This document shows positions 1 to 64,000 of a stretch of DNA of 64,000 bases, in pieces. This stretch comes from an uncultured Desulfohalobiaceae bacterium. Its GTDB lineage: Bacteria; Desulfobacterota; Desulfovibrionia; Desulfovibrionales; CAZUBS01. Location of the stretch: the NCBI GenBank assembly GCA_964594925.1, contig CAZQOG010000002.1:389-64388 (forward strand), given 5' to 3'. The position numbers were made by a program, and so were the translations under genes. Positions within the stretch are counted from its first letter, which is position 1, and each line of letters opens with the position of its first letter. Below the pieces are notes generated by a model. The model was not told the origin of the DNA and made no database searches. It was given only the letters and a program-made list of their open reading frames with translations.

Positions 1-376
1 GGTTGATATACTTGGAAGTGTATTCGGACACCGACTTGCCCTGGTTGCGCATGGAGACCACCAGGGCGCCGAAGTCGTGCACCGCGCCCATGACGATCGA
101 GCCGACAAAGATCCAGAGCATGGCCGGCACCCATCCCCAGATGACGGCGATGGCCGGTCCCACAATGGGGCCTGTTCCGGCGATGGAGGTGAAGTGGTGG
201 CCGAAGATGACCTCCTTCTTGGTGGGCACGAAGTCCATGCCGTCCTCGAACTCCACCGAGGGAGAGATGTTCTTGTTGGTCAGGGAGAAGATTTTGCGGC
301 CGATGAAGCGCCCGTAAAGCCTGTACATGACGATGTAGCCGGCAAATGCGGCCAGCATCATAAACATGGCATCCAT
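1..376 (-). CDS. cstA: carbon starvation protein CstA, N-terminal 125 codons; gene continues past the window start
   Basis: Absent from the ORF track because it runs off the window. My translation of the minus strand from ATG 376 gives MDAMFMMLAAFAGYIVMYRLYGRFIGRKIFSLTNKNISPSVEFEDGMDFVPTKKEVIFGHHFTSIAGTGPIVGPAIAVIWGWVPA. This carries the CstA N-terminal signature HHFxSIAGxGPIxGP. Confidence 0.85.
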   Translation of the reverse strand, partial: MDAMFMMLAAFAGYIVMYRLYGRFIGRKIFSLTNKNISPSVEFEDGMDFVPTKKEVIFGHHFTSIAGTGPIVGPAIAVIWGWVPAMLWIFVGSIVMGAVHDFGALVVSMRNQGKSVSEYTSKYIN

Positions 377-824
377 AGAACCCCCCTTTGGTTGTGGATT
401 GTGAAAAAGAGGACCGGCCCCTTTTTCAGTCCATGATCAAATATCCAAATGCCGGCCATGGAGACCGGCGTGGCGCCAGAAGGGGAAAGACAGGGAGACA
501 GCAGAGCGGACCGGGGGCACGCCTGCCCACGCAGATCCCTGCACGGGACATGCCCTCAAGACGCACCACGTGTACCCGGAAGAATGTATGCATCCTTTCC
601 TGTTGCTGCAGGATCGGGCCACATCTTTCATGAGCCTTTCATGCAGGCCATCAGAGAGAGGTTTTTATGGCCTCATGCCATTGAAAAAAGATTCTGTCTA
701 CCACCGGGCGCAAGAAACACTATTCCCTCGTAAAATAGTCCGCAATGGCAGTGCGTCTGGAAAAGTGAAAATAGGGGGTCTCAAAACCCGGGGTATGGGG
801 TGCGCCCAAGTGCGGGCCTGAAGA

Positions 825-2126
825 TCAACCAGGTTGACAGGTCTGGTCAATCAAACGCCCCAGGCTCAGAAGCGCCGCGTCGTGCATGAAGCGTCCGGCG
901 AGTTGCAGGCCAATGGGAAGCCCTTCCCGGGAGTGCAGAAGGGGCAGGGAGAGGACCGGGAGCCCGGCGTGGGTCCAGGGCAGGTTCATGACCGGGTCCC
1001 CTGTTGATTGAAGACCTGCTGGCGCGGGACCCACAGCGGCAGGGCTGATCCAGGCGGAGAGGGAGTGACGGTCCATGAGGTCGTGCAGCACGCGGCGCAG
1101 CTCCAGGCAGCTCTGCCGCAGCCGGGGGAGATCGCTGGGATCAACCGAAGACCCGCGCTCCAGCAGCCGGGTTGTTGCCTCACTGTAGAGTGCGTGGTGC
1201 TCCTTGAACCAGGAGTCGTGGACCTGGGCGGCCTCTGCAGCGATCAGGGTCTCGTGCCGCTCTCTGATTTCCGGAAAGTCTGGCATGGCAGGGATTTGCA
1301 GCACCTTGACCCCTTTGTCCTGCAGCTTTCGCAGGGCCCGGTTGAACTCGGCCAGGGTAGCTGGGTCCGCCATGTCCAGGAAGTCCCCGCTGGGAACCCC
1401 AAGGATCGGGAACGACGGGGCCGGCCTGTCCTGTATGTCAGAAAGCAATATGCCGGCGGCAAGGGCCGCGTCCGCAAGGCTGCCACAGAAAAACCCCACC
1501 TGGTCCACGGTGGGGGAAAAGGGGATGACCCCTTCCGTGGGAATCCTGCCCAGGGAGGGTTTGAAGCCGACCACCCCGCAGAAGGAGGCCGGCCTGATGA
1601 CCGAGCCCACGGTCTGGGTGCCCAGGGACAGAGGGCACAGGCCCGCGGCTACTGCCGCGGCGGAGCCGCTGCTGGAACCGCCTGGTGTCCGGGAAGGGTC
1701 GTGCGGGTTCCGGGTCGGCCCGGGGGAGAAGTAGGCGAACTCCGTGGTCCGGGTCTTGCCCAGCACCAGGGCACCTGCCCGGGTGAGCCGCGTGACCACC
1801 GGGGCCTGCGCACCGCTGAGGATGTCCGGGGGCAGACGGCTGCCCGCCCTGGTGGGCAGCCCCGTGACATGGATGATGTCCTTGACCCCGAGAAGCACAC
1901 CGAACAGGGGAGGGCGTGCCAAGGGGTCGGGGAAGGCGTCCTCAAGCGCCCGCCCCTCCCGGGCCAGCCGCTCAAAACGGCCTTCCTCGGGCACCAGGGT
2001 CTGCAGGGCGGGCTCCACAGCCTGCAGACGGGCATAGGTTGCCTTCAGGTAGTCATCAAGGGGCAGGGCCCCGCTGGCGAGTGAGCGGGCCAGGGCGGCC
2101 AGGCTGCCGGGTCTGTCGGGCTGCAT
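825..2126 (-). CDS. amidase-signature family amidase (GatA-like)
   Basis: ORF track 825..2198. Amidase signature GGSSSGSAAAVAAGLCPLSLGTQTVGSVIRPASFCG. Start trimmed to ATG 2126 (GGGAG about 7 nt upstream); 2150 and 2198 remain possible. Confidence 0.85.
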   Translation of the reverse strand: MQPDRPGSLAALARSLASGALPLDDYLKATYARLQAVEPALQTLVPEEGRFERLAREGRALEDAFPDPLARPPLFGVLLGVKDIIHVTGLPTRAGSRLPPDILSGAQAPVVTRLTRAGALVLGKTRTTEFAYFSPGPTRNPHDPSRTPGGSSSGSAAAVAAGLCPLSLGTQTVGSVIRPASFCGVVGFKPSLGRIPTEGVIPFSPTVDQVGFFCGSLADAALAAGILLSDIQDRPAPSFPILGVPSGDFLDMADPATLAEFNRALRKLQDKGVKVLQIPAMPDFPEIRERHETLIAAEAAQVHDSWFKEHHALYSEATTRLLERGSSVDPSDLPRLRQSCLELRRVLHDLMDRHSLSAWISPAAVGPAPAGLQSTGDPVMNLPWTHAGLPVLSLPLLHSREGLPIGLQLAGRFMHDAALLSLGRLIDQTCQPG

Positions 2127-2312
2127 GGCAGTGCTCCCGTTGTGGTGCATGCGACCGCTTTGACACGTGGCACCGGGTACCTTGCTGTGCGTTTCCAAGA
2201 CGGTTCTGTTTTGCTAGGTTTGCAAAAAAGAAGTGTACGACGGCTGCCTTGTTCCGGCAAACTCAAAATTCCGGACAGGCGTGCAGACCAATCTGAGCAA
2301 GGAGACAGGATC

Positions 2313-3326
2313 ATGGAAGAGATCCGCGCCAGGGCCAGGGAGTTGATGCAGGGGTACTGCCGCGTCTGCCCGGTGTGCAACGGCAGGGCCTGCGCCGGGG
2401 AGGTGCCCGGCATGGGGGGTGTGGGAACGGGTGCGGCATTCACGGCCAACCTGGACTCCCTGTCCCGGTTCAAGCTGAACATGCGTCTGGTGCACGGGGT
2501 TGTGGAGCCGGATACAAGCACCGAGTTCCTGGGAAGGAGCCTTGCCCTGCCGGTGCTGGCCGCCCCGATCGGCGGGGTGTCCTTCAACATGGGGGGAAAA
2601 ATCCCTGAGGAGGAGTACATCGAGGCGGTGCTGGGGGGCTGCGTGGACAGCGGCACCCTGGGCTGCAGCGGCGACGGTGTGCCGGACTTCATTCACCAGG
2701 CCGCCTTTGCGGCCATCGAAAAGCTCGGCGGCCGGGGCATCCCCTTTATCAAGCCCTGGGAGGACGAGGAGCTCTTTGCCAAGCTGGACAAGGCCGTGGC
2801 CACGGGCGCGGGCATCGTGGGCATGGACGTGGACGCGGCCGGTCTGGTGACCTTGAAAAAGATGGGGCGGCCGGTGTCGCCAAAGTCTCAGGACAAGCTG
2901 GCGCAAATTATCGAGCGGACCGGGGCGAAGTTCATCGTCAAGGGGCTCATGACCGTGGAGGACGCCTGGCGCGCCGTGGAAGCCGGGGCGGACGCCATCG
3001 TGGTTTCCAACCACGGGGGCAGGGTCCTCGACCACACCCCGGGCACGGCCGCTGTGCTGCCGGACATTGCACAGGCCGTTGCCGGCCGGGCCGCAGTGCT
3101 TGTCGACGGGGGGGTGCGCAGCGGCGTGGACGTACTCAAGATGCTGGCATTGGGGGCGGATACGGTGCTGGTGGGGCGTCCGGTTTCCATAGCGGCCATG
3201 GGCGGCGGCAGGCAGGGGGTGGCAACGTATCTAGGACAGCTGCGCACCGAGCTGGTCCAGGCCATGGTCCTGACCGGATGCCGGGACATAGCCTCGGTGG
3301 ACGGCCAGGTGCTGCAAAAAACCTGA
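2313..3326 (+). CDS. FMN-dependent alpha-hydroxy-acid dehydrogenase/oxidase family protein with an N-terminal 4-Cys motif
   Basis: ORF track 2142..3326, trimmed to ATG 2313 behind GGAGACAGGA. Family-typical blocks VVSNHGGRVLD and VDGGVRSGVDVLKMLALGAD. N-terminus carries CRVCPVCNGRAC. Confidence 0.8.
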   Translation: MEEIRARARELMQGYCRVCPVCNGRACAGEVPGMGGVGTGAAFTANLDSLSRFKLNMRLVHGVVEPDTSTEFLGRSLALPVLAAPIGGVSFNMGGKIPEEEYIEAVLGGCVDSGTLGCSGDGVPDFIHQAAFAAIEKLGGRGIPFIKPWEDEELFAKLDKAVATGAGIVGMDVDAAGLVTLKKMGRPVSPKSQDKLAQIIERTGAKFIVKGLMTVEDAWRAVEAGADAIVVSNHGGRVLDHTPGTAAVLPDIAQAVAGRAAVLVDGGVRSGVDVLKMLALGADTVLVGRPVSIAAMGGGRQGVATYLGQLRTELVQAMVLTGCRDIASVDGQVLQKT

Positions 3327-3331
3327 CGGGG

Positions 3332-4006
3332 TCAGACCGGCCGGGCCAGCCAGACCGTGTAATGGGTCCCGCCACGGGCGCCCCGTCCCCGGGCCGTTAT
3401 CTCCTGCACCGTGAACCCTGAGGCGCGCAGGCGCTTGACAAAGGCCTGGTCAGGTCCGGCCGACCACACGGCCAGGACCCCGTCCGGCTTCAAGGCTCTG
3501 CGGGCACTGCGCAGCCCGGCTGTTGCGTAGAGCCGGTCATTGGCCACACGGGTCAGCCCCTCGGGGCCGTTGTCCACATCAAGCAGCACGGCGTCGAAAG
3601 CGGCAGGGGGACCTTTGAAGAGCTCCCCCACATCCCCCTCGAACACGGTGACCCGGGGGTCGAAGAGGGGACGATTGGCCAGTTCGGCCAACACCCCGCG
3701 GTTCCAGGCCACCACCGCGGGCACCAGCTCGGCAACAACCACAGAAGCGTCCGGGCCGAGGCAGCGCAGTGCCGCGGCCAGGGTGTAGCCCATGCCGAGG
3801 CCTCCGATCAGGACCCTGGGGCGGTGCCTGCTGCTGATCCCCGGGCAGGCCTGCTCGGCCAGGGCGTCTTCAGCCCCGTAAGCCTGGTTGTTCATGAGCT
3901 CACGACCATCCACCCGGATGGAGTACTCGTGGCCCCGTCTGTAGAGGCTGAGCTCGCTCGAGGAGCCGGGTACGGGGGCGCTGTCGAGAAGCTCCCAGGG
4001 GATCAT
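3332..4006 (-). CDS. class-I SAM-dependent methyltransferase fold, spermidine-synthase-like
   Basis: ORF track 3332..4237. Start trimmed to ATG 4006 (AAGGAA 5 nt upstream); 4084 is an alternative. Glycine-rich loop VLIGGLGMGYT and DAVLLDVDNGP, typical of spermine/spermidine-synthase-like MTases. Confidence 0.7.
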   Translation of the reverse strand: MIPWELLDSAPVPGSSSELSLYRRGHEYSIRVDGRELMNNQAYGAEDALAEQACPGISSRHRPRVLIGGLGMGYTLAAALRCLGPDASVVVAELVPAVVAWNRGVLAELANRPLFDPRVTVFEGDVGELFKGPPAAFDAVLLDVDNGPEGLTRVANDRLYATAGLRSARRALKPDGVLAVWSAGPDQAFVKRLRASGFTVQEITARGRGARGGTHYTVWLARPV

Positions 4007-4235
4007 GGGCGTTCCTTGGTAGAAAGGTTGCGCGCTGCAGGCATGGAGTTTCCCGCCAATCGCTTGAAGTGACTGAACAGTCATCCTACCAGACAAAGGC
4101 GGTGGCGATAAGAGGAAACCGGCCTGCCCCGCGGCTCGGGATCCTGGACAACCTGTCGCGGATATGGTGGTATAAAACGTTGAATCCGCCCTGTCCGGTC
4201 TGAGCCGGCAACCTTCAAGTCCGCGGGGTCCCGAC

Positions 4236-5759
4236 ATGAACGTGCTCCTGGTCTATCCCAGCTATCCCGACACCTTCTGGAGCTTCAAGACCGTCCTCAA
4301 GTACATCTCCAAAAAGGCGGCCTTCCCGCCTCTGGGCCTGCTCACGGTGGCGGCCATGCTGCCTCGGGAGTGGAACCTGCGGCTGGTGGATGTCAACGTG
4401 CGGGAGTTGACGGACCAGGACCTGGGCTGGGCGGACCTGGTCATGATCAGCGCCATGATCGTGCAGAAGGACTCTGTTCACGCGATCATCGATCGCTGCG
4501 GTGAGCTGGGCAGGAAGGTCGTGGCCGGAGGGCCGCTGTTCAACACCCGCTGGGAAAGCTTCCCGCAGGTGGACCACTTCGTGCTCGACGAGGCCGAGGT
4601 CACCCTGCCCCTGTTCCTGGAGGATATGGCCCGGGGCGCAGGCAAGCGGATCTACCGTTCGAGCCGGCGTCCGGACATCAACACGACCCCGATCCCGGCC
4701 TGGCACCTCATCGACATGGAGGACTACGCCACCATGTGCGTGCAGTACTCCAGGGGGTGCCCCTTCAACTGCGAGTTCTGCGACATCATCATCATGAACG
4801 GCCGGGTACCCCGCACCAAAAAACCGGAGCGCCTTCTGGCCGAGCTTGAGTCCCTGTACAGCGCGGGATGGCGTCGTGGCGTTTTCATCGTGGACGACAA
4901 CTTCATCGGCAACACAAACAAGGTCAAGGCCATGCTGCCCCACCTCATCGCCTGGCAGCAGGCCCGCGGCCACCCCTTTCAGTTTCTGACCGAGGCCTCC
5001 ACCAACCTGGCCGACGACGAGGAACTGATGTGGCTCATGAGCGCGGCCAACTTCCACAAGGTCTTCCTGGGCATCGAGACCCCGGAGGTGGAAAGTCTGC
5101 GGGAGTGCGGCAAGCTCCAGAACGCCTCCCGCGACCTGGTCGCGGCGGTGCGGGTCATCCAGAGGCACGGGATGCAGGTCATGGGCGGGTTTATCGTGGG
5201 GTTTGACAGCGACACCGAGTCCACCTTCGAGGCCCAGGTCAGGTTCATCCAGCAGGTGGGCATTGTCACGGCCATGGTGGGGGTGCTCAACGCCCTGCCG
5301 CAGACAAAGCTCTGGCACCGGATGCGGGCCGAGAACAGGCTGCTGGAGGAGGTGCCCGGCGGGGAGAACACAGCCGCCGAGATCAACTTCATCCCCCGCA
5401 TGGGCCGGGACAGGCTCCTGCAGGGGTACCGCAGCGTCATCGGCAGCATCTACTCCAGGCGCATGTATTACAAGCGGATCAATGTCTTTCTCGCGGACTA
5501 CGTGCCCACGGTCAGGGGCCGCTTCACCCGCCGGGACCTGCGGCCCCTGTTCCTGAGCATGGTGCGTATCGGGATCTTCTCACTGAGCAGCGCCTTCTAC
5601 TGGAAGCTGCTCGTCAAGACCCTGTTCACCAAGGCCCGGGCCCTGCCCGAGGTCATCGAGATGACCATAGTGGGGGAGCATTACCGCCGGATGCGCAAGC
5701 GCGTGCTGGCTGCAGGGAGGGACGGGCTGGAGGTGCCGTTGAAAGGCAGTGAGTCCTGA
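4236..5759 (+). CDS. B12-binding-domain radical SAM protein (DUF4070-type C-terminus)
   Basis: 507-aa ORF with an N-terminal B12-binding-like region (LGLLTVAAML...DLVMISAM). Radical-SAM cluster motif YSRGCPFNCEFCD (CxxxCxxC). Long C-terminal extension as in DUF4070 proteins. Confidence 0.85.
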   Translation: MNVLLVYPSYPDTFWSFKTVLKYISKKAAFPPLGLLTVAAMLPREWNLRLVDVNVRELTDQDLGWADLVMISAMIVQKDSVHAIIDRCGELGRKVVAGGPLFNTRWESFPQVDHFVLDEAEVTLPLFLEDMARGAGKRIYRSSRRPDINTTPIPAWHLIDMEDYATMCVQYSRGCPFNCEFCDIIIMNGRVPRTKKPERLLAELESLYSAGWRRGVFIVDDNFIGNTNKVKAMLPHLIAWQQARGHPFQFLTEASTNLADDEELMWLMSAANFHKVFLGIETPEVESLRECGKLQNASRDLVAAVRVIQRHGMQVMGGFIVGFDSDTESTFEAQVRFIQQVGIVTAMVGVLNALPQTKLWHRMRAENRLLEEVPGGENTAAEINFIPRMGRDRLLQGYRSVIGSIYSRRMYYKRINVFLADYVPTVRGRFTRRDLRPLFLSMVRIGIFSLSSAFYWKLLVKTLFTKARALPEVIEMTIVGEHYRRMRKRVLAAGRDGLEVPLKGSES

Positions 5760-5789
5760 GCCGGAACGAGGCACGGTCTTCACTGAAAG

Positions 5790-5814
5790 CCCTGCTGCAG
5801 CTGAAGCAGCGGGG
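5790..5814. terminator. hairpin between convergent genes (possible bidirectional terminator)
   Basis: 9-bp stem ccctgctgc / gcagcgggg (one G-U pair) with a 7-nt loop. It lies between the stop of the radical SAM gene (5759) and the stop of the DUF2064 gene (5817). No clean U-tract. Confidence 0.35.
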
Positions 5815-5816
5815 TG

Positions 5817-6491
5817 TTACTCTCCTTTGTGGCCGGCTGCTTGGGGTGCCAGGTCATCCAGCACCCTCCGGGTGCGCGAATCCGGATTGAGGTTGCGTTT
5901 CCTGAGGGCTGCAAGGTCCTTAACCGTGTCCACGTCCATCCAGGACGGAAGGCACTTGGCGGTCAGGCCGGCCTCGACCATGCGGGCCATGGTGGCCGCA
6001 AACACCTCCGGACCGCTCCAGACGATCCCGGAAAAGATATCCGGGGTGAAGGCCTCGGCCCAGAAGCCGATGCACCAGTAGCCGCCGTCCGCGGCAGGCC
6101 CGAGCACCGCGTCGTTGGTCTCCAGGGCGGCAAGGGCCTGGGTAACGTGGTCGCGGGGCAGGTCGGGCAGGTCGCTCCCGATGCACAGGGCCCTGTCATA
6201 CCCCTGGGCAAAGGCATCGGCAAAGGCACAGGCCATGCGCTCTCCGAGGTCCTCCCCCCGCTGGGGCAGGTAGAGGAGATCCGGCCCGAGCCAGGCGCGC
6301 AGCTCGGCCAGCCCGTGGGCCGGTGTGCCCACGACCAGGACCTGAACCTCGAGATCCTCAAACATGGCCAGCTGGTCCCGGACAAAGGCGCGGTAGAGGC
6401 GCAGGGCGGCCTGTGCTCCCAGCGCGGCTGCCAGGCGGGTCTTGACCTTGCCGATCTCGGGAAGACGGACGAAGAATAGGATGCAGGTCAT
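5817..6491 (-). CDS. DUF2064 / TIGR04282-like nucleotidyl- or glycosyl-transferase-like protein
   Basis: 224-aa ORF. ILFFVRLPEIGKVKTRLA...GEDLGERMACAF...CIGSDLPDLP...GPAADGGYWCIGF matches my recollection of the DUF2064 (CofC-like) family. Confidence 0.75.
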   Translation of the reverse strand: MTCILFFVRLPEIGKVKTRLAAALGAQAALRLYRAFVRDQLAMFEDLEVQVLVVGTPAHGLAELRAWLGPDLLYLPQRGEDLGERMACAFADAFAQGYDRALCIGSDLPDLPRDHVTQALAALETNDAVLGPAADGGYWCIGFWAEAFTPDIFSGIVWSGPEVFAATMARMVEAGLTAKCLPSWMDVDTVKDLAALRKRNLNPDSRTRRVLDDLAPQAAGHKGE

Positions 6492-6497
6492 GATTTC

Positions 6498-6525
6498 AAG
6501 GATGAAGGATAAAGGATGAAGGATG
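6498..6525. repeat. tandem heptad array (AAGGATG)x4, one variant unit AAGGATA
   Basis: Read directly: aaggatg aaggata aaggatg aaggatg. It fills the 40-nt spacer between the GT2 stop (6532) and the DUF2064 start (6491). Confidence 0.9.
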
Positions 6526-6531
6526 AGTTTT

Positions 6532-7227
6532 TCATCTGTACCATTTCGCCAGCCGGTCTGGCGAGACGCCCAGGTGGTAGAGCAGGCGCAGGGCCCAGTT
6601 GCGCAGGGTGCCCCGGACCATGCCGTCGTGTTCCCAGCGTCGGGGCGAGGTCAGGGCCGGGGCGTCCAGGATGACGATGGGATGCCCCTGCTTCCTGATG
6701 CGGCGCATGAGATCCAGGTCCTCCATGATCGGGATCGGCCGGTACCCGCCGAGCTGGAGAAAGAACCGCCGTTGCACGAAGATGGCCTGATCCCCGTAAG
6801 GCACCCGGGTCAGCCTGGAACGCAGGGAGCCCACCCGTGAGATCAGGCGCAGGCCGGGGTGTTGCGAGTCGATCTTCAGGTCGAAGGATCCCGCCTTTAT
6901 ATCGGGAGGGCGCAGCCCCTGAAAGATCAGCCGGAAGGCACGCTCCGGGAGCCGGGTGTCGGCGTGCAGAAAGAGCAGCACGTCGCCGCCGGCCCTGTGG
7001 GCGGCGGTGTTCATCTGCCGGCCCCTGCCGGGAGATGAGCGCAGGCCGATCACCCCCGGCCGGTTCAGCGATTTCAGCGTGGAGCCGTCAGGGTCGCCGT
7101 CCACGACCAGGATCTCCACCCCCGCACCCTGCTCCAGGGAACGCAGGTGGTCGATCAGGGAGTTGATCCCCGGCCCTTCGTGGAGCACGGGGATGATGAC
7201 GGAGATGGCCGGGTGCACGGTGTTCAC
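6532..7227 (-). CDS. family-2 glycosyltransferase (TIGR04283-like partner of DUF2064)
   Basis: ORF track 6532..7257 (first codon TTG). Start trimmed to GTG 7227 behind GGGAAGGAG. GT-A motifs [10 protein letters not shown]...[13 protein letters not shown]. Confidence 0.8.
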
Positions 7228-7344
7228 GGAGCTCCTTCCCGCACAGTGTAAGGGCAAACAGGAAAAGCGTCGAGACTCCGCGCCCGGGCCCAGGACAACT
7301 GCGTCTCAGACTGCCCAGTGGCCATTTCTTCTCCCCGTTTTCCT

Positions 7345-7378
7345 GCTTCGAGCTTCCAGCTTCCAGCTTCGAGCTTCC
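7345..7378. repeat. GAAG-family heptad array, 5 units (gcttcga gcttcca gcttcca gcttcga gcttcc)
   Basis: Read directly. Solo array in the divergent region between the GT2 gene (7227, minus) and the cytidylyltransferase gene (7431, plus). Confidence 0.9.
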
Positions 7379-7430
7379 CCCCCTTGCACCCCGTTTGGAA
7401 AAGGGGCAGTTTCAGGCAAAGAACACCACC

Positions 7431-7961
7431 ATGGGGAGAATCATGAGCCCATCCAGAGATCCGGCCGGAAAGATCCTCACGGTAGCGGCATTCAGGCAGC
7501 TGCGGGGCGCTCTGCCGGCAGAGTCCAGGGTCGTCTTCACAAACGGCTGCTTCGACCTGCTGCATCCCGGGCACGTGGAGTACCTGCACAAGGCCAGGGT
7601 TCTTGGCACCCTCCTGGTCGTGGGCCTGAACTCGGACGCCTCGGTTCGCAGGATCAAGGGGGGGCACAGGCCGGTCAACCCGGAGGGAGAACGGGCCTAT
7701 GTGCTGGCCGGGCTGGAGAGCGTTGACCACGTGCTGCTCTTCGAGCAGGACACCCCGCTGGAGCTGATCAGGGAGGTTCGGCCCCACGTGCTGGTCAAAG
7801 GGGGGGACTGGCCCGTGGCTTCCATTGTCGGGCGTGAAGAGGTCGAGTCCCGGGGCGGTCGGGTGCTGAGCATTCCGCTTCGCCCTGGCTTCTCCACCAC
7901 CGGACTGATCAGCCGCATCCGCGGTTCGCTCACTGCAGAGGGGGCGGCCGGAAAGAGGTGA
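7431..7961 (+). CDS. cytidylyltransferase-like protein, RfaE domain II type (D-glycero-beta-D-manno-heptose-1-phosphate adenylyltransferase-like)
   Basis: ORF track 7395..7961. [19 protein letters not shown]...[10 protein letters not shown]...LVKGGDW is the HxGH nucleotidyltransferase pattern of RfaE-II/HldC. Start uncertain (7395, 7431 or 7443). Confidence 0.8.
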
Positions 7962-8055
7962 GCACTTTGTTTCGGGCCTTCAGGGCAGCACATGTTCTGC
8001 CTCCCGGCCCTCTTTTCAGATTTCGGGCTTCGAGCTTTACCAGAACGGGGGGGGC

Positions 8056-8874
8056 ATGAAGGCCAGGATACTGCACATCTTCCGGAACACGCCCTTTGGC
8101 AGGGAGACGCTGATGCAGTCCGCGCTGTTCGCCGGACGGCTCGGCCTGGACCTGGTGGTCTACGTTCCAAGGGAAAAAAAGTTCCTCATGTACTTCGAGC
8201 ACGACGCGGTGCAGGTGGACCTGGACGATTCCTACCTGCGCATGCCGGAGAGCGCTGACAGGCACGTCAGGGAAATTCTCAAGTCTTTCGAGATCGAGCC
8301 GCACTTTGTTTCACCAGGCTCCTACACTGCTTCGACGCTGCCCGACGTGCCAACGGATTTCGAGTTCATGTGCTGTCCCCGGGCCATCAGCGATCTTTCC
8401 GCCAAAATCGGCCTGGGCTACATCGGCTCCAAGGTGCGGCAGATCCTCAAAAGCGCCCCGTTTCCCGTGCTCATCCCCAGCCCGGTTTTCAAGCCCTGGG
8501 CAAGTGTGAGCGTGCTCTTCGGCGGCTCGGAACCGTCACTTCGGGCTTTGCGGCTCGGGCTCAGGATCAGCCGGGAAACCGGGCTGCCCCTGGATCTGTT
8601 CACACAGGCCGAGGGACGGGAGCGGGGCATGTTCGAGGCGGCCGTGGAGGGGGCCGGGCTCAGCGACCTGCTGGAGCAGCACCTCCGGAGATGGAAGATC
8701 TTCTTCAGCGGCAGCCTGGAGGACAACCTCTATACTGTGGGCCACGACAGCCTGGTGGTGCTGGGGGCGTACGGCCACGGCACCATCAAGACCCTCATGT
8801 TTGGTTCCACCACCGAGACGGTGCAGTCGGTCCTGCCCAACAGCCTGCTCATCGTAGGGCCCGCGGGGCATTGA
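8056..8874 (+). CDS. tandem universal stress protein (UspA-family) domain protein
   Basis: 272-aa ORF. The C-terminal block VVLGAYGHGTIKTLMFGSTTETVQSVLPNSLLIVGP is the USP ATP-binding-type motif. The N-terminal half is a more divergent second copy. Confidence 0.65.
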   Translation: MKARILHIFRNTPFGRETLMQSALFAGRLGLDLVVYVPREKKFLMYFEHDAVQVDLDDSYLRMPESADRHVREILKSFEIEPHFVSPGSYTASTLPDVPTDFEFMCCPRAISDLSAKIGLGYIGSKVRQILKSAPFPVLIPSPVFKPWASVSVLFGGSEPSLRALRLGLRISRETGLPLDLFTQAEGRERGMFEAAVEGAGLSDLLEQHLRRWKIFFSGSLEDNLYTVGHDSLVVLGAYGHGTIKTLMFGSTTETVQSVLPNSLLIVGPAGH

Positions 8875-8887
8875 GAGTTCCCGCGCC

Positions 8888-10636
8888 CTAAGCTTCCCAC
8901 CCACGCTCCTGATAGTACTCGCTGAGCATGGTCTCCATCTCCTGCTCCGTAATGGTGTGCCCGGAGGGGAGCACCTCGCTGGTCAGGCGGCGGGGCAGGC
9001 GGTCCATGTCCGGGGTCAGCCCCTCGCGCAGATTGAAGCGCCTGGTTGCGTCCACTGTGCGTGCGGCTGTTTTTCGCAGCCCGGACGTGTCCAGGTCCTG
9101 CCCGGTGAGGAGTCGGACAAGTGAGGCCAGCTCCTCCCAGGGATAGAGGTCGCGGTAGAAACGGCACAGGATCAGGGAGTCGAACAGGCAGAGCCGGTCT
9201 TCGAAGTCCACGAGCATCGCGGCCTTGCCTTCGACCTGTTGCGGGGAGATCATTCCGGACAGCTCTGGCTTGTAGAAGGTGGTGCGCAGGTGGCAGGCGC
9301 CCCGGGGGCTGGTTCCGTAGGTCAGCCCCATGCCCTTGAGCACCCGCGGGTCGTACCCGGCAGGCTCCATGCCCTTGACGTGCACGGCCTGGTCGGACAT
9401 GCCCCACGAGGCAGCAGCCTGGACAATGCCCCCGGCCAGTACCGCACCCAATCCCTTGCGTCCGGCCATGTCCTTGATCAGGGCGGCGCACCCGTCAGGG
9501 TCATTGTACCCGGCAACAGGTTCGATCTTCCCCTGCAGCCCGGCTTCGATGGCCAGAGCGCACAGGTTGCCCGCGCTGATGGTGTCCAGCCCCAGCCGGT
9601 CGCACAGGTCGTTGAGCCAGGCGATCTCGGCCAGGTCGTCGATCATGCACAACCCGCCAAAGGCATAGATGGTTTCATACTCCGGGCCCTCTATGACCAG
9701 GCCCTTGTGCCGCCCGTGGCTGATCTCGGCCATGCGCCCGCAGGCCATGAAGCACTTCAGGCAGGCGTGGGGGCGCACCCGGTGCTCGGCGTGGTAGGTT
9801 TCCCCGGTCAGACGTTCCCAGTGGTCGCAGGTGCCCTGCTGCCAGTAGCGGGCCGGAAAGGCCTGGGCCGTGTTCATCAGGGCCACCATCATGGTGGTGC
9901 CAAAGCCTTTGTAGGCCTTGACTCCCGGGTTGTCCCGTCCCCGGGACGAAAACTCACGGGCGTACTCCTTGAGCCCGGCGGGGTCGGCAACGCTGCGCTT
10001 GCTGTCGCCGGCAAAGACCAGGGCCTTGAGCTGTTTTGCGCCCATGACGGCGCCGGTCCCGCCCCGGCCGGCACTGCGCCAGCGGTCGTTCTCGATGCAG
10101 GCGAAGACGACCCTGTTCTCCCCGGCCGGCCCGATGACCACCGCACCGGGCCGGCCAAAGCCGGGCCCGGAGGGTGCGAACCTGCGCACGGCCTCTGTTT
10201 CGGCTTCATAGGTCTCCATGCCCCACAGCGCAGTTGCGTCGTGAAAGTCGCACCCGTCGGGATGCACGGCCAGCACCGTGGGCCGCTCGGCAGATCCTGA
10301 GATGACCAGGGCATCGAACCCGGCAGCGTCCATGGCCTCGGGTGTTTTGCCCCCGGCATAGGACTCGGCATAGAGCCCGGTCTGGGGGGACTTGGTGTAG
10401 ACCCCGTAGCGGCTGCCGCCCCAGGCGGGCCCGTTGCAGGCGGGGCCGGTGGCGAAGATGAGCCGGTTCTCCGGGGCCAGCGGCTCCACCCCGGCGGGGT
10501 TGTGCTCGAGCAGCAGGTGCGTGGCCAGCCCCCTGCCTCCCAGCGTGGCCGACAGCAGCTCGTCGGACAGGGGCAGGATTTCGCAGCAGCGGCGGGTCAG
10601 GTCGACCGAGAGGTAGCGTCCGTAGAATCCGTGCAT
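8888..10636 (-). CDS. aor: aldehyde:ferredoxin oxidoreductase family (tungstopterin AOR-type)
   Basis: 582-aa ORF. AOR N-terminus MHGFYGRYLSVDLT...TLGGRGLATHLL...NRLIFATGP, plus later GLDTISAGN and CHLR blocks typical of the AOR family. Confidence 0.9.
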   Translation of the reverse strand: MHGFYGRYLSVDLTRRCCEILPLSDELLSATLGGRGLATHLLLEHNPAGVEPLAPENRLIFATGPACNGPAWGGSRYGVYTKSPQTGLYAESYAGGKTPEAMDAAGFDALVISGSAERPTVLAVHPDGCDFHDATALWGMETYEAETEAVRRFAPSGPGFGRPGAVVIGPAGENRVVFACIENDRWRSAGRGGTGAVMGAKQLKALVFAGDSKRSVADPAGLKEYAREFSSRGRDNPGVKAYKGFGTTMMVALMNTAQAFPARYWQQGTCDHWERLTGETYHAEHRVRPHACLKCFMACGRMAEISHGRHKGLVIEGPEYETIYAFGGLCMIDDLAEIAWLNDLCDRLGLDTISAGNLCALAIEAGLQGKIEPVAGYNDPDGCAALIKDMAGRKGLGAVLAGGIVQAAASWGMSDQAVHVKGMEPAGYDPRVLKGMGLTYGTSPRGACHLRTTFYKPELSGMISPQQVEGKAAMLVDFEDRLCLFDSLILCRFYRDLYPWEELASLVRLLTGQDLDTSGLRKTAARTVDATRRFNLREGLTPDMDRLPRRLTSEVLPSGHTITEQEMETMLSEYYQERGWEA

Positions 10637-10652
10637 GGGGAAACCTTGTTCA

Positions 10653-10885
10653 GTTCGAAGTTCGAAGTCGGAAGTTGGAAGGGAAGACCTCTAACACAAT
10701 GCCGCAACGTTGAGGAGATACTGTTGATTCAGTCCTTTCTTGTTCATCCTTTTCAACGGTTGTTTAAAAACCAAGTTTCAGGCCGAAAGTTCGAAGAAAT
10801 GAGAAAGTGCGTGCATTTTTCTTCATTGCTTAAAATGTCGTTTTGTCTTTCCCTTCCAGCTTCGAACTTCCGACTTCGAACTTTT
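10653..10885. repeat. inverted pair of GAAG-heptad arrays bracketing a 162-nt AT-rich spacer
   Basis: Left arm 10653-10686: gttcgaa gttcgaa gtcggaa gttggaa gggaag. Right arm 10849-10885 is the reverse-complement type (ttccagc ttcgaac ttccgac ttcgaac) and abuts the gabT stop (10888). Arms match at roughly 29 of 34 positions by unit-wise comparison. Confidence 0.85.
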
Positions 10886-10887
10886 AT

Positions 10888-12186
10888 CTAGCGCAAAGCG
10901 CTCAATCCGTCGCGCAGGATGGACAGGCCGCGTTCCAGCTCCTGATCGGTGATGACCAGGGGCATGAGGGTGCGGATGACGTTGCCGTAGGTGCCGCAGG
11001 ACAGGACGATCAGGCCGTGCTCGTGGCACCAGGCCACCAGCTGCTTGGCCGTGTCCGTGGCCGGCTTCTTTGTCTCGCGGTCCTGGACCAGCTCCAGGGC
11101 CAGCATGGGCCCCTTGCCGCGCACGTCTCCGATGACCTCGAACTCCTGCTGCAGAGCGGTGAAGCTTTGCAGCAGCCGTTCTCCAAGGTCCCGGGCCCGC
11201 TCCAGGAGACCGTCCCCCAGGAGAATATCCAGCACGGCCAGGGCGGCCCGGCAGGCCAGGGGGTTCCCGCCGTATGTTCCGCCCAGCCCCCCCACGTGGG
11301 GGGTGTCCATCATTGCGGCCCGCCCGATGACTCCGGACAGGGGAAGGCCCGCAGCCATGGACTTGGCCACGGTGACAAGGTCCGGGGCCACGTTCCAGTG
11401 CTCGATGGCAAAGAGGCTTCCGGTGCGTCCGAAACCGGTCTGGACCTCGTCGATGATCAGGGCGATGGCGTACTTGTCGCAGATGGCCTTGAGCCTGGCA
11501 AAGTACTCCGGCGGCGGGGTCGCAAACCCGCCTTCCCCCTGGATGGGCTCGGCCACCAGGGCCGCGGTCTGCTCGGCGGCCACGTGGGAGATGAAGAACT
11601 CCTCCAGGTAGTCGGCGCAGGCCACGTCGCACCCCGGGTAGGTCAGCCCGAAGGGGCAGCGGTAGCAGTAGGCGTAGGGCATGCGGTAGACCTCGGGCGC
11701 AAAGGGCCCGAACCCGAACTTGTAGGGCTTGACCTTGCTGGTCAGGCTCATGGTCAGCAGGGTCCTGCCGTGGAAACCGTTCTCGAAGCAGATCACGGCC
11801 GGCCTGCCGCTGACGTACCGGGCAACCTTGACCGCGTTCTCCACGGCCTCGGCACCCGAGTTCAAGAGCAGGGTCTGCTTGGGAAAGTCCCCGGGAGCCA
11901 GGCTGTTCAACCGCTCGGCCAGCTCCAGGTAGGGCTCGTACATCATGATGTGGAAGCAGGTATGCAGGAACTTGTCGGCCTGGTCCTTGACCGCCTCCAC
12001 GACCTTGGGGTGGCAGTGACCCACGTTGACCACCCCGATGCCTCCGGCGAAGTCGATGTACTCCTTGCCCTCGGTGTCGGTAATCACGGCCCCGCGGGCC
12101 TTGGCCGCAAAGGCTGGGACCACGTTGAACGGCCCTTTGGGGATATTGTCGGCACGTCGCCCGAGAAGGCTTTTGGTGTCGGACAT
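10888..12186 (-). CDS. gabT: 4-aminobutyrate aminotransferase-type class-III PLP aminotransferase
   Basis: 432-aa ORF with GAGGAG upstream. GFHGRT, DEVQTGFGRTGSLFAIEHWNVAPDLVTVAKSMAAG (Schiff-base Lys) and overall GabT-like length. Confidence 0.85.
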   Translation of the reverse strand: MSDTKSLLGRRADNIPKGPFNVVPAFAAKARGAVITDTEGKEYIDFAGGIGVVNVGHCHPKVVEAVKDQADKFLHTCFHIMMYEPYLELAERLNSLAPGDFPKQTLLLNSGAEAVENAVKVARYVSGRPAVICFENGFHGRTLLTMSLTSKVKPYKFGFGPFAPEVYRMPYAYCYRCPFGLTYPGCDVACADYLEEFFISHVAAEQTAALVAEPIQGEGGFATPPPEYFARLKAICDKYAIALIIDEVQTGFGRTGSLFAIEHWNVAPDLVTVAKSMAAGLPLSGVIGRAAMMDTPHVGGLGGTYGGNPLACRAALAVLDILLGDGLLERARDLGERLLQSFTALQQEFEVIGDVRGKGPMLALELVQDRETKKPATDTAKQLVAWCHEHGLIVLSCGTYGNVIRTLMPLVITDQELERGLSILRDGLSALR

Positions 12187-12207
12187 TATTTCAACTCCTC
12201 ACGTTTT

Positions 12208-12350
12208 CAAGTTCGAAGCAGCCGGCTGCGCCGGAGTTCGAAAGGGGAAGTTCGAAGTCGGAAGGAAAAGGCAGAACGGCGAGAACGCAAAATTCTTATA
12301 CTTTTTCTCCCTTCGAACTTCCGACTTCGAACTTCGAACTTCGAACTTTT
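12208..12350. repeat. inverted GAAG-heptad arrays between the thiolase and gabT genes
   Basis: Right arm 12309-12350 (ccttcgaac ttccgac ttcgaac ttcgaac ttcgaac tttt) includes the thiolase stop codon (12349-12351). Left arm 12245-12265 (ggggaag ttcgaag tcggaag g) contains an 18-nt perfect complement (gaagttcgaagtcggaag). There is also a small palindrome gcagccggctgc at 12218-12229. Confidence 0.85.
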
Positions 12351-13551
12351 ATACTCTTTCTATCACCGTGGCCACGCCCTGGCCGCCGCCGATGCAGGAG
12401 GCGGCGCAGCCGATGCTGCCGTTCTCGCTGTGCAGGATCCTGGCCAGGGTGCCCACCAGGCGGATGCCGGTGGCGCCCATGGCATGGCCCAGGGCCAGCC
12501 CCCCGCCCTTGACGTTGACCCGGTCCATGGGGATGCCGAGATCCGTGACCGCATTGAGCACCACCACGGCAAAGGCCTCGTTGATTTCCCAGAAATCAAT
12601 ATCCGAGGGCTTCAAACCGATTGCTTCCAAGGCCCTGCGGGCCGCGGGGACCGGAGCCAGCCCCATCAGGGTGGGGTCCACCCCGGCAAACCCGATGGAA
12701 CGGACCGTGGCCAGGGGGGAGATTCCCTTTTTCTCGGCGCTTTCACGGTCCATGAGCACCATGGCTGCGGCCCCCGAGTTGAGGGGGGAGGCATTGCCCG
12801 CGGTGATCCCGCCGTGGTCGGGGTCGAAAATGGTCTTCAGCCCGGCCATGCCCTCCAGGGTGGCGTTGTCTCGTACCGCCTGGTCGCGGTCCACGGTCAT
12901 CACGCTGCCGTCGGCCTGGGGCGCGTCCACCGGAATGATCTCCCCGTCAAAGTAGCCCTGCTCCCTGGCCCGGACAGCCAGCTGGTGGGAACGCACCCCC
13001 AGCTCGTCCATTTCCCGGCGGGTGAAGCCGGTCTGCTTCCAGAGCTTCTCCGCGGTTCTGCCCATGACCATGGTGGTGTCCATGTCCCAGTGGGCGTAGC
13101 GCTCCTCGGTGGACAGGGCGGGGTTCATGCTGATGCTGCCTTCCTTGAACAGCTTGGGTCCCATGGGGACCCTCGTCATCTGCTCCATGCCGCAGGCCAG
13201 CACGGTGTCGGCGAACCCGCCGGCAATCTCCAGGAAGGCGGTGTGCAGGGCGGCCATGCCCGAGCCGCACTGCATGTCCAGAAACTTGGCCGGGATGGAG
13301 GCGGGCAGGTTGGCCTGGAAGATGGGGGTGCGCCCGCCAAAGGTCCAGTTCTCGGTCACCCCCAGGGCGCAGCCCACCAGGAAGTCGTCCAATGACTCGG
13401 GGGCGACCCCGGCGCGGGCGAGCACCTCGGGGATGACGGCGGTCAGCAGCTCGTCAGCCCGCAGGGCGTGGAACCAGTCCCTTTCGGGCTCCTGGGGTCT
13501 GGCCCTGGACTGGGCCGTGCGGCCGTAACCGACAATGACAACGTCGCGCAT
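12349..13551 (-). CDS. acetyl-CoA C-acetyltransferase (thiolase II)
   Basis: ORF track 12349..13614, trimmed to ATG 13551 (AAGGAG 9 nt upstream; MRDVVIVGYGRT). C-terminal thiolase signature GLALGHAMGATG...CIGGGQGVATVIE. Confidence 0.9.
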   Translation of the reverse strand: MRDVVIVGYGRTAQSRARPQEPERDWFHALRADELLTAVIPEVLARAGVAPESLDDFLVGCALGVTENWTFGGRTPIFQANLPASIPAKFLDMQCGSGMAALHTAFLEIAGGFADTVLACGMEQMTRVPMGPKLFKEGSISMNPALSTEERYAHWDMDTTMVMGRTAEKLWKQTGFTRREMDELGVRSHQLAVRAREQGYFDGEIIPVDAPQADGSVMTVDRDQAVRDNATLEGMAGLKTIFDPDHGGITAGNASPLNSGAAAMVLMDRESAEKKGISPLATVRSIGFAGVDPTLMGLAPVPAARRALEAIGLKPSDIDFWEINEAFAVVVLNAVTDLGIPMDRVNVKGGGLALGHAMGATGIRLVGTLARILHSENGSIGCAASCIGGGQGVATVIERV

Positions 13552-13650
13552 GTCTAAAAAGCTCCTTGTTGCAGTGACTATGGGAAGATTTGTCTTTGTA
13601 GGGGCACGTTGCACGTGCCCTCTCCCAGTCCCGGCTTCACCACGACACCC

Positions 13651-14919
13651 TTACTCCACCACCCCGCACCAGCGAACAGCGAACAGGGCGTAGGCCCTGG
13701 CCGTGTGCAGGACCGAGTCAAGGCGGACCCGCTCGTCCGCCCCGTGGATGTTTTCGGCCACCGGCCCGTAGCAGCACCCCCGCGCCCGGCCAAAGGAGTA
13801 GAAGGCGCGCAGGTCGGTTGTGCAGGTGGAGACATAGCTGTCCGGTTCGTTGCCGGTCAGCTCGCGGTGACAGCCGGAGAGCACAACCAGTGGGGGGGCA
13901 TCCGGCTGTTCGACATGACCGTCGGAGCGGAACCCGTAGAACTCTACCTGCGGGGGGTTCTCCCGCAGCCACGGGTCCTGTTCGGCCGCCCGGGACACTG
14001 TCTCTGTTATGCGCGTGCGCATGGCGGCAAACGTGGTTCCGGGAAAATAGGAGAGCCGGCAGTGGAACTCTGCGTCGGCCGGGACAGTGGAAGGCCAGTC
14101 CCCTCCGTTGAGCATGCCCACATTGAGGTTGAGGGGGTGGTCAAAGCCCTCGTAGGGCGGGGGCAGGGGGGGCTGGTTCAACTCTTCTTCCAGCTCCCGG
14201 AGGGCCGTGATCAGGGGAAAGCACTTTTCCAGGGCGTTGGCGCCGGCCCCCGCTTCCAGCACGTGCACCGGCCGCCCCCCCACCCGGACCCTGAACCAGA
14301 GCACCCCCACCTGGGCGGTGTACAGCCGGGGGCCGAAGGGTTCGGGGATGAGCACGGCCCGGGCATCGACCCCGGCAGCCCGGCAGGCCAGGGCCCCGTT
14401 GCCCGAGCACTCCTCCTGGACGACCGCCTCCAGGGTCAGGGGGGCGGCCAGGCCGAAACCGGCCCTGCGGATGGCCGCGGCCGCATAGGTCATGGCCGCC
14501 ACACCCGACTTCATGTCGCCGGAGCCGCGTCCGTGCATCCAGCCGTCGCGCACCAGGGGGTCGAAGGGGTCACTGGACCACAGACGGGAAGGCTCGGGGC
14601 TGACCACGTCCAGGTGGCCGTTGAACAGGGCGCTGCGGCCGGTTGTCGCCCCTGGCTGGATCTCCGAGACCAGGCAGTGGGACGTGTGGGAGGCCAAAGG
14701 CATGGGCCCGTAGCCCGGATGAGCGTTCAAGGCGGCGTGGTCCACGGGGATGCGCCTGACCGGCAGGCCCAGCCGTTCGAGCTCCTCCTCCATGACCTGG
14801 AGGGTACCAGCCTCGTTGCCCACGGTGCTGGGCTCGGCCACCAGCCGGGCGGTGAAGTCGAAGATGTCCTCGGACAGGGCTTCAACAGCGGTGATGACGG
14901 CTTGCTCTCGTCGGTCCAT
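13651..14919 (-). CDS. M20-family ArgE/DapE-type deacylase (metallopeptidase)
   Basis: ORF track 13651..14949; start at ATG 14919 or 14949. LFNGHLDVVSP...WSSDPFDPLVRDGWMHGRGSGDMKSGVAA is the M20 ArgE/DapE metal-site pattern. Confidence 0.8.
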   Translation of the reverse strand: MDRREQAVITAVEALSEDIFDFTARLVAEPSTVGNEAGTLQVMEEELERLGLPVRRIPVDHAALNAHPGYGPMPLASHTSHCLVSEIQPGATTGRSALFNGHLDVVSPEPSRLWSSDPFDPLVRDGWMHGRGSGDMKSGVAAMTYAAAAIRRAGFGLAAPLTLEAVVQEECSGNGALACRAAGVDARAVLIPEPFGPRLYTAQVGVLWFRVRVGGRPVHVLEAGAGANALEKCFPLITALRELEEELNQPPLPPPYEGFDHPLNLNVGMLNGGDWPSTVPADAEFHCRLSYFPGTTFAAMRTRITETVSRAAEQDPWLRENPPQVEFYGFRSDGHVEQPDAPPLVVLSGCHRELTGNEPDSYVSTCTTDLRAFYSFGRARGCCYGPVAENIHGADERVRLDSVLHTARAYALFAVRWCGVVE

Positions 14920-14929
14920 GGTGCCTCTG

Positions 14930-15580
14930 TCAGAAGCGCGGGATCTCACCCGTGGGAACGGTCACCTCGGCCTCGGTCCTGCTGAGCATGTCCGCAAGGT
15001 CGGCTTCTTTGGCCAGCTCGCGCAGCACCAGGCCCTGTGGGGTCACGTCCAGCACTGCCAGCTCGGTGACAATGGTGGTCACGCATTTTTTAGCGGTGAC
15101 CGGCAGGGAGCAGCGTTTCAGGATCTTGGGACGCCCTTTGCCCGTGGTGTGGGTGGTGGTCACGATGACCTTGCGGGCCTTCTGGGCCAGCTCCATGCCC
15201 CCGCCGATGCCGGGCGCGAACCTGCCGGGGATGACCCAGTTGGCCAGGTCACCCCCCCCGCTGACCTCCAGGGTGCCCAGGATGGCCACGTCGAGCCGGC
15301 CGCCCCGGACCAGGGCAAAGGACAGGGCGGAGTCGAAAAAGGCGGCCCCGGGGCGCAGCTGCACGTAGTCACCCCCGGAGTCGATCAGGCATGGGTCCTC
15401 GGTCCCCCTCGGGCAGCGCGGCCCCATGCCCAGGATGCCGTTCTCGGAGTGGACAAAGATGTCCACCCCCGGGGGCAGATGCTGCAGGACGCGGGTGGGC
15501 AGGCCGATACCCAGGTTGACCACCTGGCCGGAGACAAGCTCGGCAGCGGTGCGCTGTGCGATCCTGGTCTTAGGCGACAT
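14930..15580 (-). CDS. 3-oxoacid CoA-transferase, subunit B
   Basis: MSPKTRIAQRTAAELVSGQVVNLGIGLPT is the subunit-B N-terminus. ATG 15580 overlaps the end of subunit A by 11 nt; TTG 15589 is an alternative start. Confidence 0.88.
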   Translation of the reverse strand: MSPKTRIAQRTAAELVSGQVVNLGIGLPTRVLQHLPPGVDIFVHSENGILGMGPRCPRGTEDPCLIDSGGDYVQLRPGAAFFDSALSFALVRGGRLDVAILGTLEVSGGGDLANWVIPGRFAPGIGGGMELAQKARKVIVTTTHTTGKGRPKILKRCSLPVTAKKCVTTIVTELAVLDVTPQGLVLRELAKEADLADMLSRTEAEVTVPTGEIPRF

Positions 15581-16265
15581 GGTTCTCAAGCACCTCGTAC
15601 TCTTTCATGCCGGTGGCCACGGGCACGACATGGTCCACAAAAGCGCCGGGGGTGTGGATGTGGTCAGGGTCGAGCTCGCCGATGTCCACGATCTCCCGCG
15701 CTTCAGCCACCACGAGGTCCGCGGCCGTGGCCATGAGGGGGTTGAAGTTGCGGGCTGTCTTTTCGAAGATCAGGTTGCCCCAGCGGTCGGCCCTGGCCGC
15801 ATGCACAAGGGCCACCTCGGCCCGCAGAGCCGGCTCCACTATGTAGCGGCGCCCCCTGAAGGAGGTTGTTTCCCGCTGCTCGGCCAGGATCGTCTCCAGC
15901 CCGATGTCCGTGAGAAAGGCGGCCAGGCCCGCCCCACCGGCTCTGATCTTTTCGGCCAGGATGCCCTGGGGGTGCATTTCCACCTCCAGCCGGCCCTGGT
16001 TCATCATCTCGATGGCCAGGGCGTTGAGGCCCATGTGCGAGACGATGAACCGCTTGGCGCGGCCGGCCTCGAACAAGGTGGATATGCCCATGCCCTGCTC
16101 GTTGGCGTCGTTCTTGATCAGGGTCAGCCCTGCTGCACCCTGCTCCAGCAGGGCGGCAATGAGCGTGAAGGGGGTGCCTGGGGCGCCGAACCCCCCGATC
16201 ATGACGCGTGAGCAGTGGGCCACGGTGCGCAGTGCCCCGGCAGGGGTGGTGGTCTTGTCGATCAT
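15570..16265 (-). CDS. 3-oxoacid CoA-transferase, subunit A
   Basis: 231-aa ORF. VMIGGFGAPGTPFTLIAALLEQGAAGLTLIKNDAN is typical of family-I CoA-transferase subunit A. ATGA overlap with the upstream fusion gene. Confidence 0.88.
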   Translation of the reverse strand: MIDKTTTPAGALRTVAHCSRVMIGGFGAPGTPFTLIAALLEQGAAGLTLIKNDANEQGMGISTLFEAGRAKRFIVSHMGLNALAIEMMNQGRLEVEMHPQGILAEKIRAGGAGLAAFLTDIGLETILAEQRETTSFRGRRYIVEPALRAEVALVHAARADRWGNLIFEKTARNFNPLMATAADLVVAEAREIVDIGELDPDHIHTPGAFVDHVVPVATGMKEYEVLENHVA

Positions 16266-18601
16266 CCGTGCCTCTTCATGGTGCCCGGGGTGCGCAGCCC
16301 CGGGGTGGGGAAGGCCGGATCCAGGGCCTCCACGCCGGCATCGGCCAGGTAGCGGCTGGTTCTCTTCAAGGCCCGCTCCAGCTTGTCCAGCAGCTCGCCG
16401 ATCTGCTTCTCATTGATAATCAGCGGCGGGGCCACCAGCACGTGGTCGCCGAACAGGCCATTGATCGAGCGGCGGGGGTAGATGATCAACCCCTCCTCAA
16501 AGGCGTTGTCTGTGAGCACCATGGCCGCGTTCCACTCCGGTGGGAAGGGGTCGCGGGTCGCTGTGTCGCGCACCAGCTCAATCGCGGTCAAAAGCCCCAG
16601 GCCGCGGACGTTGCCGATGATGCTGTACCGGTCTTGCAGCTGCTCCAGGCCGTGCAGCAGGACCTTGCCCATGGCTGCGGCGTTCTCCGGCAGCTGCTCC
16701 TCCAGGATGATGTTCAGCACCTCCAGACCTACGGTGCAGGCCATGGGGTTGCCCGCGTAGGTGTGTCCGTGGGCGAATCCTCCACGGGAGACCACGGCAT
16801 TGACGATCTCCTGGGAGGTCAGAACCGCCCCCAGGGGGTAGTAGCCCGAGGCAATGCCCTTGGACAGGGCGATGATGTCCGCCTCCACCCCCCAGTGCTC
16901 GTAGGCGAACAGCCTGCCGGTGCGCCCGAACCCGGTCATGACCTCGTCCAGGATGAGCAGCACGCCGTATTTGCGGCAGATGTGCTGGATGACCGCGAAG
17001 TACTCCTTGGGGGGCACCAGGGCGCCGGTGCTGGCCCCGCCCACCGGCTCGGTCACGAAAGCGGCCACGTTGTCCGGACCTTGCTCCAGGATGACCCGCT
17101 CCAGGGCCCAGGCGCACTCCAGGCCGCAGTCCGGGTAGGTCTGGTGGTAGACGCAGCGGTAGCAGTAGGGAGCGGGAATCTTGGGGTAGTCGCGCACCAG
17201 GGGTTTGAAGGCCACCTCCAGGGGGGCGTAGGATGTCAGGGCCAGGGCGCCGAGGGTGGCTCCGTGGTAGGAGGGGACCCGGCTGATGAACTTGTAGCGT
17301 GAGCCCTCCCCCAGGTTGAAAAAGTACTGGCGGCAGACCTTCATGGCCGACTCCACCGCCTCAGAGCCTCCAGAGACGTAGAAGACCTTGTTCAGGTGCG
17401 GGGAGGTATGCTGGACCAGCTTCTTTGCCAGACGCTTGGAAGGCTCGTTCTCGAACTGGGTGCGGTAGGCGAAGAAGGTCCGCTGGGCCTGCTGCTCCAT
17501 GGCCGCAATGACCCGCTTGTCGCCGTGCCCGATGTTGTTGACCACCGCCCCTGAAGAGCCGTCCAGGTACCGTTTCCCCACGGTGTCCCACATGTAGATG
17601 CCCTTGGACTTGGCAATGGTGGGCTGGCGTTTCTTGGTCTGGTAGAAAAGAAACTGCTCCTGGTCGGGGTAGGCGGCCAGCTCTGCGGGGTGGACCTTGA
17701 ACAGCTCGGGGTTTGAGGCGTGGAAGCGGTTGAGCTTTTCCACGGGTGTGAGGCGGCCCAGGCTGCGCAGGGGGATGTGGGTGTTGTACACGTAGCAGTA
17801 GGAGAGCAGCTTCTTTTCCAGCTCCTCGCTGGAGGCGAAGGGGGAGTAGGCCAGCTCAGAGAGCCCTGACAGGAGCTGGGACTCACCGGGCGCGGGGTCC
17901 GGGTAGACGTGCTGCTCTATGGAAAGCTCCCGGCAGGCAGCGGCAAAAAAATGGTCGTGGTCGGATCCTTCCGAAGTGAAGGCTGGGCGGTCGGCAGTGA
18001 GCACGCGCCAGATGCAAAAAGGGGCGGCCTGGCTCAGGTTGCGCAGAAACCCGGCGGCCGAGTCCGGTGAGCCATCCGGCCGGGTTTCCATGAAGATCCA
18101 GCTGGTGGCCCGGTCAACCGACAGAAAAAGGTGCTTGCGGAAGGTCTCGTCCTGCATGCGGGGCAGGGAGCGTTCGTAGAGGCGCATGTGTCCCGGCAGG
18201 TACCGCTGGTGTTTGCGGACAACCGCCTTGTGCTCCTCGATGTCCGGGACCAGCTCGCCCACGCGGCACACCCCGTGGCGGCGCAGCAGCCTGTCCAGTG
18301 AGGACCGTGAGCAGGAGGGCATGAGAAAGGTCCGGACCACGGTGAGCAGGTCGTCAAGGGACAAGAGCAGGATGCGGCGGATCTCGACGATGAGCAGCTC
18401 CTGCTCCAGCGTGAACAGCACGCTGGAGTGGGCAGTGCAGTCCCGGGTCTGGACCTTTCCGGCCCGGCTGCGCCATTTGCGGACGGTTGCGATGCTCAGC
18501 CCCAGCTCGTTGGCCAGCTCGGCCACGGAGTCAGTGGACTCCTGAATATATCTGCCGATCTCGGGAGTGACAGTGATCTTCCAGTTCTTTCTCAGCCCCA
18601 T
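16262..18601 (-). CDS. fusion protein: degenerate IS481-type transposase (HTH + rve-like, DDE lost) N-domain + complete class-III aminotransferase C-domain
   Basis: Single 779-codon ORF. Residues 1 to about 301 (nt 17699-18601) are transposase-like; residues about 315-779 are aminotransferase (GSEAVESAMK, YHGATLGALALT, DEVMTGFGRTGRLFAYEHWGVEADIIALSKGIASG). See the finding at 16262-18601. Confidence 0.8.
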   Translation of the reverse strand: MGLRKNWKITVTPEIGRYIQESTDSVAELANELGLSIATVRKWRSRAGKVQTRDCTAHSSVLFTLEQELLIVEIRRILLLSLDDLLTVVRTFLMPSCSRSSLDRLLRRHGVCRVGELVPDIEEHKAVVRKHQRYLPGHMRLYERSLPRMQDETFRKHLFLSVDRATSWIFMETRPDGSPDSAAGFLRNLSQAAPFCIWRVLTADRPAFTSEGSDHDHFFAAACRELSIEQHVYPDPAPGESQLLSGLSELAYSPFASSEELEKKLLSYCYVYNTHIPLRSLGRLTPVEKLNRFHASNPELFKVHPAELAAYPDQEQFLFYQTKKRQPTIAKSKGIYMWDTVGKRYLDGSSGAVVNNIGHGDKRVIAAMEQQAQRTFFAYRTQFENEPSKRLAKKLVQHTSPHLNKVFYVSGGSEAVESAMKVCRQYFFNLGEGSRYKFISRVPSYHGATLGALALTSYAPLEVAFKPLVRDYPKIPAPYCYRCVYHQTYPDCGLECAWALERVILEQGPDNVAAFVTEPVGGASTGALVPPKEYFAVIQHICRKYGVLLILDEVMTGFGRTGRLFAYEHWGVEADIIALSKGIASGYYPLGAVLTSQEIVNAVVSRGGFAHGHTYAGNPMACTVGLEVLNIILEEQLPENAAAMGKVLLHGLEQLQDRYSIIGNVRGLGLLTAIELVRDTATRDPFPPEWNAAMVLTDNAFEEGLIIYPRRSINGLFGDHVLVAPPLIINEKQIGELLDKLERALKRTSRYLADAGVEALDPAFPTPGLRTPGTMKRHG

Positions 18602-18938
18602 GTCAGTGCTCCGGTCTGAATCGAGGATACATCACGCGCACCCAGGCCGGTTTTTTGCGGCCGGGTCTGGCGTGCCGGCCTTTGACCTCTTCCCCCCTGG
18701 CGGGATGATGCCTCACACCCAGGCCCGGGGAGGTGCACGGGCAAACCATTTCAGTATAAAGGGAACAGGCGCAAAAAGAAAGACACACCCGGTCTTTGAT
18801 GCATGGCCGGGTTCGTATCACACCCGGTATGCCCCGGCATGCATAGGATGTTTTACACACTGTTGCAACGTGCATCTGGCCGGTACCATTCCTTGAGTAA
18901 GGATGTATTGGGAGGCAGTGGTGCACACTGCCAACGGC

Positions 18939-18967
18939 TTGACAAATGAAAACCCGCCCCATACCAT
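18939..18967 (+). promoter_or_regulatory. candidate sigma70-type promoter for the ABC-transporter operon
   Basis: TTGACA (18939-18944), 17-nt spacer, TACCAT (18962-18967), about 100 nt upstream of ATG 19068. A 7-bp inverted repeat ggcagtg-N5-cactgcc sits just upstream at 18914-18932. Consensus match only. Confidence 0.35.
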
Positions 18968-19067
18968 CCGCGAATCTGAGTAAAGATGCGCAGTAATCGG
19001 GTTTTGAGAACAGTTGTCAAATGATTGAAGTGCTGTGCCCTGATACACACAAAGCCCCACGCAAGCC

Positions 19068-19931
19068 ATGTCTGAAAAATCGGGCTGGAAACCCTGGGCA
19101 CTGTTGGCCCCCTCCCTGAGCGCGGTCTTCTTCCTGCTGGTCGTCCCGGTCTGCTTTATCATAGTCTACAGTTTCTGGCTCCGCGCTCCAAGCGGTGCGG
19201 ACATCCCGGCCTTCCAGTTCGGAAACTACGCCAAGTTCTTCCAGGACTTCTTCTACTCCTCCATTTTGCTGCGCACCATCAGGGTCAGCCTGGAGTGCGT
19301 GGCCCTGTGCCTGGTCATGGGGTACATCCCCGCATATTTCTTCTACCGCACCCGGACCCGTTTCCGGGGGGTGCTCATGCTGCTGATCATGCTCCCGTTC
19401 TGGATCAGCTTCATCATCCGCACCCTGTCCTGGATCAACATTTTGGGGGACACCGGCCTGATCAACTACGTGCTGACCAGCACCGGAATCCTCTCCGAAC
19501 CGCTGGGCATGCTCTACAACGAGGGCGCGGTGCTCATGGGGCTGATCCAGTACCTGCTGCCCTTCATGATTTTGAACATCTACGTCAGCCTGGAAGGCAT
19601 CGACAAAAGCCTGCTCGAGGCGGCCCGGTCCATGGGCTGCACCGAGTGGCAGGCCTTCAAGGAGGTCACCCTGCCCCTGTCCCTGCCCGGGGTCAGCGCC
19701 GGCAGCCTGCTGGTCTTCGTGCTCACCGCGGGCACCTACCTGCCGCCCATGATCCTCGGCGGGCCGGGCAACGAGATGATCGCCAACCTGATCTTCAAGC
19801 GGGTCATCGGAACCCTGGACTGGCCGTTCGGGTCTGCCATCAGCGTTGTGCTGCTGCTGCTCGTGGGGACCATCGTCTGGACCTACAACCGTTACCTGGG
19901 CATCAACCAGGTCTTCAAGGCCATGCAATAG
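19068..19931 (+). CDS. ABC transporter permease, PotB/spermidine-putrescine type
   Basis: 287-aa ORF with 6 predicted hydrophobic segments. EAA-loop-like LEAARSMGCTEWQAFKEVTLPLSLPG. Confidence 0.85.
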   Translation: MSEKSGWKPWALLAPSLSAVFFLLVVPVCFIIVYSFWLRAPSGADIPAFQFGNYAKFFQDFFYSSILLRTIRVSLECVALCLVMGYIPAYFFYRTRTRFRGVLMLLIMLPFWISFIIRTLSWINILGDTGLINYVLTSTGILSEPLGMLYNEGAVLMGLIQYLLPFMILNIYVSLEGIDKSLLEAARSMGCTEWQAFKEVTLPLSLPGVSAGSLLVFVLTAGTYLPPMILGGPGNEMIANLIFKRVIGTLDWPFGSAISVVLLLLVGTIVWTYNRYLGINQVFKAMQ

Positions 19932-19938
19932 GGAAAGA

Positions 19939-20730
19939 ATGGTGCGGATTTCCGGCTGGTCACTCATCAAGCTCTACACCATCCTGGTGTACGTGTTCAT
20001 GTTCGCCCCCATCGTGGTGGTGATCATCCTGGCCTTCAACCCGCAGCAGTTCGGCTCTTTTCCCATGGACGGATTCAGCCTGCGCTGGTTCGTCAAGCTG
20101 GCCCAGAACGAGGTCATCCTCATGGCCTTCAAGAACTCCCTGGTCCTGGGCAGCCTGACCGCTGTCTGCACCACCCTTGTGGCCATACCCGCGGCCATGG
20201 CCTTTGTGCGCTACGAGTTCCCGGGAAAAAACAGCCTGAACACCCTGCTGCTGGCCCCGATCATGGTGCCCGAAGTCATCCTGGGCGTGGCCCTGCTGCT
20301 GTTCATCCGCTGGCTGCAGCAACCCAAAAGCTTTGCCCTCTTGCTCGTCGGCCACGTGGTCATCACCCTGCCGTATGTCCTTCTCGTGGTGCAGGCCAGG
20401 CTGGTGGGCATCAGGACCGACTATGAGGAAGCTGCCAAATCCCTGGGCGCCAACGCCTTTCAGACCTTTCGGGAGATCACCCTGCCCCTGCTTCTCCCAG
20501 CCATCTTCGCCGGCATGCTCTTCTCCTTCACCATCTCCTTTGACGACATCACGGCCACGTTGTTCTGGGCAACGGCCCAGAACCAGACGGTGCCGGTCAA
20601 GATATTCGGCATGCTGCGCAACTCCATCAGCCCGGAGATCAACGCCCTGGGCGCGGTCATGATCGTGCTCACGGTGTCAACGCCCCTTCTGGCCGGTTAT
20701 CTGGCCAGGCGTTTCGCCAGGGGAAAGTGA
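19939..20730 (+). CDS. ABC transporter permease, PotC type
   Basis: ORF track 19846..20730, trimmed to ATG 19939 (MVRISGWSLIKLYTILVYVFMFAPIVVVIILAFN). EAAKSLGANAFQTFREITLPLLLPA. Confidence 0.85.
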   Translation: MVRISGWSLIKLYTILVYVFMFAPIVVVIILAFNPQQFGSFPMDGFSLRWFVKLAQNEVILMAFKNSLVLGSLTAVCTTLVAIPAAMAFVRYEFPGKNSLNTLLLAPIMVPEVILGVALLLFIRWLQQPKSFALLLVGHVVITLPYVLLVVQARLVGIRTDYEEAAKSLGANAFQTFREITLPLLLPAIFAGMLFSFTISFDDITATLFWATAQNQTVPVKIFGMLRNSISPEINALGAVMIVLTVSTPLLAGYLARRFARGK

Positions 20731-20799
20731 AACCCGGCCGAAAGACCCGGCCATTTTTCAGGGCGGGGGGATCCCTGCTCAAAACTCAAGGAGGACGAG

Positions 20800-21957
20800 A
20801 TGTCTGATGTTTGGAAGAAACGTGTGGAAGATGTGCACGCCCGGTATGAAGCTGGTGAGCTCTCCCGCCGCGATTTTTTGCGGTTCATGGTCATAGCGGG
20901 CACGGCAGCGGGACTGGCAGGCGGCCCCTTCGGCCTGCTTGGTTCGGCCCAGGCAGCCGACTCCATCCGTTTCGACGGCTGGGGCGGGACAACATCCGAG
21001 GCCTTTCGCAAGTATGCCTTCGATCCCTTCACCAAGGCCACGGGCATCGAGGTCATCGACGGGGAGTTCGGGGACATGGACTCCTATCTGACCCGGGTCA
21101 AGGCCTCCTTTCCCCCGGGGGGCGAGTACAACCTGGCCCACCTGTCCGGGGTGTTCGACTACGCCCGCTACGTGGGTCTGGGCTTCAACTCCGCCCTGGA
21201 CGAGAGCGAGATACCCAACCTGTCCCTGGTCATGCAGGCCATGGTCAAGCCCTACTACGCCATTACTCCGGGATCCCTGTCCGCTGTGCCCTACGACCTC
21301 GGGCAGACCGGCATTGCCTACAACACCAAGCATATCTCAAAGGAAAAGGCTGAAAAACTTGGGGCCGGGATCCTGTTCGAGGAGACCCTGAAGGACAAGA
21401 TCGGCTCCTGGACGGACTGGCGCACCAACATCTGGTACGCAGCCCTGTACACCGGCCAGAACCCCAACGACATCAGCGATTTGGACAAGGTCTGGAAGGC
21501 CCTGCGCAAGCAGCGCGACCTGATCAAGAAGTACTGGGGATCGGGCGCCGAGCTGATGAGCCTGCTGGCCAATGAGGAGATCTACGCCACACCGGCCTGG
21601 TCCGGGCGGGTCTACCATCTGCAGGAGCAGGGACACCCCATCGGGTACCTGGCGCCGGAAGGCACCTACTCCTGGCAGGAGTGCATCTTCGTCATCAAGG
21701 GCACCGACCTGGACACGGCCCACAAGCTGCTCAACTTCATGCTCGAGCCAGAGGCGGCCATTGCCGTGGCCGATGCCCAGAAGTATCCGCCCAGCCTGGA
21801 CCCGTCCAAGGTGGACATGCCTGAATCGGTCTCCAAGCTGCCGGCCTTCGATCCCACCGGGCAGCTCAAGGGGTACCTGTTCGGCGTGCCGGACTACTGG
21901 AACGGGCACCAGCTGGAGTGGGCGGAGCAGTGGGACCGCATCATGGCCGGCGCTTAG
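20800..21957 (+). CDS. periplasmic substrate-binding protein, PotD/PotF family, with twin-arginine signal
   Basis: 385-aa ORF behind AAGGAGGA. SRRDFLRFMVIAGTAAGLAGGPFGLLGSAQA is a Tat-type signal. Mature part is SBP_bac_1/PotD-like in length. Confidence 0.8.
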   Translation: MSDVWKKRVEDVHARYEAGELSRRDFLRFMVIAGTAAGLAGGPFGLLGSAQAADSIRFDGWGGTTSEAFRKYAFDPFTKATGIEVIDGEFGDMDSYLTRVKASFPPGGEYNLAHLSGVFDYARYVGLGFNSALDESEIPNLSLVMQAMVKPYYAITPGSLSAVPYDLGQTGIAYNTKHISKEKAEKLGAGILFEETLKDKIGSWTDWRTNIWYAALYTGQNPNDISDLDKVWKALRKQRDLIKKYWGSGAELMSLLANEEIYATPAWSGRVYHLQEQGHPIGYLAPEGTYSWQECIFVIKGTDLDTAHKLLNFMLEPEAAIAVADAQKYPPSLDPSKVDMPESVSKLPAFDPTGQLKGYLFGVPDYWNGHQLEWAEQWDRIMAGA

Positions 21958-22081
21958 CAATCAGTTGAAAAATCCCGGCTGGCTTCGTTGCTGCGGCCAG
22001 GTCAAACCCTCACGTATATGGTATACGCTTCGGACTTGACCAGGCCTTGCGCCTCGCCAGCCAGGTTTTTGAACTGATTGC
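21957..22081. repeat. 125-nt near-perfect long palindrome (extended hairpin) starting in the stop codon of the binding-protein gene
   Basis: Nested complementary blocks: gcaatcagttgaaaaa/tttttgaactgattgc (15 of 16), cccggctggc/gccagccagg (9 of 10), ggccaggtcaa/ttgaccaggcc (10 of 11). Apical stem cgtata-tgg-tatacg (6 of 6). Confidence 0.85.
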
Positions 22082-22099
22082 AATCCGCCCTGCGGGCGA

Positions 22100-22220
22100 G
22101 TTCGAAGTTCGAAGCTCGAAGCTGAGAGCAAGGGAAAGAAAAGAAGCTGAAGCAAGGCTTCAGCAGTATTGCCTCCGGCCGGCCGGTCCTATCGGTCCTA
22201 CAGTGACGGCCGGCCGGAGG
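22100..22220. repeat. GAAG heptads followed by two further hairpins in the same intergenic region
   Basis: Heptads gttcgaa gttcgaa gctcgaa gctgaga (22100-22127). 8-bp stem gctgaagc/gcttcagc (22146-22164). 14-bp GC stem cctccggccggccg/cggccggccggagg (22172-22220) whose loop holds two nonamer-type units, gtcctatcg gtcctacag. Confidence 0.85.
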
Positions 22221-22273
22221 CTTCACCACAGCGCTGTCCGGCAGCACAGCATGTAACGCGAAGAGGAACACCA

Positions 22274-23392
22274 GTGGCTACCGGTACCAACCAACCCGTT
22301 GTCCAGCTCAAAGGGCTCATGAAGCGCTTCGGCAGGACCCTGGCCGTCGAGAAGATGGACCTGTCCATTGCACAGGGGGAGCTGGTGACGCTGCTCGGCC
22401 CCTCGGGGTGTGGGAAGACGACAATCCTGCGCATGATCGCCGGGTTGGAGAAACCCACCGAAGGCGATATCTACATCAAGGGAAAGTGGGTCAACGACAC
22501 CCCCATCCACAAGCGGAACCTGGGCATGATCTTCCAGAACTACGCCCTGTTCCCGCACAAGACCATCTTCGACAACGTGGCCTTCGGGCTCAAGTACCGC
22601 GATGTCCCAAAAAGTCAGATGAAAGAGAAGGTCTCCAATGCCCTGGAGATGGTCCGGCTGCCCGGCGTGGAGAAACGCTACTCGGCCCAGCTTTCCGGAG
22701 GGCAGCAGCAGCGCATCGCACTGGCCCGGGCCATTGTCATCGAGCCCGACGTGCTGCTCATGGACGAACCCTTGTCCGCCCTGGACGAGAAGCTGCGGGA
22801 GGAGATGCGCATGGAGATCGACAACCTGCAGCAGAAGCTGGGGCTGACCACCATCTTCGTCACCCATGACCAGCGGGAGGCCCTGTCCATGTCCACCAGG
22901 ATCGTGGTCATGAAGGACGGACGCAAGCAGCAGGAAGGCGAGCCCGAGGACGTCTACGACTACCCCTCCAACCGTTTTGTGGCCGACTTCCTGGGCCACT
23001 CCAACTTCTACGAGGCCAGGGTGACCGGCCACACCTCGGACGGGTACACCAAGGTGGTGACCAGGGACGGCCTGGAGTTCGTGACCGAGCACCCGGGGGA
23101 GTGGGTCGAGGGACAGGAGGTGACCCTGGTCATCAGGGCCCAGAAGCTGAACCTGACCAGCCCCGGCCAGGAGGAGGAGCTCGAGTCCACAGCAGTGAAC
23201 CTCTACAACGGCACCATTTACGACCGCAGCTACATGGGGGGCGAGACCAGCTATTTCGTCGAGCTGGAAGGAGGGGTCAGGCTGCACGCCATCAGCATGG
23301 TCAGGCGCCGGCCCCACCGGATCGGCGACCCGGTGGTCCTGCACGTCCCGCCCCGGCACTGCGGGCTCCTGGCCCGGGAGGAAGCCCCGTAG
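22274..23392 (+). CDS. ABC transporter ATP-binding protein, PotA type
   Basis: ORF track 22169..23392, trimmed to GTG 22274 (AGAGGA upstream). Walker A GPSGCGKTT, signature LSGGQQQRIALARA, Walker B LLMDEPLSALD. Confidence 0.88.
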   Translation: MATGTNQPVVQLKGLMKRFGRTLAVEKMDLSIAQGELVTLLGPSGCGKTTILRMIAGLEKPTEGDIYIKGKWVNDTPIHKRNLGMIFQNYALFPHKTIFDNVAFGLKYRDVPKSQMKEKVSNALEMVRLPGVEKRYSAQLSGGQQQRIALARAIVIEPDVLLMDEPLSALDEKLREEMRMEIDNLQQKLGLTTIFVTHDQREALSMSTRIVVMKDGRKQQEGEPEDVYDYPSNRFVADFLGHSNFYEARVTGHTSDGYTKVVTRDGLEFVTEHPGEWVEGQEVTLVIRAQKLNLTSPGQEEELESTAVNLYNGTIYDRSYMGGETSYFVELEGGVRLHAISMVRRRPHRIGDPVVLHVPPRHCGLLAREEAP

Positions 23393-23435
23393 CAGCCGGC
23401 TCTCAAACAGGCTTTGCCCCGGAACACCCCCTTCA

Positions 23436-24464
23436 ATGGACCTCGCACACCTGAGCGCTTTTTTTGCGGGCCGCCATGACCAGGCCCTGGTCACGGTTGA
23501 CTCCCACACGGCCGGTGAGCCCACCCGTCTTGTCGTGGGGGGGCTCCCGCCGCTTCCCGGGGCCACCATGGCCGAGAAACGCGCCTACTTCATGGAGCAC
23601 CTGGACCATGTGCGACTGCTCCTGACCCGGGAGCCGCGCGGCCACCGGGACATGCTGGCCGCAGCCGTGACCGAGCCGTGCACACCGGGCGCCGACTTCG
23701 GCCTGATCTACATGGACGCCAGGCGCTACCCTTTTCTGTGCGGCCACGCCACCATCGGGGCAGTGACCACCTTGGTGGAGTGCGGGGTCATCAAGGCAAA
23801 GGGGTCCAGGGTCAGGGTCACGGTGGACACCCCGTCCGGCCCCATGCCCGCCCTGGCATCCCTTGATGGGGGGCGGGTCGTGAGCGTGTCCTACCATTCG
23901 GTCCCCTCGTTCGTTGCGGCCCGGGACAAGCCCTTGGAGGTGGAAGGGCTGGGCCGAATACCGGTGGACCTGGTCTGCGTGGGCGGCTACTTCGCCATGG
24001 TCGATGCCGTTAATACCGGCTTGGAACTGGTGCCGGAAAACGGACCCGAGCTTGTCAGGCTGGGCATGCGCATCGTTTCCTCGGCCAATCGCCAGTTTCA
24101 GGTCAGCCATCCCCTGCGGCCGGAGGTGGGCAGCATCGATGTGGCCGAAATCCATGCAAGCAGGGGAAGCGAAGGGATCAACGCCGTGGTCTATGGTGAG
24201 TCCCATCTGGACCGGTCCCCCTGCGGCACGGGGACCACGGCCAAGCTGGCGCTGCTGCATGCCCGGGGGCAGCTGGAGCGGGAGGAGCTTTTCGTGAACA
24301 GGAGCATGCTGGGCCAGGCCTTCACCGGGAGGATCGTGGCCGTGACCACTGTGGGCGACTACCCGGCCGTGGTGGCCGAAATCAGCGGGTCGGCCCACAT
24401 GACCGGGCTGCACAGGTTCTTTTGTGATCCTGACGACCCCTACCCCCGGGGGTTTCTGCTGTGA
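23436..24464 (+). CDS. proline racemase / 4-hydroxyproline epimerase family protein (Cys/Cys catalytic pair)
   Basis: 342-aa ORF. VDSHTAGEPTRLV, FLCGHATIG (first Cys) and DRSPCGTGTTA (second Cys) are the family motifs. Confidence 0.85.
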   Translation: MDLAHLSAFFAGRHDQALVTVDSHTAGEPTRLVVGGLPPLPGATMAEKRAYFMEHLDHVRLLLTREPRGHRDMLAAAVTEPCTPGADFGLIYMDARRYPFLCGHATIGAVTTLVECGVIKAKGSRVRVTVDTPSGPMPALASLDGGRVVSVSYHSVPSFVAARDKPLEVEGLGRIPVDLVCVGGYFAMVDAVNTGLELVPENGPELVRLGMRIVSSANRQFQVSHPLRPEVGSIDVAEIHASRGSEGINAVVYGESHLDRSPCGTGTTAKLALLHARGQLEREELFVNRSMLGQAFTGRIVAVTTVGDYPAVVAEISGSAHMTGLHRFFCDPDDPYPRGFLL

Positions 24465-26089
24465 GCCCCACGCCAGAGCTCATTCTCTGCAATGCAAAGG
24501 TGCGGACCCAGGACCCCGGACAGCCGTCTGCCCAGGCCCTGGCCATAGCCGGCGGCCGCATCACCGCCGTGGGGGACGATGGGACGATCCTGGGGCTCGC
24601 CGGCAGGGGGACGCGTCGCCTCGATCTGGAGGGGCGTCTGGTCCTGCCCGGCTTCATGGACTCCCACTTTCATTTCTACGACTGGAGCCTCTACCAGGAC
24701 CTGGCCGGGGTGAGCAGCTTCCAGGGGCTGGAAACCGCCCTGGCCGGCGCTGCTGCCCGGGAGGTGCCGGGGAGCTGGGTCCTGGGGCAGGGCTTCAACG
24801 AGACCGACTGGCCCGACGGACGCATCCCCGAGCGGGAGGATCTGGACCGGGTCACAGGGGACGTCCCCACCGTGATCTGGCGCTGCGACCTGCACCTGGC
24901 AGTGGCCAACACGGCCGCACTTGTCCGGGCGGGCATTGACGGGGCGGCCATCCCCGATCCCCCGGGAGGGGTCATCGCCCGGGACCGGACGGGCCGCCCC
25001 ACAGGGGTCCTCAGGGAGACGGCCATCAACCTGGTCAAGGACTGCATTCCGCAGGTCAGCGACGGGGAGCGGCTGCGGGCCATGGAGCAGGCCCAGGAGC
25101 GGCTGCATGCCTGCGGCATCACCGCGCTGCACGACCTGCGGCTCAAGGGGGAGCGGGACGCACCCAGGGCCATGCGGCTCTTCCAGCGCCTGGACCGCGA
25201 GGGGAGGCTGGCTATGCGCACCTGGGTCAGCCTGCCCGGGGAGCGCCTGGACGAGGCCGTGGCCCTTGGCCTGGCCGCAGGATTCGGCAGCGAAAGGCTG
25301 CGGCTGGGGCACGTCAAGTACTTTGCCGACGGGGGCATGGGGGCACGCACGGCCAGCGTGCTTGAGCCCTACCTGGACGCGGGGTGCGGCCTGAGCCAGA
25401 TGGGGGTCGGGGAGAGTGCGGCGGTTTTGCGCACAGCCGAGCAGGCCGGTCTGGCGGTCATGATCCACGCTGTGGGCGACCGTGCCGTTTCCGAGGTCAT
25501 CAGCGCCTTTGAGGCGCTCGAAGAGTGGCGGTCCTCACCCGAGGCACGGGACGTGCCCCGCCCGCCCCTGATGCACCGCATCGACCACTTGCAGATGGTC
25601 AGACCAAAGGACCTGGCGCGCCTGGCCCGCCTGAAGGTCGCCGTGGGCATGCAGCCCAGCAACATGGTCCTGGACTTCAACCTCATCGACCGCTGCCTGG
25701 GCGACAAGGGCAGGTACGCCTACACCTTTCGCAGCGTGCTCGAATCGGGCATACCCACCCTGTTCAACTCGGACTGCCCGGTCAGCGACCCCAGGCCGCT
25801 CATGGGCATCCACGCCCTGGTGACCCGGCAGCGCCCGGACTCCACCCCTGAAGGGGGTTGGTACCCTAAGCAGCGCATCAGCGTGGACCAGGCCGTGGCC
25901 GGGTACACCAGCACCCCCGCCCTGGCCTATGGGGCAACGCAGCAGGGCAGGATAGGGCGGGGGATGCTGGCGGACCTGGCCGTGCTGGACAGAAATATCT
26001 TCGCCATAGAGCCCCATGAGATCCAGGCCGCCCGGGTGGACCTGACCCTGTTCAACGGCCGGATCGTGTACGAGCGACCCGGAGCCTGA
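24461..26089 (+). CDS. amidohydrolase-3 (YtcJ-like) metal-dependent hydrolase
   Basis: 542-aa ORF. GTG start overlaps the upstream stop (GTGA). VLPGFMDSHFHF metal-binding start motif, HAVGDRA, and C-terminal GSLEPGKxAD-like GMLADLAVLD. Confidence 0.8.
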   Translation: MSPTPELILCNAKVRTQDPGQPSAQALAIAGGRITAVGDDGTILGLAGRGTRRLDLEGRLVLPGFMDSHFHFYDWSLYQDLAGVSSFQGLETALAGAAAREVPGSWVLGQGFNETDWPDGRIPEREDLDRVTGDVPTVIWRCDLHLAVANTAALVRAGIDGAAIPDPPGGVIARDRTGRPTGVLRETAINLVKDCIPQVSDGERLRAMEQAQERLHACGITALHDLRLKGERDAPRAMRLFQRLDREGRLAMRTWVSLPGERLDEAVALGLAAGFGSERLRLGHVKYFADGGMGARTASVLEPYLDAGCGLSQMGVGESAAVLRTAEQAGLAVMIHAVGDRAVSEVISAFEALEEWRSSPEARDVPRPPLMHRIDHLQMVRPKDLARLARLKVAVGMQPSNMVLDFNLIDRCLGDKGRYAYTFRSVLESGIPTLFNSDCPVSDPRPLMGIHALVTRQRPDSTPEGGWYPKQRISVDQAVAGYTSTPALAYGATQQGRIGRGMLADLAVLDRNIFAIEPHEIQAARVDLTLFNGRIVYERPGA

Positions 26090-26119
26090 AGGCCCCGGCA
26101 GAACCACGAGGTGTCCGTC

Positions 26120-27217
26120 ATGACCTTTTCCCTGCCCGCCTACCTCCCCCCCGTCTTTGATGCCGAGCCCCTGCGCAGTGCGCCCACGGCTGTGTTTAAG
26201 CCGGCCCCTGCAGACGGTGTGGCCCCGGACAACTACCACGGCACGTCCATCTTCCCCGAGTATGTCCACCTGCAGCCGGGCCGCTGGGAGCTGATCCGCA
26301 ACTCGCGCATGGACTGCGTCGTGGTGCTGCGGCCGGGGGGCGCTGTGGAGACGGTTGAGTTCAGGAGGCTGCAGAAGGGCGACCAGGTGGCCGTGGGCCG
26401 CACCGAAAGCGGTCAGGACGGAATCCTGGTTCACGACACCGGGTTTGCGGCCCAGGCAGGGGAGGTGGAGAAGTTCGCCTTCCGGACCCGCATCACCCGC
26501 GAGTCCTCATTCTCCATCGACTACGACACCATGTACGATTTGCTGCGCTTCGAGCGGGACAAGGGGCACATCGTCTGGGTGGCGGGGCCGGCCGTGGTCT
26601 TTGACTCTGACGCGCGCAAGGCCTTTGTCCGGCTCATCGAGCAGGGGTTCGTGCACGGCCTGCTGGCGGGCAACGCCCTGGCCGCCCACGACATCGAAGC
26701 GGCCATGTTCCAGACCGCTCTGGGCCAGGGCATCTACCACAAGGTCCCGGCCCGGTTGGGACACTACCACCACCTGGACGCCATCAATGCGGTGCGCCGG
26801 GCCGGCTCCATCCGGGGAGCCGTGGAGCAGGGGCTGATACCGGACGGGGTCATGCGCGCCCTGGAAGAAAAAGGCGTCCCCTCTGTGCTGGCCGGGTCCA
26901 TCCGGGACGACGGCCCCCTGCCGGACGTGATCGGCGATGTGTACCAGGGGCAGGACGCCATGCGCCGGGTGGCCTCACGGGCCACGACCGTCATCACCCT
27001 GGCCACCCAGCTCCACTCCATTGCCACCGGCAACATGACGCCCTCCTACCAGGTCGACGCCGCGGGCCGGGTCAGGCCGGTCTACTTCTTCTGCGTGGAC
27101 ATCTCCGAGTTTGCCGCGGACAAGCTGGCCAACCGCGGCTCCCTGACCGTGCACGCCATCTTGACCAATGTGCAGGATTTCATAGTTACCTGCGCGAGAA
27201 ACCTGACAAACGGCTGA
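26120..27217 (+). CDS. conserved protein with a TIGR00300 (LOR/SDH-associated, archaeal ornithine-cyclodeaminase-like) C-terminal domain; function uncertain
   Basis: ORF track 26111..27217 (GTG); ATG 26120 is likelier. The C-terminal two thirds (LLAGNALAAHDIE...GHYHHLDAINAVRRAGSI...LAGSIRDDGPLPDVI) match my recollection of TIGR00300 proteins. The N-terminal roughly 130 aa do not look like the usual LOR/SDH N-domain. Confidence 0.5.
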   Translation: MTFSLPAYLPPVFDAEPLRSAPTAVFKPAPADGVAPDNYHGTSIFPEYVHLQPGRWELIRNSRMDCVVVLRPGGAVETVEFRRLQKGDQVAVGRTESGQDGILVHDTGFAAQAGEVEKFAFRTRITRESSFSIDYDTMYDLLRFERDKGHIVWVAGPAVVFDSDARKAFVRLIEQGFVHGLLAGNALAAHDIEAAMFQTALGQGIYHKVPARLGHYHHLDAINAVRRAGSIRGAVEQGLIPDGVMRALEEKGVPSVLAGSIRDDGPLPDVIGDVYQGQDAMRRVASRATTVITLATQLHSIATGNMTPSYQVDAAGRVRPVYFFCVDISEFAADKLANRGSLTVHAILTNVQDFIVTCARNLTNG

Positions 27218-27243
27218 GAATCGATTCTCAGCCGTTTGTCAGG
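27202..27243. terminator. 42-bp perfect palindrome overlapping the stop codon (hairpin/terminator candidate)
   Basis: cctgacaaacggctgagaatc|gattctcagccgtttgtcagg has 21+21 nt with no mismatch and centre ATCGAT. The TGA of the upstream gene (27215-27217) lies in the left arm. No U-tract. Confidence 0.5.
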
Positions 27244-27320
27244 AGGTATTGCGGGGCTTGGGAATTGACTCGGGGGGACCCTGATCACGCGTCCAGCGTG
27301 ATGGCGGTTTGTCGGGGGGG

Positions 27321-27416
27321 CTTTTCTTGCTTCGAGCTTTAAGCCTCGAGCCCTATTCTTCTTGCTTCGAGCTTCCAGCTTCCAGCTTCGAGCTTTATTC
27401 TTCTTGTTTCGAGCCA
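27321..27416. repeat. composite GAAG-family heptad region with a higher-order ttcttcttgYttcgagc repeat
   Basis: Read directly: ...ttcttgcttcgagcttt aagcctcgagccct attcttcttgcttcgagcttccagcttccagcttcgagcttt attcttcttgtttcgagcc. Confidence 0.85.
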
Positions 27417-27443
27417 GAGGCGCAGCCGATTCTATTCTTTTTT

Positions 27444-27478
27444 CATCCTTCCGCCCTCATCCTTCATCCTTTTCTTCC
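27444..27478. repeat. CATCCTT heptad array (reverse complement of the AAGGATG family)
   Basis: catcctt ccgccct catcctt catcctt ttcttcc. Overlaps the last codons and stop of the MerR-like gene (…EEKDEG*). Confidence 0.85.
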
Positions 27479-27780
27479 CGCAGCCTCTCCCTGATCTCGG
27501 TCAGCTCGCGCTCCACCAGGGTCAGGATTTCGCCGTACTCCTGCTTCTGGTCCAGGAGGCGGCGGGCCCCTTCGATGGTCATGCCGCGCTCGTGCAGCAG
27601 GTGCTTGATGCGCCTGAGCAGGAGCATGTCGGCCTCGGAGTAGAGGCGCTGGCCTCGGAAGGTGCGCTCGGGCCTGAGCTGGTGGAACTCGCTTTCCCAG
27701 AAGCGAAGCACATAGGGCTCCAGGCCGAGCTGCTCCGCGGCCTCCCCTATCTTGTGCTTCTTGCCGGGCGATTTGCTCAC
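27457..27780 (-). CDS. MerR-family transcriptional regulator
   Basis: 107-aa ORF. HTH IGEAAEQLGLEPYVLRFWESEF and RTFRGQRLYSEADMLLLRRIKHLL are MerR-type. Sits directly downstream of pheT. Confidence 0.85.
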   Translation of the reverse strand: MSKSPGKKHKIGEAAEQLGLEPYVLRFWESEFHQLRPERTFRGQRLYSEADMLLLRRIKHLLHERGMTIEGARRLLDQKQEYGEILTLVERELTEIRERLREEKDEG

Positions 27781-27792
27781 GGCCTCCTCCGG

Positions 27793-30186
27793 TCAGGATC
27801 TCTGAACAGGCAGCGCCTTGGTGAGCCCCTCGGCCAGGGTGTTGTGCACCGTGTCCACTTCCTTGTCCTTGAGCGTGCGCTGCGGGTGACGGTAGGTCAT
27901 GCGCAGGGTCAGGTTGTGCACCCCGGGATCCTCGGGCTGGTAGACATCCACCAGGGTGAACTCCTCCAGCAAGGCCGGGCGCAGTGACGCAACGACCTCC
28001 ATCAGGGACTGCACCCGGACCTCCTTGGGCGTGGCCAGGGTGAGGTCGCGCCGCACCGGTGGAAACTTGGGAAGGGCCTGGAAACAGACCCTGGACCGGG
28101 AGGAGAGTTCCCGCAGACGGTCGAGGTCCAGCTCGGCCAGCCACAGGTCGTGGCGCGGGTTGAACTCCTCGGCGATCCCGGGCTTGATCCGACCCATGAA
28201 GCCGATGGAGCCGCCCTCCAGGGACAGGGACACCCCGGGATCCAGGAAGGGGTGGTCGTCCATGGCCTCGAATGTGGCCGCAGGCAGCGTGAAGGTTTCC
28301 AGGAGGTGCTCCACCAGGCCCTTGAGGTCGGAGTAGTCACTGATCTGGCCCGGCCAGGGCCACCTTCCGGGGTGACGCCGGCCATGCAGCAGGATGCCCA
28401 GCCTGGACTCTTCCCGGGCGGTGGTGTCCGAATCCGGGTCGGCAAAGAAAACGTGGGCCACCTCGAAGAGGCGCAGGTTGGTGTTGCCCTGCCCGGTGTT
28501 CTGCCGGACGTTGTGCAGCAGCCCCGGCGCAAGCACCGTGCGCAGGGTGTCCTGGTCGCTGCTCAGGGGGTTGCAGATGGTGATCCTGTTCCCCGCCGCC
28601 AGGTTCAGGGCATCGAGGTCGCTCGCCCCCACGAAGCTGTAGTTGATCGCTTCCAGCAGCCCCTGACCAACGGCCCAGGTCTTGACGTCCCGGATGAAGT
28701 CGAAGGGGTGGCGCTCCCCGGAGGGGGCCTCCAGGGGCTTGCTGACGCGCGGCAGGTGCGTGGGGATGCGGTCCACGCCGAAGACCCGGGCAGTCTCCTC
28801 GAACAGGTCGACCTCCCGCTCCAGGTCCAGGCGGTAGCTCGGCGGGGTCACTGCCCATTCGCCGTTGCCGGGGGACACCTCGCAGCCCAGGGAGGTCAGG
28901 GTTTCGCGGCAGAAGTCCTCGCTCAGCTCCATGCCCAGGAGCTGGTTGCCGCGCTCCGGTCGAAAGCGCAGCCTGGTGGGAGCCCACGGCCTGGGCTCGT
29001 TTGTGGCGATGCCGGGGCGCACCGTGCCGCTGGAAAGCCGGGCCATGAGTGCGGCGGCCCGGTCCAGGGCCCGGGTCGAGCCGGGCTGGTCAACCCCACG
29101 CTCGAAGCGGAAGGAGGCTTCGCTGGACAGGGCCAGGCGCCTGGCTGTCTTGCGCACGGTGCCGGGGTGGAACACGGCGCACTCCAGGAGCACCTCGCGG
29201 CTGTGGGGCTGGACTTCGCTGTTGGCCCCGCCCATGACCCCGGCCAGGGCCACGGGCTTTTCCCCGTCCCAGATGAGCAGGTCCGTGTCCTCGAGCACCC
29301 GTGTCTGCCCGTCCAGGGTGCGCAGGGTCTGCCCTTTTGCGGCCGGGCCGACCCGGATGGTGTCCCCGGCGATGAGGTCACGGTCGAAGGCGTGCAGGGG
29401 CTGCCCTGTTTCCAGCAGGACGTAGTTGGTCACGTCCACGATGTTGTTGATGGGCCGCATGCCCGAGGCAGTGAGCCGGTAACGCATCCAGGCCGGGCTC
29501 GGGCCCACGGTTATGTCGCTGATGAGCCTGGCCTGGTACAGGGGGCAGAGGTCCGGGTCGTCGATATGGATGGTGACCTGGGACGGGCATCCGGGTCCGG
29601 ACTCGTGCAGCGTAATCTCGGGGAGGCGCAGGGGGAGCTTGAAGGCGGTGGCCACCTCCCGGGCCAGGCCGGTGATGCTCAGGCAGTCGGAGCGGTTGGG
29701 GGTGACCCCGATGTCCAGGACCACGGTGTCCAGGTCAAGTGCCTCCACCAGGGGGGTGCCGGCGAGCGCGTCCTGCTCGAGCACCATGATGCCGCTTGCA
29801 TCCTCACCCAGTGCGAGCTCTTTCTCCGAGCAGATCATGCCCAGGGACGCCTGGCCGCGGATCTTGGTCTTCCGGATCACCCCGCCGGGGAGCTCGGTGC
29901 CGATGGTGGCCAGGGCCACGTTCTGTCCCGCGGCCGCATTGGGCGCACCGCAGACAATGGGCAGAGGCTCGTTGTTTCCAGGGTCGACCAGGCACAGGGA
30001 GAGACGGTCGGCCTGGGGGTGCGGGCCGCACTGCACCACCCGCCCGACCACCACCCCGGACAGGTGGGCAAAGGGATTTTTTATCTCCTCCACTTCCAGT
30101 CCGAGCATGGTCAGCCGGTCGGCCAGGGTGTCGATCGGGACCTCAAAGGGGGTGAACTCGCGGAGCCATTTGGTGCTGCAGAGCAT
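27793..30186 (-). CDS. pheT: phenylalanine--tRNA ligase beta subunit
   Basis: 797-aa ORF. MLCSTKWLREF..., tRNA-binding, B3/4 and B5 domain order, and position after pheS. Confidence 0.95.
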   Translation of the reverse strand: MLCSTKWLREFTPFEVPIDTLADRLTMLGLEVEEIKNPFAHLSGVVVGRVVQCGPHPQADRLSLCLVDPGNNEPLPIVCGAPNAAAGQNVALATIGTELPGGVIRKTKIRGQASLGMICSEKELALGEDASGIMVLEQDALAGTPLVEALDLDTVVLDIGVTPNRSDCLSITGLAREVATAFKLPLRLPEITLHESGPGCPSQVTIHIDDPDLCPLYQARLISDITVGPSPAWMRYRLTASGMRPINNIVDVTNYVLLETGQPLHAFDRDLIAGDTIRVGPAAKGQTLRTLDGQTRVLEDTDLLIWDGEKPVALAGVMGGANSEVQPHSREVLLECAVFHPGTVRKTARRLALSSEASFRFERGVDQPGSTRALDRAAALMARLSSGTVRPGIATNEPRPWAPTRLRFRPERGNQLLGMELSEDFCRETLTSLGCEVSPGNGEWAVTPPSYRLDLEREVDLFEETARVFGVDRIPTHLPRVSKPLEAPSGERHPFDFIRDVKTWAVGQGLLEAINYSFVGASDLDALNLAAGNRITICNPLSSDQDTLRTVLAPGLLHNVRQNTGQGNTNLRLFEVAHVFFADPDSDTTAREESRLGILLHGRRHPGRWPWPGQISDYSDLKGLVEHLLETFTLPAATFEAMDDHPFLDPGVSLSLEGGSIGFMGRIKPGIAEEFNPRHDLWLAELDLDRLRELSSRSRVCFQALPKFPPVRRDLTLATPKEVRVQSLMEVVASLRPALLEEFTLVDVYQPEDPGVHNLTLRMTYRHPQRTLKDKEVDTVHNTLAEGLTKALPVQRS

Positions 30187-30294
30187 GGGTCTAACGTTCC
30201 TTACGTTGATCTGGAATGTACTGCGGACATGGCGTGGGCCAGGTGCGGCCTTTCTTGCAGCAAGGCGGCCGGCACGAAAACCAGGACCATCGGA

Positions 30295-31350
30295 TCAGGC
30301 GAACTGACGCAGAAAGCGGATGTCGTTTTCAAAAAACATCCGCAGATCGCCGATGCCGTATTTGAGCATGGCCACGCGCTCAACGCCCAGGCCGAATGCA
30401 AAGCCGGTGTACTGCTCGGGGTCGTAGCCCACAGCCTGGAACACGGCCGGGTCGATCATGCCGCAGCCCAGGATCTCCACCCAACCGGTCTCCTTGCAGA
30501 CCCGGCAGACCTGCCCCTGGCAGGAACCCTCTCCAGCGCACATCACGCAGCTGATATCCACCTCGGCGCTGGGCTCGGTGAAGGGGAAGAAGCTGGGGCG
30601 GAAGCGCACCTTTGTCTCGGGGGTGAAAATCTGCTGCACGAACGAGGTCAGGGTTCCGCGCAGATCAGCCATGCTCACCCGTTCGTCGACCAGAAAGCCT
30701 TCGATCTGGTGGAACATCGGGGTGTGGGTCAGGTCGGCATCCCTGCGGTAGACCTTGCCGGGGGCGATGGCTGCCAGGGGCGGCTTGCGCTCGAGCATGG
30801 TCCTGATCTGAAGGGGGGAGGTGTGGGTCCGAAGGACGATGGAGTCGTCAACGTACAGGGTGTCCTGCATATCCCTGGCCGGGTGGTCCCGGGGGATGTT
30901 CAGGGCCTCGAAGTTGTAGAAGTCGTTCTCCACCTCGGGGCCGGTGACGATGTCGAACCCCAGCCCGGTGAAGACGTCGCATATCTCCCGGGTGACCAGG
31001 GTCACCGGGTGCAGGCCGCCAAGCCAGGGGAGCCGCCCGGGAAGCGTGGGGTCGAAATGGGAGCGCCCGGTGCTCCGCTCCCGGCGTTCCAGCTCTCGTC
31101 GCTTGGCTTCGAGCAGCTCCTGCAGACGCTCTTTGACCTCATTGGCCGTGCGTCCGGCCTGGGGGCGTTCCTCCGGGGGCAGCCCGGGCAAGGCGGCAAG
31201 AACCCCGGCCAGCTCGCCCTTGCGCCCCAGGAAGCGGACCCGCTGCTCCTCCACCTCGGCCGGAGACGCGGCTTCGGACAGAGCGGACTCGAAGGCGGGA
31301 ACGAGGGACTGGAGCCGTTCGACGACTTCCCGGCCGGAACCGGACATCAA
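30295..31350 (-). CDS. pheS: phenylalanine--tRNA ligase alpha subunit
   Basis: 351-aa ORF with class-II aaRS motifs (…[16 protein letters not shown]…, [14 protein letters not shown]). Confidence 0.95.
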
Positions 31351-31700
31351 TGCACCCGGGACTTGGCCAACTCCGTCAGCTTGGCGAAACCGGCCTTGTC
31401 ATTCACGGCCAGGTCGGCCAGGACCTTTCGGTTCAGCTCCACCCCGGAAGTCTGCAGCCCGTTGATGAAGCGGCTGTAAGACATGCCGTGCTCACGTGCC
31501 GCGGCATTGATGCGCACGATCCACAGACGACGGAAGTCACGCTTGCGGGCCTTGCGGTCGCGGTAGGCGTAGCTCAGCGATTTCTCGACCGCCTCCCGGG
31601 CCGTGCGGAAGAGCTTGCTCCGCCCGCCACGGAAGCCTTTGGCCATCTTCAGGTATTTCTTGTGCCGCTGGTGGGCGGTCTTTCCTCTTTTGACACGCAT
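31347..31700 (-). CDS. rplT: 50S ribosomal protein L20
   Basis: 117-aa [41 protein letters not shown] overlap with pheS. Confidence 0.97.
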
Positions 31701-31716
31701 GACACTCTCCTTAAAA

Positions 31717-31820
31717 AAGTTCGAAGTCAGAAGCTCGAAGTCGGAAGGACGATGGGTTGCCTCAGGCTTGCAAGGCCTTGTAACAGTGCCTTTCCTTCGA
31801 AATTCGAACTTCCGACTTCC
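31717..31820. repeat. inverted GAAG-heptad arrays between rpmI and rplT
   Basis: Arm 31717-31748: aagttcgaag tcagaag ctcgaag tcggaag g. Arm 31794-31820: ccttcgaaattcgaacttccgacttcc. On the mRNA (minus) strand the second arm is followed by CTTTTTT and then the AAGGAGA SD of rplT. A CGCGCG-agcag-CGCGCG hairpin sits at 31825-31841. Confidence 0.85.
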
Positions 31821-31841
31821 ACCTCGCGCGAGCAGCGCGCG

Positions 31842-32042
31842 TTATACGTGGTAGGGCATCAGCCGCCGGATGGCCTTCTCGTTGGCCGAGGCCACAGGGG
31901 CGTCCTGCCGCAGGTTGCGCTTCCGCTTGGGCGACTTCTTGGTCAGGATGTGCCGGTGGAAGGCCTTGCGGCGTCTGATCTTTCCGGAGCCGGTCACCTT
32001 GAATCGCTTGGCCGTGCTCCTGTTGGTCTTGATCTTGGGCAT
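31842..32042 (-). CDS. rpmI: 50S ribosomal protein L35
   Basis: 66 codons [37 protein letters not shown]..., embedded in the longer track ORF 31842..32333. Confidence 0.95.
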
Positions 32043-32170
32043 ATCTGGTCCTCCTGGTCCCCCGGACAGGCTGTGCCCGGTCCGGGTCTCTCTGTCTGTA
32101 GTAAAACATACCAGCCGCCAACGCTGAAAAGCGCGGCGGCATCCCCCCTGGTCCAGGGCGGCGCCCGCTC

Positions 32171-32683
32171 CTATTTCGGCGAAACGACCATGCTCATGGT
32201 CCGGCCCTCGAACTTGGGGACCTGATCCACCTTGGCTATCTCCTCCAGCTCCTGGCGAACCCGGGTCAGGATCTCCATGCCCTTGTCCTTGTGCACGATC
32301 TCCCGTCCCCGGAAAAAAACAGTCACCTTGCAACGGTCGCCGCCTTCGAGAAACCGCCGGATATGCCTGACCTTGGTCTGAAAATCGTGCTCGTCGGTCT
32401 TGGGCCTGAACTTGACCTCCTTGAGCTGGATCTGGACCTGCTTCTTGCGGGCTTCCTGCTGCTTCTTCTTCTGCTGGTACTGGTACTTGCCGTAGTCCAT
32501 GATCCGACAGACCGGTGGCTCGGCCTTGGGGGCCACCTCCACGAGGTCCAGCCCCTGCTCCCCGGCCAAGGCCACGGCCTCCCGCGTCGGCATGATGCCG
32601 AGCTGGTCGCCGTCCTCGCCCACGACGCGGACCTGGCTTGCCCTGATCTGAAGGTTCCGACGGGCACTAGTAGGTGAAGCTAT
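32171..32683 (-). CDS. infC: translation initiation factor IF-3
   Basis: [19 protein letters not shown]...[15 protein letters not shown] is IF-3. The track starts at GTG 32698. I favour ATA 32683, which lies 7 nt after GGAGGAA (see finding). Confidence 0.9.
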
Positions 32684-34604
32684 AACGCATTCCTCCACGT
32701 TTGAAAGGTTCCTGACAGTCCTGCTGGATCAGTTCCACCACCTCGTCGAGGCTCCGCGACCCCAGGTTTTTTCCATCCCGGAGCCGGACGTTCACCGTCG
32801 CAGCCTCGACCTCCTTCTCACCGACCACAAGCATGTAGGGGACCTTCTCAAGCTGGGCCTCGCGAACCTTGTAGCCCAGCTTCTCGTTGCGCAGGTCGGC
32901 CTCCGCCCGGATGCCGGCATTTTTGAGCACGCCAAGACACTTCTCGGCGTACTTGTTGTGGGCATCGGTGATGGTCAGCACCCTGACCTGCTCCGGAGCC
33001 AGCCACGTGGGAAAGGCCCCGGCGTAGTGCTCGATCAGGATGCCCAGGAAACGCTCCAGAGAGCCGAAGATGACCCGGTGGAGCATTGCAGGGCGGTGGC
33101 GTTCGCCGTCCTGGCCCACGTATACCAAATCAAAACGCTCTGGCAAGGTGAAATCACACTGGATCGTGGAACATTGCCAGCGGCGGTGGAGCGCATCCTT
33201 GAGGATGACGTCGATCTTGGGCCCGTAAAAGGCGCCGTCGCCCTGATTGATCTCATAGGGCAGCCCCTCGCCCTCCAGGGCGCTGGTCAGGGCTGCGGTG
33301 GCCCGTTCCCAGTCCTGATCGGAACCAATGGCCTTTTCCGGACGGGTGGAGATCTCCAGCTCGTACTCGAAGCCGAACAGCCGGGTCATGTCGGCGACGA
33401 AGCGCAGGATGCCGACGATCTCCTCCTGGAGCTGGTCCGGGCGGCAGATGAGGTGGGCATCGTCCTGGGTGAACTGGCGTACCCGCAAAAGCCCGTGCAG
33501 CACGCCCGACTTTTCGTGCCGGTGCACCGTTCCCAGCTCGAAGTACCTGACAGGCAGGTCGCGGTAGCTGCGGACCCGGGACTTGTAGATGATCATGTGG
33601 GCCAGGCAGTTCATGGGTTTGATGCCGTAGGCCTGGTCATCGATCTCGGTGAAGTACATGTTCTCGCGGTAGTTCTCGTAGTGGCCGGAGCGCTCCCACA
33701 GCTCGCGCTTGAGCATCTGCGGCCCCTGGACGATCTGGTAGCCGCGCCTGAGATGCTCCTTCTTTTCGAAGTCCTCCAGGATGGTGCGCACCAGGGCGCC
33801 TTTTGGGTGGTAGAAGACCATGCCCGGGCCGGCTTCCTCGGAGAAGCTGAACAGGTCGAGCTGGGGGCCCAGCCTGCGGTGGTCACGGCGCTTGGCCTCC
33901 TCCAGCCGCTCCAGGTACTGCTTGAGGTCCTTGGGGGAGGGCCAGGCCGTGCCGTAGATGCGCTGCAGCATGGGATTTTCTTCGTCCCCCCGCCAGTAGG
34001 CCCCGGCCACCGAGGTCAGCTTGAAGGCCTTGATGAAGCGGGTGCTGGGCACATGGGGCCCCCGGCACAGGTCCACGAAGTCGCCGTGGGAGTAAAGCGA
34101 GACCGTGTCGTCCTCCACCTGGTCCAGGAGCTCGAGCTTGTAATCTTCCCCCATGTCCTGAAAAATTCTGCGGGCCTCTTCCTTGGGGACCTCGCGCCTG
34201 ACAAAGGTCTCGTCCCGGCCCACAGACCTGGCCATCTCCTTTTCAATGGCCTCCAGGTCCTCGGGTGTGAAGGGGCGCTCGTAGTCGAAGTCGTAGTAGA
34301 AGCCGTTCTCGATGTCCGGTCCGATGGTGACCTTGGCCGAAGGGAAGAGGTGTTTGACCGCCTCGGCCATGAGGTGTGCCGCGCTGTGGCGCAGGATGGA
34401 CAGGCCTTCCGGGGAGTCCTCGGTCACGGGCTCCAGGTTCAGGCAGGTGGCGGGCACGGGGCTGTCCAGGTCATAGACCCGGCCGTTGCACCGGCAGGCC
34501 ACGGTCTGCTTGCGCTTCTTGCCGCTGAGGACCTTGGACAGCACCTCCCCGAAGGACTCTTCGGGCCCAGCATCGACTTGTGTGTCGTCAACCATAACCT
34601 GCAA
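32667..34604 (-). CDS. thrS: threonine--tRNA ligase
   Basis: ORF track 32667..34718, but codons upstream of about 34604 overlap the tRNA-Val gene and its terminator. TTG 34604 lies 6 nt after GGAGGGA and gives M-Q-VMVDD, parallel to E. coli MP-VITLPD. ATG 34595 is an alternative. Class-II motifs and the HxxxH/CxxxH editing region are present. Confidence 0.93.
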
Positions 34605-34621
34605 AAGCGTTCCCTCCCCAA

Positions 34622-34659
34622 ACCAAACACAACAAAAGAAGGGAGGCCATGGCCTCCCC
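34622..34659 (-). terminator. intrinsic terminator after tRNA-Val
   Basis: Minus strand reads GGGGAGGCCATGGCCTCCC followed by TTCTTTTGTTGTGTTTGGTTT, starting 15 nt after the tRNA 3' end. Confidence 0.7.
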
Positions 34660-34673
34660 GAAAGATCCCAAGA

Positions 34674-34748
34674 TGGTAGGCGCGAGGAGATTTGAACTCC
34701 TGACCCCTTGCGCGTCAAGCAAGTGCTCTCCCCCTGAGCTACGCGCCT
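34674..34748 (-). tRNA. tRNA-Val (anticodon GAC), CCA encoded
   Basis: Hand-folded cloverleaf: AGGCGCG-TA-GCTC-AGGGGGA-GAGC-A-CTTGC-TTGACGC-GCAAG-GGGTC-AGGAG-TTCAAAT-CTCCT-CGCGCCT-A-CCA, 75 nt. Confidence 0.93.
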
Positions 34749-34763
34749 ACAATAAGGCTCGGA

Positions 34764-34792
34764 TACCTAGCACCGAGGCCACGGCCTGTCAA
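34764..34792 (-). promoter_or_regulatory. candidate sigma70 promoter of tRNA-Val
   Basis: Minus strand reads TTGACA (34792-34787), 17-nt spacer, TAGGTA (34769-34764). This puts a start a few nt before the mature tRNA 5' end (34748). Confidence 0.5.
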
Positions 34793-35109
34793 CATGCTGC
34801 CAGACAGAATGCACAGCTTCACGAGGCAGGTCAATGGGGGCTGGAAGATGGAGAGGCGTGGGTGTTGCCTGCTGTAATGAAGAGGAGATCGTGGGGATTG
34901 GGCCGGATCGGTGCGGGTTGAGTCCGTCGACATCCGGGGGCATGGGTCACGTTTGCATGTTTGAAAAGCTGGGCTTGAGGACATCGGGTCCGTGCTCCTT
35001 GGCCGGGGAGCCGGTGAATGTGCCTGGACCAGGAACTTTATAAGGACCAAAGCGTTTTCGGCTCCGGCCAGGGGAGAAAAAGGGATTGCGGGAAAAGTTA
35101 GTCAACCCT

Positions 35110-35127
35110 AATAAATTTTTATTGACA
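35110..35127 (+). promoter_or_regulatory. AT-rich palindrome overlapping a TTGACA -35-like hexamer upstream of feoA (candidate Fur-type operator/promoter)
   Basis: AATAAA-TT-TTTATT (35110-35123) is immediately followed by, and overlaps, TTGACA (35122-35127). Flanked by GTCAA...TTGAC (35101-35126). No good -10 was found; assignment is by position next to iron-transport genes only. Confidence 0.3.
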
Positions 35128-35178
35128 GGGAAAGGGGGAGAGGGGTATCGGGTGGAACATTCTCGTGGTGGAAAGGTT

Positions 35179-35208
35179 ATTCTCTCCGACAGGGGGAGAA
35201 TTTTTTTT
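35179..35208 (+). terminator. canonical intrinsic terminator with no upstream plus-strand gene (leader attenuator or sRNA terminator)
   Basis: 9-bp stem attctctcc/ggggagaat (one G-U), 5-nt loop gacag, then a run of 8 T (35201-35208). Lies 41 nt upstream of the feoA ATG. Confidence 0.65.
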
Positions 35209-35248
35209 CAAATTGAAGTTAGGAAAAGCTAACTATTGGGGTGTGATC

Positions 35249-35500
35249 ATGACCAGAGCAATCGGATTGCGGCAACTGCCGGCGGGACAAAAGGCTGTGA
35301 TACGAACCGTGGCCGCAGGCGGGGAGCTGGGGCGTCGCATTCGGGACATGGGGCTGGTGCCCGGCACGGAGCTGACAGTGGTGGGCAGGGCACCGCTCAG
35401 GGATCCCGTAGCTCTGCGGCTCAGGGACTTTACCTTGACCCTGCGCAACAACGAGGCCGACCACATCAGCGTCGACACGGCGGGAGGAGAAAACGGATGA
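35249..35500 (+). CDS. feoA: ferrous iron transport protein A
   Basis: 83 codons from ATG 35249 (track ORF starts at GTG 35165). LRQLPAGQKAVIRTV...GRRIRDMGLVPGTELTVVGRAPLRDPVAL is the FeoA SH3-like domain. Confidence 0.9.
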   Translation: MTRAIGLRQLPAGQKAVIRTVAAGGELGRRIRDMGLVPGTELTVVGRAPLRDPVALRLRDFTLTLRNNEADHISVDTAGGENG

Positions 35501-37680
35501 GTGGAATATACACCATCGCACTGGCCGGAAACCCCAACTCGGGCAAGACAACAATGTTCAACGGGCTGACAGGGGCCCGCCAGCGGGTGGGCAACTACCC
35601 GGGTGTGACCGTGGAGAAGAAGATCGGCACTGCCACGTTGGAGGGAGCTTCGCTGCACATTGTGGACCTGCCCGGGACCTACTCGCTGACAGCCTACTCC
35701 CAGGAAGAGCTGGTGGCCCGGAACTTCCTGGTGGAAGAGCGGCCCCAGGTGGTGGTGGACATCCTGGATGCAACCTCTCTGGAGCGCAACCTTTATCTGG
35801 CCGTGCAGTTCCTGGAGCTGGGCGTTCCTCTGGTCCTGGCCCTGAACATGATGGACGAAGTGGCCAAACAGGGCAAGCGCATCGATTCGGCCAGGCTGTC
35901 CGAGCTGATGCAGGTCCCTGTGGTGGAGACCGTGGCCAGGCAGGGCAAGGGCAAGCAGGAGCTGCTCAAGGCGGCCGTTGCGTATGCATCGGCCAGGAGC
36001 GGGGACTGGACGCCTCTTGCCATTTCCTACGGTCCGGATCTGGACCCTGTGCTCCAGGACATGGCGGACCGCATCACCATGGAGCGGTTTCTCGCAGACC
36101 ACTATCCTGCCAGATGGGTGGCCCTGAAGTACCTGGAACGGGATGCGGAGGTCATGCGGCTGGGTGAGGCCCGGCACGAGGCTCTGCATCTGGAGCTGCA
36201 GGCCAGGGCCGACGAGGTGGCCGCGCATTGCCGCAAGACCCTGGACACCCACCCCGAGGCCGTCATCGCCGACTACCGGTACGGCTACATCGCCTCCGTG
36301 CTCAAGCAGGGCGTGATAACCGGAGGCGCCGTCACCGACCGGATCAGGCTCTCGGACCGCATCGACCAGGTGGTGACCCACCAGTTGCTGGGGCCAGCGA
36401 TCATGCTGCTGGTGGTCTACGCCATGTTCAAGGCCACCTTCACCATCGGCGAGATCCCCATGGGCTGGCTGGAGGGACTGTTCGGCTGGATGGGGGGGGC
36501 GGCCACGGCACTGATCCCGGCGGGACTGATCCAATCACTGGTGGTCTCCGGCATTATCGACGGCGTGGGAGGAGTGCTCGGGTTCGTCCCGCTCATCTTT
36601 GTCATGTTCCTGTTTCTCTCCTTTCTGGAGGACTCCGGGTATACGGCGCGCATGGCCTACATGCTGGACCGGGTGCTTAGGCTCTTCGGGCTGCACGGTT
36701 GCTCGGTCATGCCCTTCATCGTCTCCGGCGGCATCCCGGGCGGCTGCGCCGTGCCCGGGATAATGGCCACCAGGACGCTGCGCAGTCCCAAAGAGAAGCT
36801 GGCCACCCTGCTCACCGCCCCCTTTCTGACCTGCGGGGCCAAGGTGCCGGTATTTTTGCTTCTGGCCGCGGCCTTTTTTCCGGGTTCGGCCGCCTCGGTC
36901 ATGTTCTGGATCACCCTGGGCGGCTGGGCCATGGTCCTGCTGGTGGCCAGGCTGCTCAGGTCCACCGTGATCAAAGGGGAGTCCACGCCGTTCGTCATGG
37001 AGCTGCCGCCTTACCGGCTGCCCACCCTGCGCGGCGTGTTGACCCACACCTGGGAGCGTTCCTGGCAGTACATAAGAAAAGCGGGAACCGTGATCCTGGC
37101 CATCGCCATCCTGCTCTGGGCGGCCATGACTTTTCCCGGACTGCCCGAAGAGCAGGCTGCACGGTTCGACGCGCAGCGGGCCCAAGTGAAAGCCGCTGTT
37201 GGCACCGGTTTGAGTGATGCGGAGCAGGCGGTACTTGAAGAGCGTCTGGAAGCCATCGACAATGCCGAAGGCCAGGCCGCACTCAAACACTCCGTGGCCG
37301 GACGAGTCGGCACCGGGCTGGAAGGGGTGACCCAATGGGCCGGATTCGACTGGAGGACCAACATCGCCCTGGTGGGCGGGTTCGCGGCCAAGGAGGTCAT
37401 CGTGGCCAGCCTGGGCACGGCCTACTCCTTGGGAGAGGTGGACCCGGAGGAACCGGCATCCCTGTCCCAGCGTCTGGCCAGCGACCCGCAGTGGACCGCG
37501 GTCACCGCCCTGAGCCTGATCGTGTTCGTCATGCTCTATGCCCCCTGCTTCGTGACCGTGGTGGCCATGGCCAGGGAGTCTTCCTGGCGCTGGGCTTTGT
37601 TCTCCACCTGCTTCAACACGGTGCTGGCCTTTGTGCTGGCCGTGGCGGTCTATCAGGTGGGAACCCGTTTGATCACCTAG
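35497..37680 (+). CDS. feoB: ferrous iron transport protein B
   Basis: ATG 35497 overlaps the feoA stop (ATGA). G-domain IALAGNPNSGKTTMFNGLTG...VDLPGTYSL, followed by the polytopic membrane domain. Confidence 0.95.
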   Translation: MSGIYTIALAGNPNSGKTTMFNGLTGARQRVGNYPGVTVEKKIGTATLEGASLHIVDLPGTYSLTAYSQEELVARNFLVEERPQVVVDILDATSLERNLYLAVQFLELGVPLVLALNMMDEVAKQGKRIDSARLSELMQVPVVETVARQGKGKQELLKAAVAYASARSGDWTPLAISYGPDLDPVLQDMADRITMERFLADHYPARWVALKYLERDAEVMRLGEARHEALHLELQARADEVAAHCRKTLDTHPEAVIADYRYGYIASVLKQGVITGGAVTDRIRLSDRIDQVVTHQLLGPAIMLLVVYAMFKATFTIGEIPMGWLEGLFGWMGGAATALIPAGLIQSLVVSGIIDGVGGVLGFVPLIFVMFLFLSFLEDSGYTARMAYMLDRVLRLFGLHGCSVMPFIVSGGIPGGCAVPGIMATRTLRSPKEKLATLLTAPFLTCGAKVPVFLLLAAAFFPGSAASVMFWITLGGWAMVLLVARLLRSTVIKGESTPFVMELPPYRLPTLRGVLTHTWERSWQYIRKAGTVILAIAILLWAAMTFPGLPEEQAARFDAQRAQVKAAVGTGLSDAEQAVLEERLEAIDNAEGQAALKHSVAGRVGTGLEGVTQWAGFDWRTNIALVGGFAAKEVIVASLGTAYSLGEVDPEEPASLSQRLASDPQWTAVTALSLIVFVMLYAPCFVTVVAMARESSWRWALFSTCFNTVLAFVLAVAVYQVGTRLIT

Positions 37681-37704
37681 TGTGGGTGTTCCCCGGAGAT
37701 GATT

Positions 37705-37884
37705 ATGCGTGCACAAAAGAAGACCGTGGTTCAGACCGATCGGCCCATGATCACAGGAGCGGTGAATATACCCTCCAGGAAAAAGTTTTTCAGAAGTATC
37801 AGGATTTCGATTCTCGGATCCTTAGCAGATGGAGATGGGCAGTCAGAACTCCAAGGCTCCGATGACGTGCCGGCCCTCGAATAG
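37705..37884 (+). CDS. hypothetical small protein downstream of feoB (weak call)
   Basis: ORF track 37699..37884. GGAG lies 6 nt before ATG 37705. Basic N-half and acidic C-tail, visibly lower GC than neighbours, no recognisable family. Confidence 0.3.
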   Translation: MRAQKKTVVQTDRPMITGAVNIPSRKKFFRSIRISILGSLADGDGQSELQGSDDVPALE

Positions 37885-37889
37885 AGCGG

Positions 37890-38834
37890 TCAGAGGCTGG
37901 TCCAGAAAAGAAGCGCACCCAGTCCGAAGATGGCCACAGAGCCCAGCAGGGCCAGGGTGAAGTGGACCATGGTCAGGGCCTGCTCGTGTCCGGCCAGGCT
38001 GCGGTAGAGGCCCTTGCGGGCCTGGATGGTGGCCAGGGCGAACAAGGAGGTGGTCAGGCCCATGCCCAGACCGATTGCGGCCATGGCCAGCAGGCCGGTG
38101 GCCATGATGCCCAGGCTGACGGCCGCGACCAGGATGATTCCCGCCCCGGGGCAGGGGACCAGCCCGATGCTGCAGGCGGTCAGGATCAGTCCCCGATTGT
38201 CCTCAGGTCCGGAATGCCTCTCGGTGCCGTCGTGGCTTGCCCTGTCCTGCAGCCGGCCCCGCAGCCCGAGGAAGGATTTGACCAGCAGGAACAGGCCGAT
38301 CAGGGCCAGCAGCCCGTAGCTGGCCGTCTCCAGGCGGGGGCCCATGTCGTCCAGGGTCAAAGCCCCGGAGGTGCGAAGCACGAAGTACCCCAGGCAGACC
38401 AGCACCGTTGCGGACAGGACGTGGGAGAACATGGTCAGGAAACCGAATGCCACCCCCTTGGAGAGGCTGCCGGGCCGGTTCAAAAAGTAGGAGCAGACAA
38501 AGAGCTTGCCGTGGCCCGGTCCCAGGGCGTGGACCACGCCGTAGGCAAAGGCGCTGAGCATGAACAGCCAGAAAGAGCGCCCCAGGGGGTGCTCCCGGAT
38601 GTCCCGGCCCAGGCTGACAAGGCTCTGCCTGAGCTGAAGCTGGACCCTGGCTGTGGTGTCCATGAGCGGCCGGAAGACCTTGGGATAGCCGACCACGCTT
38701 CTTGGCGCGGTTGCGTTGGATGAGTCCCCTGCCCCCAAAAAAGGGTTTTTGGCAGCAAGAGACGGCATGGGGCCACCTGTCCAGAGCATCAGGGCCAGAC
38801 CTGTCAGCCACAAAAGAAACTGGAAGCGGGTCAT
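37890..38834 (-). CDS. nickel/cobalt transporter, NicO/RcnA-like permease
   Basis: ORF track 37890..38966, trimmed to ATG 38834 (ATGA overlap with the DUF1007 gene). Signature VVHALGPGHGK and a second half-repeat with CPGAG. Confidence 0.75.
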   Translation of the reverse strand: MTRFQFLLWLTGLALMLWTGGPMPSLAAKNPFLGAGDSSNATAPRSVVGYPKVFRPLMDTTARVQLQLRQSLVSLGRDIREHPLGRSFWLFMLSAFAYGVVHALGPGHGKLFVCSYFLNRPGSLSKGVAFGFLTMFSHVLSATVLVCLGYFVLRTSGALTLDDMGPRLETASYGLLALIGLFLLVKSFLGLRGRLQDRASHDGTERHSGPEDNRGLILTACSIGLVPCPGAGIILVAAVSLGIMATGLLAMAAIGLGMGLTTSLFALATIQARKGLYRSLAGHEQALTMVHFTLALLGSVAIFGLGALLFWTSL

Positions 38835-39595
38835 TTGATGCGAAACTTGAGAACAAAGGCCTCGGGTGTGATCTGCTCGAAAAAGTAGGCCATTTCCGGT
38901 GCTCTCTTCACCCGGGTGGCAATTTCGAAGCCGTCTGCCGCCCCCTCGACCCTGACTTCCCCACAAAAGTCCTGCAACCCCACGGCATCGGAGAACCTGG
39001 CAAAGTCATCCGGAGAGGGGCCGGCTGCAGGGTCGCCGTACAGCGGGTCCGAAGAGGGGTCGAGCGATTCGCCGTATTCCTGGGCGTAGGCCACAAAGGT
39101 GTAAAAGGTCTCGTCATAGACTGCGGCCTTGATTTCCTTTGACTGGGTGTCCGCAGTGACGTGGCAGGGAACAAAGAATTGGTAGACCAATACCCCCTCT
39201 TCCAGTGCGGCGGAAAAGTCAGTGATCCACCGGGCCTTGAACGGGTCACCGTTGATGTGCGCGTGGGTGTAGTAGTGAAACTCCCGGAAGCCTTCCTTGA
39301 AGAGGGTCTCGATCTCGGCGGCCTCCTGCTTCCTCAAGGCGGCGTTGCGGTCCTTGTCCACCACGTCCAGGATGGACAGGGTGGTCATTTCGTCCAGGGT
39401 CCACTGCTGGCGGAACCCCGCCAGGCCCTGGTCGTCGAAGACAAAGGAGAATGTGCACTCCACAAAGGCGTGGGGATGGGGTCGGCCGGCCTGTGGGGCG
39501 AGGAAAACAAAGAGCACCACGGTTGCTGCAACTTCCAAGAGCAGGAAGGCCGTGCTCTGGTGCACCTTGAACCGGCGGGGCTGGAAAAAAGCCAT
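38831..39595 (-). CDS. DUF1007-family periplasmic protein (usual partner of NicO-type permeases)
   Basis: 254-aa ORF behind AGGAG. Signal-like N-terminus, then HPHAFVECTFSFVFDDQGLAGFRQQWTLDEMTT, typical of DUF1007. Confidence 0.7.
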   Translation of the reverse strand: MAFFQPRRFKVHQSTAFLLLEVAATVVLFVFLAPQAGRPHPHAFVECTFSFVFDDQGLAGFRQQWTLDEMTTLSILDVVDKDRNAALRKQEAAEIETLFKEGFREFHYYTHAHINGDPFKARWITDFSAALEEGVLVYQFFVPCHVTADTQSKEIKAAVYDETFYTFVAYAQEYGESLDPSSDPLYGDPAAGPSPDDFARFSDAVGLQDFCGEVRVEGAADGFEIATRVKRAPEMAYFFEQITPEAFVLKFRIK

Positions 39596-39604
39596 GGGGT
39601 CTCC

Positions 39605-39853
39605 TCAGGCAAAAAAGTCCCGCACCGTCTTCTCCACCAACGACCAGGGGATGAGCAGGGGCTTTTTGATGATCTCGATGTTCACCTCACCATCCCCGAT
39701 GGTGTAGGATCCAACCACGCCCATGGCGGTGAACCGGCCCTGGCTGGCGTCGCCATTGAAAGAGGCGTTCTTTTCCCCGGCCTTCTGTCTGGCCTGGGCC
39801 ACCAACTCCACAGGGTCCTTGTTCAGGGGGGCGGTGATGGTCTTTTTGCTCAT
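39605..39853 (-). CDS. small conserved hypothetical protein (pattern reminiscent of PHA_gran_rgn/TIGR02610 proteins)
   Basis: 82-aa ORF, co-directional and 9 nt upstream of the DUF1007 gene. ...GRFTAMGVVGSYTIGDGEVNIEIIKKPLLIPWSLVEKTVRDFF. Family guess is from memory only. Confidence 0.4.
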   Translation of the reverse strand: MSKKTITAPLNKDPVELVAQARQKAGEKNASFNGDASQGRFTAMGVVGSYTIGDGEVNIEIIKKPLLIPWSLVEKTVRDFFA

Positions 39854-40012
39854 AAGGTGGGGGGATGCATGGTTGTGTTCCCTGGAGATCCCTGTCTATC
39901 ATGGTCGGGTGCCCGGGAAAAGTGGAAGCTGCAGCCAGGAAAGCTCAGTCTTCTGTTGAAAAAACCATGCAGCAGGTCGTTCAATTTTTTCCGGCCTGTC
40001 AAGGAGTCGGTC

Positions 40013-40216
40013 ATGAAAACTGTCAAAGTCAAGGGCATGTCCTGCATGCACTGCGTCAACTCCGTGGTGGAGGCCTTGAGCGCCCTGGAGGGCGTGGGGG
40101 ACGTGAAGGTCGATCTCAGCAGCGGGGAAGCCCAACTGGAGGAGATCAGGCCGGTGGACCAGGAGGAGATCAGAAAAGCCGTCGAGCAGATCGGCTTCGA
40201 GGTGGAGGAGGAGTAG
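40013..40216 (+). CDS. copZ: heavy-metal-associated copper chaperone
   Basis: 67 codons behind AAGGAG, embedded in track ORF 39161..40216. MKTVKVKGMSCMHCVNSVVEAL carries the GMxCxxC HMA motif. Confidence 0.9.
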   Translation: MKTVKVKGMSCMHCVNSVVEALSALEGVGDVKVDLSSGEAQLEEIRPVDQEEIRKAVEQIGFEVEEE

Positions 40217-40219
40217 GGT

Positions 40220-40364
40220 GAAGAAGCTGAAAGATGAAGAAGCTGAAAGCTGAAAGCAAGAGTTCGAAAGGCGAAAAGACGGGAAAAGCGGCAGATGAAA
40301 ATATGCTTTGGCTCTTCTCTTTGCCTTTACTTTGAGCTTTGAGCTTTGAGCTTCGAGCTTCTTG
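40220..40364. repeat. inverted heptad arrays between convergent copZ and copA
   Basis: Left 40220-40270: gaagaagctgaaa gat gaagaagctgaaa gctgaaa gcaagag ttcgaaa gg. Right 40324-40364: cctttac tttgagc tttgagc tttgagc ttcgagc ttcttg. Arms pair at about 6 of 7 per unit. The right arm lies inside the 3' end of copA. Confidence 0.85.
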
Positions 40365-42906
40365 TCCCCTTGGGCTTGAAATAGCGCAGCCTGAGCGCGT
40401 TGGAGACCACGGTCACCGAAGACAAGGCCATGGCCGTGCCCGCGAACATGGGGTTGAGGGTCGGCCCGCCGAAGGCGTGCAGCAGACCTGCGGCCACGGG
40501 GATGCCCAGGGTGTTGAAGGCAAAGGCCCAGAAGAGGTTCTGCTTGACGTTGGCCATGGTGGCCCGGGAGAGCTCGATGGCCGTGAGCACGCTCTGGGGC
40601 TCCCCCTTCATGAGCACCACGTCGCCGCTTTCCACCGCGATGTCGATTCCCGAGCCCATGGCCATGCCCAGGTCGGCCCTGGCCAGGGCCGGGGCGTCGT
40701 TGATGCCGTCCCCCACCATGGCCACGGTCAGCCCTTGGTCCTGGAGCCGCTTGATCTCGTCGGCCTTCTTGTCCGGGAGCACCTCGGCCAGGACCCGGTC
40801 CACCCCGAGATCCCTGGCAACGGCCTCGGCCGTGACCCGGTTGTCACCGGTCAGCATGGCCACGGAGAGCCCCCGGGCCTCCAGCGCGGCCACGGCTTCG
40901 CGTGCGCCCTGCTTGGGCCGGTCCGCCACGGCCAGGACCGCCCACGGGCGGCTGTCCACGGTCAGGTAGAGAGCGGTCTTGCCCTCCCGGGCGAAACCGA
41001 GGGCCGCTTCCGCGGCAGGGCCGGCATCACACCCGGGAATGCCCTCCTCCTGCATGAAGGAGAGGTTGCCGATGCGCACGTCCCGGCCGTCCACCCTGGC
41101 CCGGACCCCGCGCCCGGAAACAGCCTCCAGGGCCTCGGCCCGGGCCGGGGCGACGCCCCGCTTCCTGACCGATTCCACCAGGGCCCGGGCCAGGGGATGC
41201 TCGGAGAGCGACTCGGCGCCGGCTGCCAGGGCCAGGGCTTGGTCCTCTCCTCCCCCGGCTTCCCCGAGCAGGACCACGTCGGTCAGCTCCGGCCTGCCCC
41301 TGGTCAGGGTCCCGGTCTTGTCAAAGACCACCACGTCCAGGTCCCCGGCCCGCTGCAGGGCGGAGCCGGTCTTGACCAGCACCCCGAGCAGGGCCCCCCG
41401 CCCGGTGCCGACCATGATGGACATGGGGGTGGCCAGGCCCATGGCGCAGGGGCAGGCGATGACCAGCACGGCAATGGCGATACGCAGGGAAAAGGTGAAG
41501 GTCTCCCCGGCCCACAGATACCAGGCCAGGCCCGAGGTGACGGAGACGACCATGACCAGGGGCACGAAGTAATAGCTGACCCGGTCGGCCAGATTGGCGA
41601 TGGGGGCCTTGGAGCCCTGGGCCTCCTGGACCATGCGGATGATGCGGGCCAGCATGGTGTCGCCGCCCACCTGCTCGACCCGGATGGTCAGGGCGCCCTG
41701 ACCGTTGACCGTGCCCCCGGCCACCCGGTCGCCCCGCCCCTTGTCCACGGGAAGGGGCTCCCCCGTGAGCATGGACTCGTCCACGGCCGAAGAGCCCTCC
41801 TCGACCACGCCGTCAACCGGGATGCGCTCCCCCGGCTTGACCAGCACCATGTCCCCCCGGGCCACCTCCTCCACGGGCACCACCTTCTGCCCCCCGTCCT
41901 CGAGCAGGGTGGCCGTCTCCGGCCTCAGCTTGAGCAGGGCCCGGACGGCGTCGCCCGTCTTGAGCTTGGAGCGGGCCTCGAAGTACTTGCCCAGGGAGAT
42001 GAGGGCGATGAGCACGGCCGTGGACTCGAAGTAGAGGTCCATGGCATGCTCCACCGGCCGGATCCCCAGGGCGATGAGCACCAGGTTCCAGGTGGAGTAG
42101 ACAAAGGCGGCGCCCGTTCCCAGTGCCACCAGGGTGTCCATGTTGGGGCCGCCGCGCAGCAGGGCGGGGATGCCGCGGGTGTAGAAGAAGCGACCCAGCC
42201 AGACCACAGGTGCGGTCAGAAGGAACTGGGCCAGGGCAAAGGCCAGGGGGGACTGCATGGGGTCGAGCCAGCCGGGCAGGGGCATGCCGAACATGTGCCC
42301 CATGGACAGCACCAGCAAAGGGCCGGCAAAGGCGAACTGCCACACCAGGCGTCGCTGCATGGACTGCAGCTCCTTTCTGGCCTCCTGGCGGCGCTCCTCG
42401 AATCGTCTGGCAGCCGCGGACTGGACGGTTGCCGTGAACCCGGCCTCCCGGATGGCCTCGGTGATGTCGGACAAGCGGACCCGGGTCGGGTCGAAGCGGA
42501 AGGCTCCGCTGTTGTCGGCCAGGTTGACCGAGGCCTCCTCCACGCCGTCAAGGGCGGAGGTGACCCGCTCGATGCGCGAGGAGCAGGCCGCGCAGTGCAT
42601 GCCGCCCAGCTCGAGGCGGACGGTGCGCACCCCTTCTTCGGTGGGAGGCAGGGCAGGACCCTCCAGGGAGAGATCGGTGGAAAACCCCAGCTCCTTGACC
42701 CGGGCCTCGATCTCCTCGGGGGCCAGCTTGTGGCGGTCCCAGGACAGGTCCATGGTCTCGGCGGCCAGGTTGACGCTGACCTCTTCCACCCCGTCCAGCT
42801 TGGACAGGGTGCGCTCGATGCGCGTGGCGCAGGCCGCGCAGTGCATGCCCGAAACAGGCGCCTGGAGCCTGCGGGTGGTGTGGTCGGATGAGTGATCGTG
42901 GCTCAT
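40327..42906 (-). CDS. copA: copper-translocating P1B-type ATPase with two N-terminal HMA domains
   Basis: ORF track 40327..42939; ATG 42906 or 42939. Two GMHCAAC motifs, CPC transmembrane motif ([12 protein letters not shown]), DKTGTLT phosphorylation site, GDGINDAP. Confidence 0.95.
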
Positions 42907-42941
42907 GAACCGCCCTGGGTAAGAGGTGGTGTGGTGCACAG

Positions 42942-42969
42942 AGAATAGCTATCGGGGTGGGGAGGTCAA
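42942..42969 (-). promoter_or_regulatory. candidate sigma70 promoter of copA
   Basis: Minus strand reads TTGACC (42969-42964), 16-nt spacer, TATTCT (42947-42942), about 35 nt upstream of ATG 42906. Consensus match only. Confidence 0.3.
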
Positions 42970-43112
42970 GCGGGGTTGGCCGGAAGGGGAAGGGGTAACG
43001 GACCGGCTGGAAGGATTGGAGTGATCGGACATCAGAGGGCTTTGCTTGACTCCGTGCACCAGAAACAGGCTACACTTGAAGCCTGGACACCACCCCAACC
43101 TGCGGAGGAGAC

Positions 43113-43763
43113 ATGAACGCAACCCAACAGCTCACACGGTCCGTGCTCCTGGTCATCGACATGGAGAACGACTTCCTTCCGGGCGGGGCGCTGGCGGTGC
43201 CTGACGGGGACGCAGTCATCCCGGTCATCAACAGGGTCATGCCCCTGTTCCCTCTGGTCGTGGCCACCCGTGACTGGCACCCCCCGGGGCACATCTCCTT
43301 TGCTTCCCGGCACGAGGGCAAGGAGCCGGGCCAGACAGCCGAGGTTGCCTACGGGGAGCAGGTCATGTGGCCGGAGCACTGCGTCCAGGCCACGCACGGG
43401 GCCATGTTCCCGGAGGAGCTGGATCAGCGGCCCTTCAACCTCATCCTGCACAAGGGCACCAGGAAGGACCTGGACTCCTACTCCGCCTTTTTCGAGAACG
43501 ACAGAACCACCTCCACGGGCCTCGAACCCTACCTGGCCGGGATGGGCGTGGAAAAGGTCTTTGTGTGCGGTCTGGCCGAGGACGTGTGCGTGTCCTTCAC
43601 CGCCCAGGACGCCCGGAGGCTCGGCTTCGAAACCTTTGTCATCGGGGACGCCACCCGGGGCGTGGATATCCCCGAGGGCAACCTGGAAGAGGCGCGGCAG
43701 ACCATGCGGGAGAAGGGGGTGAAGCGGATCAGCTCGCAAGAAGTGGAGGAGATGGCAGGGTAA
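43113..43763 (+). CDS. pncA: nicotinamidase/pyrazinamidase (isochorismatase family)
   Basis: 216-aa ORF behind GGAGGAG. LLVIDMENDFLPGGALAVPDGD...VATRDWHPPGHISF...VCGLAEDVCV (catalytic Cys context). Confidence 0.88.
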   Translation: MNATQQLTRSVLLVIDMENDFLPGGALAVPDGDAVIPVINRVMPLFPLVVATRDWHPPGHISFASRHEGKEPGQTAEVAYGEQVMWPEHCVQATHGAMFPEELDQRPFNLILHKGTRKDLDSYSAFFENDRTTSTGLEPYLAGMGVEKVFVCGLAEDVCVSFTAQDARRLGFETFVIGDATRGVDIPEGNLEEARQTMREKGVKRISSQEVEEMAG

Positions 43764-43766
43764 GAC

Positions 43767-43990
43767 AAAGCTCGAAGTTGGAAGTTCGAAGGGAAGACAG
43801 AAGAAAAAAGGAAACCTTCAGTTTGAGGCGTAGCTGGATCATGTGCCTTGCTTCCAGCTTCGAACTTCGAATTATTCTTCCAACCGCAACCTCTCAAACT
43901 TGCTCTGCCAATCAACCAATCAACCACGCAACAAATAAACCTGCCTTTCCCTTCGAGCTTCCGACTTCCAGCTTCCAGCTTCCAGCTTTC
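43767..43990. repeat. three GAAG-heptad arrays plus a CCAATCAA tandem between pncA and malQ
   Basis: 43767-43796: aaagctcgaag ttggaag ttcgaag ggaag. 43846-43881 and 43944-43990 are the opposite-orientation type (…ttccgac ttccagc ttccagc ttccagc tttc). The last array ends in the malQ stop codon (43989-43991). ccaatcaa ccaatcaa at 43908-43923. Confidence 0.85.
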
Positions 43991-45479
43991 AATCCCGCTC
44001 GTAGACCCGCACCATCTCCCCGAGCCGCTTGGCCAGGTCATCGGTCAGCAGCTCGGGCCGGCAGCGCCAGGTCCAGTTGCCGTTTGACTGGGCCGGGGTG
44101 TTCATGCGCGACTCCGGGCCCAGCCCGAGGACATCCTGCAGGGGGATGATGGCCGTGTCGGCCACCGAGGACAGGGCCATCCGGATCAGCTCCCAGTGCA
44201 GCTCTTCGAGCCCGACCTTCCTGCCCAGGTAGGCAAAGAGGCGTTTTCTGACCTCGTGGTCGGCCTCCTGCTCGAACCAGCCGTGCACCGTGTTGGTGTC
44301 GTGGGTGCCGGTGTAGACCAGGCAGTTCCTCTCGTAGCGGTGGGGCTGGTAGTCGGTGCCGCCGCCAAAGGCGAAGAGCAGGACCTTCATGCCCGGGAAG
44401 GGGTAGCGGCAGAGCACCTCCTTGACGTCGGGGGTGATCAGCCCCAGGTCCTCGGCGATCAGGGGCAGGGTGCCGAAGCGCCGCAGCAGGGCCTGGAAAA
44501 ACGCGTCCACGGGCACCTCCACCCAGCTCCCGTTGACAGCGGTCTCCTCCCCGGCCGGGACCTCCCAGTAGGCCACAAGCCCCCGGAAGTGATCGATGCG
44601 GGTCAGGTCGTAGAGGGTGAAGCAGTGCTCCAGCCGGCGGATCCACCAGTCAAACCCCGTGGCCTGGAGGCGGTCCCAGTCATAGACCGGGTTGCCCCAC
44701 AGCTGTCCGGTGGCGCTGAAGTAGTCCGGGGGGACACCGGCCACCACCTGGGGGCACCGGTCACTGCCAAGCTTGAACATCTCGGGGTTGGACCAGACGT
44801 CGGCGCTGTCCAGGCTGACGTAGATGGGGATGTCGCCCACGATCTGGATGGAGCGCCTGTTGCAGTACCCCTTGAGCTCCTGCCACTGGGAGAAAAACAG
44901 GTACTGCACGAACATGTGGCGCAGCATCTGCTCGGCCAGCTCGGTCCTGGCCCGCTCCAGGGCATGGGGTCGCCGGTCCCGGAACTCTGCGGGCCACTCC
45001 AGCCAGGAGCTTCCGTGGAAGCGGTCCTTGAGGGCCGTGAACAGGGAGAAGTCCTCCAGCCAGGGTTGGTGCTCGCGCTTGAAGCGCGCGAACAAGGCGT
45101 CCCGACCGGCCCGGGGGAGAAAGCGCGCAAAGGCGCGGCGCAGCAGGTCGTCCCTGTGGCGGGCCACGGCCCCGAAGTCCACCCGGTCGGTGGGGAAGCA
45201 AGGCGTGCCGTCGAGGTCGGAGGGCTCCAGAAAGCCGTCCCGGACAAGCATCTCCGGGCTGATGAGCAAAAAGTTGCCGGCAAAGGCCGAGGGGCTGCTG
45301 TATGGGGAGTTGCCCAGCCCCGGGTTGGTCGCGGTCAGGGGCAGGATCTGCCAGCATGTCTGGCCCGAGGCCGACAGGAAGTCGACAAAGTCCCGGGACC
45401 CCTGTCCCATGTCGCCGATGCCGTAAGGAGAGGGCAGGCAGGTGATGTGGCACAGAATGCCGCTGCCGCGTTTTCTCAT
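43989..45479 (-). CDS. malQ: 4-alpha-glucanotransferase (amylomaltase)
   Basis: ORF track 43989..45500, trimmed to ATG 45479 (ATGA overlap with the treY stop). GILCHITCLPSPYGIGDMG, GDIPIYV and DVWSNPE are GH77 motifs. Confidence 0.92.
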   Translation of the reverse strand: MRKRGSGILCHITCLPSPYGIGDMGQGSRDFVDFLSASGQTCWQILPLTATNPGLGNSPYSSPSAFAGNFLLISPEMLVRDGFLEPSDLDGTPCFPTDRVDFGAVARHRDDLLRRAFARFLPRAGRDALFARFKREHQPWLEDFSLFTALKDRFHGSSWLEWPAEFRDRRPHALERARTELAEQMLRHMFVQYLFFSQWQELKGYCNRRSIQIVGDIPIYVSLDSADVWSNPEMFKLGSDRCPQVVAGVPPDYFSATGQLWGNPVYDWDRLQATGFDWWIRRLEHCFTLYDLTRIDHFRGLVAYWEVPAGEETAVNGSWVEVPVDAFFQALLRRFGTLPLIAEDLGLITPDVKEVLCRYPFPGMKVLLFAFGGGTDYQPHRYERNCLVYTGTHDTNTVHGWFEQEADHEVRKRLFAYLGRKVGLEELHWELIRMALSSVADTAIIPLQDVLGLGPESRMNTPAQSNGNWTWRCRPELLTDDLAKRLGEMVRVYERD

Positions 45480-48277
45480 CGCTGTGTTCTCCCGATGCAC
45501 AGAGCCGCGGGAAAGCGGTCCATGAGGGTGTTGAGGTGCAGGGAGCGGCCCTGCGGAGCGTGGGTCTGGCCGGTCAGCACATTTTGGAAACGCCGCGGCC
45601 CGGCCGCGGGAAGAATCACCCAGGTGTCCTGCCAGAAGTCTCCCAGGGGGTCGCGGCCGTCCTTGAGGACCTTGGCCAGGAAGCGGGGCACCACCACCAC
45701 GGCCGTCCTGGCGCCGTGTTGCCTGGCAAAGGCCAGCACATGCCTGCGCATGTTCCCGCGCACCCGGAGGGGCAGGTAGGCGCCTTTCTCGAAGAGCCGG
45801 GGGCTTGCGGTGCGCACGGTCAAAGCGCGGTGCACCAGGAAGAGCTTGATCCGCCCGTCCCGTCTGGAGTCGAGCAACTCCTGCAGCAGAGAGTCCCGGT
45901 CCCGGGCAAACCGGTCCCTGAGGTCGCTGAGCAGCTTCCTGCGCAGCGTGAAGTCCACGGGGCGGCGGTTGTCCGGGTCCACCAGGGAGAGGTCCCAGAG
46001 TTCGCTGCCCTGGTAGAAGTCGGGCACCCCGGGGGCGGCGGTCTTGATCAGGGTCTGGGCCAGGGAGTTGTAGATCCCAAGCCGGGCCACCCTTTCCTGG
46101 AAGGGCAGGAAGGACTCCAGGAAAAAGCCCCCGGACTCCGGGTCGAGGATGGAGGCGGCAAAGTCGAGCAGGGCCTGCTCATATTCGGGGTTGGGGTTGA
46201 CCCAGGAGGAGTGGACCTTGGCCTCGCGCACCGCCTTGGTCAGGTACCCCTGGACCCTGTCTCGCAGGTCGGAGCCGTTTTCGGGCTCAAAGGGCCACAC
46301 CCCCACCAGGGTCTGGTAGAGCAGGAGCTCGTCGTTGCCGTCAGGGGCGCGGAGCCCGTCAACCCAGCTTTTGGCCTTGGCATTGCCCCGGCGCCAGGAG
46401 CGGACCAGCCTGCCCCACTCCTCGGGAAGCTCGGACAGGACGTTCAGGCGGGCCCGCACGTCCTCGCCCCGCTTGTTGTCGTGGGTTGCGCTGGCATTCA
46501 TGGACAGGGGCCAGTGCTCAGCCCGGCGGCGCACCCAATCGTGGAAGGTACCGGGGGCGCACCCGAACCGCTCAGGGTTCCCCCCCACCTCGTTCAGGGA
46601 CAGGAGGCGGTTGTAGACATACAGGAGCGTGTCCTCGAAGCCTTTGGCCATCAGGGGGCCGGTGAGCTGCTGGAAACGGTGCACAAAGGCCAGCCACAGC
46701 CGGCGCTCCTCAGGGCTGCTGTCCTGCAGCCCGTTGAGCAGGAGGTAGCGCCTGATGAACAAAAACTCCTTTTCCAGGGCGGGGAGGCTGCGCTGGGCCT
46801 CGTCCAGGGCCGAGGTCACGATGTGCCGGTCCTGCTCGGAGATCCCCCGCTCGTCGATGTAGGTGCGGTAGATGGGGAAACGGGCCAGGAGCTCGACCAG
46901 GGCGCGCTTGAGCCCGAACAGGGTGATGTCCCGGCCGTAGCGGTCCCTGGCCGAGACCTGTTTCAGCAGCTGGGCCAGGTTGTCCACGTCCCCGGCCATC
47001 TCCTTGCCGATGATGAGCCGCTTCTTGTCCGCCTCCAGCTCCTGGTAGGGCTGCCGGCTGCCCGAGACCGAAACATAGAGGCGGTCCAGGGCACGGCGTC
47101 CTCCAGGGTCGCAGAAGAGCTGGGTGACCCGGTTCATGAACTCGTAGCCGGTGGTTCCCTGGACCGGCCACTGTCGGGGCAGATCCTCGTCCCACTCCAG
47201 TATCTTCTCCACCACCAGGTAGGCCGCGGGGCAGCGCTTCCGGAGCTGACGAAGGTATGCCCCGGGGTCGTACAGCCCGTCCACGTGGTCCACGCGCAGC
47301 CCGGTGAACCACCCGCTGCGCACCCCGCGCAGGATCAGCTCGTGGGTGCGCTCGAAGACTTCCCGGCGCTGCATGTTCAGGGAGATGAGCTCGTTGATGT
47401 TGAAAAAACGGCGGTAGTTGATCTCCTCGGTGGCCACCTTCCAGAAGGAGAGGCGGAAGTGCTGTTCAAAGAGCAGGTTCTCCAGGTCGTCGAAGCTGCC
47501 GGGTTGGTCCGTGCTCCCGTTGAAGCCGGTCACGGCCCGCTGGATGTGCTTGCTGATGACCGGGTTGGTCTGGTGCAGCTCCCTGAGCATGCGCTTGGCA
47601 AAGCGGACCTGGGTGTCGCGTTCCTCCGAGCTCTCCGGGGGAAGCGATTTGAGCAGGTAGAGCACGCCCAGCAGCTTGAGCGCGTCCTCGTCCTTGTCGT
47701 CGAGCTCCTCCAGGATGTCCGGGACCACTGGCTGCACCACCCGGGGGTAGGAGGCCACGTCCAGGGGGAAGCTGTGCTCGTAGTAGCCGATGCAGAAGCC
47801 CTGGTCGTCCTGATAGCGCAGCCGGATCTCCCCATCCTCCAGGCACTCGGCAAAGGAGCGGCCCAGAAACGGGGCCAGCAGGCGGCCCTTGAGAGCGGGG
47901 GAGAAGTGGTCCCAGTCCACGTCGAAGAAATCGTGGTAGGAGGATGCCGTGCCGTTTTCCAGCACGTCCATGAGCATGGCGTTGCCCGGGGCATAGGCCA
48001 TGTGGTTGGGCACGATGTCCTGGATCCAGCCAAGGCCGCTTGATTTCACCGCCTGCATGAGGTTTTCGAAGTCCTGTTCCGTGCCCAGCTCCGGGTTGAG
48101 CCGGGCAGGCTCGACCACGTCGTAGCCGTGCCCGCTTCCGGGCCTGGCCTGGAACACGGGCGAGGCATAGACGTGGGAGATCCCGAGCGCGGCCAGGTAG
48201 TCCATGATCGCGGCGGCCGCGGTGAAATCCAGGTCGGAACCGAACTGGAGCCGGTAGCTGGTCTGGGGGGCACGCAT
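45476..48277 (-). CDS. treY: malto-oligosyltrehalose synthase
   Basis: ORF track 45476..48424, trimmed to ATG 48277 (overlaps the upstream stop). SYRLQF...ISHVYASPVFQARPGSGHGYDV is the TreY N-terminus. Confidence 0.9.
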   Translation of the reverse strand: MRAPQTSYRLQFGSDLDFTAAAAIMDYLAALGISHVYASPVFQARPGSGHGYDVVEPARLNPELGTEQDFENLMQAVKSSGLGWIQDIVPNHMAYAPGNAMLMDVLENGTASSYHDFFDVDWDHFSPALKGRLLAPFLGRSFAECLEDGEIRLRYQDDQGFCIGYYEHSFPLDVASYPRVVQPVVPDILEELDDKDEDALKLLGVLYLLKSLPPESSEERDTQVRFAKRMLRELHQTNPVISKHIQRAVTGFNGSTDQPGSFDDLENLLFEQHFRLSFWKVATEEINYRRFFNINELISLNMQRREVFERTHELILRGVRSGWFTGLRVDHVDGLYDPGAYLRQLRKRCPAAYLVVEKILEWDEDLPRQWPVQGTTGYEFMNRVTQLFCDPGGRRALDRLYVSVSGSRQPYQELEADKKRLIIGKEMAGDVDNLAQLLKQVSARDRYGRDITLFGLKRALVELLARFPIYRTYIDERGISEQDRHIVTSALDEAQRSLPALEKEFLFIRRYLLLNGLQDSSPEERRLWLAFVHRFQQLTGPLMAKGFEDTLLYVYNRLLSLNEVGGNPERFGCAPGTFHDWVRRRAEHWPLSMNASATHDNKRGEDVRARLNVLSELPEEWGRLVRSWRRGNAKAKSWVDGLRAPDGNDELLLYQTLVGVWPFEPENGSDLRDRVQGYLTKAVREAKVHSSWVNPNPEYEQALLDFAASILDPESGGFFLESFLPFQERVARLGIYNSLAQTLIKTAAPGVPDFYQGSELWDLSLVDPDNRRPVDFTLRRKLLSDLRDRFARDRDSLLQELLDSRRDGRIKLFLVHRALTVRTASPRLFEKGAYLPLRVRGNMRRHVLAFARQHGARTAVVVVPRFLAKVLKDGRDPLGDFWQDTWVILPAAGPRRFQNVLTGQTHAPQGRSLHLNTLMDRFPAALCIGRTQR

Positions 48278-50700
48278 CAGTCCACCTTGATGCTCAGGTG
48301 TTCGGCGAAGCGCTTGAAGGTCTCCACCCAGCGTGCTGCGTCCTGGTCGCCCTTGTTCGAACGGTGGAGCATGTCGGGGTAAACCTCCCGGCTGAGGGAC
48401 AGGAGGATGTTCTGGATCTTCCACAGCTCGATGTCGATCTTCAGGGAGGTGATGAGCCGGTACAGGGTGTCGGCCCGTTCCAGGAGCTCCAGGTCCTGGG
48501 GGTCGTCAGCAAGGCGGCTGAGGTGGTCCTCAAGGCAGTCCGCGGCCAAAAAGCTAAAATCTTCGGTCTTGACCGTGACCGACCAGCGCTTGATCTCGTC
48601 CACGATGCGGGCCAGCTCGTCCATGTCCGGGTCGACCTGCTCCAGCTGGCGGGAGAGGTCCAGGTTGAGGATGAACTCCGCGGTCACGTCCAGGGGGGTG
48701 GGAATGGTGCGGTGCAGATCGAACAGGAAGTTGAGCAGGGCGTGGTTGTGCCCCAGGATCTGGCGGAAGGAGAACTCGATGTCCTCCAGGGTGGAGCTCA
48801 TGATCTCCTCAAGAACCTGCTGCTGCTTGTCCTTGAACAGGTGCCACAAGGTCATGCGGGTGGGGAAATGCTTGTCCAGGATGCGCACGAACTCGGGCAC
48901 GTCTCCGCGGGTGTAGGCCTTCTCCACGTCGGTTGCCATGGCCTGGAAGGCATCCCTGTCCATGGCTTTTCTGATTCCGCTGAGCACGTTGTGGTCCCCG
49001 AAGTGCACCGCGGCAAACCCCAGGGAGGTCTGCTCCCAGGTGATGGTGGAGACAACGCGCACCTGCCCGTAGGCCAGGTTCAGGGCGCCCGCCTTCTTGC
49101 GCTCGAACCTCCCCGGCTCGGCCTGGTAGCAGTAGATACCGATGTCCTCGAGATTGTCCTCGAACAGGGAGGAGATGGCGAAGTGGCCGCCGACCCGGGT
49201 CAGGTCGAGGCGGGCCGGCAGGACCAGCTCCTCGAACACGGTGCGGCCGTTGCCGTACTTCTCGATGTTGCTGGGGGCCTGGGCCAGGATGTCCATGAAC
49301 GGCTGCTGCAGGGGGGTGTCCATCAGCTCCTCCCCGAGCTGGATGGCCCGGGCGGCGTACTGCAGGACCTGGGTGGTCTCGATGCCCGAGATCTCGTCGA
49401 AGAACCAGCCGCAGCTGGTGAAGGAGAGCATGGCAAAACGCTGCATCTCCAGAAGCTTGAGCACCTGCACCGAGTCCTCCGGGGAGAGCTGGCGCTTGGT
49501 GTGGTGGTTCAGAAAGCTTCGCACCGTGTCCTCGGAACGGTCCCGGATGACCTTCAGGTAGTCGTTCCTGGCCTGCCAGGGCTCGTGCAGCAGCTCCCTG
49601 CCCTGCTCCTCGAAGATTGCCGTCAGCTGCTCCTGCAGCCAGTTCACGGCCTGGCGCAAGGGGGCCCGCCAGGCCTGTGTCCAGCCGGGGTGGCCGCCGG
49701 AGTTGCAGCCGCAGTCTCCCTGCCAGCGCTCCACGCCGTGGGCGCAGCTCCAGGAGGAGTCCTCGAAGATCTCAACCTCGTGGGTGGGCGGGTGCTTTTC
49801 CAGGAACTCCCCATAAATGGTGAGCCGCACGTCCTGCTCGGACTGGATGTGGTGCAGGCAGTAGGACAGGGCCATGTCCCCCAGGCGGTGGTGGTGGCCG
49901 TAGGACTCCCCGTCGGTGGCGATGTGCACCATCTGGGGCCGGTCGCGTTCCCCGGACAAGGCGCCGGTGAGACGCTCGGCAAAGCTCTGGCCGTTGTGCA
50001 GCAGCCCGCCAAAGGCGATGTCCTGGGAGATGGGGCCGTCATAGAAGAACAGGCTGATGGATCGTCCCGAGGGCAGCTTGCACAGGTAGGCCCGGGTGGG
50101 ATCGATGGAGGCCTCCTCCACCGAGGTCCACCCCTTCCCGTCAGGTGGCCTGATCCGCCAGGCCTGGTGGGGGGCCAGGATGGTGAAGGTGATGCCCAGC
50201 TCGGCCAGGACGTCCAGCGACTCCAGGTCGACGGCGGTTTCGGGCAGCCACATGCCCTCGGGGAAACGCCCGAAGCGTGACTCGAAGTCGCGGATGCCCC
50301 ACAGGACCTGGGTGTACTTGTCCCTCCTGGTGGCCAGGGGCATGATCATGTGGTTGTAGACCTGGGCCAGGGCGGCCCCGTGGCCGGAGAAGCGCTCCCG
50401 GCTCTGGCGGTCGGCCTCGATGATGGAGGCGTAGGCATCGGGCTGGTTGCGCTCCATCCAGGAGAGCAGGGTGGGCCCGAAGTTGTAGCTGATGTGGGCG
50501 TAGTTGTTGATGATGTCCAGGATCCGGTTCTCGTTGTCCAGGATACGCGAGGCCGCGTTGGGGGCGTAGCACTCCGCGGTGATGCGCTCGTTCCAGTCGT
50601 GGAAGGGGTGGGCCGAGTCCTGGAGCTCGACCTCCTCCAGCCAGGGGTTCTCCCGGGGCGGCTGGTAGAAATGACCGTGGATGCAGATGTATTGTTTCAT
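48277..50700 (-). CDS. glycoside hydrolase family 57 protein with long C-terminal DUF3536-type extension
   Basis: ORF track 48277..50802, trimmed to ATG 50700 (AAGGAAA upstream). MKQYICIHGHFYQPPRENPW and GMWLPETAV are GH57 motifs. About 800 aa total. Confidence 0.85.
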   Translation of the reverse strand: MKQYICIHGHFYQPPRENPWLEEVELQDSAHPFHDWNERITAECYAPNAASRILDNENRILDIINNYAHISYNFGPTLLSWMERNQPDAYASIIEADRQSRERFSGHGAALAQVYNHMIMPLATRRDKYTQVLWGIRDFESRFGRFPEGMWLPETAVDLESLDVLAELGITFTILAPHQAWRIRPPDGKGWTSVEEASIDPTRAYLCKLPSGRSISLFFYDGPISQDIAFGGLLHNGQSFAERLTGALSGERDRPQMVHIATDGESYGHHHRLGDMALSYCLHHIQSEQDVRLTIYGEFLEKHPPTHEVEIFEDSSWSCAHGVERWQGDCGCNSGGHPGWTQAWRAPLRQAVNWLQEQLTAIFEEQGRELLHEPWQARNDYLKVIRDRSEDTVRSFLNHHTKRQLSPEDSVQVLKLLEMQRFAMLSFTSCGWFFDEISGIETTQVLQYAARAIQLGEELMDTPLQQPFMDILAQAPSNIEKYGNGRTVFEELVLPARLDLTRVGGHFAISSLFEDNLEDIGIYCYQAEPGRFERKKAGALNLAYGQVRVVSTITWEQTSLGFAAVHFGDHNVLSGIRKAMDRDAFQAMATDVEKAYTRGDVPEFVRILDKHFPTRMTLWHLFKDKQQQVLEEIMSSTLEDIEFSFRQILGHNHALLNFLFDLHRTIPTPLDVTAEFILNLDLSRQLEQVDPDMDELARIVDEIKRWSVTVKTEDFSFLAADCLEDHLSRLADDPQDLELLERADTLYRLITSLKIDIELWKIQNILLSLSREVYPDMLHRSNKGDQDAARWVETFKRFAEHLSIKVD

Positions 50701-52532
50701 TGGTTTTCCTTGGCTGTGTAGAGCGTGCAGCTGAGCGGGGGCAGTGTGAGGGAGCCGGGACCGTCCAGGATCCCGGGCAGGGAGGGGGCCGTCCCTCCCC
50801 ATCTTTCGTCTTCGGAGTCGAGCCGCTTGACCCAGTGACCGGTTGGCGGATCGAAGTCAAGCTGTCCGGGGGTTCGGCTGAAGTGCATCAGGGCCAGGAA
50901 GCGCCGGCTGCCCCGGCCCCGGGTTACAATCAGGATGTTCCTGTGGTCCATGGTCCTGGCCTGGACAGGGTGTTCCTGGACCTGGGAAAGGGGGTACAGC
51001 TCCCGGCGAAGCCGGAGCAGCTCGCGGTTCCACCCCAGCAGCGCGGCGTGGCGCCCCTGGTTTCGCAGGGACCAGTTCAGCCGGCTGCGCTGAAAGGTGG
51101 CCTCGCTCTGGGGATCGGGGGGTTCGCCCTGCCAGTCGAAGGAGCTGAACTCGGCAGCGCGGCCCCGGCGCACCGCCGCGACCAGGTCCGGGTCTGTGTG
51201 GCTGACGAAGTAGAGAAAAGGGGCCTCTTCCCCATACTCCTCCCCCATGAAGAGCATGGGCACGAAGGGGGAGAGCAGGACGCAGGCGGTGGACAGCTTC
51301 AGCCCGGCAAAGGGGATCAGCCCGGACAGGCGCTCCCCGAGCATGCGGTTGCCGACCTGGTCGTGGTTCTGGGCACAGACCACGAAACAGTGCCCGGGCA
51401 GGTCCGAGGCGTCGTTGCCGTGCCGGCGCTGCCGGAAGGGGGAGTAGCCGCCGTGGTAGACATAGCGCTCCTCGTGGGCCGCGGCCAGGTGGCTGATGTG
51501 CCCGAAGTCCTGGTAGTAGCCCTGGCTCTCCCTGGTGAGCAGGGTGTGCAGGGCGTGGTGGAAATCGTCGGACCACTGGGCGTCCAGGCCGTACCCTCCT
51601 GTGGCGGACGGTCGGATGAGCCTGGAGTCGTTGCGGTCGCTCTCCGCGATGAGCAGGCAGCCGCGGCCGAGCCGCTTTTCCAGCAGGGAGGTCTCCCGGG
51701 CCAGCTGGTGCAGAAAGTGGTCGGCGCTGTGGTCGAAGATGGCGTGCACCGCGTCCAGGCGCAGCCCGTCCAGGCGGTAGTGCTCGAACCAGTGCAGGGC
51801 GTTGCCGATGAAGAACTCCCGCACGCCGTCGCTGTGGGGTCCGTCGAAGTTGACGGCCTGGCCCCAGGGGGTGCGGTAGCGGTCGGTGAAGTAGGGGCCG
51901 AAGTCGTGCAGGTAGTTTCCCTCGGGTCCGAGGTGGTTGTAGACCACGTCGAGCACCACGTTCATGGTGCGCTGGTGGCAGGCGTCCACCAGGGCCTTGA
52001 GTCCCGCGGGCCCCCCGTAGGAGTTCTGCACGGCATAGGGGTGGACCCCGTCGTAGCCCCAGTTGCGGGATCCGGGGAACTGGGCCACCGGCATCAGGCT
52101 CAGGGTGTTCACTCCCAGGTCGCGCAGTTCGTCCAGGCGGGGGATGACGGCACGGAAGGTCCCTTCCGGGGTGAAGGCCCCCACGTGCAGCTCGTAGAGC
52201 ACCATCTCCTGCAGGGGGATCCGGCGCCAGTGGGGGCAGGCCCAATCATAGGAAAGGTGGTCCACCACTTGTGAAGGCTGGTGTACGCCGTCCGGCTGGA
52301 AGTGCGAGGCGGGATCGGGACGTTGGGTCTCCCCGTCCAGGACCAGGAGGTAACGCGCCTCCGGGTCCTGGCCTCCACAGGTGAGGCGCCAGTATCCTCG
52401 AGGGCCGCGTTCCAGGGGAAGAGTGAGCTCTTCTGGAGTCAGTATCTTGAGGGAAACCTTCTTGCGCAGGGGCGCCCAGACAGTGAAGGTGCAGGAACCG
52501 TCGTCGTGAAATGTCGGTCCAAGTCGGGGCAT
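50697..52532 (-). CDS. treZ: malto-oligosyltrehalose trehalohydrolase
   Basis: ORF track 50697..52589, trimmed to ATG 52532. GH13 blocks VVLDVVYNHLGPEGNYL, GLRLDAVHAI, FVVCAQNHDQVGNR. Confidence 0.9.
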   Translation of the reverse strand: MPRLGPTFHDDGSCTFTVWAPLRKKVSLKILTPEELTLPLERGPRGYWRLTCGGQDPEARYLLVLDGETQRPDPASHFQPDGVHQPSQVVDHLSYDWACPHWRRIPLQEMVLYELHVGAFTPEGTFRAVIPRLDELRDLGVNTLSLMPVAQFPGSRNWGYDGVHPYAVQNSYGGPAGLKALVDACHQRTMNVVLDVVYNHLGPEGNYLHDFGPYFTDRYRTPWGQAVNFDGPHSDGVREFFIGNALHWFEHYRLDGLRLDAVHAIFDHSADHFLHQLARETSLLEKRLGRGCLLIAESDRNDSRLIRPSATGGYGLDAQWSDDFHHALHTLLTRESQGYYQDFGHISHLAAAHEERYVYHGGYSPFRQRRHGNDASDLPGHCFVVCAQNHDQVGNRMLGERLSGLIPFAGLKLSTACVLLSPFVPMLFMGEEYGEEAPFLYFVSHTDPDLVAAVRRGRAAEFSSFDWQGEPPDPQSEATFQRSRLNWSLRNQGRHAALLGWNRELLRLRRELYPLSQVQEHPVQARTMDHRNILIVTRGRGSRRFLALMHFSRTPGQLDFDPPTGHWVKRLDSEDERWGGTAPSLPGILDGPGSLTLPPLSCTLYTAKENQ

Positions 52533-52738
52533 GAGAAACCTTTTGCTGCGGGGTTGCCGAACAACGGGGCCGGGGTTTACAAACGACACAAAAGATACCC
52601 ATCAAAATGATACTGTGCAACAGAATGGTGCAAAGGACAAATGACAAAATGAGGCAGGCACGGGTCTGATCGGTCCGATTCCTCAGGCCCCCCGATGCCC
52701 TTCCTCTGTCCCCTCCACCAACCTCAGAGACAACCGCC

Positions 52739-53881
52739 ATGCCAAGCCACCGCTTTCTCCGTCTGCCTGTCCTTTTTCTGCTCCTCGCCCTGCTGTCCTG
52801 CGGGGGGCGGCAGGAGCCGGTCTGGTGGGACAGTGCCCTGGACCAGGAGCTGGACAGGGAGATCGGCCAGATGCTCCTGGTCGGTTTCAGGGGGCAGACC
52901 CTGGACCGCGGCTCGAGCCTGGCGCGGGACCTGGAGCGGCTGCACATCGGGGGGGTGATCCTGTTCGACTACGATGTGGAGCTCAAGAAGCCGGGCCGGA
53001 ACATTCACAGCCCCGAGCAGGTGCGCCGGTTGACGCGCCGGCTCCAGTCCCTGGCCCGGACGCCCCTGTTCGTCGCCGTGGACCAGGAGGGGGGGCGGGT
53101 CACCCGTCTCAAGCCCGAGTATGGATTTGCGCCCCTGCCCTCTGCCGCGGAAATGGGCAAGGGCCGGTCCCAGAGGACGGAGCAGCTGGCTGCGGCAATG
53201 GCCCGGACCATGGCCGAGCTGGGAATCAACCTGGACTTTGCTCCGGTCCTGGATCTGAACGTCAACCCGGACAGCCCGGTCATCGGCAAGCTGGGGCGCA
53301 GCTTCGGCCGCGACCCGGAACGGGTCGCGGCCCACGGGCAGGCCTTTGTGCAGGGGCTCCACCGGGGCGGGGTCCTGGCCTGCGTCAAGCATTTCCCGGG
53401 CCACGGCAGCAGCCTGGCCGACTCCCACCAGGGCTTCACCGATGTCAGCGCCACCTGGTCGCGGGAGGAGCTGGAGCCCTTTGCCGCCCTGATCCGCTCC
53501 GGAGAGTGCGACATGGTCATGACCGGCCACCTCTTCAACAGCCGTCTGGACCCCCGGCATCCCGCCACCCTGTCGCGCAAGACCATCACAGGCCTGCTGC
53601 GCGGGGCCCTGGGCTTCGACGGGGTGGTGGTCACCGACGACCTGCAGATGGGGGCCATCAGCCGCCACTACGGCATGGAGCAGGCCATGGAGCTGGCCGT
53701 GAACGCCGGGGCGGACATCCTGCTCCTGGGCAACAACCTGGAGTACGACCCCAACATGGCCCGCAGGGCCCACTCCATCGTGAAGAAGCTGGTGCGGGAG
53801 GAAAAGATTTCCCGGTCCCGTATCAAGGAATCCTACGAGCGCATAATGCGACTGAAGTCACGGTTGGGGGCAGCGGGCTGA
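52739..53881 (+). CDS. glycoside hydrolase family 3 lipoprotein (NagZ-like beta-N-acetylhexosaminidase)
   Basis: 380-aa ORF with lipobox LLLALLSCGG. GH3 motifs FVAVDQEGGRV and VKHFPGHGSSLADSH. Confidence 0.85.
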   Translation: MPSHRFLRLPVLFLLLALLSCGGRQEPVWWDSALDQELDREIGQMLLVGFRGQTLDRGSSLARDLERLHIGGVILFDYDVELKKPGRNIHSPEQVRRLTRRLQSLARTPLFVAVDQEGGRVTRLKPEYGFAPLPSAAEMGKGRSQRTEQLAAAMARTMAELGINLDFAPVLDLNVNPDSPVIGKLGRSFGRDPERVAAHGQAFVQGLHRGGVLACVKHFPGHGSSLADSHQGFTDVSATWSREELEPFAALIRSGECDMVMTGHLFNSRLDPRHPATLSRKTITGLLRGALGFDGVVVTDDLQMGAISRHYGMEQAMELAVNAGADILLLGNNLEYDPNMARRAHSIVKKLVREEKISRSRIKESYERIMRLKSRLGAAG

Positions 53882-53916
53882 TCCGTCCGATCCGACGGAT
53901 CGGTGCGGTGCAGGCG

Positions 53917-54342
53917 TCATCCCCCCCGGCACTCCTCGCACACGCCGTCCAGGCGGATCTCCACGCTGTGAACCTCGAGCGCTCCCTCTTGCTTGAGCCT
54001 GGCGACCTCCGCCGGGACCCGGGAGGTGGGTAAGCAGCGCATCTCCCGGCAGGAGGTGCAGTAGAAGTGGCAGCGCACGCCATGGGAACGGTCGGCCAGG
54101 CAGTAGCGGAAGACCCGGTCCCCGCCGCTGTGACGCCAGACCAGCCCTTCTTCCACCAACAGGTCCAGGATGCGGTACAGGGTGACCTTGTTCATGGCCG
54201 CCTCGGGGGGGATGCCGGCCAGGATCTCCTGGGCCTGCAACGGGGAGTGGCTGGCGGCGATGACCGTCAGTACCCGCACCCGGCAGGGGGTGGGCTCCAC
54301 CCCGCTTTGGTGCAGAAGATCCCTGAGGCGCTTCTCCCCCAT
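53917..54342 (-). CDS. zur: Fur-family zinc uptake regulator
   Basis: 141 codons within track ORF 53917..54771. RVRVLTVIAAS...KVTLYRILDLLVEEGLV (winged helix), HFYCTSC...CEEC metal sites. Last gene of the znu operon. Confidence 0.85.
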   Translation of the reverse strand: MGEKRLRDLLHQSGVEPTPCRVRVLTVIAASHSPLQAQEILAGIPPEAAMNKVTLYRILDLLVEEGLVWRHSGGDRVFRYCLADRSHGVRCHFYCTSCREMRCLPTSRVPAEVARLKQEGALEVHSVEIRLDGVCEECRGG

Positions 54343-54347
54343 CCTGC

Positions 54348-55175
54348 TCAGGCCCCCAGGGGACGTTTTCCCCGCACACCCAGGCCCAGGACAACGAGAA
54401 ACACCGCCGTGGCTACGGCAATGATCGCGGCCCCCGAGGTCAGGTCGAGGAGGTAGGCCAGGGTCAGCCCGCCCAGGCAGAACAGGGCGCTCAACCCCGA
54501 AGCCATGAGCATCATGGCGGCCAGGGAGGTGGTCAGGCGTTCGGCCAGGTGTGCCGGGATGGTCAGCAGGGCGATGACCAGGATCAACCCGACCACCCGG
54601 ATGATCATGACCACGGAAACGGCCACCAGGGACAGCAGGAGGAAATGGAGCAGGGTCACGGGAACCCCCCGGGTGGCGGCGAACTCCCTGTCGAAGGAAA
54701 AGGCCTGCAGGTCGCGGTAGAACCAGCCCACCGCGGCCAGGACCACCAGGACCAGCCCGGCCATGAGCCACAGGTCGCTTGCGGGCACCGCCAGGAGGCT
54801 CCCGAACAGGTAGCTCATCAGGTCCACGTTGTAGCCGGGGGTGAGGTCGAGCAGGATGATCCCCAGGGCCATGCCAGCGGCCCAGATCGTGCCGATCAAG
54901 GTGTCGGTGCGATCCTGGCGTTTGAGGGTCAGGCCGCCCATAATCAGGGACGCCCCCAGGGTGAAGCCCACGGTGCTGGGCAGGACAGGCAGGCCAAAGT
55001 AAAAGGCCAGGCCCACGCCACCGTAGGCGGCGTGGGCAATGCCTCCGGACATGAACACCAGCCTGTTGACCACCACCAGGGAGCCGATCATGCCGCAGGC
55101 CAGGCTGGCCAGCAGGGAGGCAACCAGGGCGTGCTGCATGAACGGAAGGGAAAAGGCCTGGATCAGCTCAGCCAT
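54348..55175 (-). CDS. znuB: zinc/manganese ABC transporter permease (ABC-3 family)
   Basis: 275-aa polytopic ORF MAELIQAFSLPFMQHALVASLL..., typical of ZnuB/TroCD. Confidence 0.88.
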   Translation of the reverse strand: MAELIQAFSLPFMQHALVASLLASLACGMIGSLVVVNRLVFMSGGIAHAAYGGVGLAFYFGLPVLPSTVGFTLGASLIMGGLTLKRQDRTDTLIGTIWAAGMALGIILLDLTPGYNVDLMSYLFGSLLAVPASDLWLMAGLVLVVLAAVGWFYRDLQAFSFDREFAATRGVPVTLLHFLLLSLVAVSVVMIIRVVGLILVIALLTIPAHLAERLTTSLAAMMLMASGLSALFCLGGLTLAYLLDLTSGAAIIAVATAVFLVVLGLGVRGKRPLGA

Positions 55176-55954
55176 GCGCCGATCTCCGGGAGCTTCCCGG
55201 CCCGGTCCTGAAAGTAGGCCCCGGCCGGACAGGAATGGGGGTCGTGGGAGCCGTACAGCAGGGTGACCATCTCCTCGGTGAGCTCGGGTTTGTCGCTGAA
55301 GGCCAGCCGCCGGTTGACACAGGCCAGGCTGGTCAGCCTGGAGGCCAGGACGCTCATGTCGTGGCTGACGATGAGGATGGTGATGTCCCGGCGCAGCTCC
55401 TGCAGGAATTGAAAGAAGCAGAACCTGCCCCGGGGGTCGATGTTTGAGGTGGGTTCGTCCAGGATGAGCAGGTCGGGGTCCGCGACCAGGGAGCGGGCGA
55501 TGAGCACCCGCTGGCGCTGGCCTCCGGAGAGCTCGTTGATGTGGAGGCGGCCGGCCTGCTCCATTCCGACCCGTGCAAGGGCCTCCTGGGCGCGTTCCCG
55601 GTCTTTGGAGGAATAGCGCCAGCGACGTCTGCCAAGGTTCACCCGTCCCATGAGCACGATCTCCTCGACCGCTATGGGGAAGTCGGGACGAATGTGCTGG
55701 TGCTGGGGGACATAGCCGATGCGGTGGGCGGCTTTCCCGGGCCGGCCGCCAAAAACCCGCACGGTTCCGCTGTCCGGCTTGAGCAGCCCCAGCAGGATCT
55801 TGACCAGGGTGGTCTTGCCCCCGCCGTTGGGTCCGATCAGGCCCATGAACTCCCCGGATGCGACCCGGAGATCGACGTCTTCCAGAACCTGCTCCCCATT
55901 GTAGGAAAAGTTCAGTTTCCGGACCTCGACGGCAGGTGTGCCGGTGCTGCCCAT
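55163..55954 (-). CDS. znuC: zinc ABC transporter ATP-binding protein
   Basis: Walker A GPNGGGKTT, signature LSGGQRQRVLIARS, Walker B LILDEPTSNID. Confidence 0.9.
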   Translation of the reverse strand: MGSTGTPAVEVRKLNFSYNGEQVLEDVDLRVASGEFMGLIGPNGGGKTTLVKILLGLLKPDSGTVRVFGGRPGKAAHRIGYVPQHQHIRPDFPIAVEEIVLMGRVNLGRRRWRYSSKDRERAQEALARVGMEQAGRLHINELSGGQRQRVLIARSLVADPDLLILDEPTSNIDPRGRFCFFQFLQELRRDITILIVSHDMSVLASRLTSLACVNRRLAFSDKPELTEEMVTLLYGSHDPHSCPAGAYFQDRAGKLPEIGAWLS

Positions 55955-55955
55955 G

Positions 55956-56837
55956 TCAGTCCAGGGCCTTGCGCAGAGCCCGGGCCACGCTCAGCAGGTT
56001 GTCGTTCCAGTCCCGGGCCAGAGGGTCGGCGACCACCACCTCGGCTCCAATGGCCCCGGCAATGGTTTCGGCACTCTTGCGGGAGAACTGCGGCTGCACG
56101 AAAATGGTGCTCACGGCGTGCTCGCGGGCTTGCTCCATGAGCTGGGACAACTCTCTGGGGCTGGGTTCCCCTCCCTGGATTTCGATGGCCATCTGCTCGA
56201 GACCGTAGGTCCGGGCGAAGTATCCCCAGGAGGGGTGGAAGACCATGAATGCCCCGCCTGTGACCGGGGTCAGGATCTCGCGGATCAGGCGGTCCAGGGT
56301 GTCCAGCTCTCCGCGGAACAGCTCGAACTGGGCGGAGTAGTGGCCGGAGTTGGCCGGGTCCAGCCGGGACAAGGCCTCCATGATGACCCGGGCCTGGGTC
56401 TTGACCAGGGGCGGGGCGAGCCAGATGTGCGGATCCGGGATGCCGTGGTCCCCTGCGTGGCGGTGCTTTTCCTTCCCCTGCTCATGATGACCGTGGGCCT
56501 GCATGGGCATGCGCTCGACCGCGTCCTCGGTGTGCACGATGCGCATGGTCGGATTGGCCGCGGCGATCCGGTCCAGCCAGACCCGCTCGAACGGGACCCC
56601 AACGGCAAAGTAGAGCGAGGCTTCAGCCAGGGCGGTCATCTGCCGGGGCCGCGGCTCATAGGTGGCCGGGCTGGCCCCGGGCGGCACCAGGAACTCCACG
56701 TCCACGTACTCCCCCCCGATGCGTTCGACAAAGGTCTTCTGGGGGGGGATGCTGACAAAGACCTTGAGGGGAGCGGCCCAAAGGCTCGAGGCAGAGAGCA
56801 GGATCAGGGCGCAGGCCAGGAGTATGCAACGGGGCAC
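55956..56837 (-). CDS. znuA: periplasmic zinc-binding protein (cluster-9/TroA family) with His-rich loop
   Basis: GTG start behind GGAGAA and a signal peptide. His-rich insert HGHHEQGKEKHRHAGDHGIPDPHIW is characteristic of ZnuA. Confidence 0.88.
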   Translation of the reverse strand: MPRCILLACALILLSASSLWAAPLKVFVSIPPQKTFVERIGGEYVDVEFLVPPGASPATYEPRPRQMTALAEASLYFAVGVPFERVWLDRIAAANPTMRIVHTEDAVERMPMQAHGHHEQGKEKHRHAGDHGIPDPHIWLAPPLVKTQARVIMEALSRLDPANSGHYSAQFELFRGELDTLDRLIREILTPVTGGAFMVFHPSWGYFARTYGLEQMAIEIQGGEPSPRELSQLMEQAREHAVSTIFVQPQFSRKSAETIAGAIGAEVVVADPLARDWNDNLLSVARALRKALD

Positions 56838-56874
56838 GGGAGTTCTCCGGTTGGTGTTGGTGTGTCACTGTCTC

Positions 56875-56907
56875 ACAGCCCAATGCAACAGAGTTGCATT
56901 GGGCTGT
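56875..56907. promoter_or_regulatory. Zur operator candidate: perfect 15+15 palindrome around ATGCAAC-aga-GTTGCAT
   Basis: acagcccaatgcaac aga gttgcattgggctgt, 38-70 nt upstream of the znuA start. The core matches the ATGCAAC-N3-GTTGCAT Zur motif I recall for Desulfovibrio znu operons. Confidence 0.7.
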
Positions 56908-56933
56908 CAAGAAGGAGTCGCCGGCTGAAAGGC

Positions 56934-57068
56934 AATAGGACTGATAGGACCGATAGGACGGATAGGACCGATAGGACCGGCGAAAATCACTTTCGTCCTA
57001 TCGTCCCATAGTCCTATGGGGGGGGTCCTATCCGTCCTATCCGTCCTATCGGTCCTATCCGTCCTACC
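56934..57068. repeat. inverted arrays of a 9-nt tandem repeat (GATAGGACC)
   Basis: 56934-56978: aataggact gataggacc gataggacg gataggacc gataggacc. A 14-nt spacer follows, then 56995-57068: gtcctatcg ... gtcctatcc gtcctatcc gtcctatcg gtcctatcc gtcctacc, interrupted by cccatag-tc-ctatggg. Confidence 0.9.
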
Positions 57069-57082
57069 ACAGCCCCCCCCCC

Positions 57083-58501
57083 TCACAAATACGGCGTAAA
57101 CAACCAGCACAGCGCATCCCGCACCCGCACCGGCAGGGGCCTTGAGTCCACCTCCTCCAGGGTGACCTCCCTGGACCTGGCGCGCACGCTCTCGAAGTGG
57201 TCGGCGAGTTCCCCGGCCAGCCCGCGGTGGAAGACCTCGACCCCGAACTCGAAGTTGAGGCGCATGCTGCGGTTGTCGATGTTGGCCGATCCCACCAGGG
57301 TGTAGAGGTCGTCCACCAGGAAGATCTTGGAGTGGGCAAAAGGGGGGGGCTGCTCATAGACGCGCACCCCCCGTTCCAAAAGCTCCCAGAGCAGGTTGCG
57401 CGAGGCCCACTTCACAAAGGGCAGGTTGTTCTTCTCCGGCAGGATCACGGCCACGTCCACCCCGCGCAGGGAGGCCGCGTTGAGGCTGGCGATGAGGTCG
57501 CGGGAGGGCAAAAAGTACGGGGTCATGATCGAGATGCGCGACCGGGCCGCGGACACGGCCCCTTCGATGATCAGGGCCAATCGGTTGATCTCGTGGTTGG
57601 GTCCGTCCATGACCGCCCGGCACTGAGCCTCCCCGGCAGGCGCAACCGGCCGCCCCGGTTCGTCGCTCCCCCCGTTGCAGAAGTTCCAGTCGTTGAGGAA
57701 GGCCGCCTCCAACTGAGCGGCCACCGGACCCTGGAAGCGGAAGTGCACGTCCACGACCCTGGAGGGGTTGGCGCTGTGAGCTGCCAGGTGGCGATCCCCT
57801 ATGTTCATGCCGCCCGTGAAGGCCACGGAGGTGTCGGCCACCAGTATCTTGCGGTGGTTGCGCAGGTTGAGGGCCAGGGTCAGGGGGTTGCGCCAGGGCG
57901 GGAGGAACCTGGCCATGCGCAGCCCCCGCTTGGCGAGCAGGCGCCCGGCCAGGGGCAGGGAGTAGAGCTCCCCGATGCCGTCCAGGATGACCCGCACGTC
58001 CACCCCTCTGTCCGCGGCTGCAGCCAGGGCGTCGATGAACCGTCGCCCGGTCCGGTTGGACTCGAAGATGTAGGTGGAGAGAAAGACACGCCTGCGTGCG
58101 GACTCGATGGCCTGAAGCATGGCCGGATAGGCCTGCTCGCCGTTGTGCAGCACGTCCACCTGGTTGCCCCGGACCAGGGGCAGCCCGGTCACGGCGTCGG
58201 AAATGCGCTGCAGGCCCTGGTAGGCATCGGAGACCAGGGGCTGGGGGTCAGCTTTGTCCTCTGCCAGGCGCACGGCCTCCAGGGCCCCGTCCCTGAGTGT
58301 CTCAAGCTTCCTGGCCTTGGTCCTGACCCGGTTGATGCCGAACAGGAGGTAGAGCAGCGGGCCGAAGACCGGGAACACCAGGCAGACGGCGATCCAGCCC
58401 AGTGAGGCCCGGGGGTCGCGCTTGTAGAGCAGGGCGTGCAGCGCTGTCCCGGCGGAAAAGAGCAGGGACAGAGCCACCAGCACCCAGTTGATGTAGGGCA
58501 T
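57083..58501 (-). CDS. cls: cardiolipin synthase (PLD superfamily)
   Basis: 472-aa ORF with two N-terminal TM helices. Two HKD motifs (NHRKILVAD and AHSKIFLVDD). Confidence 0.92.
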   Translation of the reverse strand: MPYINWVLVALSLLFSAGTALHALLYKRDPRASLGWIAVCLVFPVFGPLLYLLFGINRVRTKARKLETLRDGALEAVRLAEDKADPQPLVSDAYQGLQRISDAVTGLPLVRGNQVDVLHNGEQAYPAMLQAIESARRRVFLSTYIFESNRTGRRFIDALAAAADRGVDVRVILDGIGELYSLPLAGRLLAKRGLRMARFLPPWRNPLTLALNLRNHRKILVADTSVAFTGGMNIGDRHLAAHSANPSRVVDVHFRFQGPVAAQLEAAFLNDWNFCNGGSDEPGRPVAPAGEAQCRAVMDGPNHEINRLALIIEGAVSAARSRISIMTPYFLPSRDLIASLNAASLRGVDVAVILPEKNNLPFVKWASRNLLWELLERGVRVYEQPPPFAHSKIFLVDDLYTLVGSANIDNRSMRLNFEFGVEVFHRGLAGELADHFESVRARSREVTLEEVDSRPLPVRVRDALCWLFTPYL

Positions 58502-58522
58502 GTTCTCAGCGAATTGTCAGGT

Positions 58523-61500
58523 TCAGTCCACGGTGTCCAGCGAAAAGCTCACCTCGGGTGTGCCGTCCTCACCCAGGACCTCGGGAGGGCGCATGGTGAT
58601 CCTCTCCTGGTCCAGCCCTCCCTGCTCGGTGAGCACATGGGCCACGGTCCGGGCTCGTTGCAGGCCCAGGGCTTCCAAGGCCCCCTCGGACAGCTCCTGG
58701 GCCTCCCTGAGACGCTCGAAGAGCTCCCGGGCCAGTCGCTCGTTGCCCCTGCCCTCGGCAAACTCCGTGGCATTCTGGTCCGCTTCGGCCGTAAGTGACC
58801 GGACCAGCTCGTTCATGGTGCCGAAGCCGAAACGCTCCCCGTACAGGGCCTTGAGCGTGTCCAGAACGGTGCGGCTCTCCAGGTTCACAGGCCCGGGGTC
58901 CTCTCCCGCCTCCAGCTGACGGCCCACCTTCCCGGCCATCTGGCGGCGCAGCATCAGGTCACGGAGCGCCCTGGCGTCTGCCTCGGGCTCCCAGCGTCCC
59001 TGCACTGTGAGGGCGAGCTCGGGGCGCTCGGCCAGGGCCTGGGCCAGCTGGACGGCCTTTTCCTGCTCGGGGGGCGGCAGGTCGGAGCGGCCCGGCTCGA
59101 AGGAGACTGAGTCGATGTCGTCCGAGCCCAGGTCGGGCAGCAGGGCCCCCAGGATGCGAAAGGGCGAGGTCACGATCTTGGTCAGCAGGTTGAAGATGGC
59201 CCGTCCGATGAGGTGGCCGAAGCCGAACTCCGGGTCGTTCAGGTCTCCCTTGACGGGCAGCCCGATGTCGATGGTGCCGCTGCTGTCCTTGAGCAGTGCC
59301 ACGGCCAGCTTGAGGGGCAGGTTCACGGCCTGTTCGCTCTGCACCTCCTCCCCCAGGGTGAGCTCCTCGACCACGATTTCGTTCTCCCCCTGCAGGGTGG
59401 CGTTTAGGATGTTGTACTCCAGATCCAGGTAGAGCTTGCCCGAGGCGATCTTGCGGCCGGCAAAGGTTGCCGTATAGGGGTTCAGGGTGGTCATGGATAC
59501 GTTTTCAAAGACCACGGTGACATCGGTGAAGCGCTTGGGGTCGAAGAAGTCCATGCTGCCCTTGATGGTGGACACGCCGTACTGGTCGACCTGCCCGTCG
59601 AGATCGATGCTTGCTTCTGCCCCGGATGTGGAGGTGATCTCGCTGACCATTCCCTTGAGGTCGTGGATGGTGCTCGAGAATGGGAGAACCAGGCTCCGGT
59701 CGGTGAAGTCCAGGGTTCCATCGGAGATCCGCAGGGAACCAACACTGACTGGAAAGGGGTCTGCACCGGACGGTTCGGTGGGAGGCGGCTCTGCCGGAGC
59801 TGTGGCATTGCCCTCCCTGGTCTTGAAGACTTCGACCACATTGACCCTTTTTTCCTCGTCGATGATCAGCCGTCCCCGGGGCTCGGTGAGCTGGACCTCG
59901 CCGATTGTCAGCCCGTGTGGCTGCAGGGCCAGGCGAAAAGAATCGGTGTGCAGACGTTTCCACCCCAGCAGGGTGGCGTTGGCCTCCCGTTCCACGATGT
60001 TCAGGTCGTCCACCCCGAGCTCGGCGTCAAGCTCCAGAGGAAAGCCTTCCCCCTCCCCCCCGGCATTCAGGCCGGCGTCAAGGGTCAGGGTGCCGGAGCG
60101 CAGGTCCACCAGGGCCACCGAGTCGATGTAGGGCTGGGCCGGCAGCAGGGACAGATCCTTCAGGCTGACCCCGGCCTGCACCTGCCCCGAATCGGGGTCG
60201 ACCGTACCGTTGGCGCTGAAGGAGCCGCCCTGCTCCACAGTGAAGGACATGGAGAGGGGAAAAGTGTCGGTGGTGGTGACCTGCAGGGCTTCTGCAGAGA
60301 GGTCGGCAAGGGAAAGGATCGGTGCGTCGGCCTGCACGGTCCTGTCCGCATAGTCGATGGAAAAACCCGAAACCCCGGCCCGCTCCAGGGAGGCCTGCCA
60401 CTTTTCGGCTGCTTCGGTGCCCTCGGAGGAGGGCTCTTCTGTCCTGGTGGCATTGGCAGCTGTGAGCAGGGCCGCCCAGTTGATCCCCTCGCTGCTTCGC
60501 AGGACCTGGAGTGATCCGTCGGTGACGAGCAGCTGTCCGGCCGTGAGGGAGCGCTTTGCGAGATCGAAGTTCCCTCCGTCCAGGCCGAGGCTGGATATGG
60601 TCAGCTCGGGTCGGCTGCCCAGCGGACCCGCCTCGATGCCCTGCAGGTCCACCCGGGCAGAGCTGACCAGGGCCTGGAGCTGGGAGCCGGTGCGCAGGGA
60701 AGCTGCAAAGGACGCGGACGAGTCAGCCAGCCGCACCTGCAGGGGCAGGGTGCGGCTCTGATCTTCGACCTTCAGGCCCAGGTGATCGAGGGTCACCTCT
60801 TCAAAGACGATCTCCCACGGGGCGGCTTCGGCCGTTTCGTCGGGGCCGGCTTGGTCCTCACCGGGGCGTGTTGCGGGCTGCCAGGCCCGGGACAGGTTGA
60901 GGGTCCCGTCCCTGGACAGCAGGACGTCCAGGGTTGCGTTGGCAAAGCCAAGTGCGGGGATGTCCAGGCGCCTGGCCGCCAGGTCGAAGGAACCGTTGTC
61001 CAGCATGACCCGGCCCAGCTCGAGAAAGGGCTGCCCGGCTTGGGGCAGGCTCAGGGCCAGGTTGTTCAGTGCCGCGCTGATGTCCCGGCATTGGAAGGTG
61101 ACATCCGCCCCCTTGGTATCCAGGACATACTCGGTCTCCAGGTCCAGGGTTCCCTGGGGAGGCGCGGTGTTCAGGCTGGAGAGCAGAAACTCCTGCAGGG
61201 TTTCGGTCCGGATATTTTCAAAGGACAGCGTGCCGTTGGAGGAGAACGGGGTCAGGAGAAGGACCCCTGTCCAGGTCAGGGACTCCTCCCGGCCCGTTGT
61301 GGCCTGCAGCGTGTATGGGCCTTCCCGATCGGGCAGGGTGGACAGGTTGGCCAGCTCCAGGTCGATGGGGTCGAAGGCGATCGCCGCAGGCGGTGACTGG
61401 CGCAGATTGTCAAACTCCAGGGTGCCGTTGCTCACTTCGATGTGGTGCAGCAGCAACCGGAGGGGGTCGCCGTTTGCGTCTTCAGTGCGCCCGGCGTCCT

Positions 61501-61906
61501 GGGTGGCGTTGTCCGCCCGGCTCAGCCGGGACAGGTTGAGGTTGCCGTTCTCCATCAGGACCAGGCCCAGGTAGGGCTTGTCCAGGCTGACCTGCTTGAA
61601 GGTCAGGGCCCAGCGGAAGAGGCTGGAGAGCTGGAAGTTGAGGTACAGTCGATGAAACCCGGCAAATGGAGTCTTATCCGGAAAGCCGATGCGGAAGTCC
61701 CTGGCCTCGATGGAAAGGACAAAGGGGTTGATGTTCACCTCCCCCAGCTCCACTTGGCAGTTGTAGCGCTCCTCCAGGGCCTCGGGCGCCTGGTTGGCCA
61801 CCAGTGCAGGGGCGATGAAGAAGCCGAAGACGGTGTACAAAGCCAGCAGGCCGGCTGCAGCGGGCAGCATCCATTTCCAGGGGGGGCGGGTCAGAAAATT
61901 CTTCAT
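58523..61906 (-). CDS. DUF748 domain-containing large envelope protein (AsmA-like)
   Basis: ORF track 58523..61936, trimmed to ATG 61906 (MKNFLTRPPWKWMLPAAAGLLALYTVFGFFIAPALV). N-terminal anchor plus long beta-rich repeats, as I recall for DUF748 proteins. Confidence 0.75.
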   Translation of the reverse strand: MKNFLTRPPWKWMLPAAAGLLALYTVFGFFIAPALVANQAPEALEERYNCQVELGEVNINPFVLSIEARDFRIGFPDKTPFAGFHRLYLNFQLSSLFRWALTFKQVSLDKPYLGLVLMENGNLNLSRLSRADNATQDAGRTEDANGDPLRLLLHHIEVSNGTLEFDNLRQSPPAAIAFDPIDLELANLSTLPDREGPYTLQATTGREESLTWTGVLLLTPFSSNGTLSFENIRTETLQEFLLSSLNTAPPQGTLDLETEYVLDTKGADVTFQCRDISAALNNLALSLPQAGQPFLELGRVMLDNGSFDLAARRLDIPALGFANATLDVLLSRDGTLNLSRAWQPATRPGEDQAGPDETAEAAPWEIVFEEVTLDHLGLKVEDQSRTLPLQVRLADSSASFAASLRTGSQLQALVSSARVDLQGIEAGPLGSRPELTISSLGLDGGNFDLAKRSLTAGQLLVTDGSLQVLRSSEGINWAALLTAANATRTEEPSSEGTEAAEKWQASLERAGVSGFSIDYADRTVQADAPILSLADLSAEALQVTTTDTFPLSMSFTVEQGGSFSANGTVDPDSGQVQAGVSLKDLSLLPAQPYIDSVALVDLRSGTLTLDAGLNAGGEGEGFPLELDAELGVDDLNIVEREANATLLGWKRLHTDSFRLALQPHGLTIGEVQLTEPRGRLIIDEEKRVNVVEVFKTREGNATAPAEPPPTEPSGADPFPVSVGSLRISDGTLDFTDRSLVLPFSSTIHDLKGMVSEITSTSGAEASIDLDGQVDQYGVSTIKGSMDFFDPKRFTDVTVVFENVSMTTLNPYTATFAGRKIASGKLYLDLEYNILNATLQGENEIVVEELTLGEEVQSEQAVNLPLKLAVALLKDSSGTIDIGLPVKGDLNDPEFGFGHLIGRAIFNLLTKIVTSPFRILGALLPDLGSDDIDSVSFEPGRSDLPPPEQEKAVQLAQALAERPELALTVQGRWEPEADARALRDLMLRRQMAGKVGRQLEAGEDPGPVNLESRTVLDTLKALYGERFGFGTMNELVRSLTAEADQNATEFAEGRGNERLARELFERLREAQELSEGALEALGLQRARTVAHVLTEQGGLDQERITMRPPEVLGEDGTPEVSFSLDTVD

Positions 61907-61946
61907 GGCCGGTTGCTCCTCTTCTCCATACCACACCGTATGCTTT

Positions 61947-61996
61947 ACCAGGGCTGAGATAAAGAGCCGGTGCCCCGCCGTGGAAGCAGCCCTGGT
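61947..61996. other. 10-bp perfect inverted repeat between the USP and DUF748 genes
   Basis: accagggctg (61947-61956) and cagccctggt (61987-61996), with a 30-nt loop. Confidence 0.5.
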
Positions 61997-62018
61997 TCGG
62001 GAAAACCGCCGCCGCGGA

Positions 62019-62900
62019 TCAGGGGGCCGGGGGCGGGACCACCAGCACGGAGCAGGGGGCCAGCTCCAGGAGCCGCTCGGTCACGCTGCCCATGAGCAGG
62101 CGGGTCAGGCCGGTGCGGCCGTGGGAGCCGACCACCACCAGCCCGGCCCGCAGCTCCTGGGCCACCTCGGCGATCTGCTCGGCGGGACGACCGCGCCGGA
62201 TGATGGGCTGCTTCAGGCTCACCCCGACGGCCTCGGCCGTGCTGCGGACCTGGTCCAGAACCTGCTCCGCCGCCTGGTCCATGGAGGCCGCGGCCCGGCT
62301 GGGAAGGGGGGCCACGTCGAGCCGGGAGGGGCCGGCTGTGACGCTCAGGGCCAGGAGCCGGGAGTCCCGGGAGCTGCACAGGGTCACGGCCCTGTCCACG
62401 GCCCGGTCCGCGTACTCGGAGCCGTCCGTGGCCACCAGCACGGGGTCAAGGACCAGGGGGACGCCTTCCGGGATCATGAGCACGTCGCGGTGGGCAAAGC
62501 CGATGACCCGGGAGGTGGTGCTGCCGAGGAACCGGCGCCGGACCGCACCCTCGTGCTTGGCCCCGAGCACGATCACCGAGGCCCTGGTCTGGGCGGCCAG
62601 GTCCACGATGCGCTCGTGGGGGTGGCCGTGCTGCAGGGAGACCTCAGCCTCGATGCCCGCCTCCCGCGCCGTGTCCCGGTAGTCCTGCAGCACCCGCATC
62701 AGGGCCTGGGCCATGTTCTGCTCGTCCTCCACCAGCTGGTCCGTGACGGTCGCCCCCTGGTAGTCCACGGACAATGGGGGCACCACCCCCGCCAGGGTCA
62801 GGCGCATGTCCTTCCCGCCATGGTCGATGAGTTGGCTGAGGGCATGCAGGCTGGCGGGCGAGCCGTCGATGCAGCACAGAGGCGAGGCAAGCAGGGGCAT
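62019..62900 (-). CDS. tandem universal stress protein
   Basis: 293-aa ORF behind GAAGGAGGA. Two USP halves each ending in a G-x2-G-x9-G(S/T)-type block (VLGAKHEGAVRRRFLGSTTSRV; VVGSHGRTGLTRLLMGSVTERL). Confidence 0.8.
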   Translation of the reverse strand: MPLLASPLCCIDGSPASLHALSQLIDHGGKDMRLTLAGVVPPLSVDYQGATVTDQLVEDEQNMAQALMRVLQDYRDTAREAGIEAEVSLQHGHPHERIVDLAAQTRASVIVLGAKHEGAVRRRFLGSTTSRVIGFAHRDVLMIPEGVPLVLDPVLVATDGSEYADRAVDRAVTLCSSRDSRLLALSVTAGPSRLDVAPLPSRAAASMDQAAEQVLDQVRSTAEAVGVSLKQPIIRRGRPAEQIAEVAQELRAGLVVVGSHGRTGLTRLLMGSVTERLLELAPCSVLVVPPPAP

Positions 62901-63009
62901 GGGAGTCCTCCTTCACGGTTTGAGGTAGACGGCAAAATACAGCATACCCGCTTTTGAGAAGGGAAGTCACCCCCCCCTGAGAAAAGCAGAGAACAAGCAA
63001 CCACCCCCC

Positions 63010-64000
63010 TTAAGCAAAAACGATCAAGGGCTTGATAATCCCGTCCTCCTTGGTCTTCATCATCTCGAAGGGGCGCTCGATCTCCTCGAAGGGGAAGGTG
63101 TGGGTGGTCATGCGTGTGGGGTCGACCCGCCCGTTCTCCAGCAGCCGCAACAGCCGTACCAGCCGAACCCTGCCGCCGGGGCACAGCCCGGTGCGGATGG
63201 TCTTGTCGGACATGCCCACGCCCCAGGCCAGGCGGGGGATCTTCACATACTCGCCCTCCCCGAAGTAGCCGGCCACGGAGATGGTGCCCCCGGGCCTGGT
63301 GACCTTGACGCAGTTCTCAAAGGTCACCTGGGCCCCCAGGGCCTCGATGGCGGCGTCCACTCCCTGGCCGCCCGTGAGGCGCAGGATCTCCTCCACAGGG
63401 TCGGTCTCTTTGTAGTTGACCACCAGGTCGGCGCCGTAGTGGCGGGAAAGCTCCACCCGGTCGGGGTCACTACCCACGGTGATGATCAGGCCGGCCCCCA
63501 GATACTTGGCGCCCACCGTGCCCATCAGCCCCACCGGCCCTTGGGCGAAGACCGCCACCGTGCCCCCCATGGGGATGGCGGCGTTTTCCGCGCTCATGAA
63601 CCCTGTGGACATCATGTCGGCCACGTAGACCGCGGCCTCGTCCGGAACGCTGTCCGGGATGCGGGCCAGGTTGGCCTGGGCGTCGTTGACGTGGAAGTAG
63701 GGGGCGAAGACCCCGTCCTTGAGATTGGCGAACTTCCACCCCCCGAGCATGTCCGTGCACTGGGAGGTGTGGCCGCGCAGGCAGTTGCCGCACTTGAAGC
63801 AGGGCGTGATGGCGCTGACCGCCACCCTGTCCCCCGCCTCGAATCCCTGCACCTCGCTGCCCACGGCGTGCACCACCCCCACGGCCTCGTGGCCCAGGGT
63901 CAGGTCGGTACGTTCGCCGATGGCCCCGCCCACAGTGTGGGTGTCCGAGGTGCAGACCAGGGCCCGGGTGGTCTTGACCACGGCGTCGTTGGGTCCGGGT
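63010..64000 (-). CDS. adh: NADP-dependent secondary (isopropanol-type) zinc alcohol dehydrogenase; N-terminal roughly 20 codons beyond the window
   Basis: The frame stays open to the window end (…PGPNDAVVKTTRALVCTSDTHTV…GHEAVGVV…). It is nearly collinear with my recollection of Thermoanaerobacter brockii/C. beijerinckii secondary ADH, ending …IKPLIVFA. Confidence 0.9.
   Translation of the reverse strand, partial: PGPNDAVVKTTRALVCTSDTHTVGGAIGERTDLTLGHEAVGVVHAVGSEVQGFEAGDRVAVSAITPCFKCGNCLRGHTSQCTDMLGGWKFANLKDGVFAPYFHVNDAQANLARIPDSVPDEAAVYVADMMSTGFMSAENAAIPMGGTVAVFAQGPVGLMGTVGAKYLGAGLIITVGSDPDRVELSRHYGADLVVNYKETDPVEEILRLTGGQGVDAAIEALGAQVTFENCVKVTRPGGTISVAGYFGEGEYVKIPRLAWGVGMSDKTIRTGLCPGGRVRLVRLLRLLENGRVDPTRMTTHTFPFEEIERPFEMMKTKEDGIIKPLIVFA

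Follow-up and report, generated by a model that had tools for sequence, protein, structure and literature searches.

A lineage-specific family of paired intergenic heptanucleotide arrays in a Desulfohalobiaceae-like bacterium

The window analysed here is a 64-kb stretch of DNA from an uncultured Desulfohalobiaceae bacterium. Protein matches assign it to a sulfate-reducer-type, Desulfohalobiaceae-like genome of the Desulfovibrionales; a Geobacter origin was considered and rejected, the heptads published for G. metallireducens being other than GAAG. The window contains housekeeping genes only, with no gene for a mobilising enzyme, and many of its intergenic gaps hold arrays of tandem, head-to-tail 7-nt units in at least three copies, as in the STRR-like heptanucleotide class. 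Strict period-7 runs of at least three GAAG or CTTC cores number 11 in the window versus 0.02 expected from 100 third-order Markov simulations, while the remaining orderings of the four bases of GAAG give 0-1 such run each. Similarly, GAAGYYSGAAGYYSGAAG with at most one mismatch matches 29 times in the window and not once in 100 dinucleotide shuffles, and TRF recovered the period-7 arrays independently. All 15 arrays listed in the original prediction were found in place; two of these are weak, the entry at 8027-8040 having only two degenerate units and that at 40220-40270 being a decayed AAAGCTG variant. Within its first 44 kb, the window has approximately one array every 4 kb. Every array locus falls in the ~13% of the window that is non-coding, and coding overlap is limited to gene 3' ends. 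The claim that no array lies in a gene body stands overall but needs amending at its edges: the copA ORF extends ~12 codons into 40324-40364, and the stop codons of malQ and the thiolase gene overlap the first array unit.

An arm is ~30-55 bp long. Its three to six tandem GAAGYYS heptads are flanked by an outer cap rich in A (...AAAAG(T/C)TC), which faces the gene, and by a purine-only inner cap, GAAGGGAAAG; both caps recur across arms. The inverted pairing of arms described in the original prediction is indeed frequent and occupies five loci in the window, A to E. In pair A, the left arm (10648-10692, plus strand), with the purine form GTTC GAAGTTC GAAGTCG GAAGTTG GAAGGGAAG on that strand, ends 16 nt ahead of the start of the AOR gene, which is on the minus strand; an AT-rich, unique spacer of ~150-160 nt (10693-10842, unstranded) separates it from the right arm (10843-10890, minus strand), which lies immediately 3' of the gabT stop codon and on the minus strand has the purine form TAG ATAAAAGTTC GAAGTCG GAAGTTC GAAGCTG GAAGGGAAAG. 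Pair B has a left arm (12208-12272, plus strand, purine form on plus) that is broken by a GCAGCCGGCTGC mini-hairpin and is located upstream of the gabT start, and a right arm of 5.5 units (12303-12355, minus strand, purine form on minus) whose outer cap includes the thiolase stop TAA. The reported 18-nt perfect match is present and lies in this pair, GAAGTTCGAAGTCGGAAG occurring at 12247-12264 (plus) and 12318-12335 (minus). The left arm of pair C (31711-31752, plus strand) lies between rpmI and rplT and, on the minus or sense strand, forms the 3' arm, after which come U6 and the rplT Shine-Dalgarno sequence; the right arm (31788-31822, minus strand, purine form on minus) is 21 nt past the rpmI stop, after a small GC hairpin. 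In pair D, the left arm (40217-40275, plus strand), a decayed GAAGAAG/AAAGCTG variant, begins 3 nt past the stop of a copZ-like HMA gene, and the right arm (40318-40366, minus strand) is crossed for those ~12 codons by the copA ORF, which ends at a TAA in the inner cap; a relative's contig ends at this arm. Pair E comprises a left arm (43762-43800, plus strand) 3-6 nt past the stop of a pncA-like gene, an inner right arm, E_R1 (43842-43884, minus strand), and an outer right arm, E_R2 (43938-43995, minus strand), whose first unit overlaps the malQ stop TGA. At copZ/copA and pncA/malQ the genes are convergent and the element is the sole structure in the gap. Arms begin at or near stop codons, as had been noted, at distances of 0-6 nt for gabT, 0 for thiolase, 3 for copZ, 3-6 for pncA and 0 for malQ, largely because the elements fill gaps whose length in relatives is no more than 9-77 nt.

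Other arrays lie outside these five pairs. A solitary one is in a divergent promoter region (7338-7384, minus strand) and is kept in a 94% relative with two substitutions; the weak two-unit array (8027-8040, minus strand) is 16 nt upstream of the start of a Usp-family gene; and a third, also solitary (22094-22135, plus strand), separates the binding-protein gene of an ABC transporter from the ATPase gene. A ~125-nt palindromic element, unrelated to the arrays, adjoins the third. The array at 27321-27416 (minus strand), situated between an ArgZ-like gene (plus) and merR (minus), consists of a 42-nt unit duplicated in tandem. A second heptad family, AAGGATG/CATCCTT, is represented by an array at 6498-6526 (plus strand), solitary in the window, and by a GGATGAA array at 27442-27471 (minus strand) that contains the merR stop codon.

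For a transcript of either strand of an arm pair, the predicted structure is an imperfect stem, perfectly paired over 18 bp in pair B, with the unique spacer looped out. The predicted folds of pair B (-66.8 kcal/mol, z -4.6) and pair C (-62.2 kcal/mol, z -3.95) are better than those of dinucleotide shuffles, bearing out the pairing of arms that the original prediction described, and across the five pairs and both strands z ranges from -1.4 to -7.2 against mononucleotide shuffles, with nine of ten folds at -3.0 or below. Single arms behave differently: six of eight fold no better than shuffles, and TTCGAA-rich arms alone reach z ~-2.8. The spacers are, as claimed, unrelated, with no similarity among themselves or to the rest of the window. 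We searched the window for the intrinsic-terminator consensus (a GC-rich stem of 5-20 bp and a loop of 3-8 nt followed by a U tract), and no arm pair matched; arm-pair loops are 40-160 nt long, and a U tract (U6) follows pair C only. We therefore reject canonical Rho-independent terminators as an identity for the pairs. Intrinsic terminators as such are barely enriched in the window (2 versus 5.3, 19 versus 14 and 18 versus 10.8), and Rfam 15 at gathering threshold yielded only a tRNA-Val in the window.

Comparison with relatives shows how these gaps differ. L152, with a gabT 82% identical, has the same thiolase-gabT-AOR operon with gaps of 29 and 9 nt without arrays, the latter in place of pair A and its spacer, versus 162 and 251 nt in the window, so that the extra DNA arriving with the arms amounts to 130-240 nt. 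L373, with a PheS 74% identical, keeps the order thrS-infC-rpmI-rplT-pheST-merR with an rpmI-rplT gap of 77 nt. Strict arrays number zero in 20 kb of L152 and zero in 9 kb of L373. They are present in relatives of 94-97% nucleotide identity, where some arms are shared. Thus, one unit family is amplified in this lineage and missing in related lineages, as is characteristic of the heptanucleotide class, in a small sample of one 64-kb window and ~40 kb of relatives. Unit number varies between orthologous gaps of strains: pair B in the 94% relative L150 has two units and 18 loop nt fewer and pairs less well, and E_R2 has five units in the window and four in L371. Larger differences are also seen. 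In L150, the gabT-AOR gap, including the spacer of pair A, is wholly replaced by unrelated sequence; in L371, everything in pair E beyond the malQ-proximal arm, and with it the left arm, is replaced by ~760 nt with two small genes. Where the window has the solitary arm at 6498-6526, L150 carries a purine arm and then, past a 100-nt spacer, a pyrimidine arm, and the GGATGAA family shows an arm-plus-spacer indel between close relatives. Over ~31 kb aligned with the 94-97% relatives, all alignment breaks are at repeat-bearing gaps, and assemblies of relatives break at arrays. Inspection of the flanks of pairs A-E showed no target-site duplication, and no empty-site allele with exact borders was seen among the compared relatives, for which reason an insertion cannot, in several cases, be told from a deletion.

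The arms of a pair are no more similar to each other than to arms elsewhere (19.3 within pairs versus 17.8, sd 4.8, between loci). We therefore reject an origin of the pairs by local inverted duplication, since the two arms of a pair are not mutual closest relatives. An identical 33-nt core is common to the unlinked arrays at 7338-7384 and 27355-27400, and two other arms agree at 31 of 32 positions. We regard these shared cores as modest evidence that arms may have been copied between loci, chance sharing being non-negligible because there are ~5 unit types and 91 arm pairs. A scan of metagenomes with the inner-cap pattern returned diverse organisms, none from the Desulfohalobiaceae-like lineage; thus the inner cap is not diagnostic of the lineage.

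Heptamer arrays specific to particular lineages have been on record since 1990, with neither a function nor a mechanism of spread being accepted for them, and the STRR of cyanobacteria are lineage-specific intergenic tandem heptamers without an assigned function (cited in PMC4692102). The GAAG arrays share this character with STRR, but the unit sequences differ, those of heterocystous cyanobacteria being CCCCAGT, TTGGTCA and CAACAGT. The Xanthomonas GGGAATC and Nostoc GGGGAYT repeats are tandem heptamers of mostly ~4 units that are 89-93% intergenic, have the G-rich strand on the coding strand downstream of ORFs, and differ in length and sequence between close species, with no function found; Xanthomonas has 70-75 convergent heptamer pairs per genome, separated by ~28 nt from the ORF that lies upstream (Rehm et al. 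2015, PMC4692102). The GAAG arrays are likewise tandem, intergenic, arranged in convergent pairs and variable between close relatives, whereas their unit sequence differs, they lack G3 tracts and G-quadruplex potential, their density is apparently higher (~1/4 kb, first 44 kb), and their outer and inner caps are recognisable. PMC4679880 provides a further published parallel for heptamer repeats. The original prediction was unaware of such an architecture in deltaproteobacteria; paired tandem sites of 7-9 nt had in fact already been described in Geobacter metallireducens, where classes 1-3 have 3-5 tandem units on opposite strands with variable spacing, lie between operon genes such as proBA, are absent from the sister species and were read by the authors as putative IHF/HU or global-regulator sites (Aklujkar et al. 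2009, PMC2700814). These resemble the GAAG arrays in their deltaproteobacterial-type genome, opposite-strand pairs and purine-first order (8/8 class-3 pairs in the PMC2700814 list), but have the units MTYCTGA, GTTGCTYN and TCTCCGTS. The suggested resemblance to STRR and REP/BIME is supported; the arrays are intergenic, frequently paired and stop-abutting, with unrelated spacers. REP/BIME elements and RAYT-mobilised REPINs are also short, extragenic, single or in inverted doublets of fixed relative orientation, often just past stop codons, hairpin-forming in mRNA and lineage-specific. However, the REP unit forms an imperfect palindrome next to which a tetranucleotide is conserved, whereas GAAG arms are internally periodic and most do not fold alone (z -0.4 to +1.4), and we reject REP/BIME membership because single arms do not fold. 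No RAYT gene (IS200/IS605-like TnpA) is present in the 64-kb window. Drosophila foldback transposons and Streptococcus pneumoniae BOX elements have inverted arms or modules of variable short tandem units and heterogeneous centres, but these are eukaryotic or Gram-positive systems with defined mobile behaviour and their likeness to GAAG arms is an analogy only. The GAAG arrays are thus a new sequence family within the described bacterial intergenic heptanucleotide class, and the sequence comparisons indicate that this family is lineage-specific, unstable and REP-like.

Taken together, we lean towards a model in which the arrays belong to a dispersed short-repeat family specific to this lineage, with members that are tolerated as hairpins and spread by copying. 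The comparisons show that elements were added to short intergenic gaps in the Desulfohalobiaceae-like lineage; in the model, arms would spread by copying, through transposition or gene conversion, rather than by growth in place, and units would be gained and lost via replication slippage. The hairpin probably serves mainly to render the insert tolerable: it would hold the upstream stop codon near the next ribosome-binding site and keep the C/U-rich arm paired. REP-like side effects are likely: the hairpins may hinder 3' exonucleases, serve as a substrate of RNase III and act as weak terminators where genes converge. The original prediction had proposed 3'-end protection, RNase III processing, termination or binding of a dedicated protein as roles; the comparative data point instead to lineage-specific gain and rapid turnover.

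The same stems could exist chiefly as selected RNA elements: U-tract-independent or bidirectional terminators, RNase III sites, or 3' stabilisers by which relative expression is set in operons. REP hairpins of the E. coli malE-malF operon have a stabilising effect on the mRNA upstream, intercistronic hairpins of phage T7 are RNase III sites, and the pairs have imperfect stems (18 bp perfect in pair B) beginning 0-6 nt past stop codons, are the sole structure in the convergent gaps, in pair C end with U6 on the sense strand, and reside in a window where canonical terminators are barely enriched. We nevertheless consider selection for such a role unlikely: the elements are missing in relatives with the same operons, unrelated sequence is swapped in at 94-97% identity, the arms of a pair are not co-adapted, as seen in the poorer pairing of pair B in L150, the terminator scan misses all pairs with their long loops and mostly lacking U tracts, and strong termination upstream of the essential co-transcribed rplT and pheST would be harmful. 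Alternatively, the arrays might be binding sites of a dedicated or global protein, either a nucleoid or IHF-like protein on double-stranded DNA or a reader of single-stranded RNA or DNA whose footprint spans 7 nt, for which cold-shock proteins, S1 and HutP- or TRAP-like rings are candidates. HutP recognises UAG repeats that have a 7-nt period, and the arrays keep a 4-nt core at a fixed 7-nt period in three to six copies. CspB binds heptamer repeats with one protein per heptamer (MacGregor 2015, PMC4679880), and the analogous G. metallireducens sites were interpreted as protein sites (PMC2700814). Binding on one face of duplex DNA is unlikely because a 7-bp period is out of helical phase. Moreover, the unit is constrained throughout its seven positions (GAAG-Y-Y-S), which is the expectation under common descent and not for a core-plus-spacer site; unrelated heptads (GGATGAA) and a nonamer have the same architecture in the same genome; the flanking genes are unrelated in function; and no candidate protein gene is linked to the arrays, making this interpretation quite improbable.

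Two further explanations concern how the repeats arise. If arm, spacer and arm together were a non-autonomous transposon, a MITE or foldback element with heptad TIRs and a transposase encoded elsewhere, this would account for entire modules, spacer included, that are missing in relatives, for the constant head-to-head orientation and conserved outer termini of the arms, and for the assembly breaks; in Drosophila foldback elements, too, inverted tandem-repeat arms enclose heterogeneous centres. MITEs are usually recognised by a shared interior and a target-site duplication, and we think this explanation quite improbable, since the spacers have no mutual similarity, no duplication is visible at pairs A-E, lone arms occur and stay when the remainder changes, the arms of one module are not mutual closest relatives, and the 64-kb window contains no transposase. 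Finally, the arrays might be pure simple-sequence repeats that grew by slippage independently at each locus without inter-locus copying or biological effect. Of the long SSR classes in bacteria, heptamers show the strongest over-representation (Mrazek 2007, as cited by PMC4692102 and PMC4679880), strains differ in unit number, and other heptads are equally common in viral contigs. Yet unlinked loci have caps and unit orders in common, one unit family dominates (11 runs versus 0-1 for other base orderings), orientation is fixed to gene ends with arms facing each other in pairs, and 130-240 nt of additional DNA accompanies the arms; slippage alone is thus very hard to believe.

The original prediction that the purine arm comes first in mRNA sense holds as an orientation but fails as evidence of an RNA-level role: a GAAG...CTTC inverted repeat reads the same on both strands, and purine-first order therefore says nothing on the transcribed strand. 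In other genomes and heptad families, 26 arm pairs are purine-first and two pyrimidine-first, and arrays within 40 nt after a stop codon have the purine form in sense in 35 cases versus 9; before start codons the counts in other genomes are 8 purine and 4 pyrimidine, with unreliable start calls, and do not confirm a pyrimidine form there. In the GAAG family, the purine strand is the sense strand of the gene whose stop precedes the arm, and therefore two arms in a gap always face each other purine-first. This handedness is seen in five heptad families (GAAG, AGGA, GGAA, GGATGAA and the G. metallireducens class-3 unit) and likewise in one nonamer family. Among ordinary inverted repeats, 5' arms are purine-biased ~60:40, a figure on which we do not rely because the loci had been selected for purine-rich arrays. 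In low-GC genomes, to which we restricted the coding/intergenic test by spanning ORF because spurious ORFs make the longest-spanning-ORF test uninformative above 55% GC, arrays are mostly outside long ORFs (29% inside versus 80% for random positions). GAAG arrays are among the listed matches in many phyla, but a universal GAAG motif is rejected by controls in viral contigs, in which GAAGYYS has 29 loci and composition-matched heptads have 39, 62 and 43; being no more common than such heptads, GAAG is not special. Rho avoidance as an explanation for solitary arrays is unsupported, two of three in co-directional gaps (6498-6526 and 8027-8040) having the pyrimidine form in sense; on the same question, Rehm et al. 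(2015, PMC4692102) give 30% versus 35%.

It is tempting to speculate, although we hold it rather doubtful, that heptad-arm hairpins form one general class of self-folding intergenic insert, spread across phyla and sharing a universal handedness set by a conserved cellular machine. Rho loading on exposed C/U-rich RNA may impose this handedness, as may the way ribosomes behave at stop codons and at ribosome-binding sites, or a protein whose footprint is 7 nt. If so, the elements would be modular inter-cistron insulators that resist transcriptional polarity. The strand-symmetric purine-first rule spans unrelated units and phyla and could bear on Rho polarity and translational coupling. The unusually high density of arrays in this genome, together with relatives that supply natural gain, loss and replacement alleles in the well-understood rpmI-rplT and thiolase-gabT-AOR operons, makes the GAAG family of interest here. 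Finally, we note that the arrays break metagenome assemblies and lengthen ORF calls, as in copA, and thus matter for annotation.

The tandem heptads that the original prediction had listed, with the unit GAAGYYS on one strand (purine form) and CTTC on the other (pyrimidine form), are all present where it had placed them, and Tandem Repeats Finder recovered the same GAAG arrays; the weak entries are 8027-8040, with two units, and 40220-40270, a decayed variant. The arrays are not a product of chance. The 64-kb window holds 11 runs of at least three GAAG/CTTC cores at a 7-nt period versus a mean of 0.02 in third-order Markov simulations, the same four bases in other orders give 0-1 run each at this period, and 2.5 GAAGYYS units with one mismatch allowed match 29 times in the window versus 0 in 100 dinucleotide shuffles. 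An Rfam search of the window returned only tRNA-Val and no match at the arrays. The G+C content of the window is 65%, and the products of gabT, copA, and pheS have best matches that are 96-100% identical, one of them labeled Desulfohalobiaceae bacterium, the more distant matches being from Desulfovibrionales.

With neighboring genes assigned by Pfam, pairs A (10648-10890) and B (12208-12355) lie within a minus-strand thiolase-gabT-aldehyde:ferredoxin oxidoreductase (AOR) operon, pair C (31711-31822) between rpmI and rplT in the infC-rpmI-rplT-pheST operon, pair D (40217-40366) between the convergent copZ-like and copA genes, and pair E (43762-43995) between the pncA-like and malQ genes, also convergent; of the solitary arrays, the one at 7345 lies in a divergent promoter region, the one at 22100 within an ABC transporter operon, and the one at 27321 in the gap that separates an ArgZ-like gene from merR. 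No transposase or similar gene was found within the 64-kb window. Genes make up 87% of the window in a GC3-based map and every array locus falls in the remainder, in agreement with the claim that none lies inside a gene body, except that the copA ORF enters its array for about 12 codons. These last codons (40327-40366) are encoded by the heptads, so that both the C-terminal tail of the ORF and its stop codon come from the array; a 98% relative has the tail as well. The idea that arrays begin at stop codons is borne out, with a purine-form arm 0-6 nt past the stop of gabT, thiolase, copZ, pncA, and malQ, and is largely explained by the elements occupying the gaps between a stop codon and the next ribosome-binding site.

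The arms are polar. In the purine sense, an A-rich outer end (ATAAAAGTTC, TTAAAAAAGTTC, ACAAAGCTC, TGAAAGCTG), oriented toward the gene, is followed by 3-6 units of GAAG plus TTC, CTC, TCG, CTG, or TTG and by an inner end made of purines alone (GAAGGGAAAG or GAAGGAAAGG). The spacers of 43-162 nt are each unique, as expected if the pairs are not copies of one MITE; that of pair E contains an octamer array, (CCAATCAA)x4, at 43908-43941. Arms of the same pair are no closer to each other than arms of different loci (mean local score 19.3 versus 17.8, sd 4.8), arrays 7345 and 27321 have an identical 33-nt core in common, and 31/32 positions agree between the left arm of pair A and the right arm of pair B. 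Because within-pair similarity is not higher and cores are shared across unlinked arms, these comparisons favor copying of arms from locus to locus, as opposed to growth in place or an inverted duplication at the site; the weight is modest, since there are only about five unit types.

Two more distant relatives keep the operons and lack the arrays. In L152 (gabT 82% identical), the same operon has gaps of 29 and 9 nt versus 162 and 251 nt in the window, and in L373 (PheS 74% identical, 60% G+C) the order thrS-infC-rpmI-rplT-pheS-pheT-merR is kept with a rpmI-rplT gap of 77 nt and no array in 9 kb; the elements were therefore gained in the lineage of the window. Among relatives at 94-97% nucleotide identity (L150, L151, L371), array 7345 is retained with two substitutions, pair B is shorter by two units and 18 loop nucleotides, and of pair E only the malQ-proximal arm is kept in L371, with 4 units versus 5, so that unit number does vary between strains, a check that had been proposed. 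Beyond this arm, L371 has ~760 nt in which an HTH_3 gene and a partner ORF of 93 aa (8450-9047) lie between malQ and the pncA-like gene, two genes that resemble a toxin-antitoxin module. In L150, the whole gabT-AOR gap (8984-9242) lacks the GAAG pair; an unrelated sequence takes its place, with an inverted repeat of its own, TCATTCCCGCGCAGGCGGGAATCCAG ... CTGGATTCCCGCCTGCGCGGGAATGA. Another heptad family (GGATGAA/TTCATCC) is solitary in the window, as a pyrimidine array at 6498-6526 and at 27442-27471, where the merR stop codon falls within the array; at the site of the former, the 94% relative L150 (13527-13660) carries a full module in which 100 nt of spacer separate the purine arm from the pyrimidine arm. 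In this family, stop codons (TGA) fall within units. Over the ~31 kb compared with the 94-97% relatives, all breaks in otherwise colinear alignments are at repeat-bearing gaps. The L371 contig ends (12593) within an array and L372, another close relative, is a 1595-nt contig of the pheS region, suggesting that the repeats fragment short-read assemblies. Separately, the ~125 nt at 21960-22085, after the binding-protein gene, form a palindromic MITE-like element, of which a copy 77% identical follows the AOR gene in L150 (10986-11109), at a locus where the window has only ~13 nt.

In all five pairs, the plus strand reads GAAG array, spacer, CTTC array, and the minus strand reads the same. The purine arm is first in mRNA sense, as the original prediction held; being strand-symmetric, the arrangement is purine-first whichever strand is transcribed and is thus no evidence for a role in RNA. 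Among the matches listed for other genomes and families, 26 pairs of inverted partners at most 150 nt apart have the purine arm first, versus 2 with the pyrimidine arm first. The L150 GGATGAA pair is purine-first, as is a nonamer pair in the window at 56935-57066 ((ATAGGACCG)x5, ~45 nt, (GGTCCTATC)x5), lying between znuA-like and phospholipase D-like genes; a short copy of the nonamer lies at 22186-22201 beside array 22100. The class-3 pairs of Geobacter metallireducens are likewise purine-first (8/8; Aklujkar et al. 2009, PMC2700814 supplement), and the Xanthomonas heptamer pairs are termed convergent (Rehm et al. 2015, PMC4692102). Of 44 listed matches in which the array lies at most 40 nt past the stop of an ORF (120 aa or longer), 35 have the purine form in gene sense (p = 1e-4), the same preference as stated by Rehm et al. 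(PMC4692102). The converse expectation, of pyrimidine-form arrays just before start codons, fits pairs A-C, 6498, and 8027 in the window; for other genomes, where start calls are unreliable, this was not confirmed among the matches listed (8 purine versus 4 pyrimidine). A fixed arm end against the nearest gene would give a purine-first pair in all four gene orientations. Candidate causes are Rho loading on the exposed C/U-rich arm, to which the solitary arrays of the window lend no clear support, stop-codon context, and avoidance, ahead of true starts, of purine runs that resemble Shine-Dalgarno sequences.

Most single arms are not predicted to self-fold (z -0.4 to +1.4). The five pairs are predicted to fold on both strands, with z of -1.4 to -7.2 and 9/10 folds at or below -3.0 against mononucleotide shuffles, consistent with the proposed pairing of arms; against dinucleotide shuffles, pair B has z -4.6 (-66.8 kcal/mol) and pair C z -3.95 (-62.2 kcal/mol). 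The GAAG pairs lack the defining features of an intrinsic terminator, and we reject this assignment. Adjoining array 22100 on the minus strand, antisense to the transporter operon, is a canonical terminator-like hairpin, GCTGAAGCcttGCTTCAGC then TTCTTTTCTT (22146-22164), and a perfect 42-nt palindrome (21+21, CCTGACAAACGGCTGAGAATC/GATTCTCAGCCGTTTGTCAGG) without a U tract contains the ArgZ-like stop codon at 27202-27243.

Altogether, the original observation stands and its interpretation is supported in part: we lean somewhat toward a model whereby the GAAG arms are a lineage-specific, unstable, REP-like heptad-repeat family that moves between gaps, slips, and persists through fold-out. In this model, arms would spread from intergenic gap to intergenic gap, slippage would expand and contract them, and facing arms would fold the insert aside in the transcript, allowing the family to persist, with effects on mRNA ends of the REP kind as a likely by-product. 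Through the purine-first rule and the naturally occurring alleles, the old question of array role becomes open to experiment.

Of the suggested likenesses, to the STRR repeats of cyanobacteria and to REP/BIME elements, the first points to the right class. The family has the defining features of the published bacterial heptamer-repeat class; REP membership is rejected because single arms are not palindromic, and MITE membership because the insertions have no interior in common and no target duplication. What is new is the GAAG family as a member of a class already known. Among the long simple repeats of bacteria, heptamers show the strongest over-representation (Mrazek 2007, as cited in PMC4692102 and PMC4679880). 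The Xanthomonas GGGAATC repeat has ~185 arrays per genome, with 70-75 convergent pairs; the arrays are 89-93% intergenic and ~28 nt from the upstream ORF, they vary between species, and no function was found for them (PMC4692102), and Beggiatoaceae carry TAACTGA repeats (MacGregor 2015, PMC4679880). For deltaproteobacteria, where the original prediction was aware of no description, tandem 7-9 nt units are published as paired sites at variable spacing within operons of G. metallireducens, and the authors guessed that these bind IHF/HU-like regulators (PMC2700814).

When 185,579 species genomes were scanned for runs of four GAAGYYS, the matches listed came from many phyla. In viral contigs, the GAAGYYS pattern has 29 loci and composition-matched heptads have 39 (GAGA), 62 (AGGA), and 43 (GGAA); since matched heptads are equally frequent, the wide spread reflects the general heptamer excess of bacteria and not a universal GAAG signal. 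At loci below 50% G+C among the matches listed, most arrays lie outside long ORFs: ORFs of 450 nt or longer span 29% of arrays versus 80% of random positions. In one unrelated metagenome contig (L306, 2400-2480), a CTTCGAA/CTTCGGA array lies within the 5' end (leader) of a prepilin-type ORF, and in L297 and L323 a small reverse-strand ORF lies between a GAAGGGA x10 array and a CTTC array spaced 366 nt apart. The same inner cap recurs on GAAG arrays in contigs of 41-52% G+C (L300, L304, L318, L334, L335, L337, L341, L355, and L358) from the SL_3KL/SL_8KL sediment metagenomes, where a different organism may have its own GAAG family.

Follow-up and report, generated by a model that had tools for sequence, protein, structure and literature searches.

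Which compound does a sulfate-reducing bacterium break down with a gene set that joins a CoA-transferase, an M20 deacylase, a thiolase, a GABA-type transaminase (GabT) and an aldehyde:ferredoxin oxidoreductase (AOR), and do these genes form one pathway at all? The question is raised by a 64,000-nucleotide stretch of DNA (hereafter the window), the source of which is a halophilic sulfate reducer, Desulfohalobiaceae-like. An earlier, sequence-only reading of this DNA had proposed either an oxygen-independent variant of polyamine/GABA-type degradation or the activation of a beta-amino acid. The analysis reported here points to a cluster of seven genes, which probably breaks down a nitrogen-rich compound, perhaps a beta-lysine derivative, to acetyl-CoA and succinate, with an oxygen-sensitive, ferredoxin-linked oxidoreductase in the place usually taken by an NAD-dependent aldehyde dehydrogenase.

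The locus and its gene set

Families were assigned with Pfam-type domains, with NCBIfam models judged against their own cut-offs and with searches of solved structures, and the functions and pathway steps proposed below are read from the genes as such. All six genes of the sequence-only reading, i.e., those of CoA-transferase subunits A and B, the M20 ArgE/DapE-type deacylase, thiolase, GabT and AOR, were recovered as real open reading frames (Table 1), whereby position 8888 is exactly the AOR stop and position 16265 exactly the CoA-transferase A start. Their GC3 of 0.85-0.89 is typical of coding sequence (genome GC content 65%). They do run in one direction, the strand being the minus strand. 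Tight packing or overlap holds for the fusion gene, CoA-transferase A, CoA-transferase B and M20 only, with 4 nt shared between the start of the CoA-transferase A gene and the stop of the fusion gene, whereas gaps of about 99 nt, 162 nt and 251 nt (computed with start codons implied by orthologue lengths) separate M20 from thiolase, thiolase from GabT and GabT from AOR respectively. Long inverted-repeat insertions fill the latter two gaps, and the thiolase-GabT hairpin is absent from the orthologous gaps of the two loci with identical gene order (L001 and L002, see below). The aminotransferase half of the upstream fusion gene is part of the conserved unit, so that the cluster comprises seven genes.

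Table 1. Features of the window around the seven-gene cluster.
Feature	Position	Strand	Basis
AOR-family aldehyde:ferredoxin oxidoreductase, single subunit, 582 aa	8888..10636	-	AFOR_N + AFOR_C
Inverted-repeat element, GabT-AOR gap	10637..10887	.	RNA fold -75.6 kcal/mol, z -4.3
GabT, 4-aminobutyrate (omega-amino acid):2-oxoglutarate transaminase	10888..12186	-	TIGR00700 579 bits, cut-off 507
Inverted-repeat element (REP/MITE-like hairpin), thiolase-GabT gap	12187..12348	.	RNA fold -66.8 kcal/mol, z -5.3
Degradative-type thiolase (acetyl-CoA C-acyltransferase)	12349..13551	-	Thiolase_N + Thiolase_C; NF005033 531 bits, cut-off 511
M20 ArgE/DapE-family deacylase, PRK06837 subfamily	13651..14919	-	Peptidase_M20 + M20_dimer; NF005306 455 bits, cut-off 376
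3-oxoacid CoA-transferase subunit B	14930..15580	-	TIGR02428 268 bits, cut-off 244
3-oxoacid CoA-transferase subunit A	15570..16265	-	CoA_trans; TIGR02429 226 bits, cut-off 128
Fusion gene, 779 aa	16262..18601	-	Two-domain ORF
Fusion C-terminal domain, residues 316-779	16262-17656	-	Class III omega-transaminase, first core enzyme
Fusion N-terminal domain, residues 1-315	17657-18601	-	Degenerate transposase-like HTH/integrase-core
Divergent intergenic region, enzyme operon vs transporter operon	18602..19067	.	Presumed promoters
PotABCD-like ABC transporter: two permeases, Tat-signal SBP_bac_8 binding protein, ATPase	19068..23392	+
Proline-racemase-family enzyme, Cys/Cys type	23436..24464	+	Pro_racemase E 3.7e-101
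Amidohydro_3 (YtcJ-like) metal hydrolase	24461..26089	+	Family match; structures matched all uncharacterised
Putative nickel-pincer-cofactor ornithine cyclodeaminase	26111..27217	+	NF052526 566 bits, cut-off 440

The N-terminus of the fusion protein gave HTH_Tnp_1 and rve_3 matches below threshold only, and the fused form is confined to the window, L001, L002 and L004, the aminotransferase being free-standing elsewhere. Its C-terminal half is matched by Aminotran_3 (E 3.6e-102) and is closest to solved omega/amine:pyruvate transaminases; it misses every NCBIfam equivalog cut-off, the nearest models being PRK06917 and PRK07483 (both below cut-off), and neither was a HemL model among its 25 best NCBIfam matches nor a HemL-like beta-transaminase among its 60 best solved structures. 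Judged by family, it is a pyruvate-type omega-transaminase, a placing which fixes no substrate. The CoA-transferase B translation carries the SENG motif with the catalytic Glu, the best solved structure for the M20 enzyme is 3pfo (function not known) and for the thiolase the FadA model outscores the PhaA model. GABA transaminases make up all top 12 solved-structure matches of GabT, E. coli GabT ranking first (E 2e-129). The AOR aligns over its full length with that of P. furiosus (1AOR, E 3.5e-100), whereby the CxxCxxxC...C cluster ligands, the DxxGLD pterin motif and the Glu/His pair are kept; membership in this family does not tell the metal, and tungsten is not readable from the letters. 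Its nearest homologues, at 73-74% identity, belong to this very cluster in other genomes. Homologues at 66% identity occupy an unrelated alcohol-dehydrogenase (Fe-ADH) operon; the AOR is therefore a generalist, whose substrate here is deduced solely from its neighbour gene.

Conservation of the cluster

A survey of 80 species-level loci was centred on orthologues of the M20 enzyme, which share about 60% identity and are spread over the Desulfobacterota. The seven-gene order is repeated between different flanks in two other genomes of the Desulfovibrionales, L001 (a MAG) and L002 (Paucidesulfovibrio longus), where the enzymes share 69-82% and the fusion N-terminal domain 55-59% identity with those of the window, and a core consisting of the omega-transaminase, CoA-transferase A/B, M20 and thiolase was found in about 50 Desulfobacterota species as well as plasmid-borne in Alphaproteobacteria (Rhodobacteraceae M382, Rhizobium sp. 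C104). Such an arrangement goes far beyond what chance would produce, with the full order shared by L001 and L002 and the core present in dozens of species. The co-directional catabolic cluster that had been proposed is hence a conserved one, the neighbourhood comparison having revealed synteny where the sequence-only reading would have been refuted by orthologues that are scattered and never syntenic. Counted over the loci assessable for the respective gene, M20 has CoA-transferase B directly upstream in 52 of 73 loci and CoA-transferase A upstream in 46 of 66; an upstream omega-transaminase accompanies it in 30 of 44 and a downstream thiolase in 35 of 67.

GabT was found in 16 of the 34 fully assessable loci. 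An adjacent GabT-AOR pair, which ties the AOR specifically to GabT, occurs in eight loci (window, L001, L002, L005, L052, L055, L066 and L080) and in two arrangements, either downstream of the thiolase or upstream of the transaminase. Two further loci, L067 and L068, display a third architecture, in which GabT, M20 and AOR stand without CoA-transferase or thiolase, and M20, GabT and AOR are therefore considered a unit of their own. L052 possesses a glutamate dehydrogenase gene directly after that of the AOR, which fits a transaminase-coupled deamination. Overall, the AOR was identified in 13 of 82 loci and in 6 of the 34 full loci, as compared to about 2% expected per 20 kb window by our estimate. 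The AOR is the sole aldehyde-oxidising enzyme, as had been claimed. No signature of an NAD(P) aldehyde dehydrogenase (ALDH) was found in the window or in any of the 82 related loci; the majority of core loci possess neither AOR nor ALDH. The attribute oxygen-independent suits the AOR add-on but not the core, which also occurs in aerobic alphaproteobacteria. Gene families, conserved synteny and modularity as well as the absence of ALDH are thereby established.

The divergent operon

Within the divergent intergenic region sigma-70-like matches are weak and no Rfam elements were found. The binding protein of the adjoining transporter has putrescine, polyamine or GABA binders as nearest structures, its permease is closest to PotB and its ATPase to PotA, and the system is co-linear with the core in L016, L017, L028, L032, L042, L048 and L059 and divergent from it in L002. 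Many core loci carry a Lys/Arg/Orn-type transporter instead, whereby the nearest structure to a core-linked SBP_bac_3 protein is 3vv5, a Lys/Arg/Orn binder of Thermus (E 4e-47); by their nearest structures, core-linked transporters are predicted to have cationic amines or basic amino acids as ligands. In many genomes (L048, L059, L017 and L066), transporter through thiolase form strictly co-linear single-strand operons.

The racemase-family enzyme has true proline racemases as nearest structures and both catalytic Cys residues in its translation; it is linked to the core in L016, L017, L048, L059, L066 and L078. The Amidohydro_3 gene, overlapping that of the racemase by 4 nt, is linked to the core in L017, L024, L028, L048, L055, L059, L066, L078 and L080. 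The putative ornithine cyclodeaminase is not kept with the cluster elsewhere, and in L017, L055 and L080 its position is taken by a RocD-type ornithine aminotransferase.

Proposed reaction sequence

The beta-amino-acid gene logic of the sequence-only reading, that is class-III aminotransferase, CoA-transferase and thiolase with an M20 enzyme implying an acylated substrate, coincides with the conserved core. Polyamine/GABA-type and beta-amino-acid degradation, which had been offered as alternatives, are better understood as two modules of one cluster. As the transaminase is of the pyruvate-type omega family and the transferase of the 3-oxoacid type, transamination most likely precedes CoA transfer. 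In module 1 (omega-transaminase, 3-oxoacid CoA-transferase A/B and thiolase), a beta-amino acid would be transaminated to a 3-oxoacid and converted by the CoA-transferase into its CoA ester, the thiolysis of which would yield acetyl-CoA and an acyl-CoA shorter by two carbons, whose CoA can be handed to the next 3-oxoacid. In module 2 (M20, GabT and AOR), the deacylase would release an omega-amino acid from its N-acyl form, GabT would convert it into the semialdehyde and the AOR would oxidise the latter to a dicarboxylate with electrons passing to ferredoxin. Step order and substrate identity are what we infer from the gene set.

Every enzyme would find a use if the substrate were N6-acetyl-beta-lysine, or else beta-lysine or lysine that had first undergone aminomutase and acetylation reactions. 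Here, transamination would yield 6-acetamido-3-oxohexanoate and CoA transfer its CoA ester, which upon thiolysis would give acetyl-CoA and 4-acetamidobutyryl-CoA, hence 4-acetamidobutyrate. The M20 enzyme would split the latter into GABA and acetate, with GabT then forming succinic semialdehyde and the AOR succinate. The intermediates of this route are listed as database compounds. A two-module catabolic cluster working without oxygen or NAD-linked ALDH, with N6-acetyl-beta-lysine or beta-lysine as best-fitting substrate, is suggested tentatively, at slightly less than an even chance. Support for a beta-lysine-type substrate is thin: in L025 the thiolase is directly adjoined by ablA (TIGR03820, 778 bits) and ablB (TIGR03827, 325 bits), in L167 CoA-transferase, M20 and thiolase have as flanking genes those of an AblA_like_2 aminomutase (556 bits) and of a GNAT, and in L002 a KamA-family gene lies 8.7 kb from the cluster. 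The link of aminomutase or acetyltransferase to the core is thus seen in two to three loci among more than 85; no such gene was found in the window, and when the survey was reversed, none of 79 metagenome loci with ablAB had the core nearby. The halophilic source family counts in favour of N-acetyl-beta-lysine, which is an osmolyte of methanogens. Proline racemase, Amidohydro_3 hydrolase and an ornithine-consuming enzyme, which many genomes carry in one operon with the core, have no role in the beta-lysine scheme.

Alternative explanations

Import of putrescine or N-acetylputrescine by the PotD-like system would permit a polyamine route, in which the omega-transaminase makes (N-acetyl-)4-aminobutanal for oxidation by the AOR, M20 deacetylates 4-acetamidobutyrate to GABA, GabT and AOR lead to succinate, and CoA-transferase and thiolase merely feed products to central metabolism. 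The Pot-like character of the transporter, the isolated GabT/M20/AOR triad and a transaminase scoring against SpuC-type polyamine:pyruvate transaminases (268-271 bits) about as well as against other omega-transaminases agree with this route. It is nevertheless unlikely, as it leaves unexplained the most conserved adjacency, that of transaminase, CoA-transferase, M20 and thiolase, as its second step needs an aldehyde oxidiser which most core loci lack, and as the PotD-like system is so often replaced by the Lys/Arg/Orn type. Still less probable is a route through 5-aminovalerate, for which hydrolases would free ornithine, cyclodeaminase or ornithine aminotransferase together with the racemase would form D-proline, and D-proline reduced elsewhere to 5-aminovalerate would be converted by GabT and AOR to glutarate; the CoA-transferase would then yield glutaryl-CoA, followed by decarboxylation, beta-oxidation and thiolytic cleavage of acetoacetyl-CoA. 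This idea accounts for the true proline-racemase type and for the cyclodeaminase or RocD-type enzyme in the same operons, and 5-aminovalerate is commonly accepted by GabT-type enzymes. D-proline reductase, glutaryl-CoA dehydrogenase, crotonase and hydroxyacyl-CoA dehydrogenase are, however, absent among the recurrent neighbour families, the transaminase directly before the CoA-transferase is left without explanation, and loci with Lys/Arg/Orn transporters have the core without racemase or hydrolase.

The example route of the sequence-only reading, a lysine-fermentation-type tail from 3-aminobutyrate via 3-aminobutyryl-CoA to acetoacetyl-CoA and its thiolytic split, can draw on a characterised pathway that joins the class-III aminotransferase Kat, AtoDA and a thiolase (PMC3149608). 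Kat, however, is a glutamate-1-semialdehyde-aminomutase (HemL)-like 3-aminobutyryl-CoA aminotransferase which needs a thioester substrate and does not convert free 3-aminobutyrate, beta-homoleucine or beta-phenylalanine (Perret et al. 2011, PMC3149608), whereas the enzyme described here groups with omega-transaminases and accompanies a 3-oxoacid-type transferase. As furthermore kamD/E, kdd and kce were not found nearby and M20, GabT and AOR would have no role, this route is very improbable. Finally, the locus might not encode one pathway but an island of independent amine and osmolyte functions, with the AOR as a generalist aldehyde scavenger that came to lie here by chance in this lineage. 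The modular architecture, three transporter types, variable accessory hydrolases, the AOR homologue in the Fe-ADH operon, the low share of loci with an AOR and the hairpin insertions setting GabT and AOR apart from the other genes in the window would be expected from such an island, to which we give about as small a chance as to the 5-aminovalerate route. Against it stand the recurrent GabT-AOR adjacency in two arrangements, the AOR also closing GabT-M20 operons, its enrichment in the full loci and the co-linear operons that reach from transporter to thiolase.

Comparison with known systems

The lysine fermentation involving Kat likewise takes place in an anaerobe and, as the proposed beta-lysine route would, joins a two-subunit CoA-transferase and a thiolase to a class-III aminotransferase that works on a beta-amino group. 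In the present cluster, however, the transaminase is omega-transaminase-like, kamDE, kdd and kce are absent, and M20, GabT and AOR are without counterpart in that fermentation. The ScoAB/AtoDA and AtoB enzymes serve acetoacetate utilisation and PcaIJ-PcaF 3-oxoadipate utilisation. As in these systems, transferase subunits, which here pass the pcaI_scoA and pcaJ_scoB cut-offs, are followed by a thiolase; unlike there, M20 always lies between transferase and thiolase, a transaminase precedes them, and the thiolase is by score FadA-like, not PhaA- or PcaF-like. The E. coli GabT-GabD system (and PuuE) is resembled in that a GabT, here matched at orthologue level, is followed by an enzyme able to oxidise the semialdehyde, albeit an AOR-family enzyme replaces the NAD(P) succinic semialdehyde dehydrogenase. 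AORs take part in anaerobic amino-acid catabolism in Pyrococcus furiosus and in phenylalanine degradation by Aromatoleum aromaticum. The AOR of the window belongs to the same family, has all cofactor-binding motifs and would likewise act as low-potential aldehyde oxidiser after amino-group removal, but is single-subunit, AorA/AorC-like genes not being adjacent. In the literature no description was found of a GABA-type transaminase paired with an AOR.

The proposed route matches the L-beta-lysine and N6-acetyl-beta-lysine catabolism of Pseudomonas B4 (EC 2.6.1.65, 3.5.1.51 and 3.5.1.63), reportedly worked out in the Barker laboratory in about 1979-81. Its enzymes are said to comprise an N6-acetyl-beta-lysine transaminase, a 3-keto-6-acetamidohexanoate cleavage enzyme working with acetyl-CoA in place of CoA-transferase plus thiolase, a 4-acetamidobutyryl-CoA deacetylase, a GABA transaminase and a succinic semialdehyde dehydrogenase. 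To our knowledge its genes have never been identified, and the likeness is therefore one of chemistry, not of sequence. The proposed route departs from it in that C2 removal would use 3-oxoacid CoA-transferase and thiolase, that a ferredoxin-linked AOR stands in for the NAD(P) dehydrogenase and that the host is a strict anaerobe. Both would call for the same kinds of reaction in the same order: a beta-transaminase step, the shortening of a 3-oxoacid by C2 to a C4 acetamido unit, deacetylation, transamination by a GABA transaminase distinct from the first enzyme, and the oxidation of succinic semialdehyde. In L025 and L167, the core is flanked by aminomutase and acetyltransferase genes.

Gene content and family assignment

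The region from 8888 to 16265 is filled by six ORFs, all located on the minus strand, whose outer limits coincide with those set by the sequence-only reading and whose GC3 of 0.85-0.89 (window 65% GC) is the codon-position pattern of real genes. The six gene families named in that reading were each confirmed by Pfam and NCBIfam profile matches, and the cluster enzymes are all ordinary members of known families. The CoA-transferase genes were identified to encode a two-subunit family I 3-oxoacid CoA-transferase (ScoAB/PcaIJ/AtoDA type), with the sequence HSENGILGMGP found in subunit B, the SENG motif of which carries the catalytic Glu. The M20 protein combines the PF01546 catalytic and PF07687 dimerisation domains of the ArgE/DapE family, and its metal ligands (H102, D135, E169/E170, H392) are unchanged across 20 orthologues; its scores with the specific ArgE or DapE equivalog models were all below cut-off, and the family leaves the substrate undefined. 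The thiolase possesses the nucleophilic Cys and the C-terminal His/Cys (QCGSGM, GHAMGATG, CIGGGQG), whereby the FadA model outscores the PhaA model. GabT is identified as a GABA (omega-amino acid):2-oxoglutarate transaminase by its equivalog score and by its nearest characterised proteins, with GabT or PuuE enzymes making up the first 12 solved-structure matches (E. coli GabT, E 2e-129).

Upstream of these genes lies a fusion gene, the aminotransferase domain of which groups with pyruvate-type omega-transaminases among both NCBIfam models and solved structures. Its N-terminal 315 residues (17657-18601, minus strand) gave sub-threshold matches only, to a transposase HTH and an integrase core, and constitute a degenerate transposase-like remnant that is kept at 55-59% identity. 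This part is limited to Desulfovibrionales loci (the window, L001, L002 and L004), the transaminase being standalone elsewhere, and it may have been domesticated for DNA binding or regulation.

Features of the cluster and associated elements in the window
Feature	Position	Strand	Evidence
AOR-family enzyme	8888-10636	-	PF02730, E 1.2e-66; PF01314, E 2.3e-109
GabT	10888-12186	-	TIGR00700, 578.9 bits (cut-off 506.65)
Thiolase	12349-13551	-	Thiolase_N and Thiolase_C; NF005033, 530.8 bits (cut-off 511)
M20 ArgE/DapE deacylase	13651-14919	-	NF005306, 455.4 bits (cut-off 376)
CoA-transferase B	14930-15580	-	TIGR02428, 267.7 bits (cut-off 243.55)
CoA-transferase A	15570-16265	-	TIGR02429, 226.2 bits (cut-off 128.5)
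Fusion gene	16262-18601	-	complete class-III aminotransferase in the C-terminal 464 residues
Putative nickel-pincer-nucleotide-dependent ornithine cyclodeaminase	26111-27217	+	NCBIfam, 566 bits (cut-off 440)
REP/MITE-like inverted-repeat elements	10637-10887, 12187-12348, ~22101-22121, ~31720-31822, ~43771-43971		intergenic

Gene spacing and transcription

The genes had been described as co-directional and as tightly packed or overlapping. The former holds for all of them; the latter applies to the first four junctions only, where a 4-nt overlap comes first and, according to which start codon is taken, either 11 nt of overlap or a short gap comes next, and not to the thiolase-GabT and GabT-AOR junctions, which span 162 nt and 251 nt. 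Both gaps are filled by inverted repeats that are long and imperfect (arms of the type TTCGAAGTCGGAAGTTCGAAG), for which 10 matches were found in the window as compared to 0 in shuffled sequence, three further sites being intergenic as well. The predicted hairpins are very stable (-66.8 kcal/mol, z -5.3, for the thiolase-GabT gap and -75.6 kcal/mol, z -4.3, for the GabT-AOR gap). These elements were inserted inside operons, and two copies set the GabT and AOR genes apart from the remaining cluster genes; in L001 (a Desulfovibrionales MAG) and L002 (Paucidesulfovibrio longus) the orthologous gaps comprise just 9-55 nt and are free of repeat elements. A terminator and promoter scan of the window performed no better than on shuffled sequence, and therefore speaks neither for nor against co-transcription.

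An Rfam scan revealed no riboswitch (e.g., for lysine or glycine) that would name the substrate. Its sole match in the window is a tRNA gene (34677-34748, minus strand), which the longest threonyl-tRNA synthetase ORF (32667-34718, minus strand) overlaps with its 5' end, and the true thrS start therefore lies further downstream. Upstream of the cluster, positions 825-5759 encode an amidase, an FMN-dependent alpha-hydroxy-acid dehydrogenase, a protein with a spermine-synthase-like methyltransferase fold and a B12-binding radical SAM protein (DUF4070), for none of which a relation to the cluster was found.

Conservation of the gene neighbourhood

The nearest AOR homologues share 74% and 73% identity and derive from L001 and L002, respectively. 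Both loci share the seven-gene order of the window, i.e., fusion aminotransferase, CoA-transferase A, CoA-transferase B, M20, thiolase, GabT and AOR, and their flanks on the AOR side are unrelated. Strains in which the cluster occurs include P. longus DSM 6739 and Desulfofustis glycolicus DSM 9705, and Desulfosediminicola flagellatus possesses it as well. For a broader view, 80 species-level loci around M20 orthologues were taken from a genome collection and all window proteins were mapped onto them. Counting only loci with enough flank to judge, CoA-transferase B is located directly upstream of M20 in 52 of 73 loci, and upstream positions were likewise identified for CoA-transferase A (46/66) and the omega-transaminase (30/44), with the thiolase residing downstream in 35 of 67. 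These genes are referred to as the core in the following; GabT is linked to it in 16 of the 34 fully assessable loci. The survey and the gene order shared with L001 and L002 clearly document that the orthologues are syntenic in related genomes rather than scattered. In the literature searched, no description of the transaminase, CoA-transferase, M20 and thiolase unit was found.

Three architectures recur among the surveyed loci. In type I, a PotABCD-like transporter, a proline-racemase-family gene and an Amidohydro_3 hydrolase precede the core, often together with an ornithine aminotransferase and sometimes with GabT-AOR, and a second M20-type hydrolase often follows; this arrangement forms one co-linear operon in many genomes (L017, L048, L059, L066) and two divergent operons in the window. 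Type II consists of an IclR or sigma-54 regulator, the transaminase, a polar-amino-acid ABC transporter, the core and sometimes GabT-AOR, the binding protein of which has the Thermus Lys/Arg/Orn binder 3vv5 as its nearest match (E 4e-47) in the case of the transporter; in Desulfofustis glycolicus (L052), glutamate dehydrogenase follows GabT-AOR. Type III (L067, L068) comprises a sigma-54 regulator, GabT, M20, a Liv-type ABC transporter, a YgeY-like M20 and AOR, and possesses neither CoA-transferase nor thiolase. The core also occurs in aerobic alphaproteobacteria, e.g., on a plasmid of Rhodobacteraceae M382, where the transaminase (52% identity) shares its operon with genes for a transporter of the Lys/Arg/Orn type, an M20D hydrolase and an alanine-racemase-like protein. 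The anaerobe-specific part is the AOR add-on only.

On pSymA of Sinorhizobium meliloti strain ml46 (L165, 6400-9284), the CoA-transferase A/B genes upstream of the M20 homologue are frameshifted into several short ORFs and M20 is intact, which suggests ongoing decay of the cluster in ml46. In one type II cluster (L005, 4678-5529), a creatininase-family cyclic amidohydrolase resides within the transporter part and may fill the role of Amidohydro_3, e.g., in lactam or cyclic amide opening.

The GabT-AOR pair

Residues 1-581 of the AOR-family enzyme align to residues 1-586 of Pyrococcus furiosus 1AOR (E 3.5e-100), with AFOR_N and AFOR_C both present at full length. The motifs CLKCFMAC, DRLGLDTIS, DSLILC and GACH correspond to CYACPIGC, DELGLDTIS, DSAGLC and GGCH of 1AOR, and GPEYE is conserved. 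Four [4Fe-4S] Cys ligands, the DxxGL(C/D) pterin motifs and the Glu/His pair are thus present, the roles of these residues as cluster ligands, pterin-binding motifs and catalytic pair being those known from 1AOR. The family is that of the tungstopterin aldehyde:ferredoxin oxidoreductases, with tungsten (rather than molybdenum) and ferredoxin as the presumed metal and electron acceptor here, the metal itself not being readable from sequence. Neither a tungstate transporter nor a dedicated ferredoxin gene was seen in the window, the rest of which likewise holds no tungsten, molybdopterin or nickel-pincer biosynthesis genes.

AOR is found at an identity of at least 50% in 13 of 82 loci and is the gene immediately after GabT in eight loci, the window included. 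The pair is located downstream of the thiolase in L001, L002, L005 and L052 and upstream of the transaminase in L055, L066 and L080; AOR alone directly follows the thiolase in L021, L037 and L050 and is the last gene of the type III operons. Movement of the pair as a unit between operon positions argues well, on comparative grounds, for the GabT product being the AOR substrate. The proposal that AOR is the only aldehyde oxidiser of the cluster agrees with the finding that no ORF with both PROSITE aldehyde-dehydrogenase signatures occurs in the window or the 82 loci, as judged by a pattern test rather than by HMM. In Fundidesulfovibrio putealis, a 66%-identical AOR resides beside an iron alcohol dehydrogenase and a Liv-type transporter, and because of this association the AOR clade is regarded as a module of generalist character that different operons have taken up, the AOR substrate in this cluster being deduced from the neighbouring gene and not from the AOR sequence. 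In the literature searched, nothing relevant was found on a GabT-AOR pairing, which here takes the place of GabT-GabD, or on AOR with GABA or succinic semialdehyde, and a Pelobacter genome paper contained nothing on this cluster.

Transporter and upper module

The transporters linked to the core are of the cationic-amine or basic-amino-acid type. The racemase, Amidohydro_3 and ornithine-consuming genes travel with the PotD-like transporter and are co-operonic with the core in many genomes. The proline racemase possesses the Cys/Cys active site and has true proline racemases as nearest structures, the YtcJ-like Amidohydro_3 hydrolase matches only uncharacterised structures, and the ornithine-consuming enzyme is a predicted nickel-pincer ornithine cyclodeaminase in the window and a RocD-type aminotransferase in L017, L055 and L080. 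The presence of these genes suggests ornithine or proline as a further intermediate, or else the processing of a second substrate, and in such operons AOR could equally oxidise glutamate semialdehyde; none of the schemes attempted uses all cluster and upper-module genes for one molecule. As the ornithine cyclodeaminase is not conserved with the cluster elsewhere, it was not used to define the pathway. It belongs to a recently described enzyme type, and a NicO-type nickel transporter gene (37890-38966, minus strand) lies 11 kb away from it, with none of LarB, LarC and LarE seen in the window.

Comparison of the window with L002, L016, L028, L032, L042, L048 and L082 revealed that two ABC permeases (19068-20730) are 76-92% identical across orders, even in a Spirochaeta MAG, as against only 55-65% for the neighbouring enzymes, which suggests that the transporter is under unusually strong constraint or was recently horizontally transferred.

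Proposed reaction sequence and candidate substrate

The most conserved unit has the omega-transaminase immediately ahead of a 3-oxoacid CoA-transferase and a degradative thiolase, for which the simplest sequence of reactions is transamination, activation and thiolysis: the omega-type transaminase would convert a beta-amino acid into the 3-oxoacid, the CoA-transferase would form the 3-oxoacyl-CoA, and thiolysis would yield acetyl-CoA and a shortened acyl-CoA, whose CoA could be recycled by the transferase. M20, GabT and AOR are readable as a module of their own, because in type III they occur together without the first one; they would convert an N-acyl omega-amino acid via the free omega-amino acid and the semialdehyde into a dicarboxylate. 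This two-module mechanism in general is considered moderately likely. As M20 is constantly present, an acylated form of the substrate is indicated, and the GabT linkage together with the transporters points to a beta,omega-diamino acid with GABA as its C2-shortened product, that is, beta-lysine.

In its most specific form, the assignment would be to anaerobic catabolism of beta-lysine or N-epsilon-acetyl-beta-lysine, with C2 cleavage by CoA-transferase and thiolase and a tungsten-type AOR replacing succinic semialdehyde dehydrogenase; this assignment is put forward as a tentative one and as less likely than not. To our knowledge, genes for this catabolism have never been identified, and we know of no sequences assigned to the N6-acetyl-beta-lysine transaminase and 4-acetamidobutyryl-unit deacetylase activities, for which the transaminase part of the fusion gene (16262-17656) and the M20 gene are candidates. 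In a Geopsychrobacter MAG (L025), ablA and ablB, the genes of N-epsilon-acetyl-beta-lysine synthesis, abut the thiolase in convergent orientation, both far above their equivalog cut-offs; on a plasmid of Rhizobium sp. C104 (L167), an AblA_like_2 aminomutase (556 bits, cut-off 396) and a GNAT acetyltransferase flank CoA-transferase, M20 and thiolase; and in P. longus a KamA-family gene is located 8.7 kb from AOR. The closest relatives of the window are named as Desulfohalobiaceae, a halophilic family living where methanogens accumulate N-acetyl-beta-lysine as an osmolyte. The aminomutase-linked loci number three of more than 85, the window holds neither an aminomutase nor an acetyltransferase supplying the beta-lysine substrate, and in a reverse survey of AblB relatives the core was nearby in none of 79 metagenome loci, one at 84% identity among them; with both sides weighed, beta-lysine as the specific substrate is regarded as possible but less likely than not. 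KamA-family aminomutase genes were also repeatedly found paired with ATP-grasp ligase genes (L002, 20469-21758; L169 and L170, both rhizobial plasmids) and in rhizobia travel additionally with GNAT, M81 peptidase and class-III aminotransferase genes, a hint that a beta-amino-acid amide compound is made or turned over.

If the proposed functions hold, strict anaerobes would dispose of transaminase-made aldehydes by a ferredoxin-linked AOR and not by dehydrogenases of the succinic-semialdehyde type, with AOR yielding low-potential electrons useful for sulfate reduction, and the core would represent a widespread unannotated operon in dozens of Desulfobacterota and some alphaproteobacteria. Should beta-lysine be the substrate, candidate genes for a decades-old orphan degradation pathway and sequences for the orphan EC activities N6-acetyl-beta-lysine transaminase and 4-acetamidobutyrate/4-acetamidobutyryl-CoA deacetylase would be at hand, and halophilic sulfate reducers could feed on the main methanogen osmolyte, a trophic link in saline sediments. 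Whatever the specific substrate, the conserved GabT-AOR pair provides a testable prediction of AOR substrate range. Out of the ordinary are the strictly conserved core unit, the GabT-AOR pairing and the possible gene assignment to an orphan pathway; as read from the compared genomes, the cluster would amount to a solid, testable prediction that is not categorically new.

Comparison with known pathways

Among the routes considered and discarded were those for ectoine, hydantoin/pyrimidine, carnosine, cyanophycin-dipeptide, opine, spermidine and homotaurine, as none of them accounts for both the CoA-transferase/thiolase pair and the M20-GabT link. A route via 3-aminobutyryl-CoA, offered as an example in the sequence-only reading, differs in its order of steps. 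In lysine fermentation, this reaction is catalysed by Kat (3-aminobutyryl-CoA aminotransferase), a glutamate-semialdehyde-aminomutase-like enzyme that was inactive on three beta-amino acids offered in free form, from which its authors concluded that recognition requires the thioester moiety (PMC3149608). Unlike this HemL-like aminotransferase, the window enzyme best matches omega-transaminase models and structures, no HemL-type match being found among its top NCBIfam and solved-structure matches, and kamA, kamDE, kdd and kce are absent from both the window neighbourhood and the recurrent neighbour genes; the cluster does not conform to the Kat-type pathway. Nor does it conform to Puu/Spu polyamine catabolism, the likeness being limited to the transporter type and a generic omega-transaminase: genes for gamma-glutamylation enzymes (PuuA, PuuD) and for an NAD aminoaldehyde dehydrogenase (PuuC, KauB) were not found, and neither the cluster nor the related loci contain glutamine-synthetase-like, amidotransferase-like or ALDH genes.

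The closest parallel is a pathway for which the literature search gave nothing relevant, its intermediates being met only as compound names in metabolomics papers. L-beta-lysine degradation in Pseudomonas, as worked out by the Barker laboratory, reportedly proceeds from N6-acetyl-beta-lysine via 3-keto-6-acetamidohexanoate and a 4-acetamidobutyryl unit to GABA, and from there via succinic semialdehyde to succinate. The route proposed for the cluster would match this pathway step for step.

Follow-up and report, generated by a model that had tools for sequence, protein, structure and literature searches.

A dead IS481-type transposase fused to a class-III aminotransferase at the head of a Desulfovibrionales catabolic operon: a candidate self-regulating enzyme

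The window, that is the whole stretch of 64,000 nucleotides that was analysed, contains on its minus strand a single uninterrupted ORF of 779 amino acids opened by an ATG. Residues 1-307 are homologous to IS481-type transposases, and residues 308-779 form a complete class-III aminotransferase. The observation of a dead transposase fused to an aminotransferase, from which the original prediction had started, was confirmed. The parts of the gene are given below.

16262..18601, minus strand: whole fusion gene, 779 codons plus stop
18609..18612, minus strand: Shine-Dalgarno GGAG, 7 nt before the fusion ATG
18242..18601, minus strand: predicted DNA-binding region, residues 1-120, with HTH bundles (helices 13-47 and 65-108)
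17702..18196, minus strand: degenerate RNase-H-like (rve) core, residues 136-300
18176-18178, minus strand: former DDE site Y142 (D142Y)
17993-17995, minus strand: former DDE site A203 (D203A)
17867-17869, minus strand: former DDE site S245 (E245S)
17642..17701, minus strand: junction, residues 301-320 (FKVHPAELAAYPDQEQFLFY)
17678-17680, minus strand: CTG codon of L308, the position where unfused aminotransferases start
16367..17623, minus strand: class-III (omega-type) aminotransferase domain, residues 327-745 (Pfam)
16859-16861, minus strand: codon of the Schiff-base Lys581, in ALSKG context

The reading frame of the gene was analysed. The N-terminal 933 nt hold 4-12 stops in each of the remaining five frames, and the probability of 311 codons staying open by chance was about 6e-4 for random sequence of the same composition. 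The identical 779-aa product is encoded in two further assemblies. An equivalent of the GGAG precedes the N-domain start in all the orthologous loci compared (9/9), and the fusion gene's stop shares bases with the ATG of the gene that follows (ATGA).

The N-domain was matched at residues 19-289 by the NCBIfam model transpos_IS481 (NF033577), positions 9-283 of 284, with E=5.3e-28; this match over nearly the whole model length bears out the IS481-type homology first read from the letters. The score of 98 bits lies below the curated family cut-off of 224 bits, which is expected because this copy is degenerate. Pfam gave only sub-threshold rve_3 and HTH matches, the latter of transposase type (HTH_Tnp_1, HTH_28 and HTH_23). 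The identity to active copies named 'IS481 family transposase' by NCBI is 33-42%. The AF2 model revealed two three-helix HTH bundles and an RNase-H-like beta1-3/alpha/beta4/alpha/beta5 core, of which residues 140-230 were predicted with pLDDT 80-97. A profile of the N-domain found no meaningful match in the PDB by sequence and the fold search alone succeeded, the best matches of the model being the IS21 IstA transposase, retroviral integrases and MuA. In residues 1-120 the motifs TVRKWRxR and LLLSLDDLL..SRSSLDRLLRRHG are retained.

The effect of degeneration on the active site was clear from the alignment. PGFxHxDVKYLP of the active transposases is aligned with PGHMRLYERSLP, thereby placing the first Asp opposite Y142; LTDNG has become LTADR and TNGMVERFN has become ESQLLSGLS. 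The loss of the whole DDE triad claimed earlier was upheld (D142Y, D203A, E245S), with the correction that the first site had been assigned to R140, two residues out of register. All three residues are absent in all five full-length fusions. Two deletions have removed the FTDR... and FNGRIS segments of the core, and its loop 238-256 is hypervariable and disordered. No convincing relic of terminal inverted repeats was found about 40-100 bp 5' of the ATG or at the junction, the best repeat pairs around the N-domain being 73-78% complementary and misplaced, whereas active relatives carry clear repeats of 31-32 nt. No second transposase copy occurs within the 64-kb window. The N-domain thus shares with IS481 transposases its full-length homology and predicted fold, but differs from the elements in the missing triad, deleted catalytic loops, missing repeats, single-copy syntenic occurrence and fusion to an enzyme. 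With triad, ends and further copies absent and its position fixed, it is not an active or mobile IS481 element.

The second half of the protein was matched by Pfam Aminotran_3 (PF00202) at residues 327-745 with E=3.6e-102, and it is, as first predicted, a complete aminotransferase that keeps the Schiff-base lysine: K581 (ALSKG), D552, the GGSEA motif and HTYAGNP do not vary between it and unfused enzymes. Among solved structures its nearest relatives are omega- and amine transaminases (E about 1e-88), and the identity to unfused orthologues is 64-70%. Aminotran_1_2 reached only E=0.069, and no GntR-type HTH was matched by Pfam in the fusion protein. The operon encodes a second aminotransferase, a 35%-identical paralogue that is found in fused and unfused loci; no other copy of the fused orthologue is present in fusion operons. 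Because the catalytic residues are conserved and the operon holds no other copy, the domain has almost certainly kept its enzymatic function. As had been claimed, the window has no separate enzyme start: no in-frame ATG, GTG or TTG occurs from residue 288 to M337. At the codon equivalent to that of L308, four orthologues have ATG and Paucidesulfovibrio gracilis has TTG (5/7 orthologues), and some free enzyme could be made in the four, as ATG is kept at the old enzyme start.

As predicted, the fusion gene opens a catabolic operon, and an ABC transporter is encoded divergently from it.

8888..16265, minus strand: remainder of the operon after the fusion gene
15570-16265, minus strand: CoA-transferase A, next gene after the fusion
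14930-15589, minus strand: CoA-transferase B
13651-14949, minus strand: M20 amidohydrolase
12349-13614, minus strand: thiolase
10888-12186, minus strand: second class-III aminotransferase
8888-10636, minus strand: aldehyde:ferredoxin oxidoreductase (AOR)
18602..19067, no strand: divergent intergenic region of 466 bp, from the fusion gene to an ABC-permease gene
18799-18844: inverted repeat ATGCATGCCGGG-N20-CCCGGCCATGCAT within the divergent intergenic region
19068..27217, plus strand: divergent operon (two ABC permeases, PotD-like binding protein, ATPase onward)

The same gene order was found at seven other loci (L002, L003, L004, L005, L007, L033 and L034), and the fusion is always gene 1 of the operon of CoA-transferase A/B, M20, thiolase, second aminotransferase and AOR. 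From the gene content, a pathway from beta/omega-amino acid to 3-oxoacid and on to the CoA-transferase and thiolase may be guessed. The divergent operon further encodes proline-racemase-family, Amidohydro_3 and ArgZ-C-like proteins; its gene set recurs in P. gracilis and is co-oriented in the unfused locus L030. The fusion gene is divergent from its cognate transporter in the window, P. gracilis and L005.

The fusion was retrieved at about 13 further loci, distributed over about seven Desulfovibrionales lineages, with carriers in Desulfohalobiaceae, P. gracilis, Desulfonatronovibrionaceae and MAGs. A Desulfohalobiaceae MAG holds a fusion 96% identical to the window protein, and the cultured type strain P. 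gracilis DSM 16080 also has it. Across the lineages the identity is 50-72% for the N-domain and 77-92% for the enzyme. In a neighbour-joining tree the fused aminotransferases form one clade apart from all the unfused ones, and the fusion has a single origin. These relatives were retrieved only by a full-length query together with genome and metagenome scans. An apparent lack of fusion relatives was rejected as an artefact of N-domain and profile queries and of the exhaustive representative search, where the fusions were missed because ordinary IS481 transposases swamped the matches or cluster representatives of the aminotransferase hid them. The best representative matches of 414-445 aa were rejected as sister dead fusions, having intact DDE residues and unrelated read-through tails. 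The original prediction knew of no described family with this architecture; databases do hold it, labelled only 'aminotransferase', and no paper describing a transposase-aminotransferase architecture was found in the literature.

The selection acting on each part of the protein was estimated from dN/dS, which was 0.15-0.44 for the N-domain (0.15-0.17 for the two closest pairs), 0.14-0.43 for the RNase-H-like core, 0.08-0.23 for the enzyme domain and 0.96-2.3 for the window protein's C-terminal tail, which is not conserved, versus each orthologue, all these values being rough because dS was saturated (about 1-2). The N-domain changes 2-3 times faster than the enzyme domain, and the pattern indicates purifying selection on it. 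Of the columns conserved in transposases, 71% survive in residues 1-120 versus 39% in the core. The residues R46, R75, R90, R99, R104, R107, R108 and W43 are retained in 5/5 fusions, and the core has 16 conserved columns common to all the fusions. Domestication had first been argued from 300 open codons, which alone is a weak argument; it was borne out by cross-lineage conservation, synteny and dN/dS. Catalysis and ends lost, single-copy synteny and purifying selection together identify the N-domain, at the level of sequence, as a domesticated transposase.

A dedicated regulator was present in all of the unfused loci examined (8/8), namely IclR in L030, L031, L032, L038 and L039 and a PAS-AAA+-HTH_8 sigma-54 activator in L035, L036 and L037. 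It lies directly 5' of the enzyme gene in 6/8 loci, and in L030 and L039 it lies about 4-7 kb upstream, as the first gene of a transporter-enzyme cluster in the same orientation. By tblastn, the IclR and sigma-54 regulators were absent from the 64-kb window and from the 13 fused loci, and the window's two operons hold no other DNA-binding gene. This comparison covers 8 loci without and 13 with the fusion, among which several are closely related to one another, and for short contigs a distant regulator beyond the sampled flanks is possible. Since the relatives keep the fusion where a separate regulator gene otherwise sits, the transposase remnant is probably the built-in DNA-binding switch of the operon.

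We infer DNA binding, autoregulation and ligand response of the fusion protein, and the region 18602..19067 is its presumed regulatory target. The upstream neighbour of the fusion varies (ABC transporter in three lineages, SDR in L003, cytochrome bd in L004), and any target would for this reason have to be near the promoter of the gene itself. The search for an operator common to the lineages upstream of fusion genes, by global alignment and by footprinting in three sub-clades, found none, and neither did a scan of best 14-mer matches against shuffles or a dyad search. Nor did the upstream regions of the lineages have a relic inverted repeat in common. All the signals that exceeded the shuffles were due to close relatives or to a terminator hairpin lying upstream, and the ATGCAT-containing inverted repeat of the window is lineage-specific.

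The preferred reading, held with slightly better than even confidence, is that a domesticated, dead IS481-family transposase has been fused end-to-end to an active omega-type aminotransferase, giving a self-regulating, PutA-like protein. An IS481-type element would have inserted at, or just ahead of, the first codons of the aminotransferase gene, and loss of its terminal stop would have allowed in-frame read-through into the enzyme, in a single fusion event at the base of a Desulfovibrionales clade. The transposase ORF of this family extends into the terminal inverted repeat: in the active relatives L015 and L014 its stop codon falls within the terminal repeat / CTAG. Many relatives carry unrelated read-through tails. 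The DDE triad and catalytic loops would then have decayed, with selection preserving the double helix-turn-helix region and the core fold. Fold-type-I enzymes all dimerise, and the aminotransferase dimer would present two transposase-derived HTH modules. These may bind the promoter region of their own operon, and also the divergent region where a transporter operon adjoins, and the substrate or PLP/PMP state of the enzyme domain may modulate this binding. With two HTH modules on its own promoter tuned by the state of the enzyme, the pathway's first enzyme would sense the substrate and regulate itself, as a 'trigger enzyme' replacing the IclR/sigma-54 regulators of the relatives. Whether an IS481/rve-type DDE transposase has become the substrate-responsive DNA-binding control of an active aminotransferase, displacing IclR/sigma-54 across this Desulfovibrionales amine/amino-acid operon, is an even call.

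The alternative that survives best, though an unlikely one, is a 'hostage leader', in which the remnant is functionless and selection keeps only its frame open and its domain foldable. With the enzyme's own start and ribosome-binding site lost, no enzyme would be made once a stop or frameshift arose in the 307 codons ahead of it. The window junction without a start codon, the faster evolution of the N-domain with its hypervariable catalytic loops and the operator search that found none are all in accordance with this. It predicts, however, a dN/dS near 1, as in the C-terminal tail, and the rough values for the N-domain are 0.15-0.44. Basic HTH residues of surface type (R46, R99, R104, R107, R108, K42/W43) are kept in all the fusions where catalytic ones are lost, the four lineages with ATG at the old start still retain the N-domain, and the absence of IclR/sigma-54 at every fusion locus is left unexplained.

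It is also improbable, and slightly more so, that the N-domain is functional in a role other than transcription factor, such as oligomerisation or scaffold, nucleoid or partner-enzyme tether, or RNA binding. DDE cores dimerise, and a dead core that is under purifying selection, keeps its 16 columns in all fusions and is predicted with high confidence exceeds the needs of a bare DNA-binding module. The best conservation nevertheless lies in the double HTH and not in the core, and the fusion gene occupies the site of the relatives' regulator gene.

A pure regulator of the MocR/GabR type, in which the aminotransferase domain only senses ligand and its enzyme function has gone, is very improbable. 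In MocR proteins a GntR-type winged HTH is joined to a class-I-like aminotransferase domain whose enzyme function is generally lost. They provide a precedent for a regulator built of an HTH and an aminotransferase fold, and the operon does encode a second aminotransferase; but the catalytic and PLP-binding residues here are invariant, with 64-70% identity to unfused enzymes and a rough dN/dS of 0.08-0.23, unfused operons hold both aminotransferases, fusion operons hold no other copy of the fused one, and the GntR-type HTH is absent. A recent ordinary IS insertion, pseudogene or assembly chimera reading through by chance has a negligible probability. Singleton read-through fusions do occur among active IS481-type transposases, and the metagenomic L008 and L034 have 1-nt deletions in the enzyme part. 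The comparative data nevertheless rule this reading out: a cultured type strain and numerous independent assemblies share the fusion at 50-96% identity, the synteny is conserved, and DDE triad, terminal repeats and second window copy are all absent.

The preferred reading of a self-regulating enzyme was compared with known systems. BirA and NadR are further trigger enzymes, and in putA-putP the gene is divergent from its cognate transporter. The RHH domain of PutA autoregulates the put regulon (PMC5293562), and the archaeal RbkR is a kinase-regulator fusion (PMC5397151). The fusion resembles these in being a metabolic enzyme with an N-terminal DNA-binding-type domain, the proposed repressor of its own regulon, and a competent-looking enzyme and such a domain in one chain give it the build of a trigger enzyme. 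The DNA-binding part is RHH in PutA, whereas here it would be an entire inactive DDE transposase, made up of two HTH bundles and an RNase-H-like core; PutA-type systems use RHH or wHTH, the enzyme here is a PLP aminotransferase, and its regulation is presumed. With MocR/GabR the fusion shares an HTH and a fold-type-I PLP domain, which could couple ligand chemistry to DNA binding, but having no GntR match and a class-III domain that looks fully catalytic, it falls outside that family by its domain matches. The MocR-like logic of the original prediction therefore survives in part: a regulator on an enzyme gains support from the unfused loci with IclR/sigma-54 and the fusions without, and PutA is the closer analogy because the aminotransferase domain has almost certainly stayed enzymatically functional.

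Bacterial TldR, from TnpB, has lost catalysis and is kept for sequence-specific nucleic-acid recognition and gene control, and DDE transposases domesticated as host regulators are well documented in eukaryotes. Plant FHY3/FAR1, from MULE transposases, lost catalysis and were kept for the same kind of sequence-specific recognition and gene control (PMC13306707). FHY3/FAR1 and TldR stand alone, whereas the N-domain is covalently joined to an enzyme of the operon that it presumably controls. The literature search found no bacterial DDE transposase domesticated into a host regulator of comparable sort. The fusion is an experimentally tractable case, given the cultured type strain P. gracilis DSM 16080, and its evolutionary path is readable: an IS frame running to its own end captured an enzyme, catalysis was lost with the HTH kept, and the old regulator apparently became dispensable. 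If DNA binding holds true, the protein would be a new type of one-component regulator or trigger enzyme, insertion sequences would have a general mechanism for seeding new regulatory proteins, and a regulatory domain of 300 residues would lie hidden under 'aminotransferase' annotations. A second, independent IS481-derived host gene family was observed in Colwellia and Psychromonas, and it hints that the IS481 route to new regulators recurs.

The reading frame of the fusion gene was analysed along its whole length. It occupies 16262-18601 on the minus strand (779 codons) and opens with an ATG, with GGAG lying 7 nt 5' of it. The first 933 nt carry 4-12 stops in each of the five other frames, and the probability of 311 codons staying open by chance at this composition is about 6e-4. 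Of the domains expected from the original prediction, Pfam gave a strong and complete Aminotran_3 (residues 327-745, E=3.6e-102), but rve_3 and HTH matched the N-domain only below threshold. The IS481-like character proposed for the N-domain was borne out by the NCBIfam IS481 transposase model, which aligned to residues 19-289 over nearly its entire length (model positions 9-283 of 284, E=5.3e-28). At 98 bits the match falls short of the family cut-off (224 bits), as a decayed copy would. AlphaFold predictions for the whole protein and for residues 1-321 (mean pLDDT 75 in each) show a pair of three-helix HTH bundles (residues 13-47 and 65-108), an RNase-H-like core of order beta1-beta2-beta3-alpha-beta4-alpha-beta5 (residues 138-233, pLDDT 80-97) and a disordered loop at residues 238-256. 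The top solved-structure matches of the N-domain model were the IS21 IstA transposase, retroviral integrases and MuA.

The catalytic positions were examined in an alignment of the N-domain and twelve stand-alone relatives (321-345 aa; 27-37% identity), which carry an rve domain and an intact DDE triad. All three positions were found replaced, as had been proposed; the first aspartate had been misplaced by two residues (R140, where the alignment gives Y142), which leaves the conclusion unchanged.

Catalytic motifs of active transposases and their counterparts in the window
PGFxHxDVKYLP: PGHMRLYERSLP in the window, D replaced by Y142
LTDNG: LTADR in the window, D replaced by A203
TNGMVERFN: ESQLLSGLS in the window, E replaced by S245

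The FTDR... and FNGRIS segments are absent from the N-domain through two deletions. The DDE residues are missing from all full-length fusions, every one of which has arginine at positions 140 and 144. Retention was measured over columns in which at least 11 of 12 active transposases agree. Residues 1-120 keep 71% of these columns, and all five fusions compared retain W43, R46, R75, R90, R99, R104, R107 and R108; residues 121-300 keep only 39%, with the losses clustered on the catalytic motifs.

Pairwise dN/dS (Nei-Gojobori; rough values, dS being saturated at about 1-2)
N-domain: 0.15-0.44, with 0.15-0.17 for the two closest pairs
Enzyme domain: 0.08-0.23
Window C-terminal tail (dissimilar to the orthologues' tails) against each orthologue: 0.96-2.3

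As judged from these substitution rates, the contrast with the C-terminal tail shows constraint on the N-domain at the amino-acid level, beyond a merely open frame. The tail itself, window residues 751-779 (16265-16351; ...RYLADAGVEALDPAFPTPGLRTPGTMKRHG), is unlike that common to the other lineages, which ends ...ATP(F/Y)YR, and the fusion-gene stop overlaps the CoA-transferase start (ATGA); the odd end may come from a 3' frameshift specific to this lineage or from re-fusion of the gene end.

The full-length query retrieved proteins of 776-777 aa at 67-70% identity from Paucidesulfovibrio gracilis DSM 16080, from MAGs of Desulfovibrionales and from two metagenomes. Scans of genomes and metagenomes extended the set by a Desulfohalobiaceae MAG with 96% identity and by further fusions in a Desulfovibrio sp. 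MAG, a Desulfonatronovibrionaceae MAG, a Thermodesulfobacteriota MAG and others, giving roughly seven distinct lineages with N-domains 50-72% identical between them. A Shine-Dalgarno sequence and start codon stand at the N-domain start in all fusion loci. The predicted place at the head of a catabolic operon, divergent from a transporter, was confirmed in the window, and at every locus the fusion leads an operon of the same gene order: CoA-transferase A and B, M20 amidohydrolase, thiolase, a second class-III aminotransferase (about 35% identical to the fused one) and aldehyde:ferredoxin oxidoreductase. Upstream lies a divergent ABC-transporter operon in the window, P. gracilis and locus L005, and other genes in loci L003 and L004. 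In a neighbour-joining tree all the fused aminotransferase parts group in a single clade, separate from the unfused enzymes; the fusion has a single origin and is a conserved gene, not an accident. Two metagenomic copies carry a 1-nt deletion in a short homopolymer of the aminotransferase part (L008:5063-5069, near residue 392; L034:6192-6210, residues 376-381), past which 80-98% identity continues in the shifted frame. Assembly error is the probable cause, because 779-aa proteins of the same 90% cluster as the window protein are encoded in two other assemblies; recent inactivation is possible. In a Desulfovibrionales MAG copy (L013:2388-2882) the match begins at residue 87 with unrelated in-frame sequence upstream, so HTH1 is missing or replaced there; this could be a rearrangement or a chimeric contig.

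The fusion protein was recognised as a class-III aminotransferase, and the nearest kin of its C-terminal domain in NCBIfam and PDB searches are omega-/amine-type transaminases. The enzyme part is almost certainly still active, since its catalytic residues are invariant between fusions and unfused enzymes, constraint is strong and the operon holds no second copy of this orthologue. Eight loci with the unfused orthologue (64-70% identical) and the same companion genes were then compared. Orthologous IclR regulators occur in five of them (L030, L031, L032, L038, L039) and a PAS-AAA+-HTH_8 sigma-54 activator in the other three (L035, L036, L037). The regulator gene is directly upstream of the aminotransferase in six; in L030 and L039 it heads a co-oriented transporter-enzyme cluster, about 4-7 kb upstream. 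With these regulators as queries, tblastn gave no match in the entire 64-kb window or at any fusion locus, and the window's two operons hold no other DNA-binding protein, the nearest being a MerR gene beside pheST. The dead transposase thus occupies the place of the relatives' regulator gene, and the N-domain is a putative regulator. Class-III aminotransferases are obligate dimers, so a dimeric fusion would display two double-HTH modules, a natural geometry for operator binding. The likeness to MocR proposed originally extends to an N-terminal HTH joined to an aminotransferase fold; a MocR protein was ruled out, as no GntR HTH is present and the aminotransferase domain belongs to class III and looks catalytic. 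With an enzyme part almost certainly active, PutA-type trigger enzymes are the best analogy, ahead of MocR.

In the main rival reading the N-domain would be a 'hostage' leader that stays open and foldable solely through the enzyme's dependence on its start codon. This accounts for the open frame but not for the low dN/dS, the selective keeping of basic HTH residues, the missing regulators or the survival of the N-domain in those lineages where ATG still stands at the old start. An insertion sequence was ruled out, the gene being single-copy and syntenic, with no DDE triad and no terminal repeats. By the usual criteria the fusion is a domesticated transposase.

The junction points to how the fusion may have arisen. 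Transposase homology ends at ...NPELFKVHPAE, and the next codon is that of L308: CTG in the window, TTG in P. gracilis and ATG in four orthologues. A conserved FLFYQ follows nine residues later; unfused enzymes start slightly nearer to it, with M plus 7-11 residues before [F/Y]LFYQ. As these positions adjoin, an IS481-type element would have lain right at the beginning of the enzyme gene before fusing in frame. No relic terminal repeats were detected around the N-domain. Many close database relatives have unrelated C-terminal extensions (XRE HTH, a GAF-PAS-kinase-receiver protein, a His_biosynth fragment), which suggests that IS481-type relatives readily read through their right end and that insertions readily make fusions. 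This fits the stop codon lying within the terminal inverted repeat in both active relatives with intact frame and available DNA (L014 and L015, in the latter in the terminal CTAG). Database proteins P0134, P0173, P0308, P0324, P0325, P0381 and P0393 are DDE-intact IS481 transposases with unrelated extensions of XRE HTH, GAF-PAS-HisKA-HATPase-REC, His_biosynth-fragment, phage-integrase-fragment and IstB-fragment type.

No operator was found upstream of the fusion genes: these regions do not align between lineages, what 14-mer and dyad scans picked up was confined to close relatives or an upstream terminator, with nothing shared across lineages, and sub-clade footprinting revealed promoter-like blocks only. 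The inverted repeat ATGCATGCCGGG-N20-CCCGGCCATGCAT at 18799-18844, midway along the divergent intergenic region, is a candidate for an operator specific to this lineage. It is partly kept in the 96% relative L008 (outer half-sites largely kept, spacer varying) and not elsewhere. ATGCAT occurs twice in the window's 466 bp and never upstream of other lineages' fusions.

Literature searches found neither a description of this architecture, in agreement with the claim of no described family, nor a bacterial DDE transposase that had been domesticated into a regulator. Public annotations read only 'aminotransferase class III-fold PLP-dependent enzyme' or 'BioA', one JGI label adding 'transposase-like protein'. 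Two known kinds, trigger enzymes and domesticated transposases, are joined here; the course of evolution can be read unusually well, and a cultured strain permits direct tests.

Proteins of 276-300 aa from Colwellia (L021:3880-4734, L023:3720-4613, L026:7995-8894, L020:6176-7057) and Psychromonas (L022:7995-8840, L016:1315-2133) have an IS481-type double HTH 39-46% identical to fusion residues 1-118, then an acidic linker and a truncated core without DDE residues (LTDNG to LAGNY). The orthologues are 52-92% identical, with flanking genes conserved among Colwellia species, and may represent a second family of domesticated IS481 transposases, independent of the first. The gene set of omega-aminotransferase, CoA-transferase A/B, M20, thiolase, second aminotransferase, Pro_racemase-family protein, Amidohydro_3 and ABC transporter recurs across Desulfovibrionales, Desulfatiglandaceae and Geopsychrobacter with differing transporters and regulators (L030, L031, L032, L035, L038 and L039 against window 8888-27217), and is apparently a widespread anaerobic amine/amino-acid pathway.
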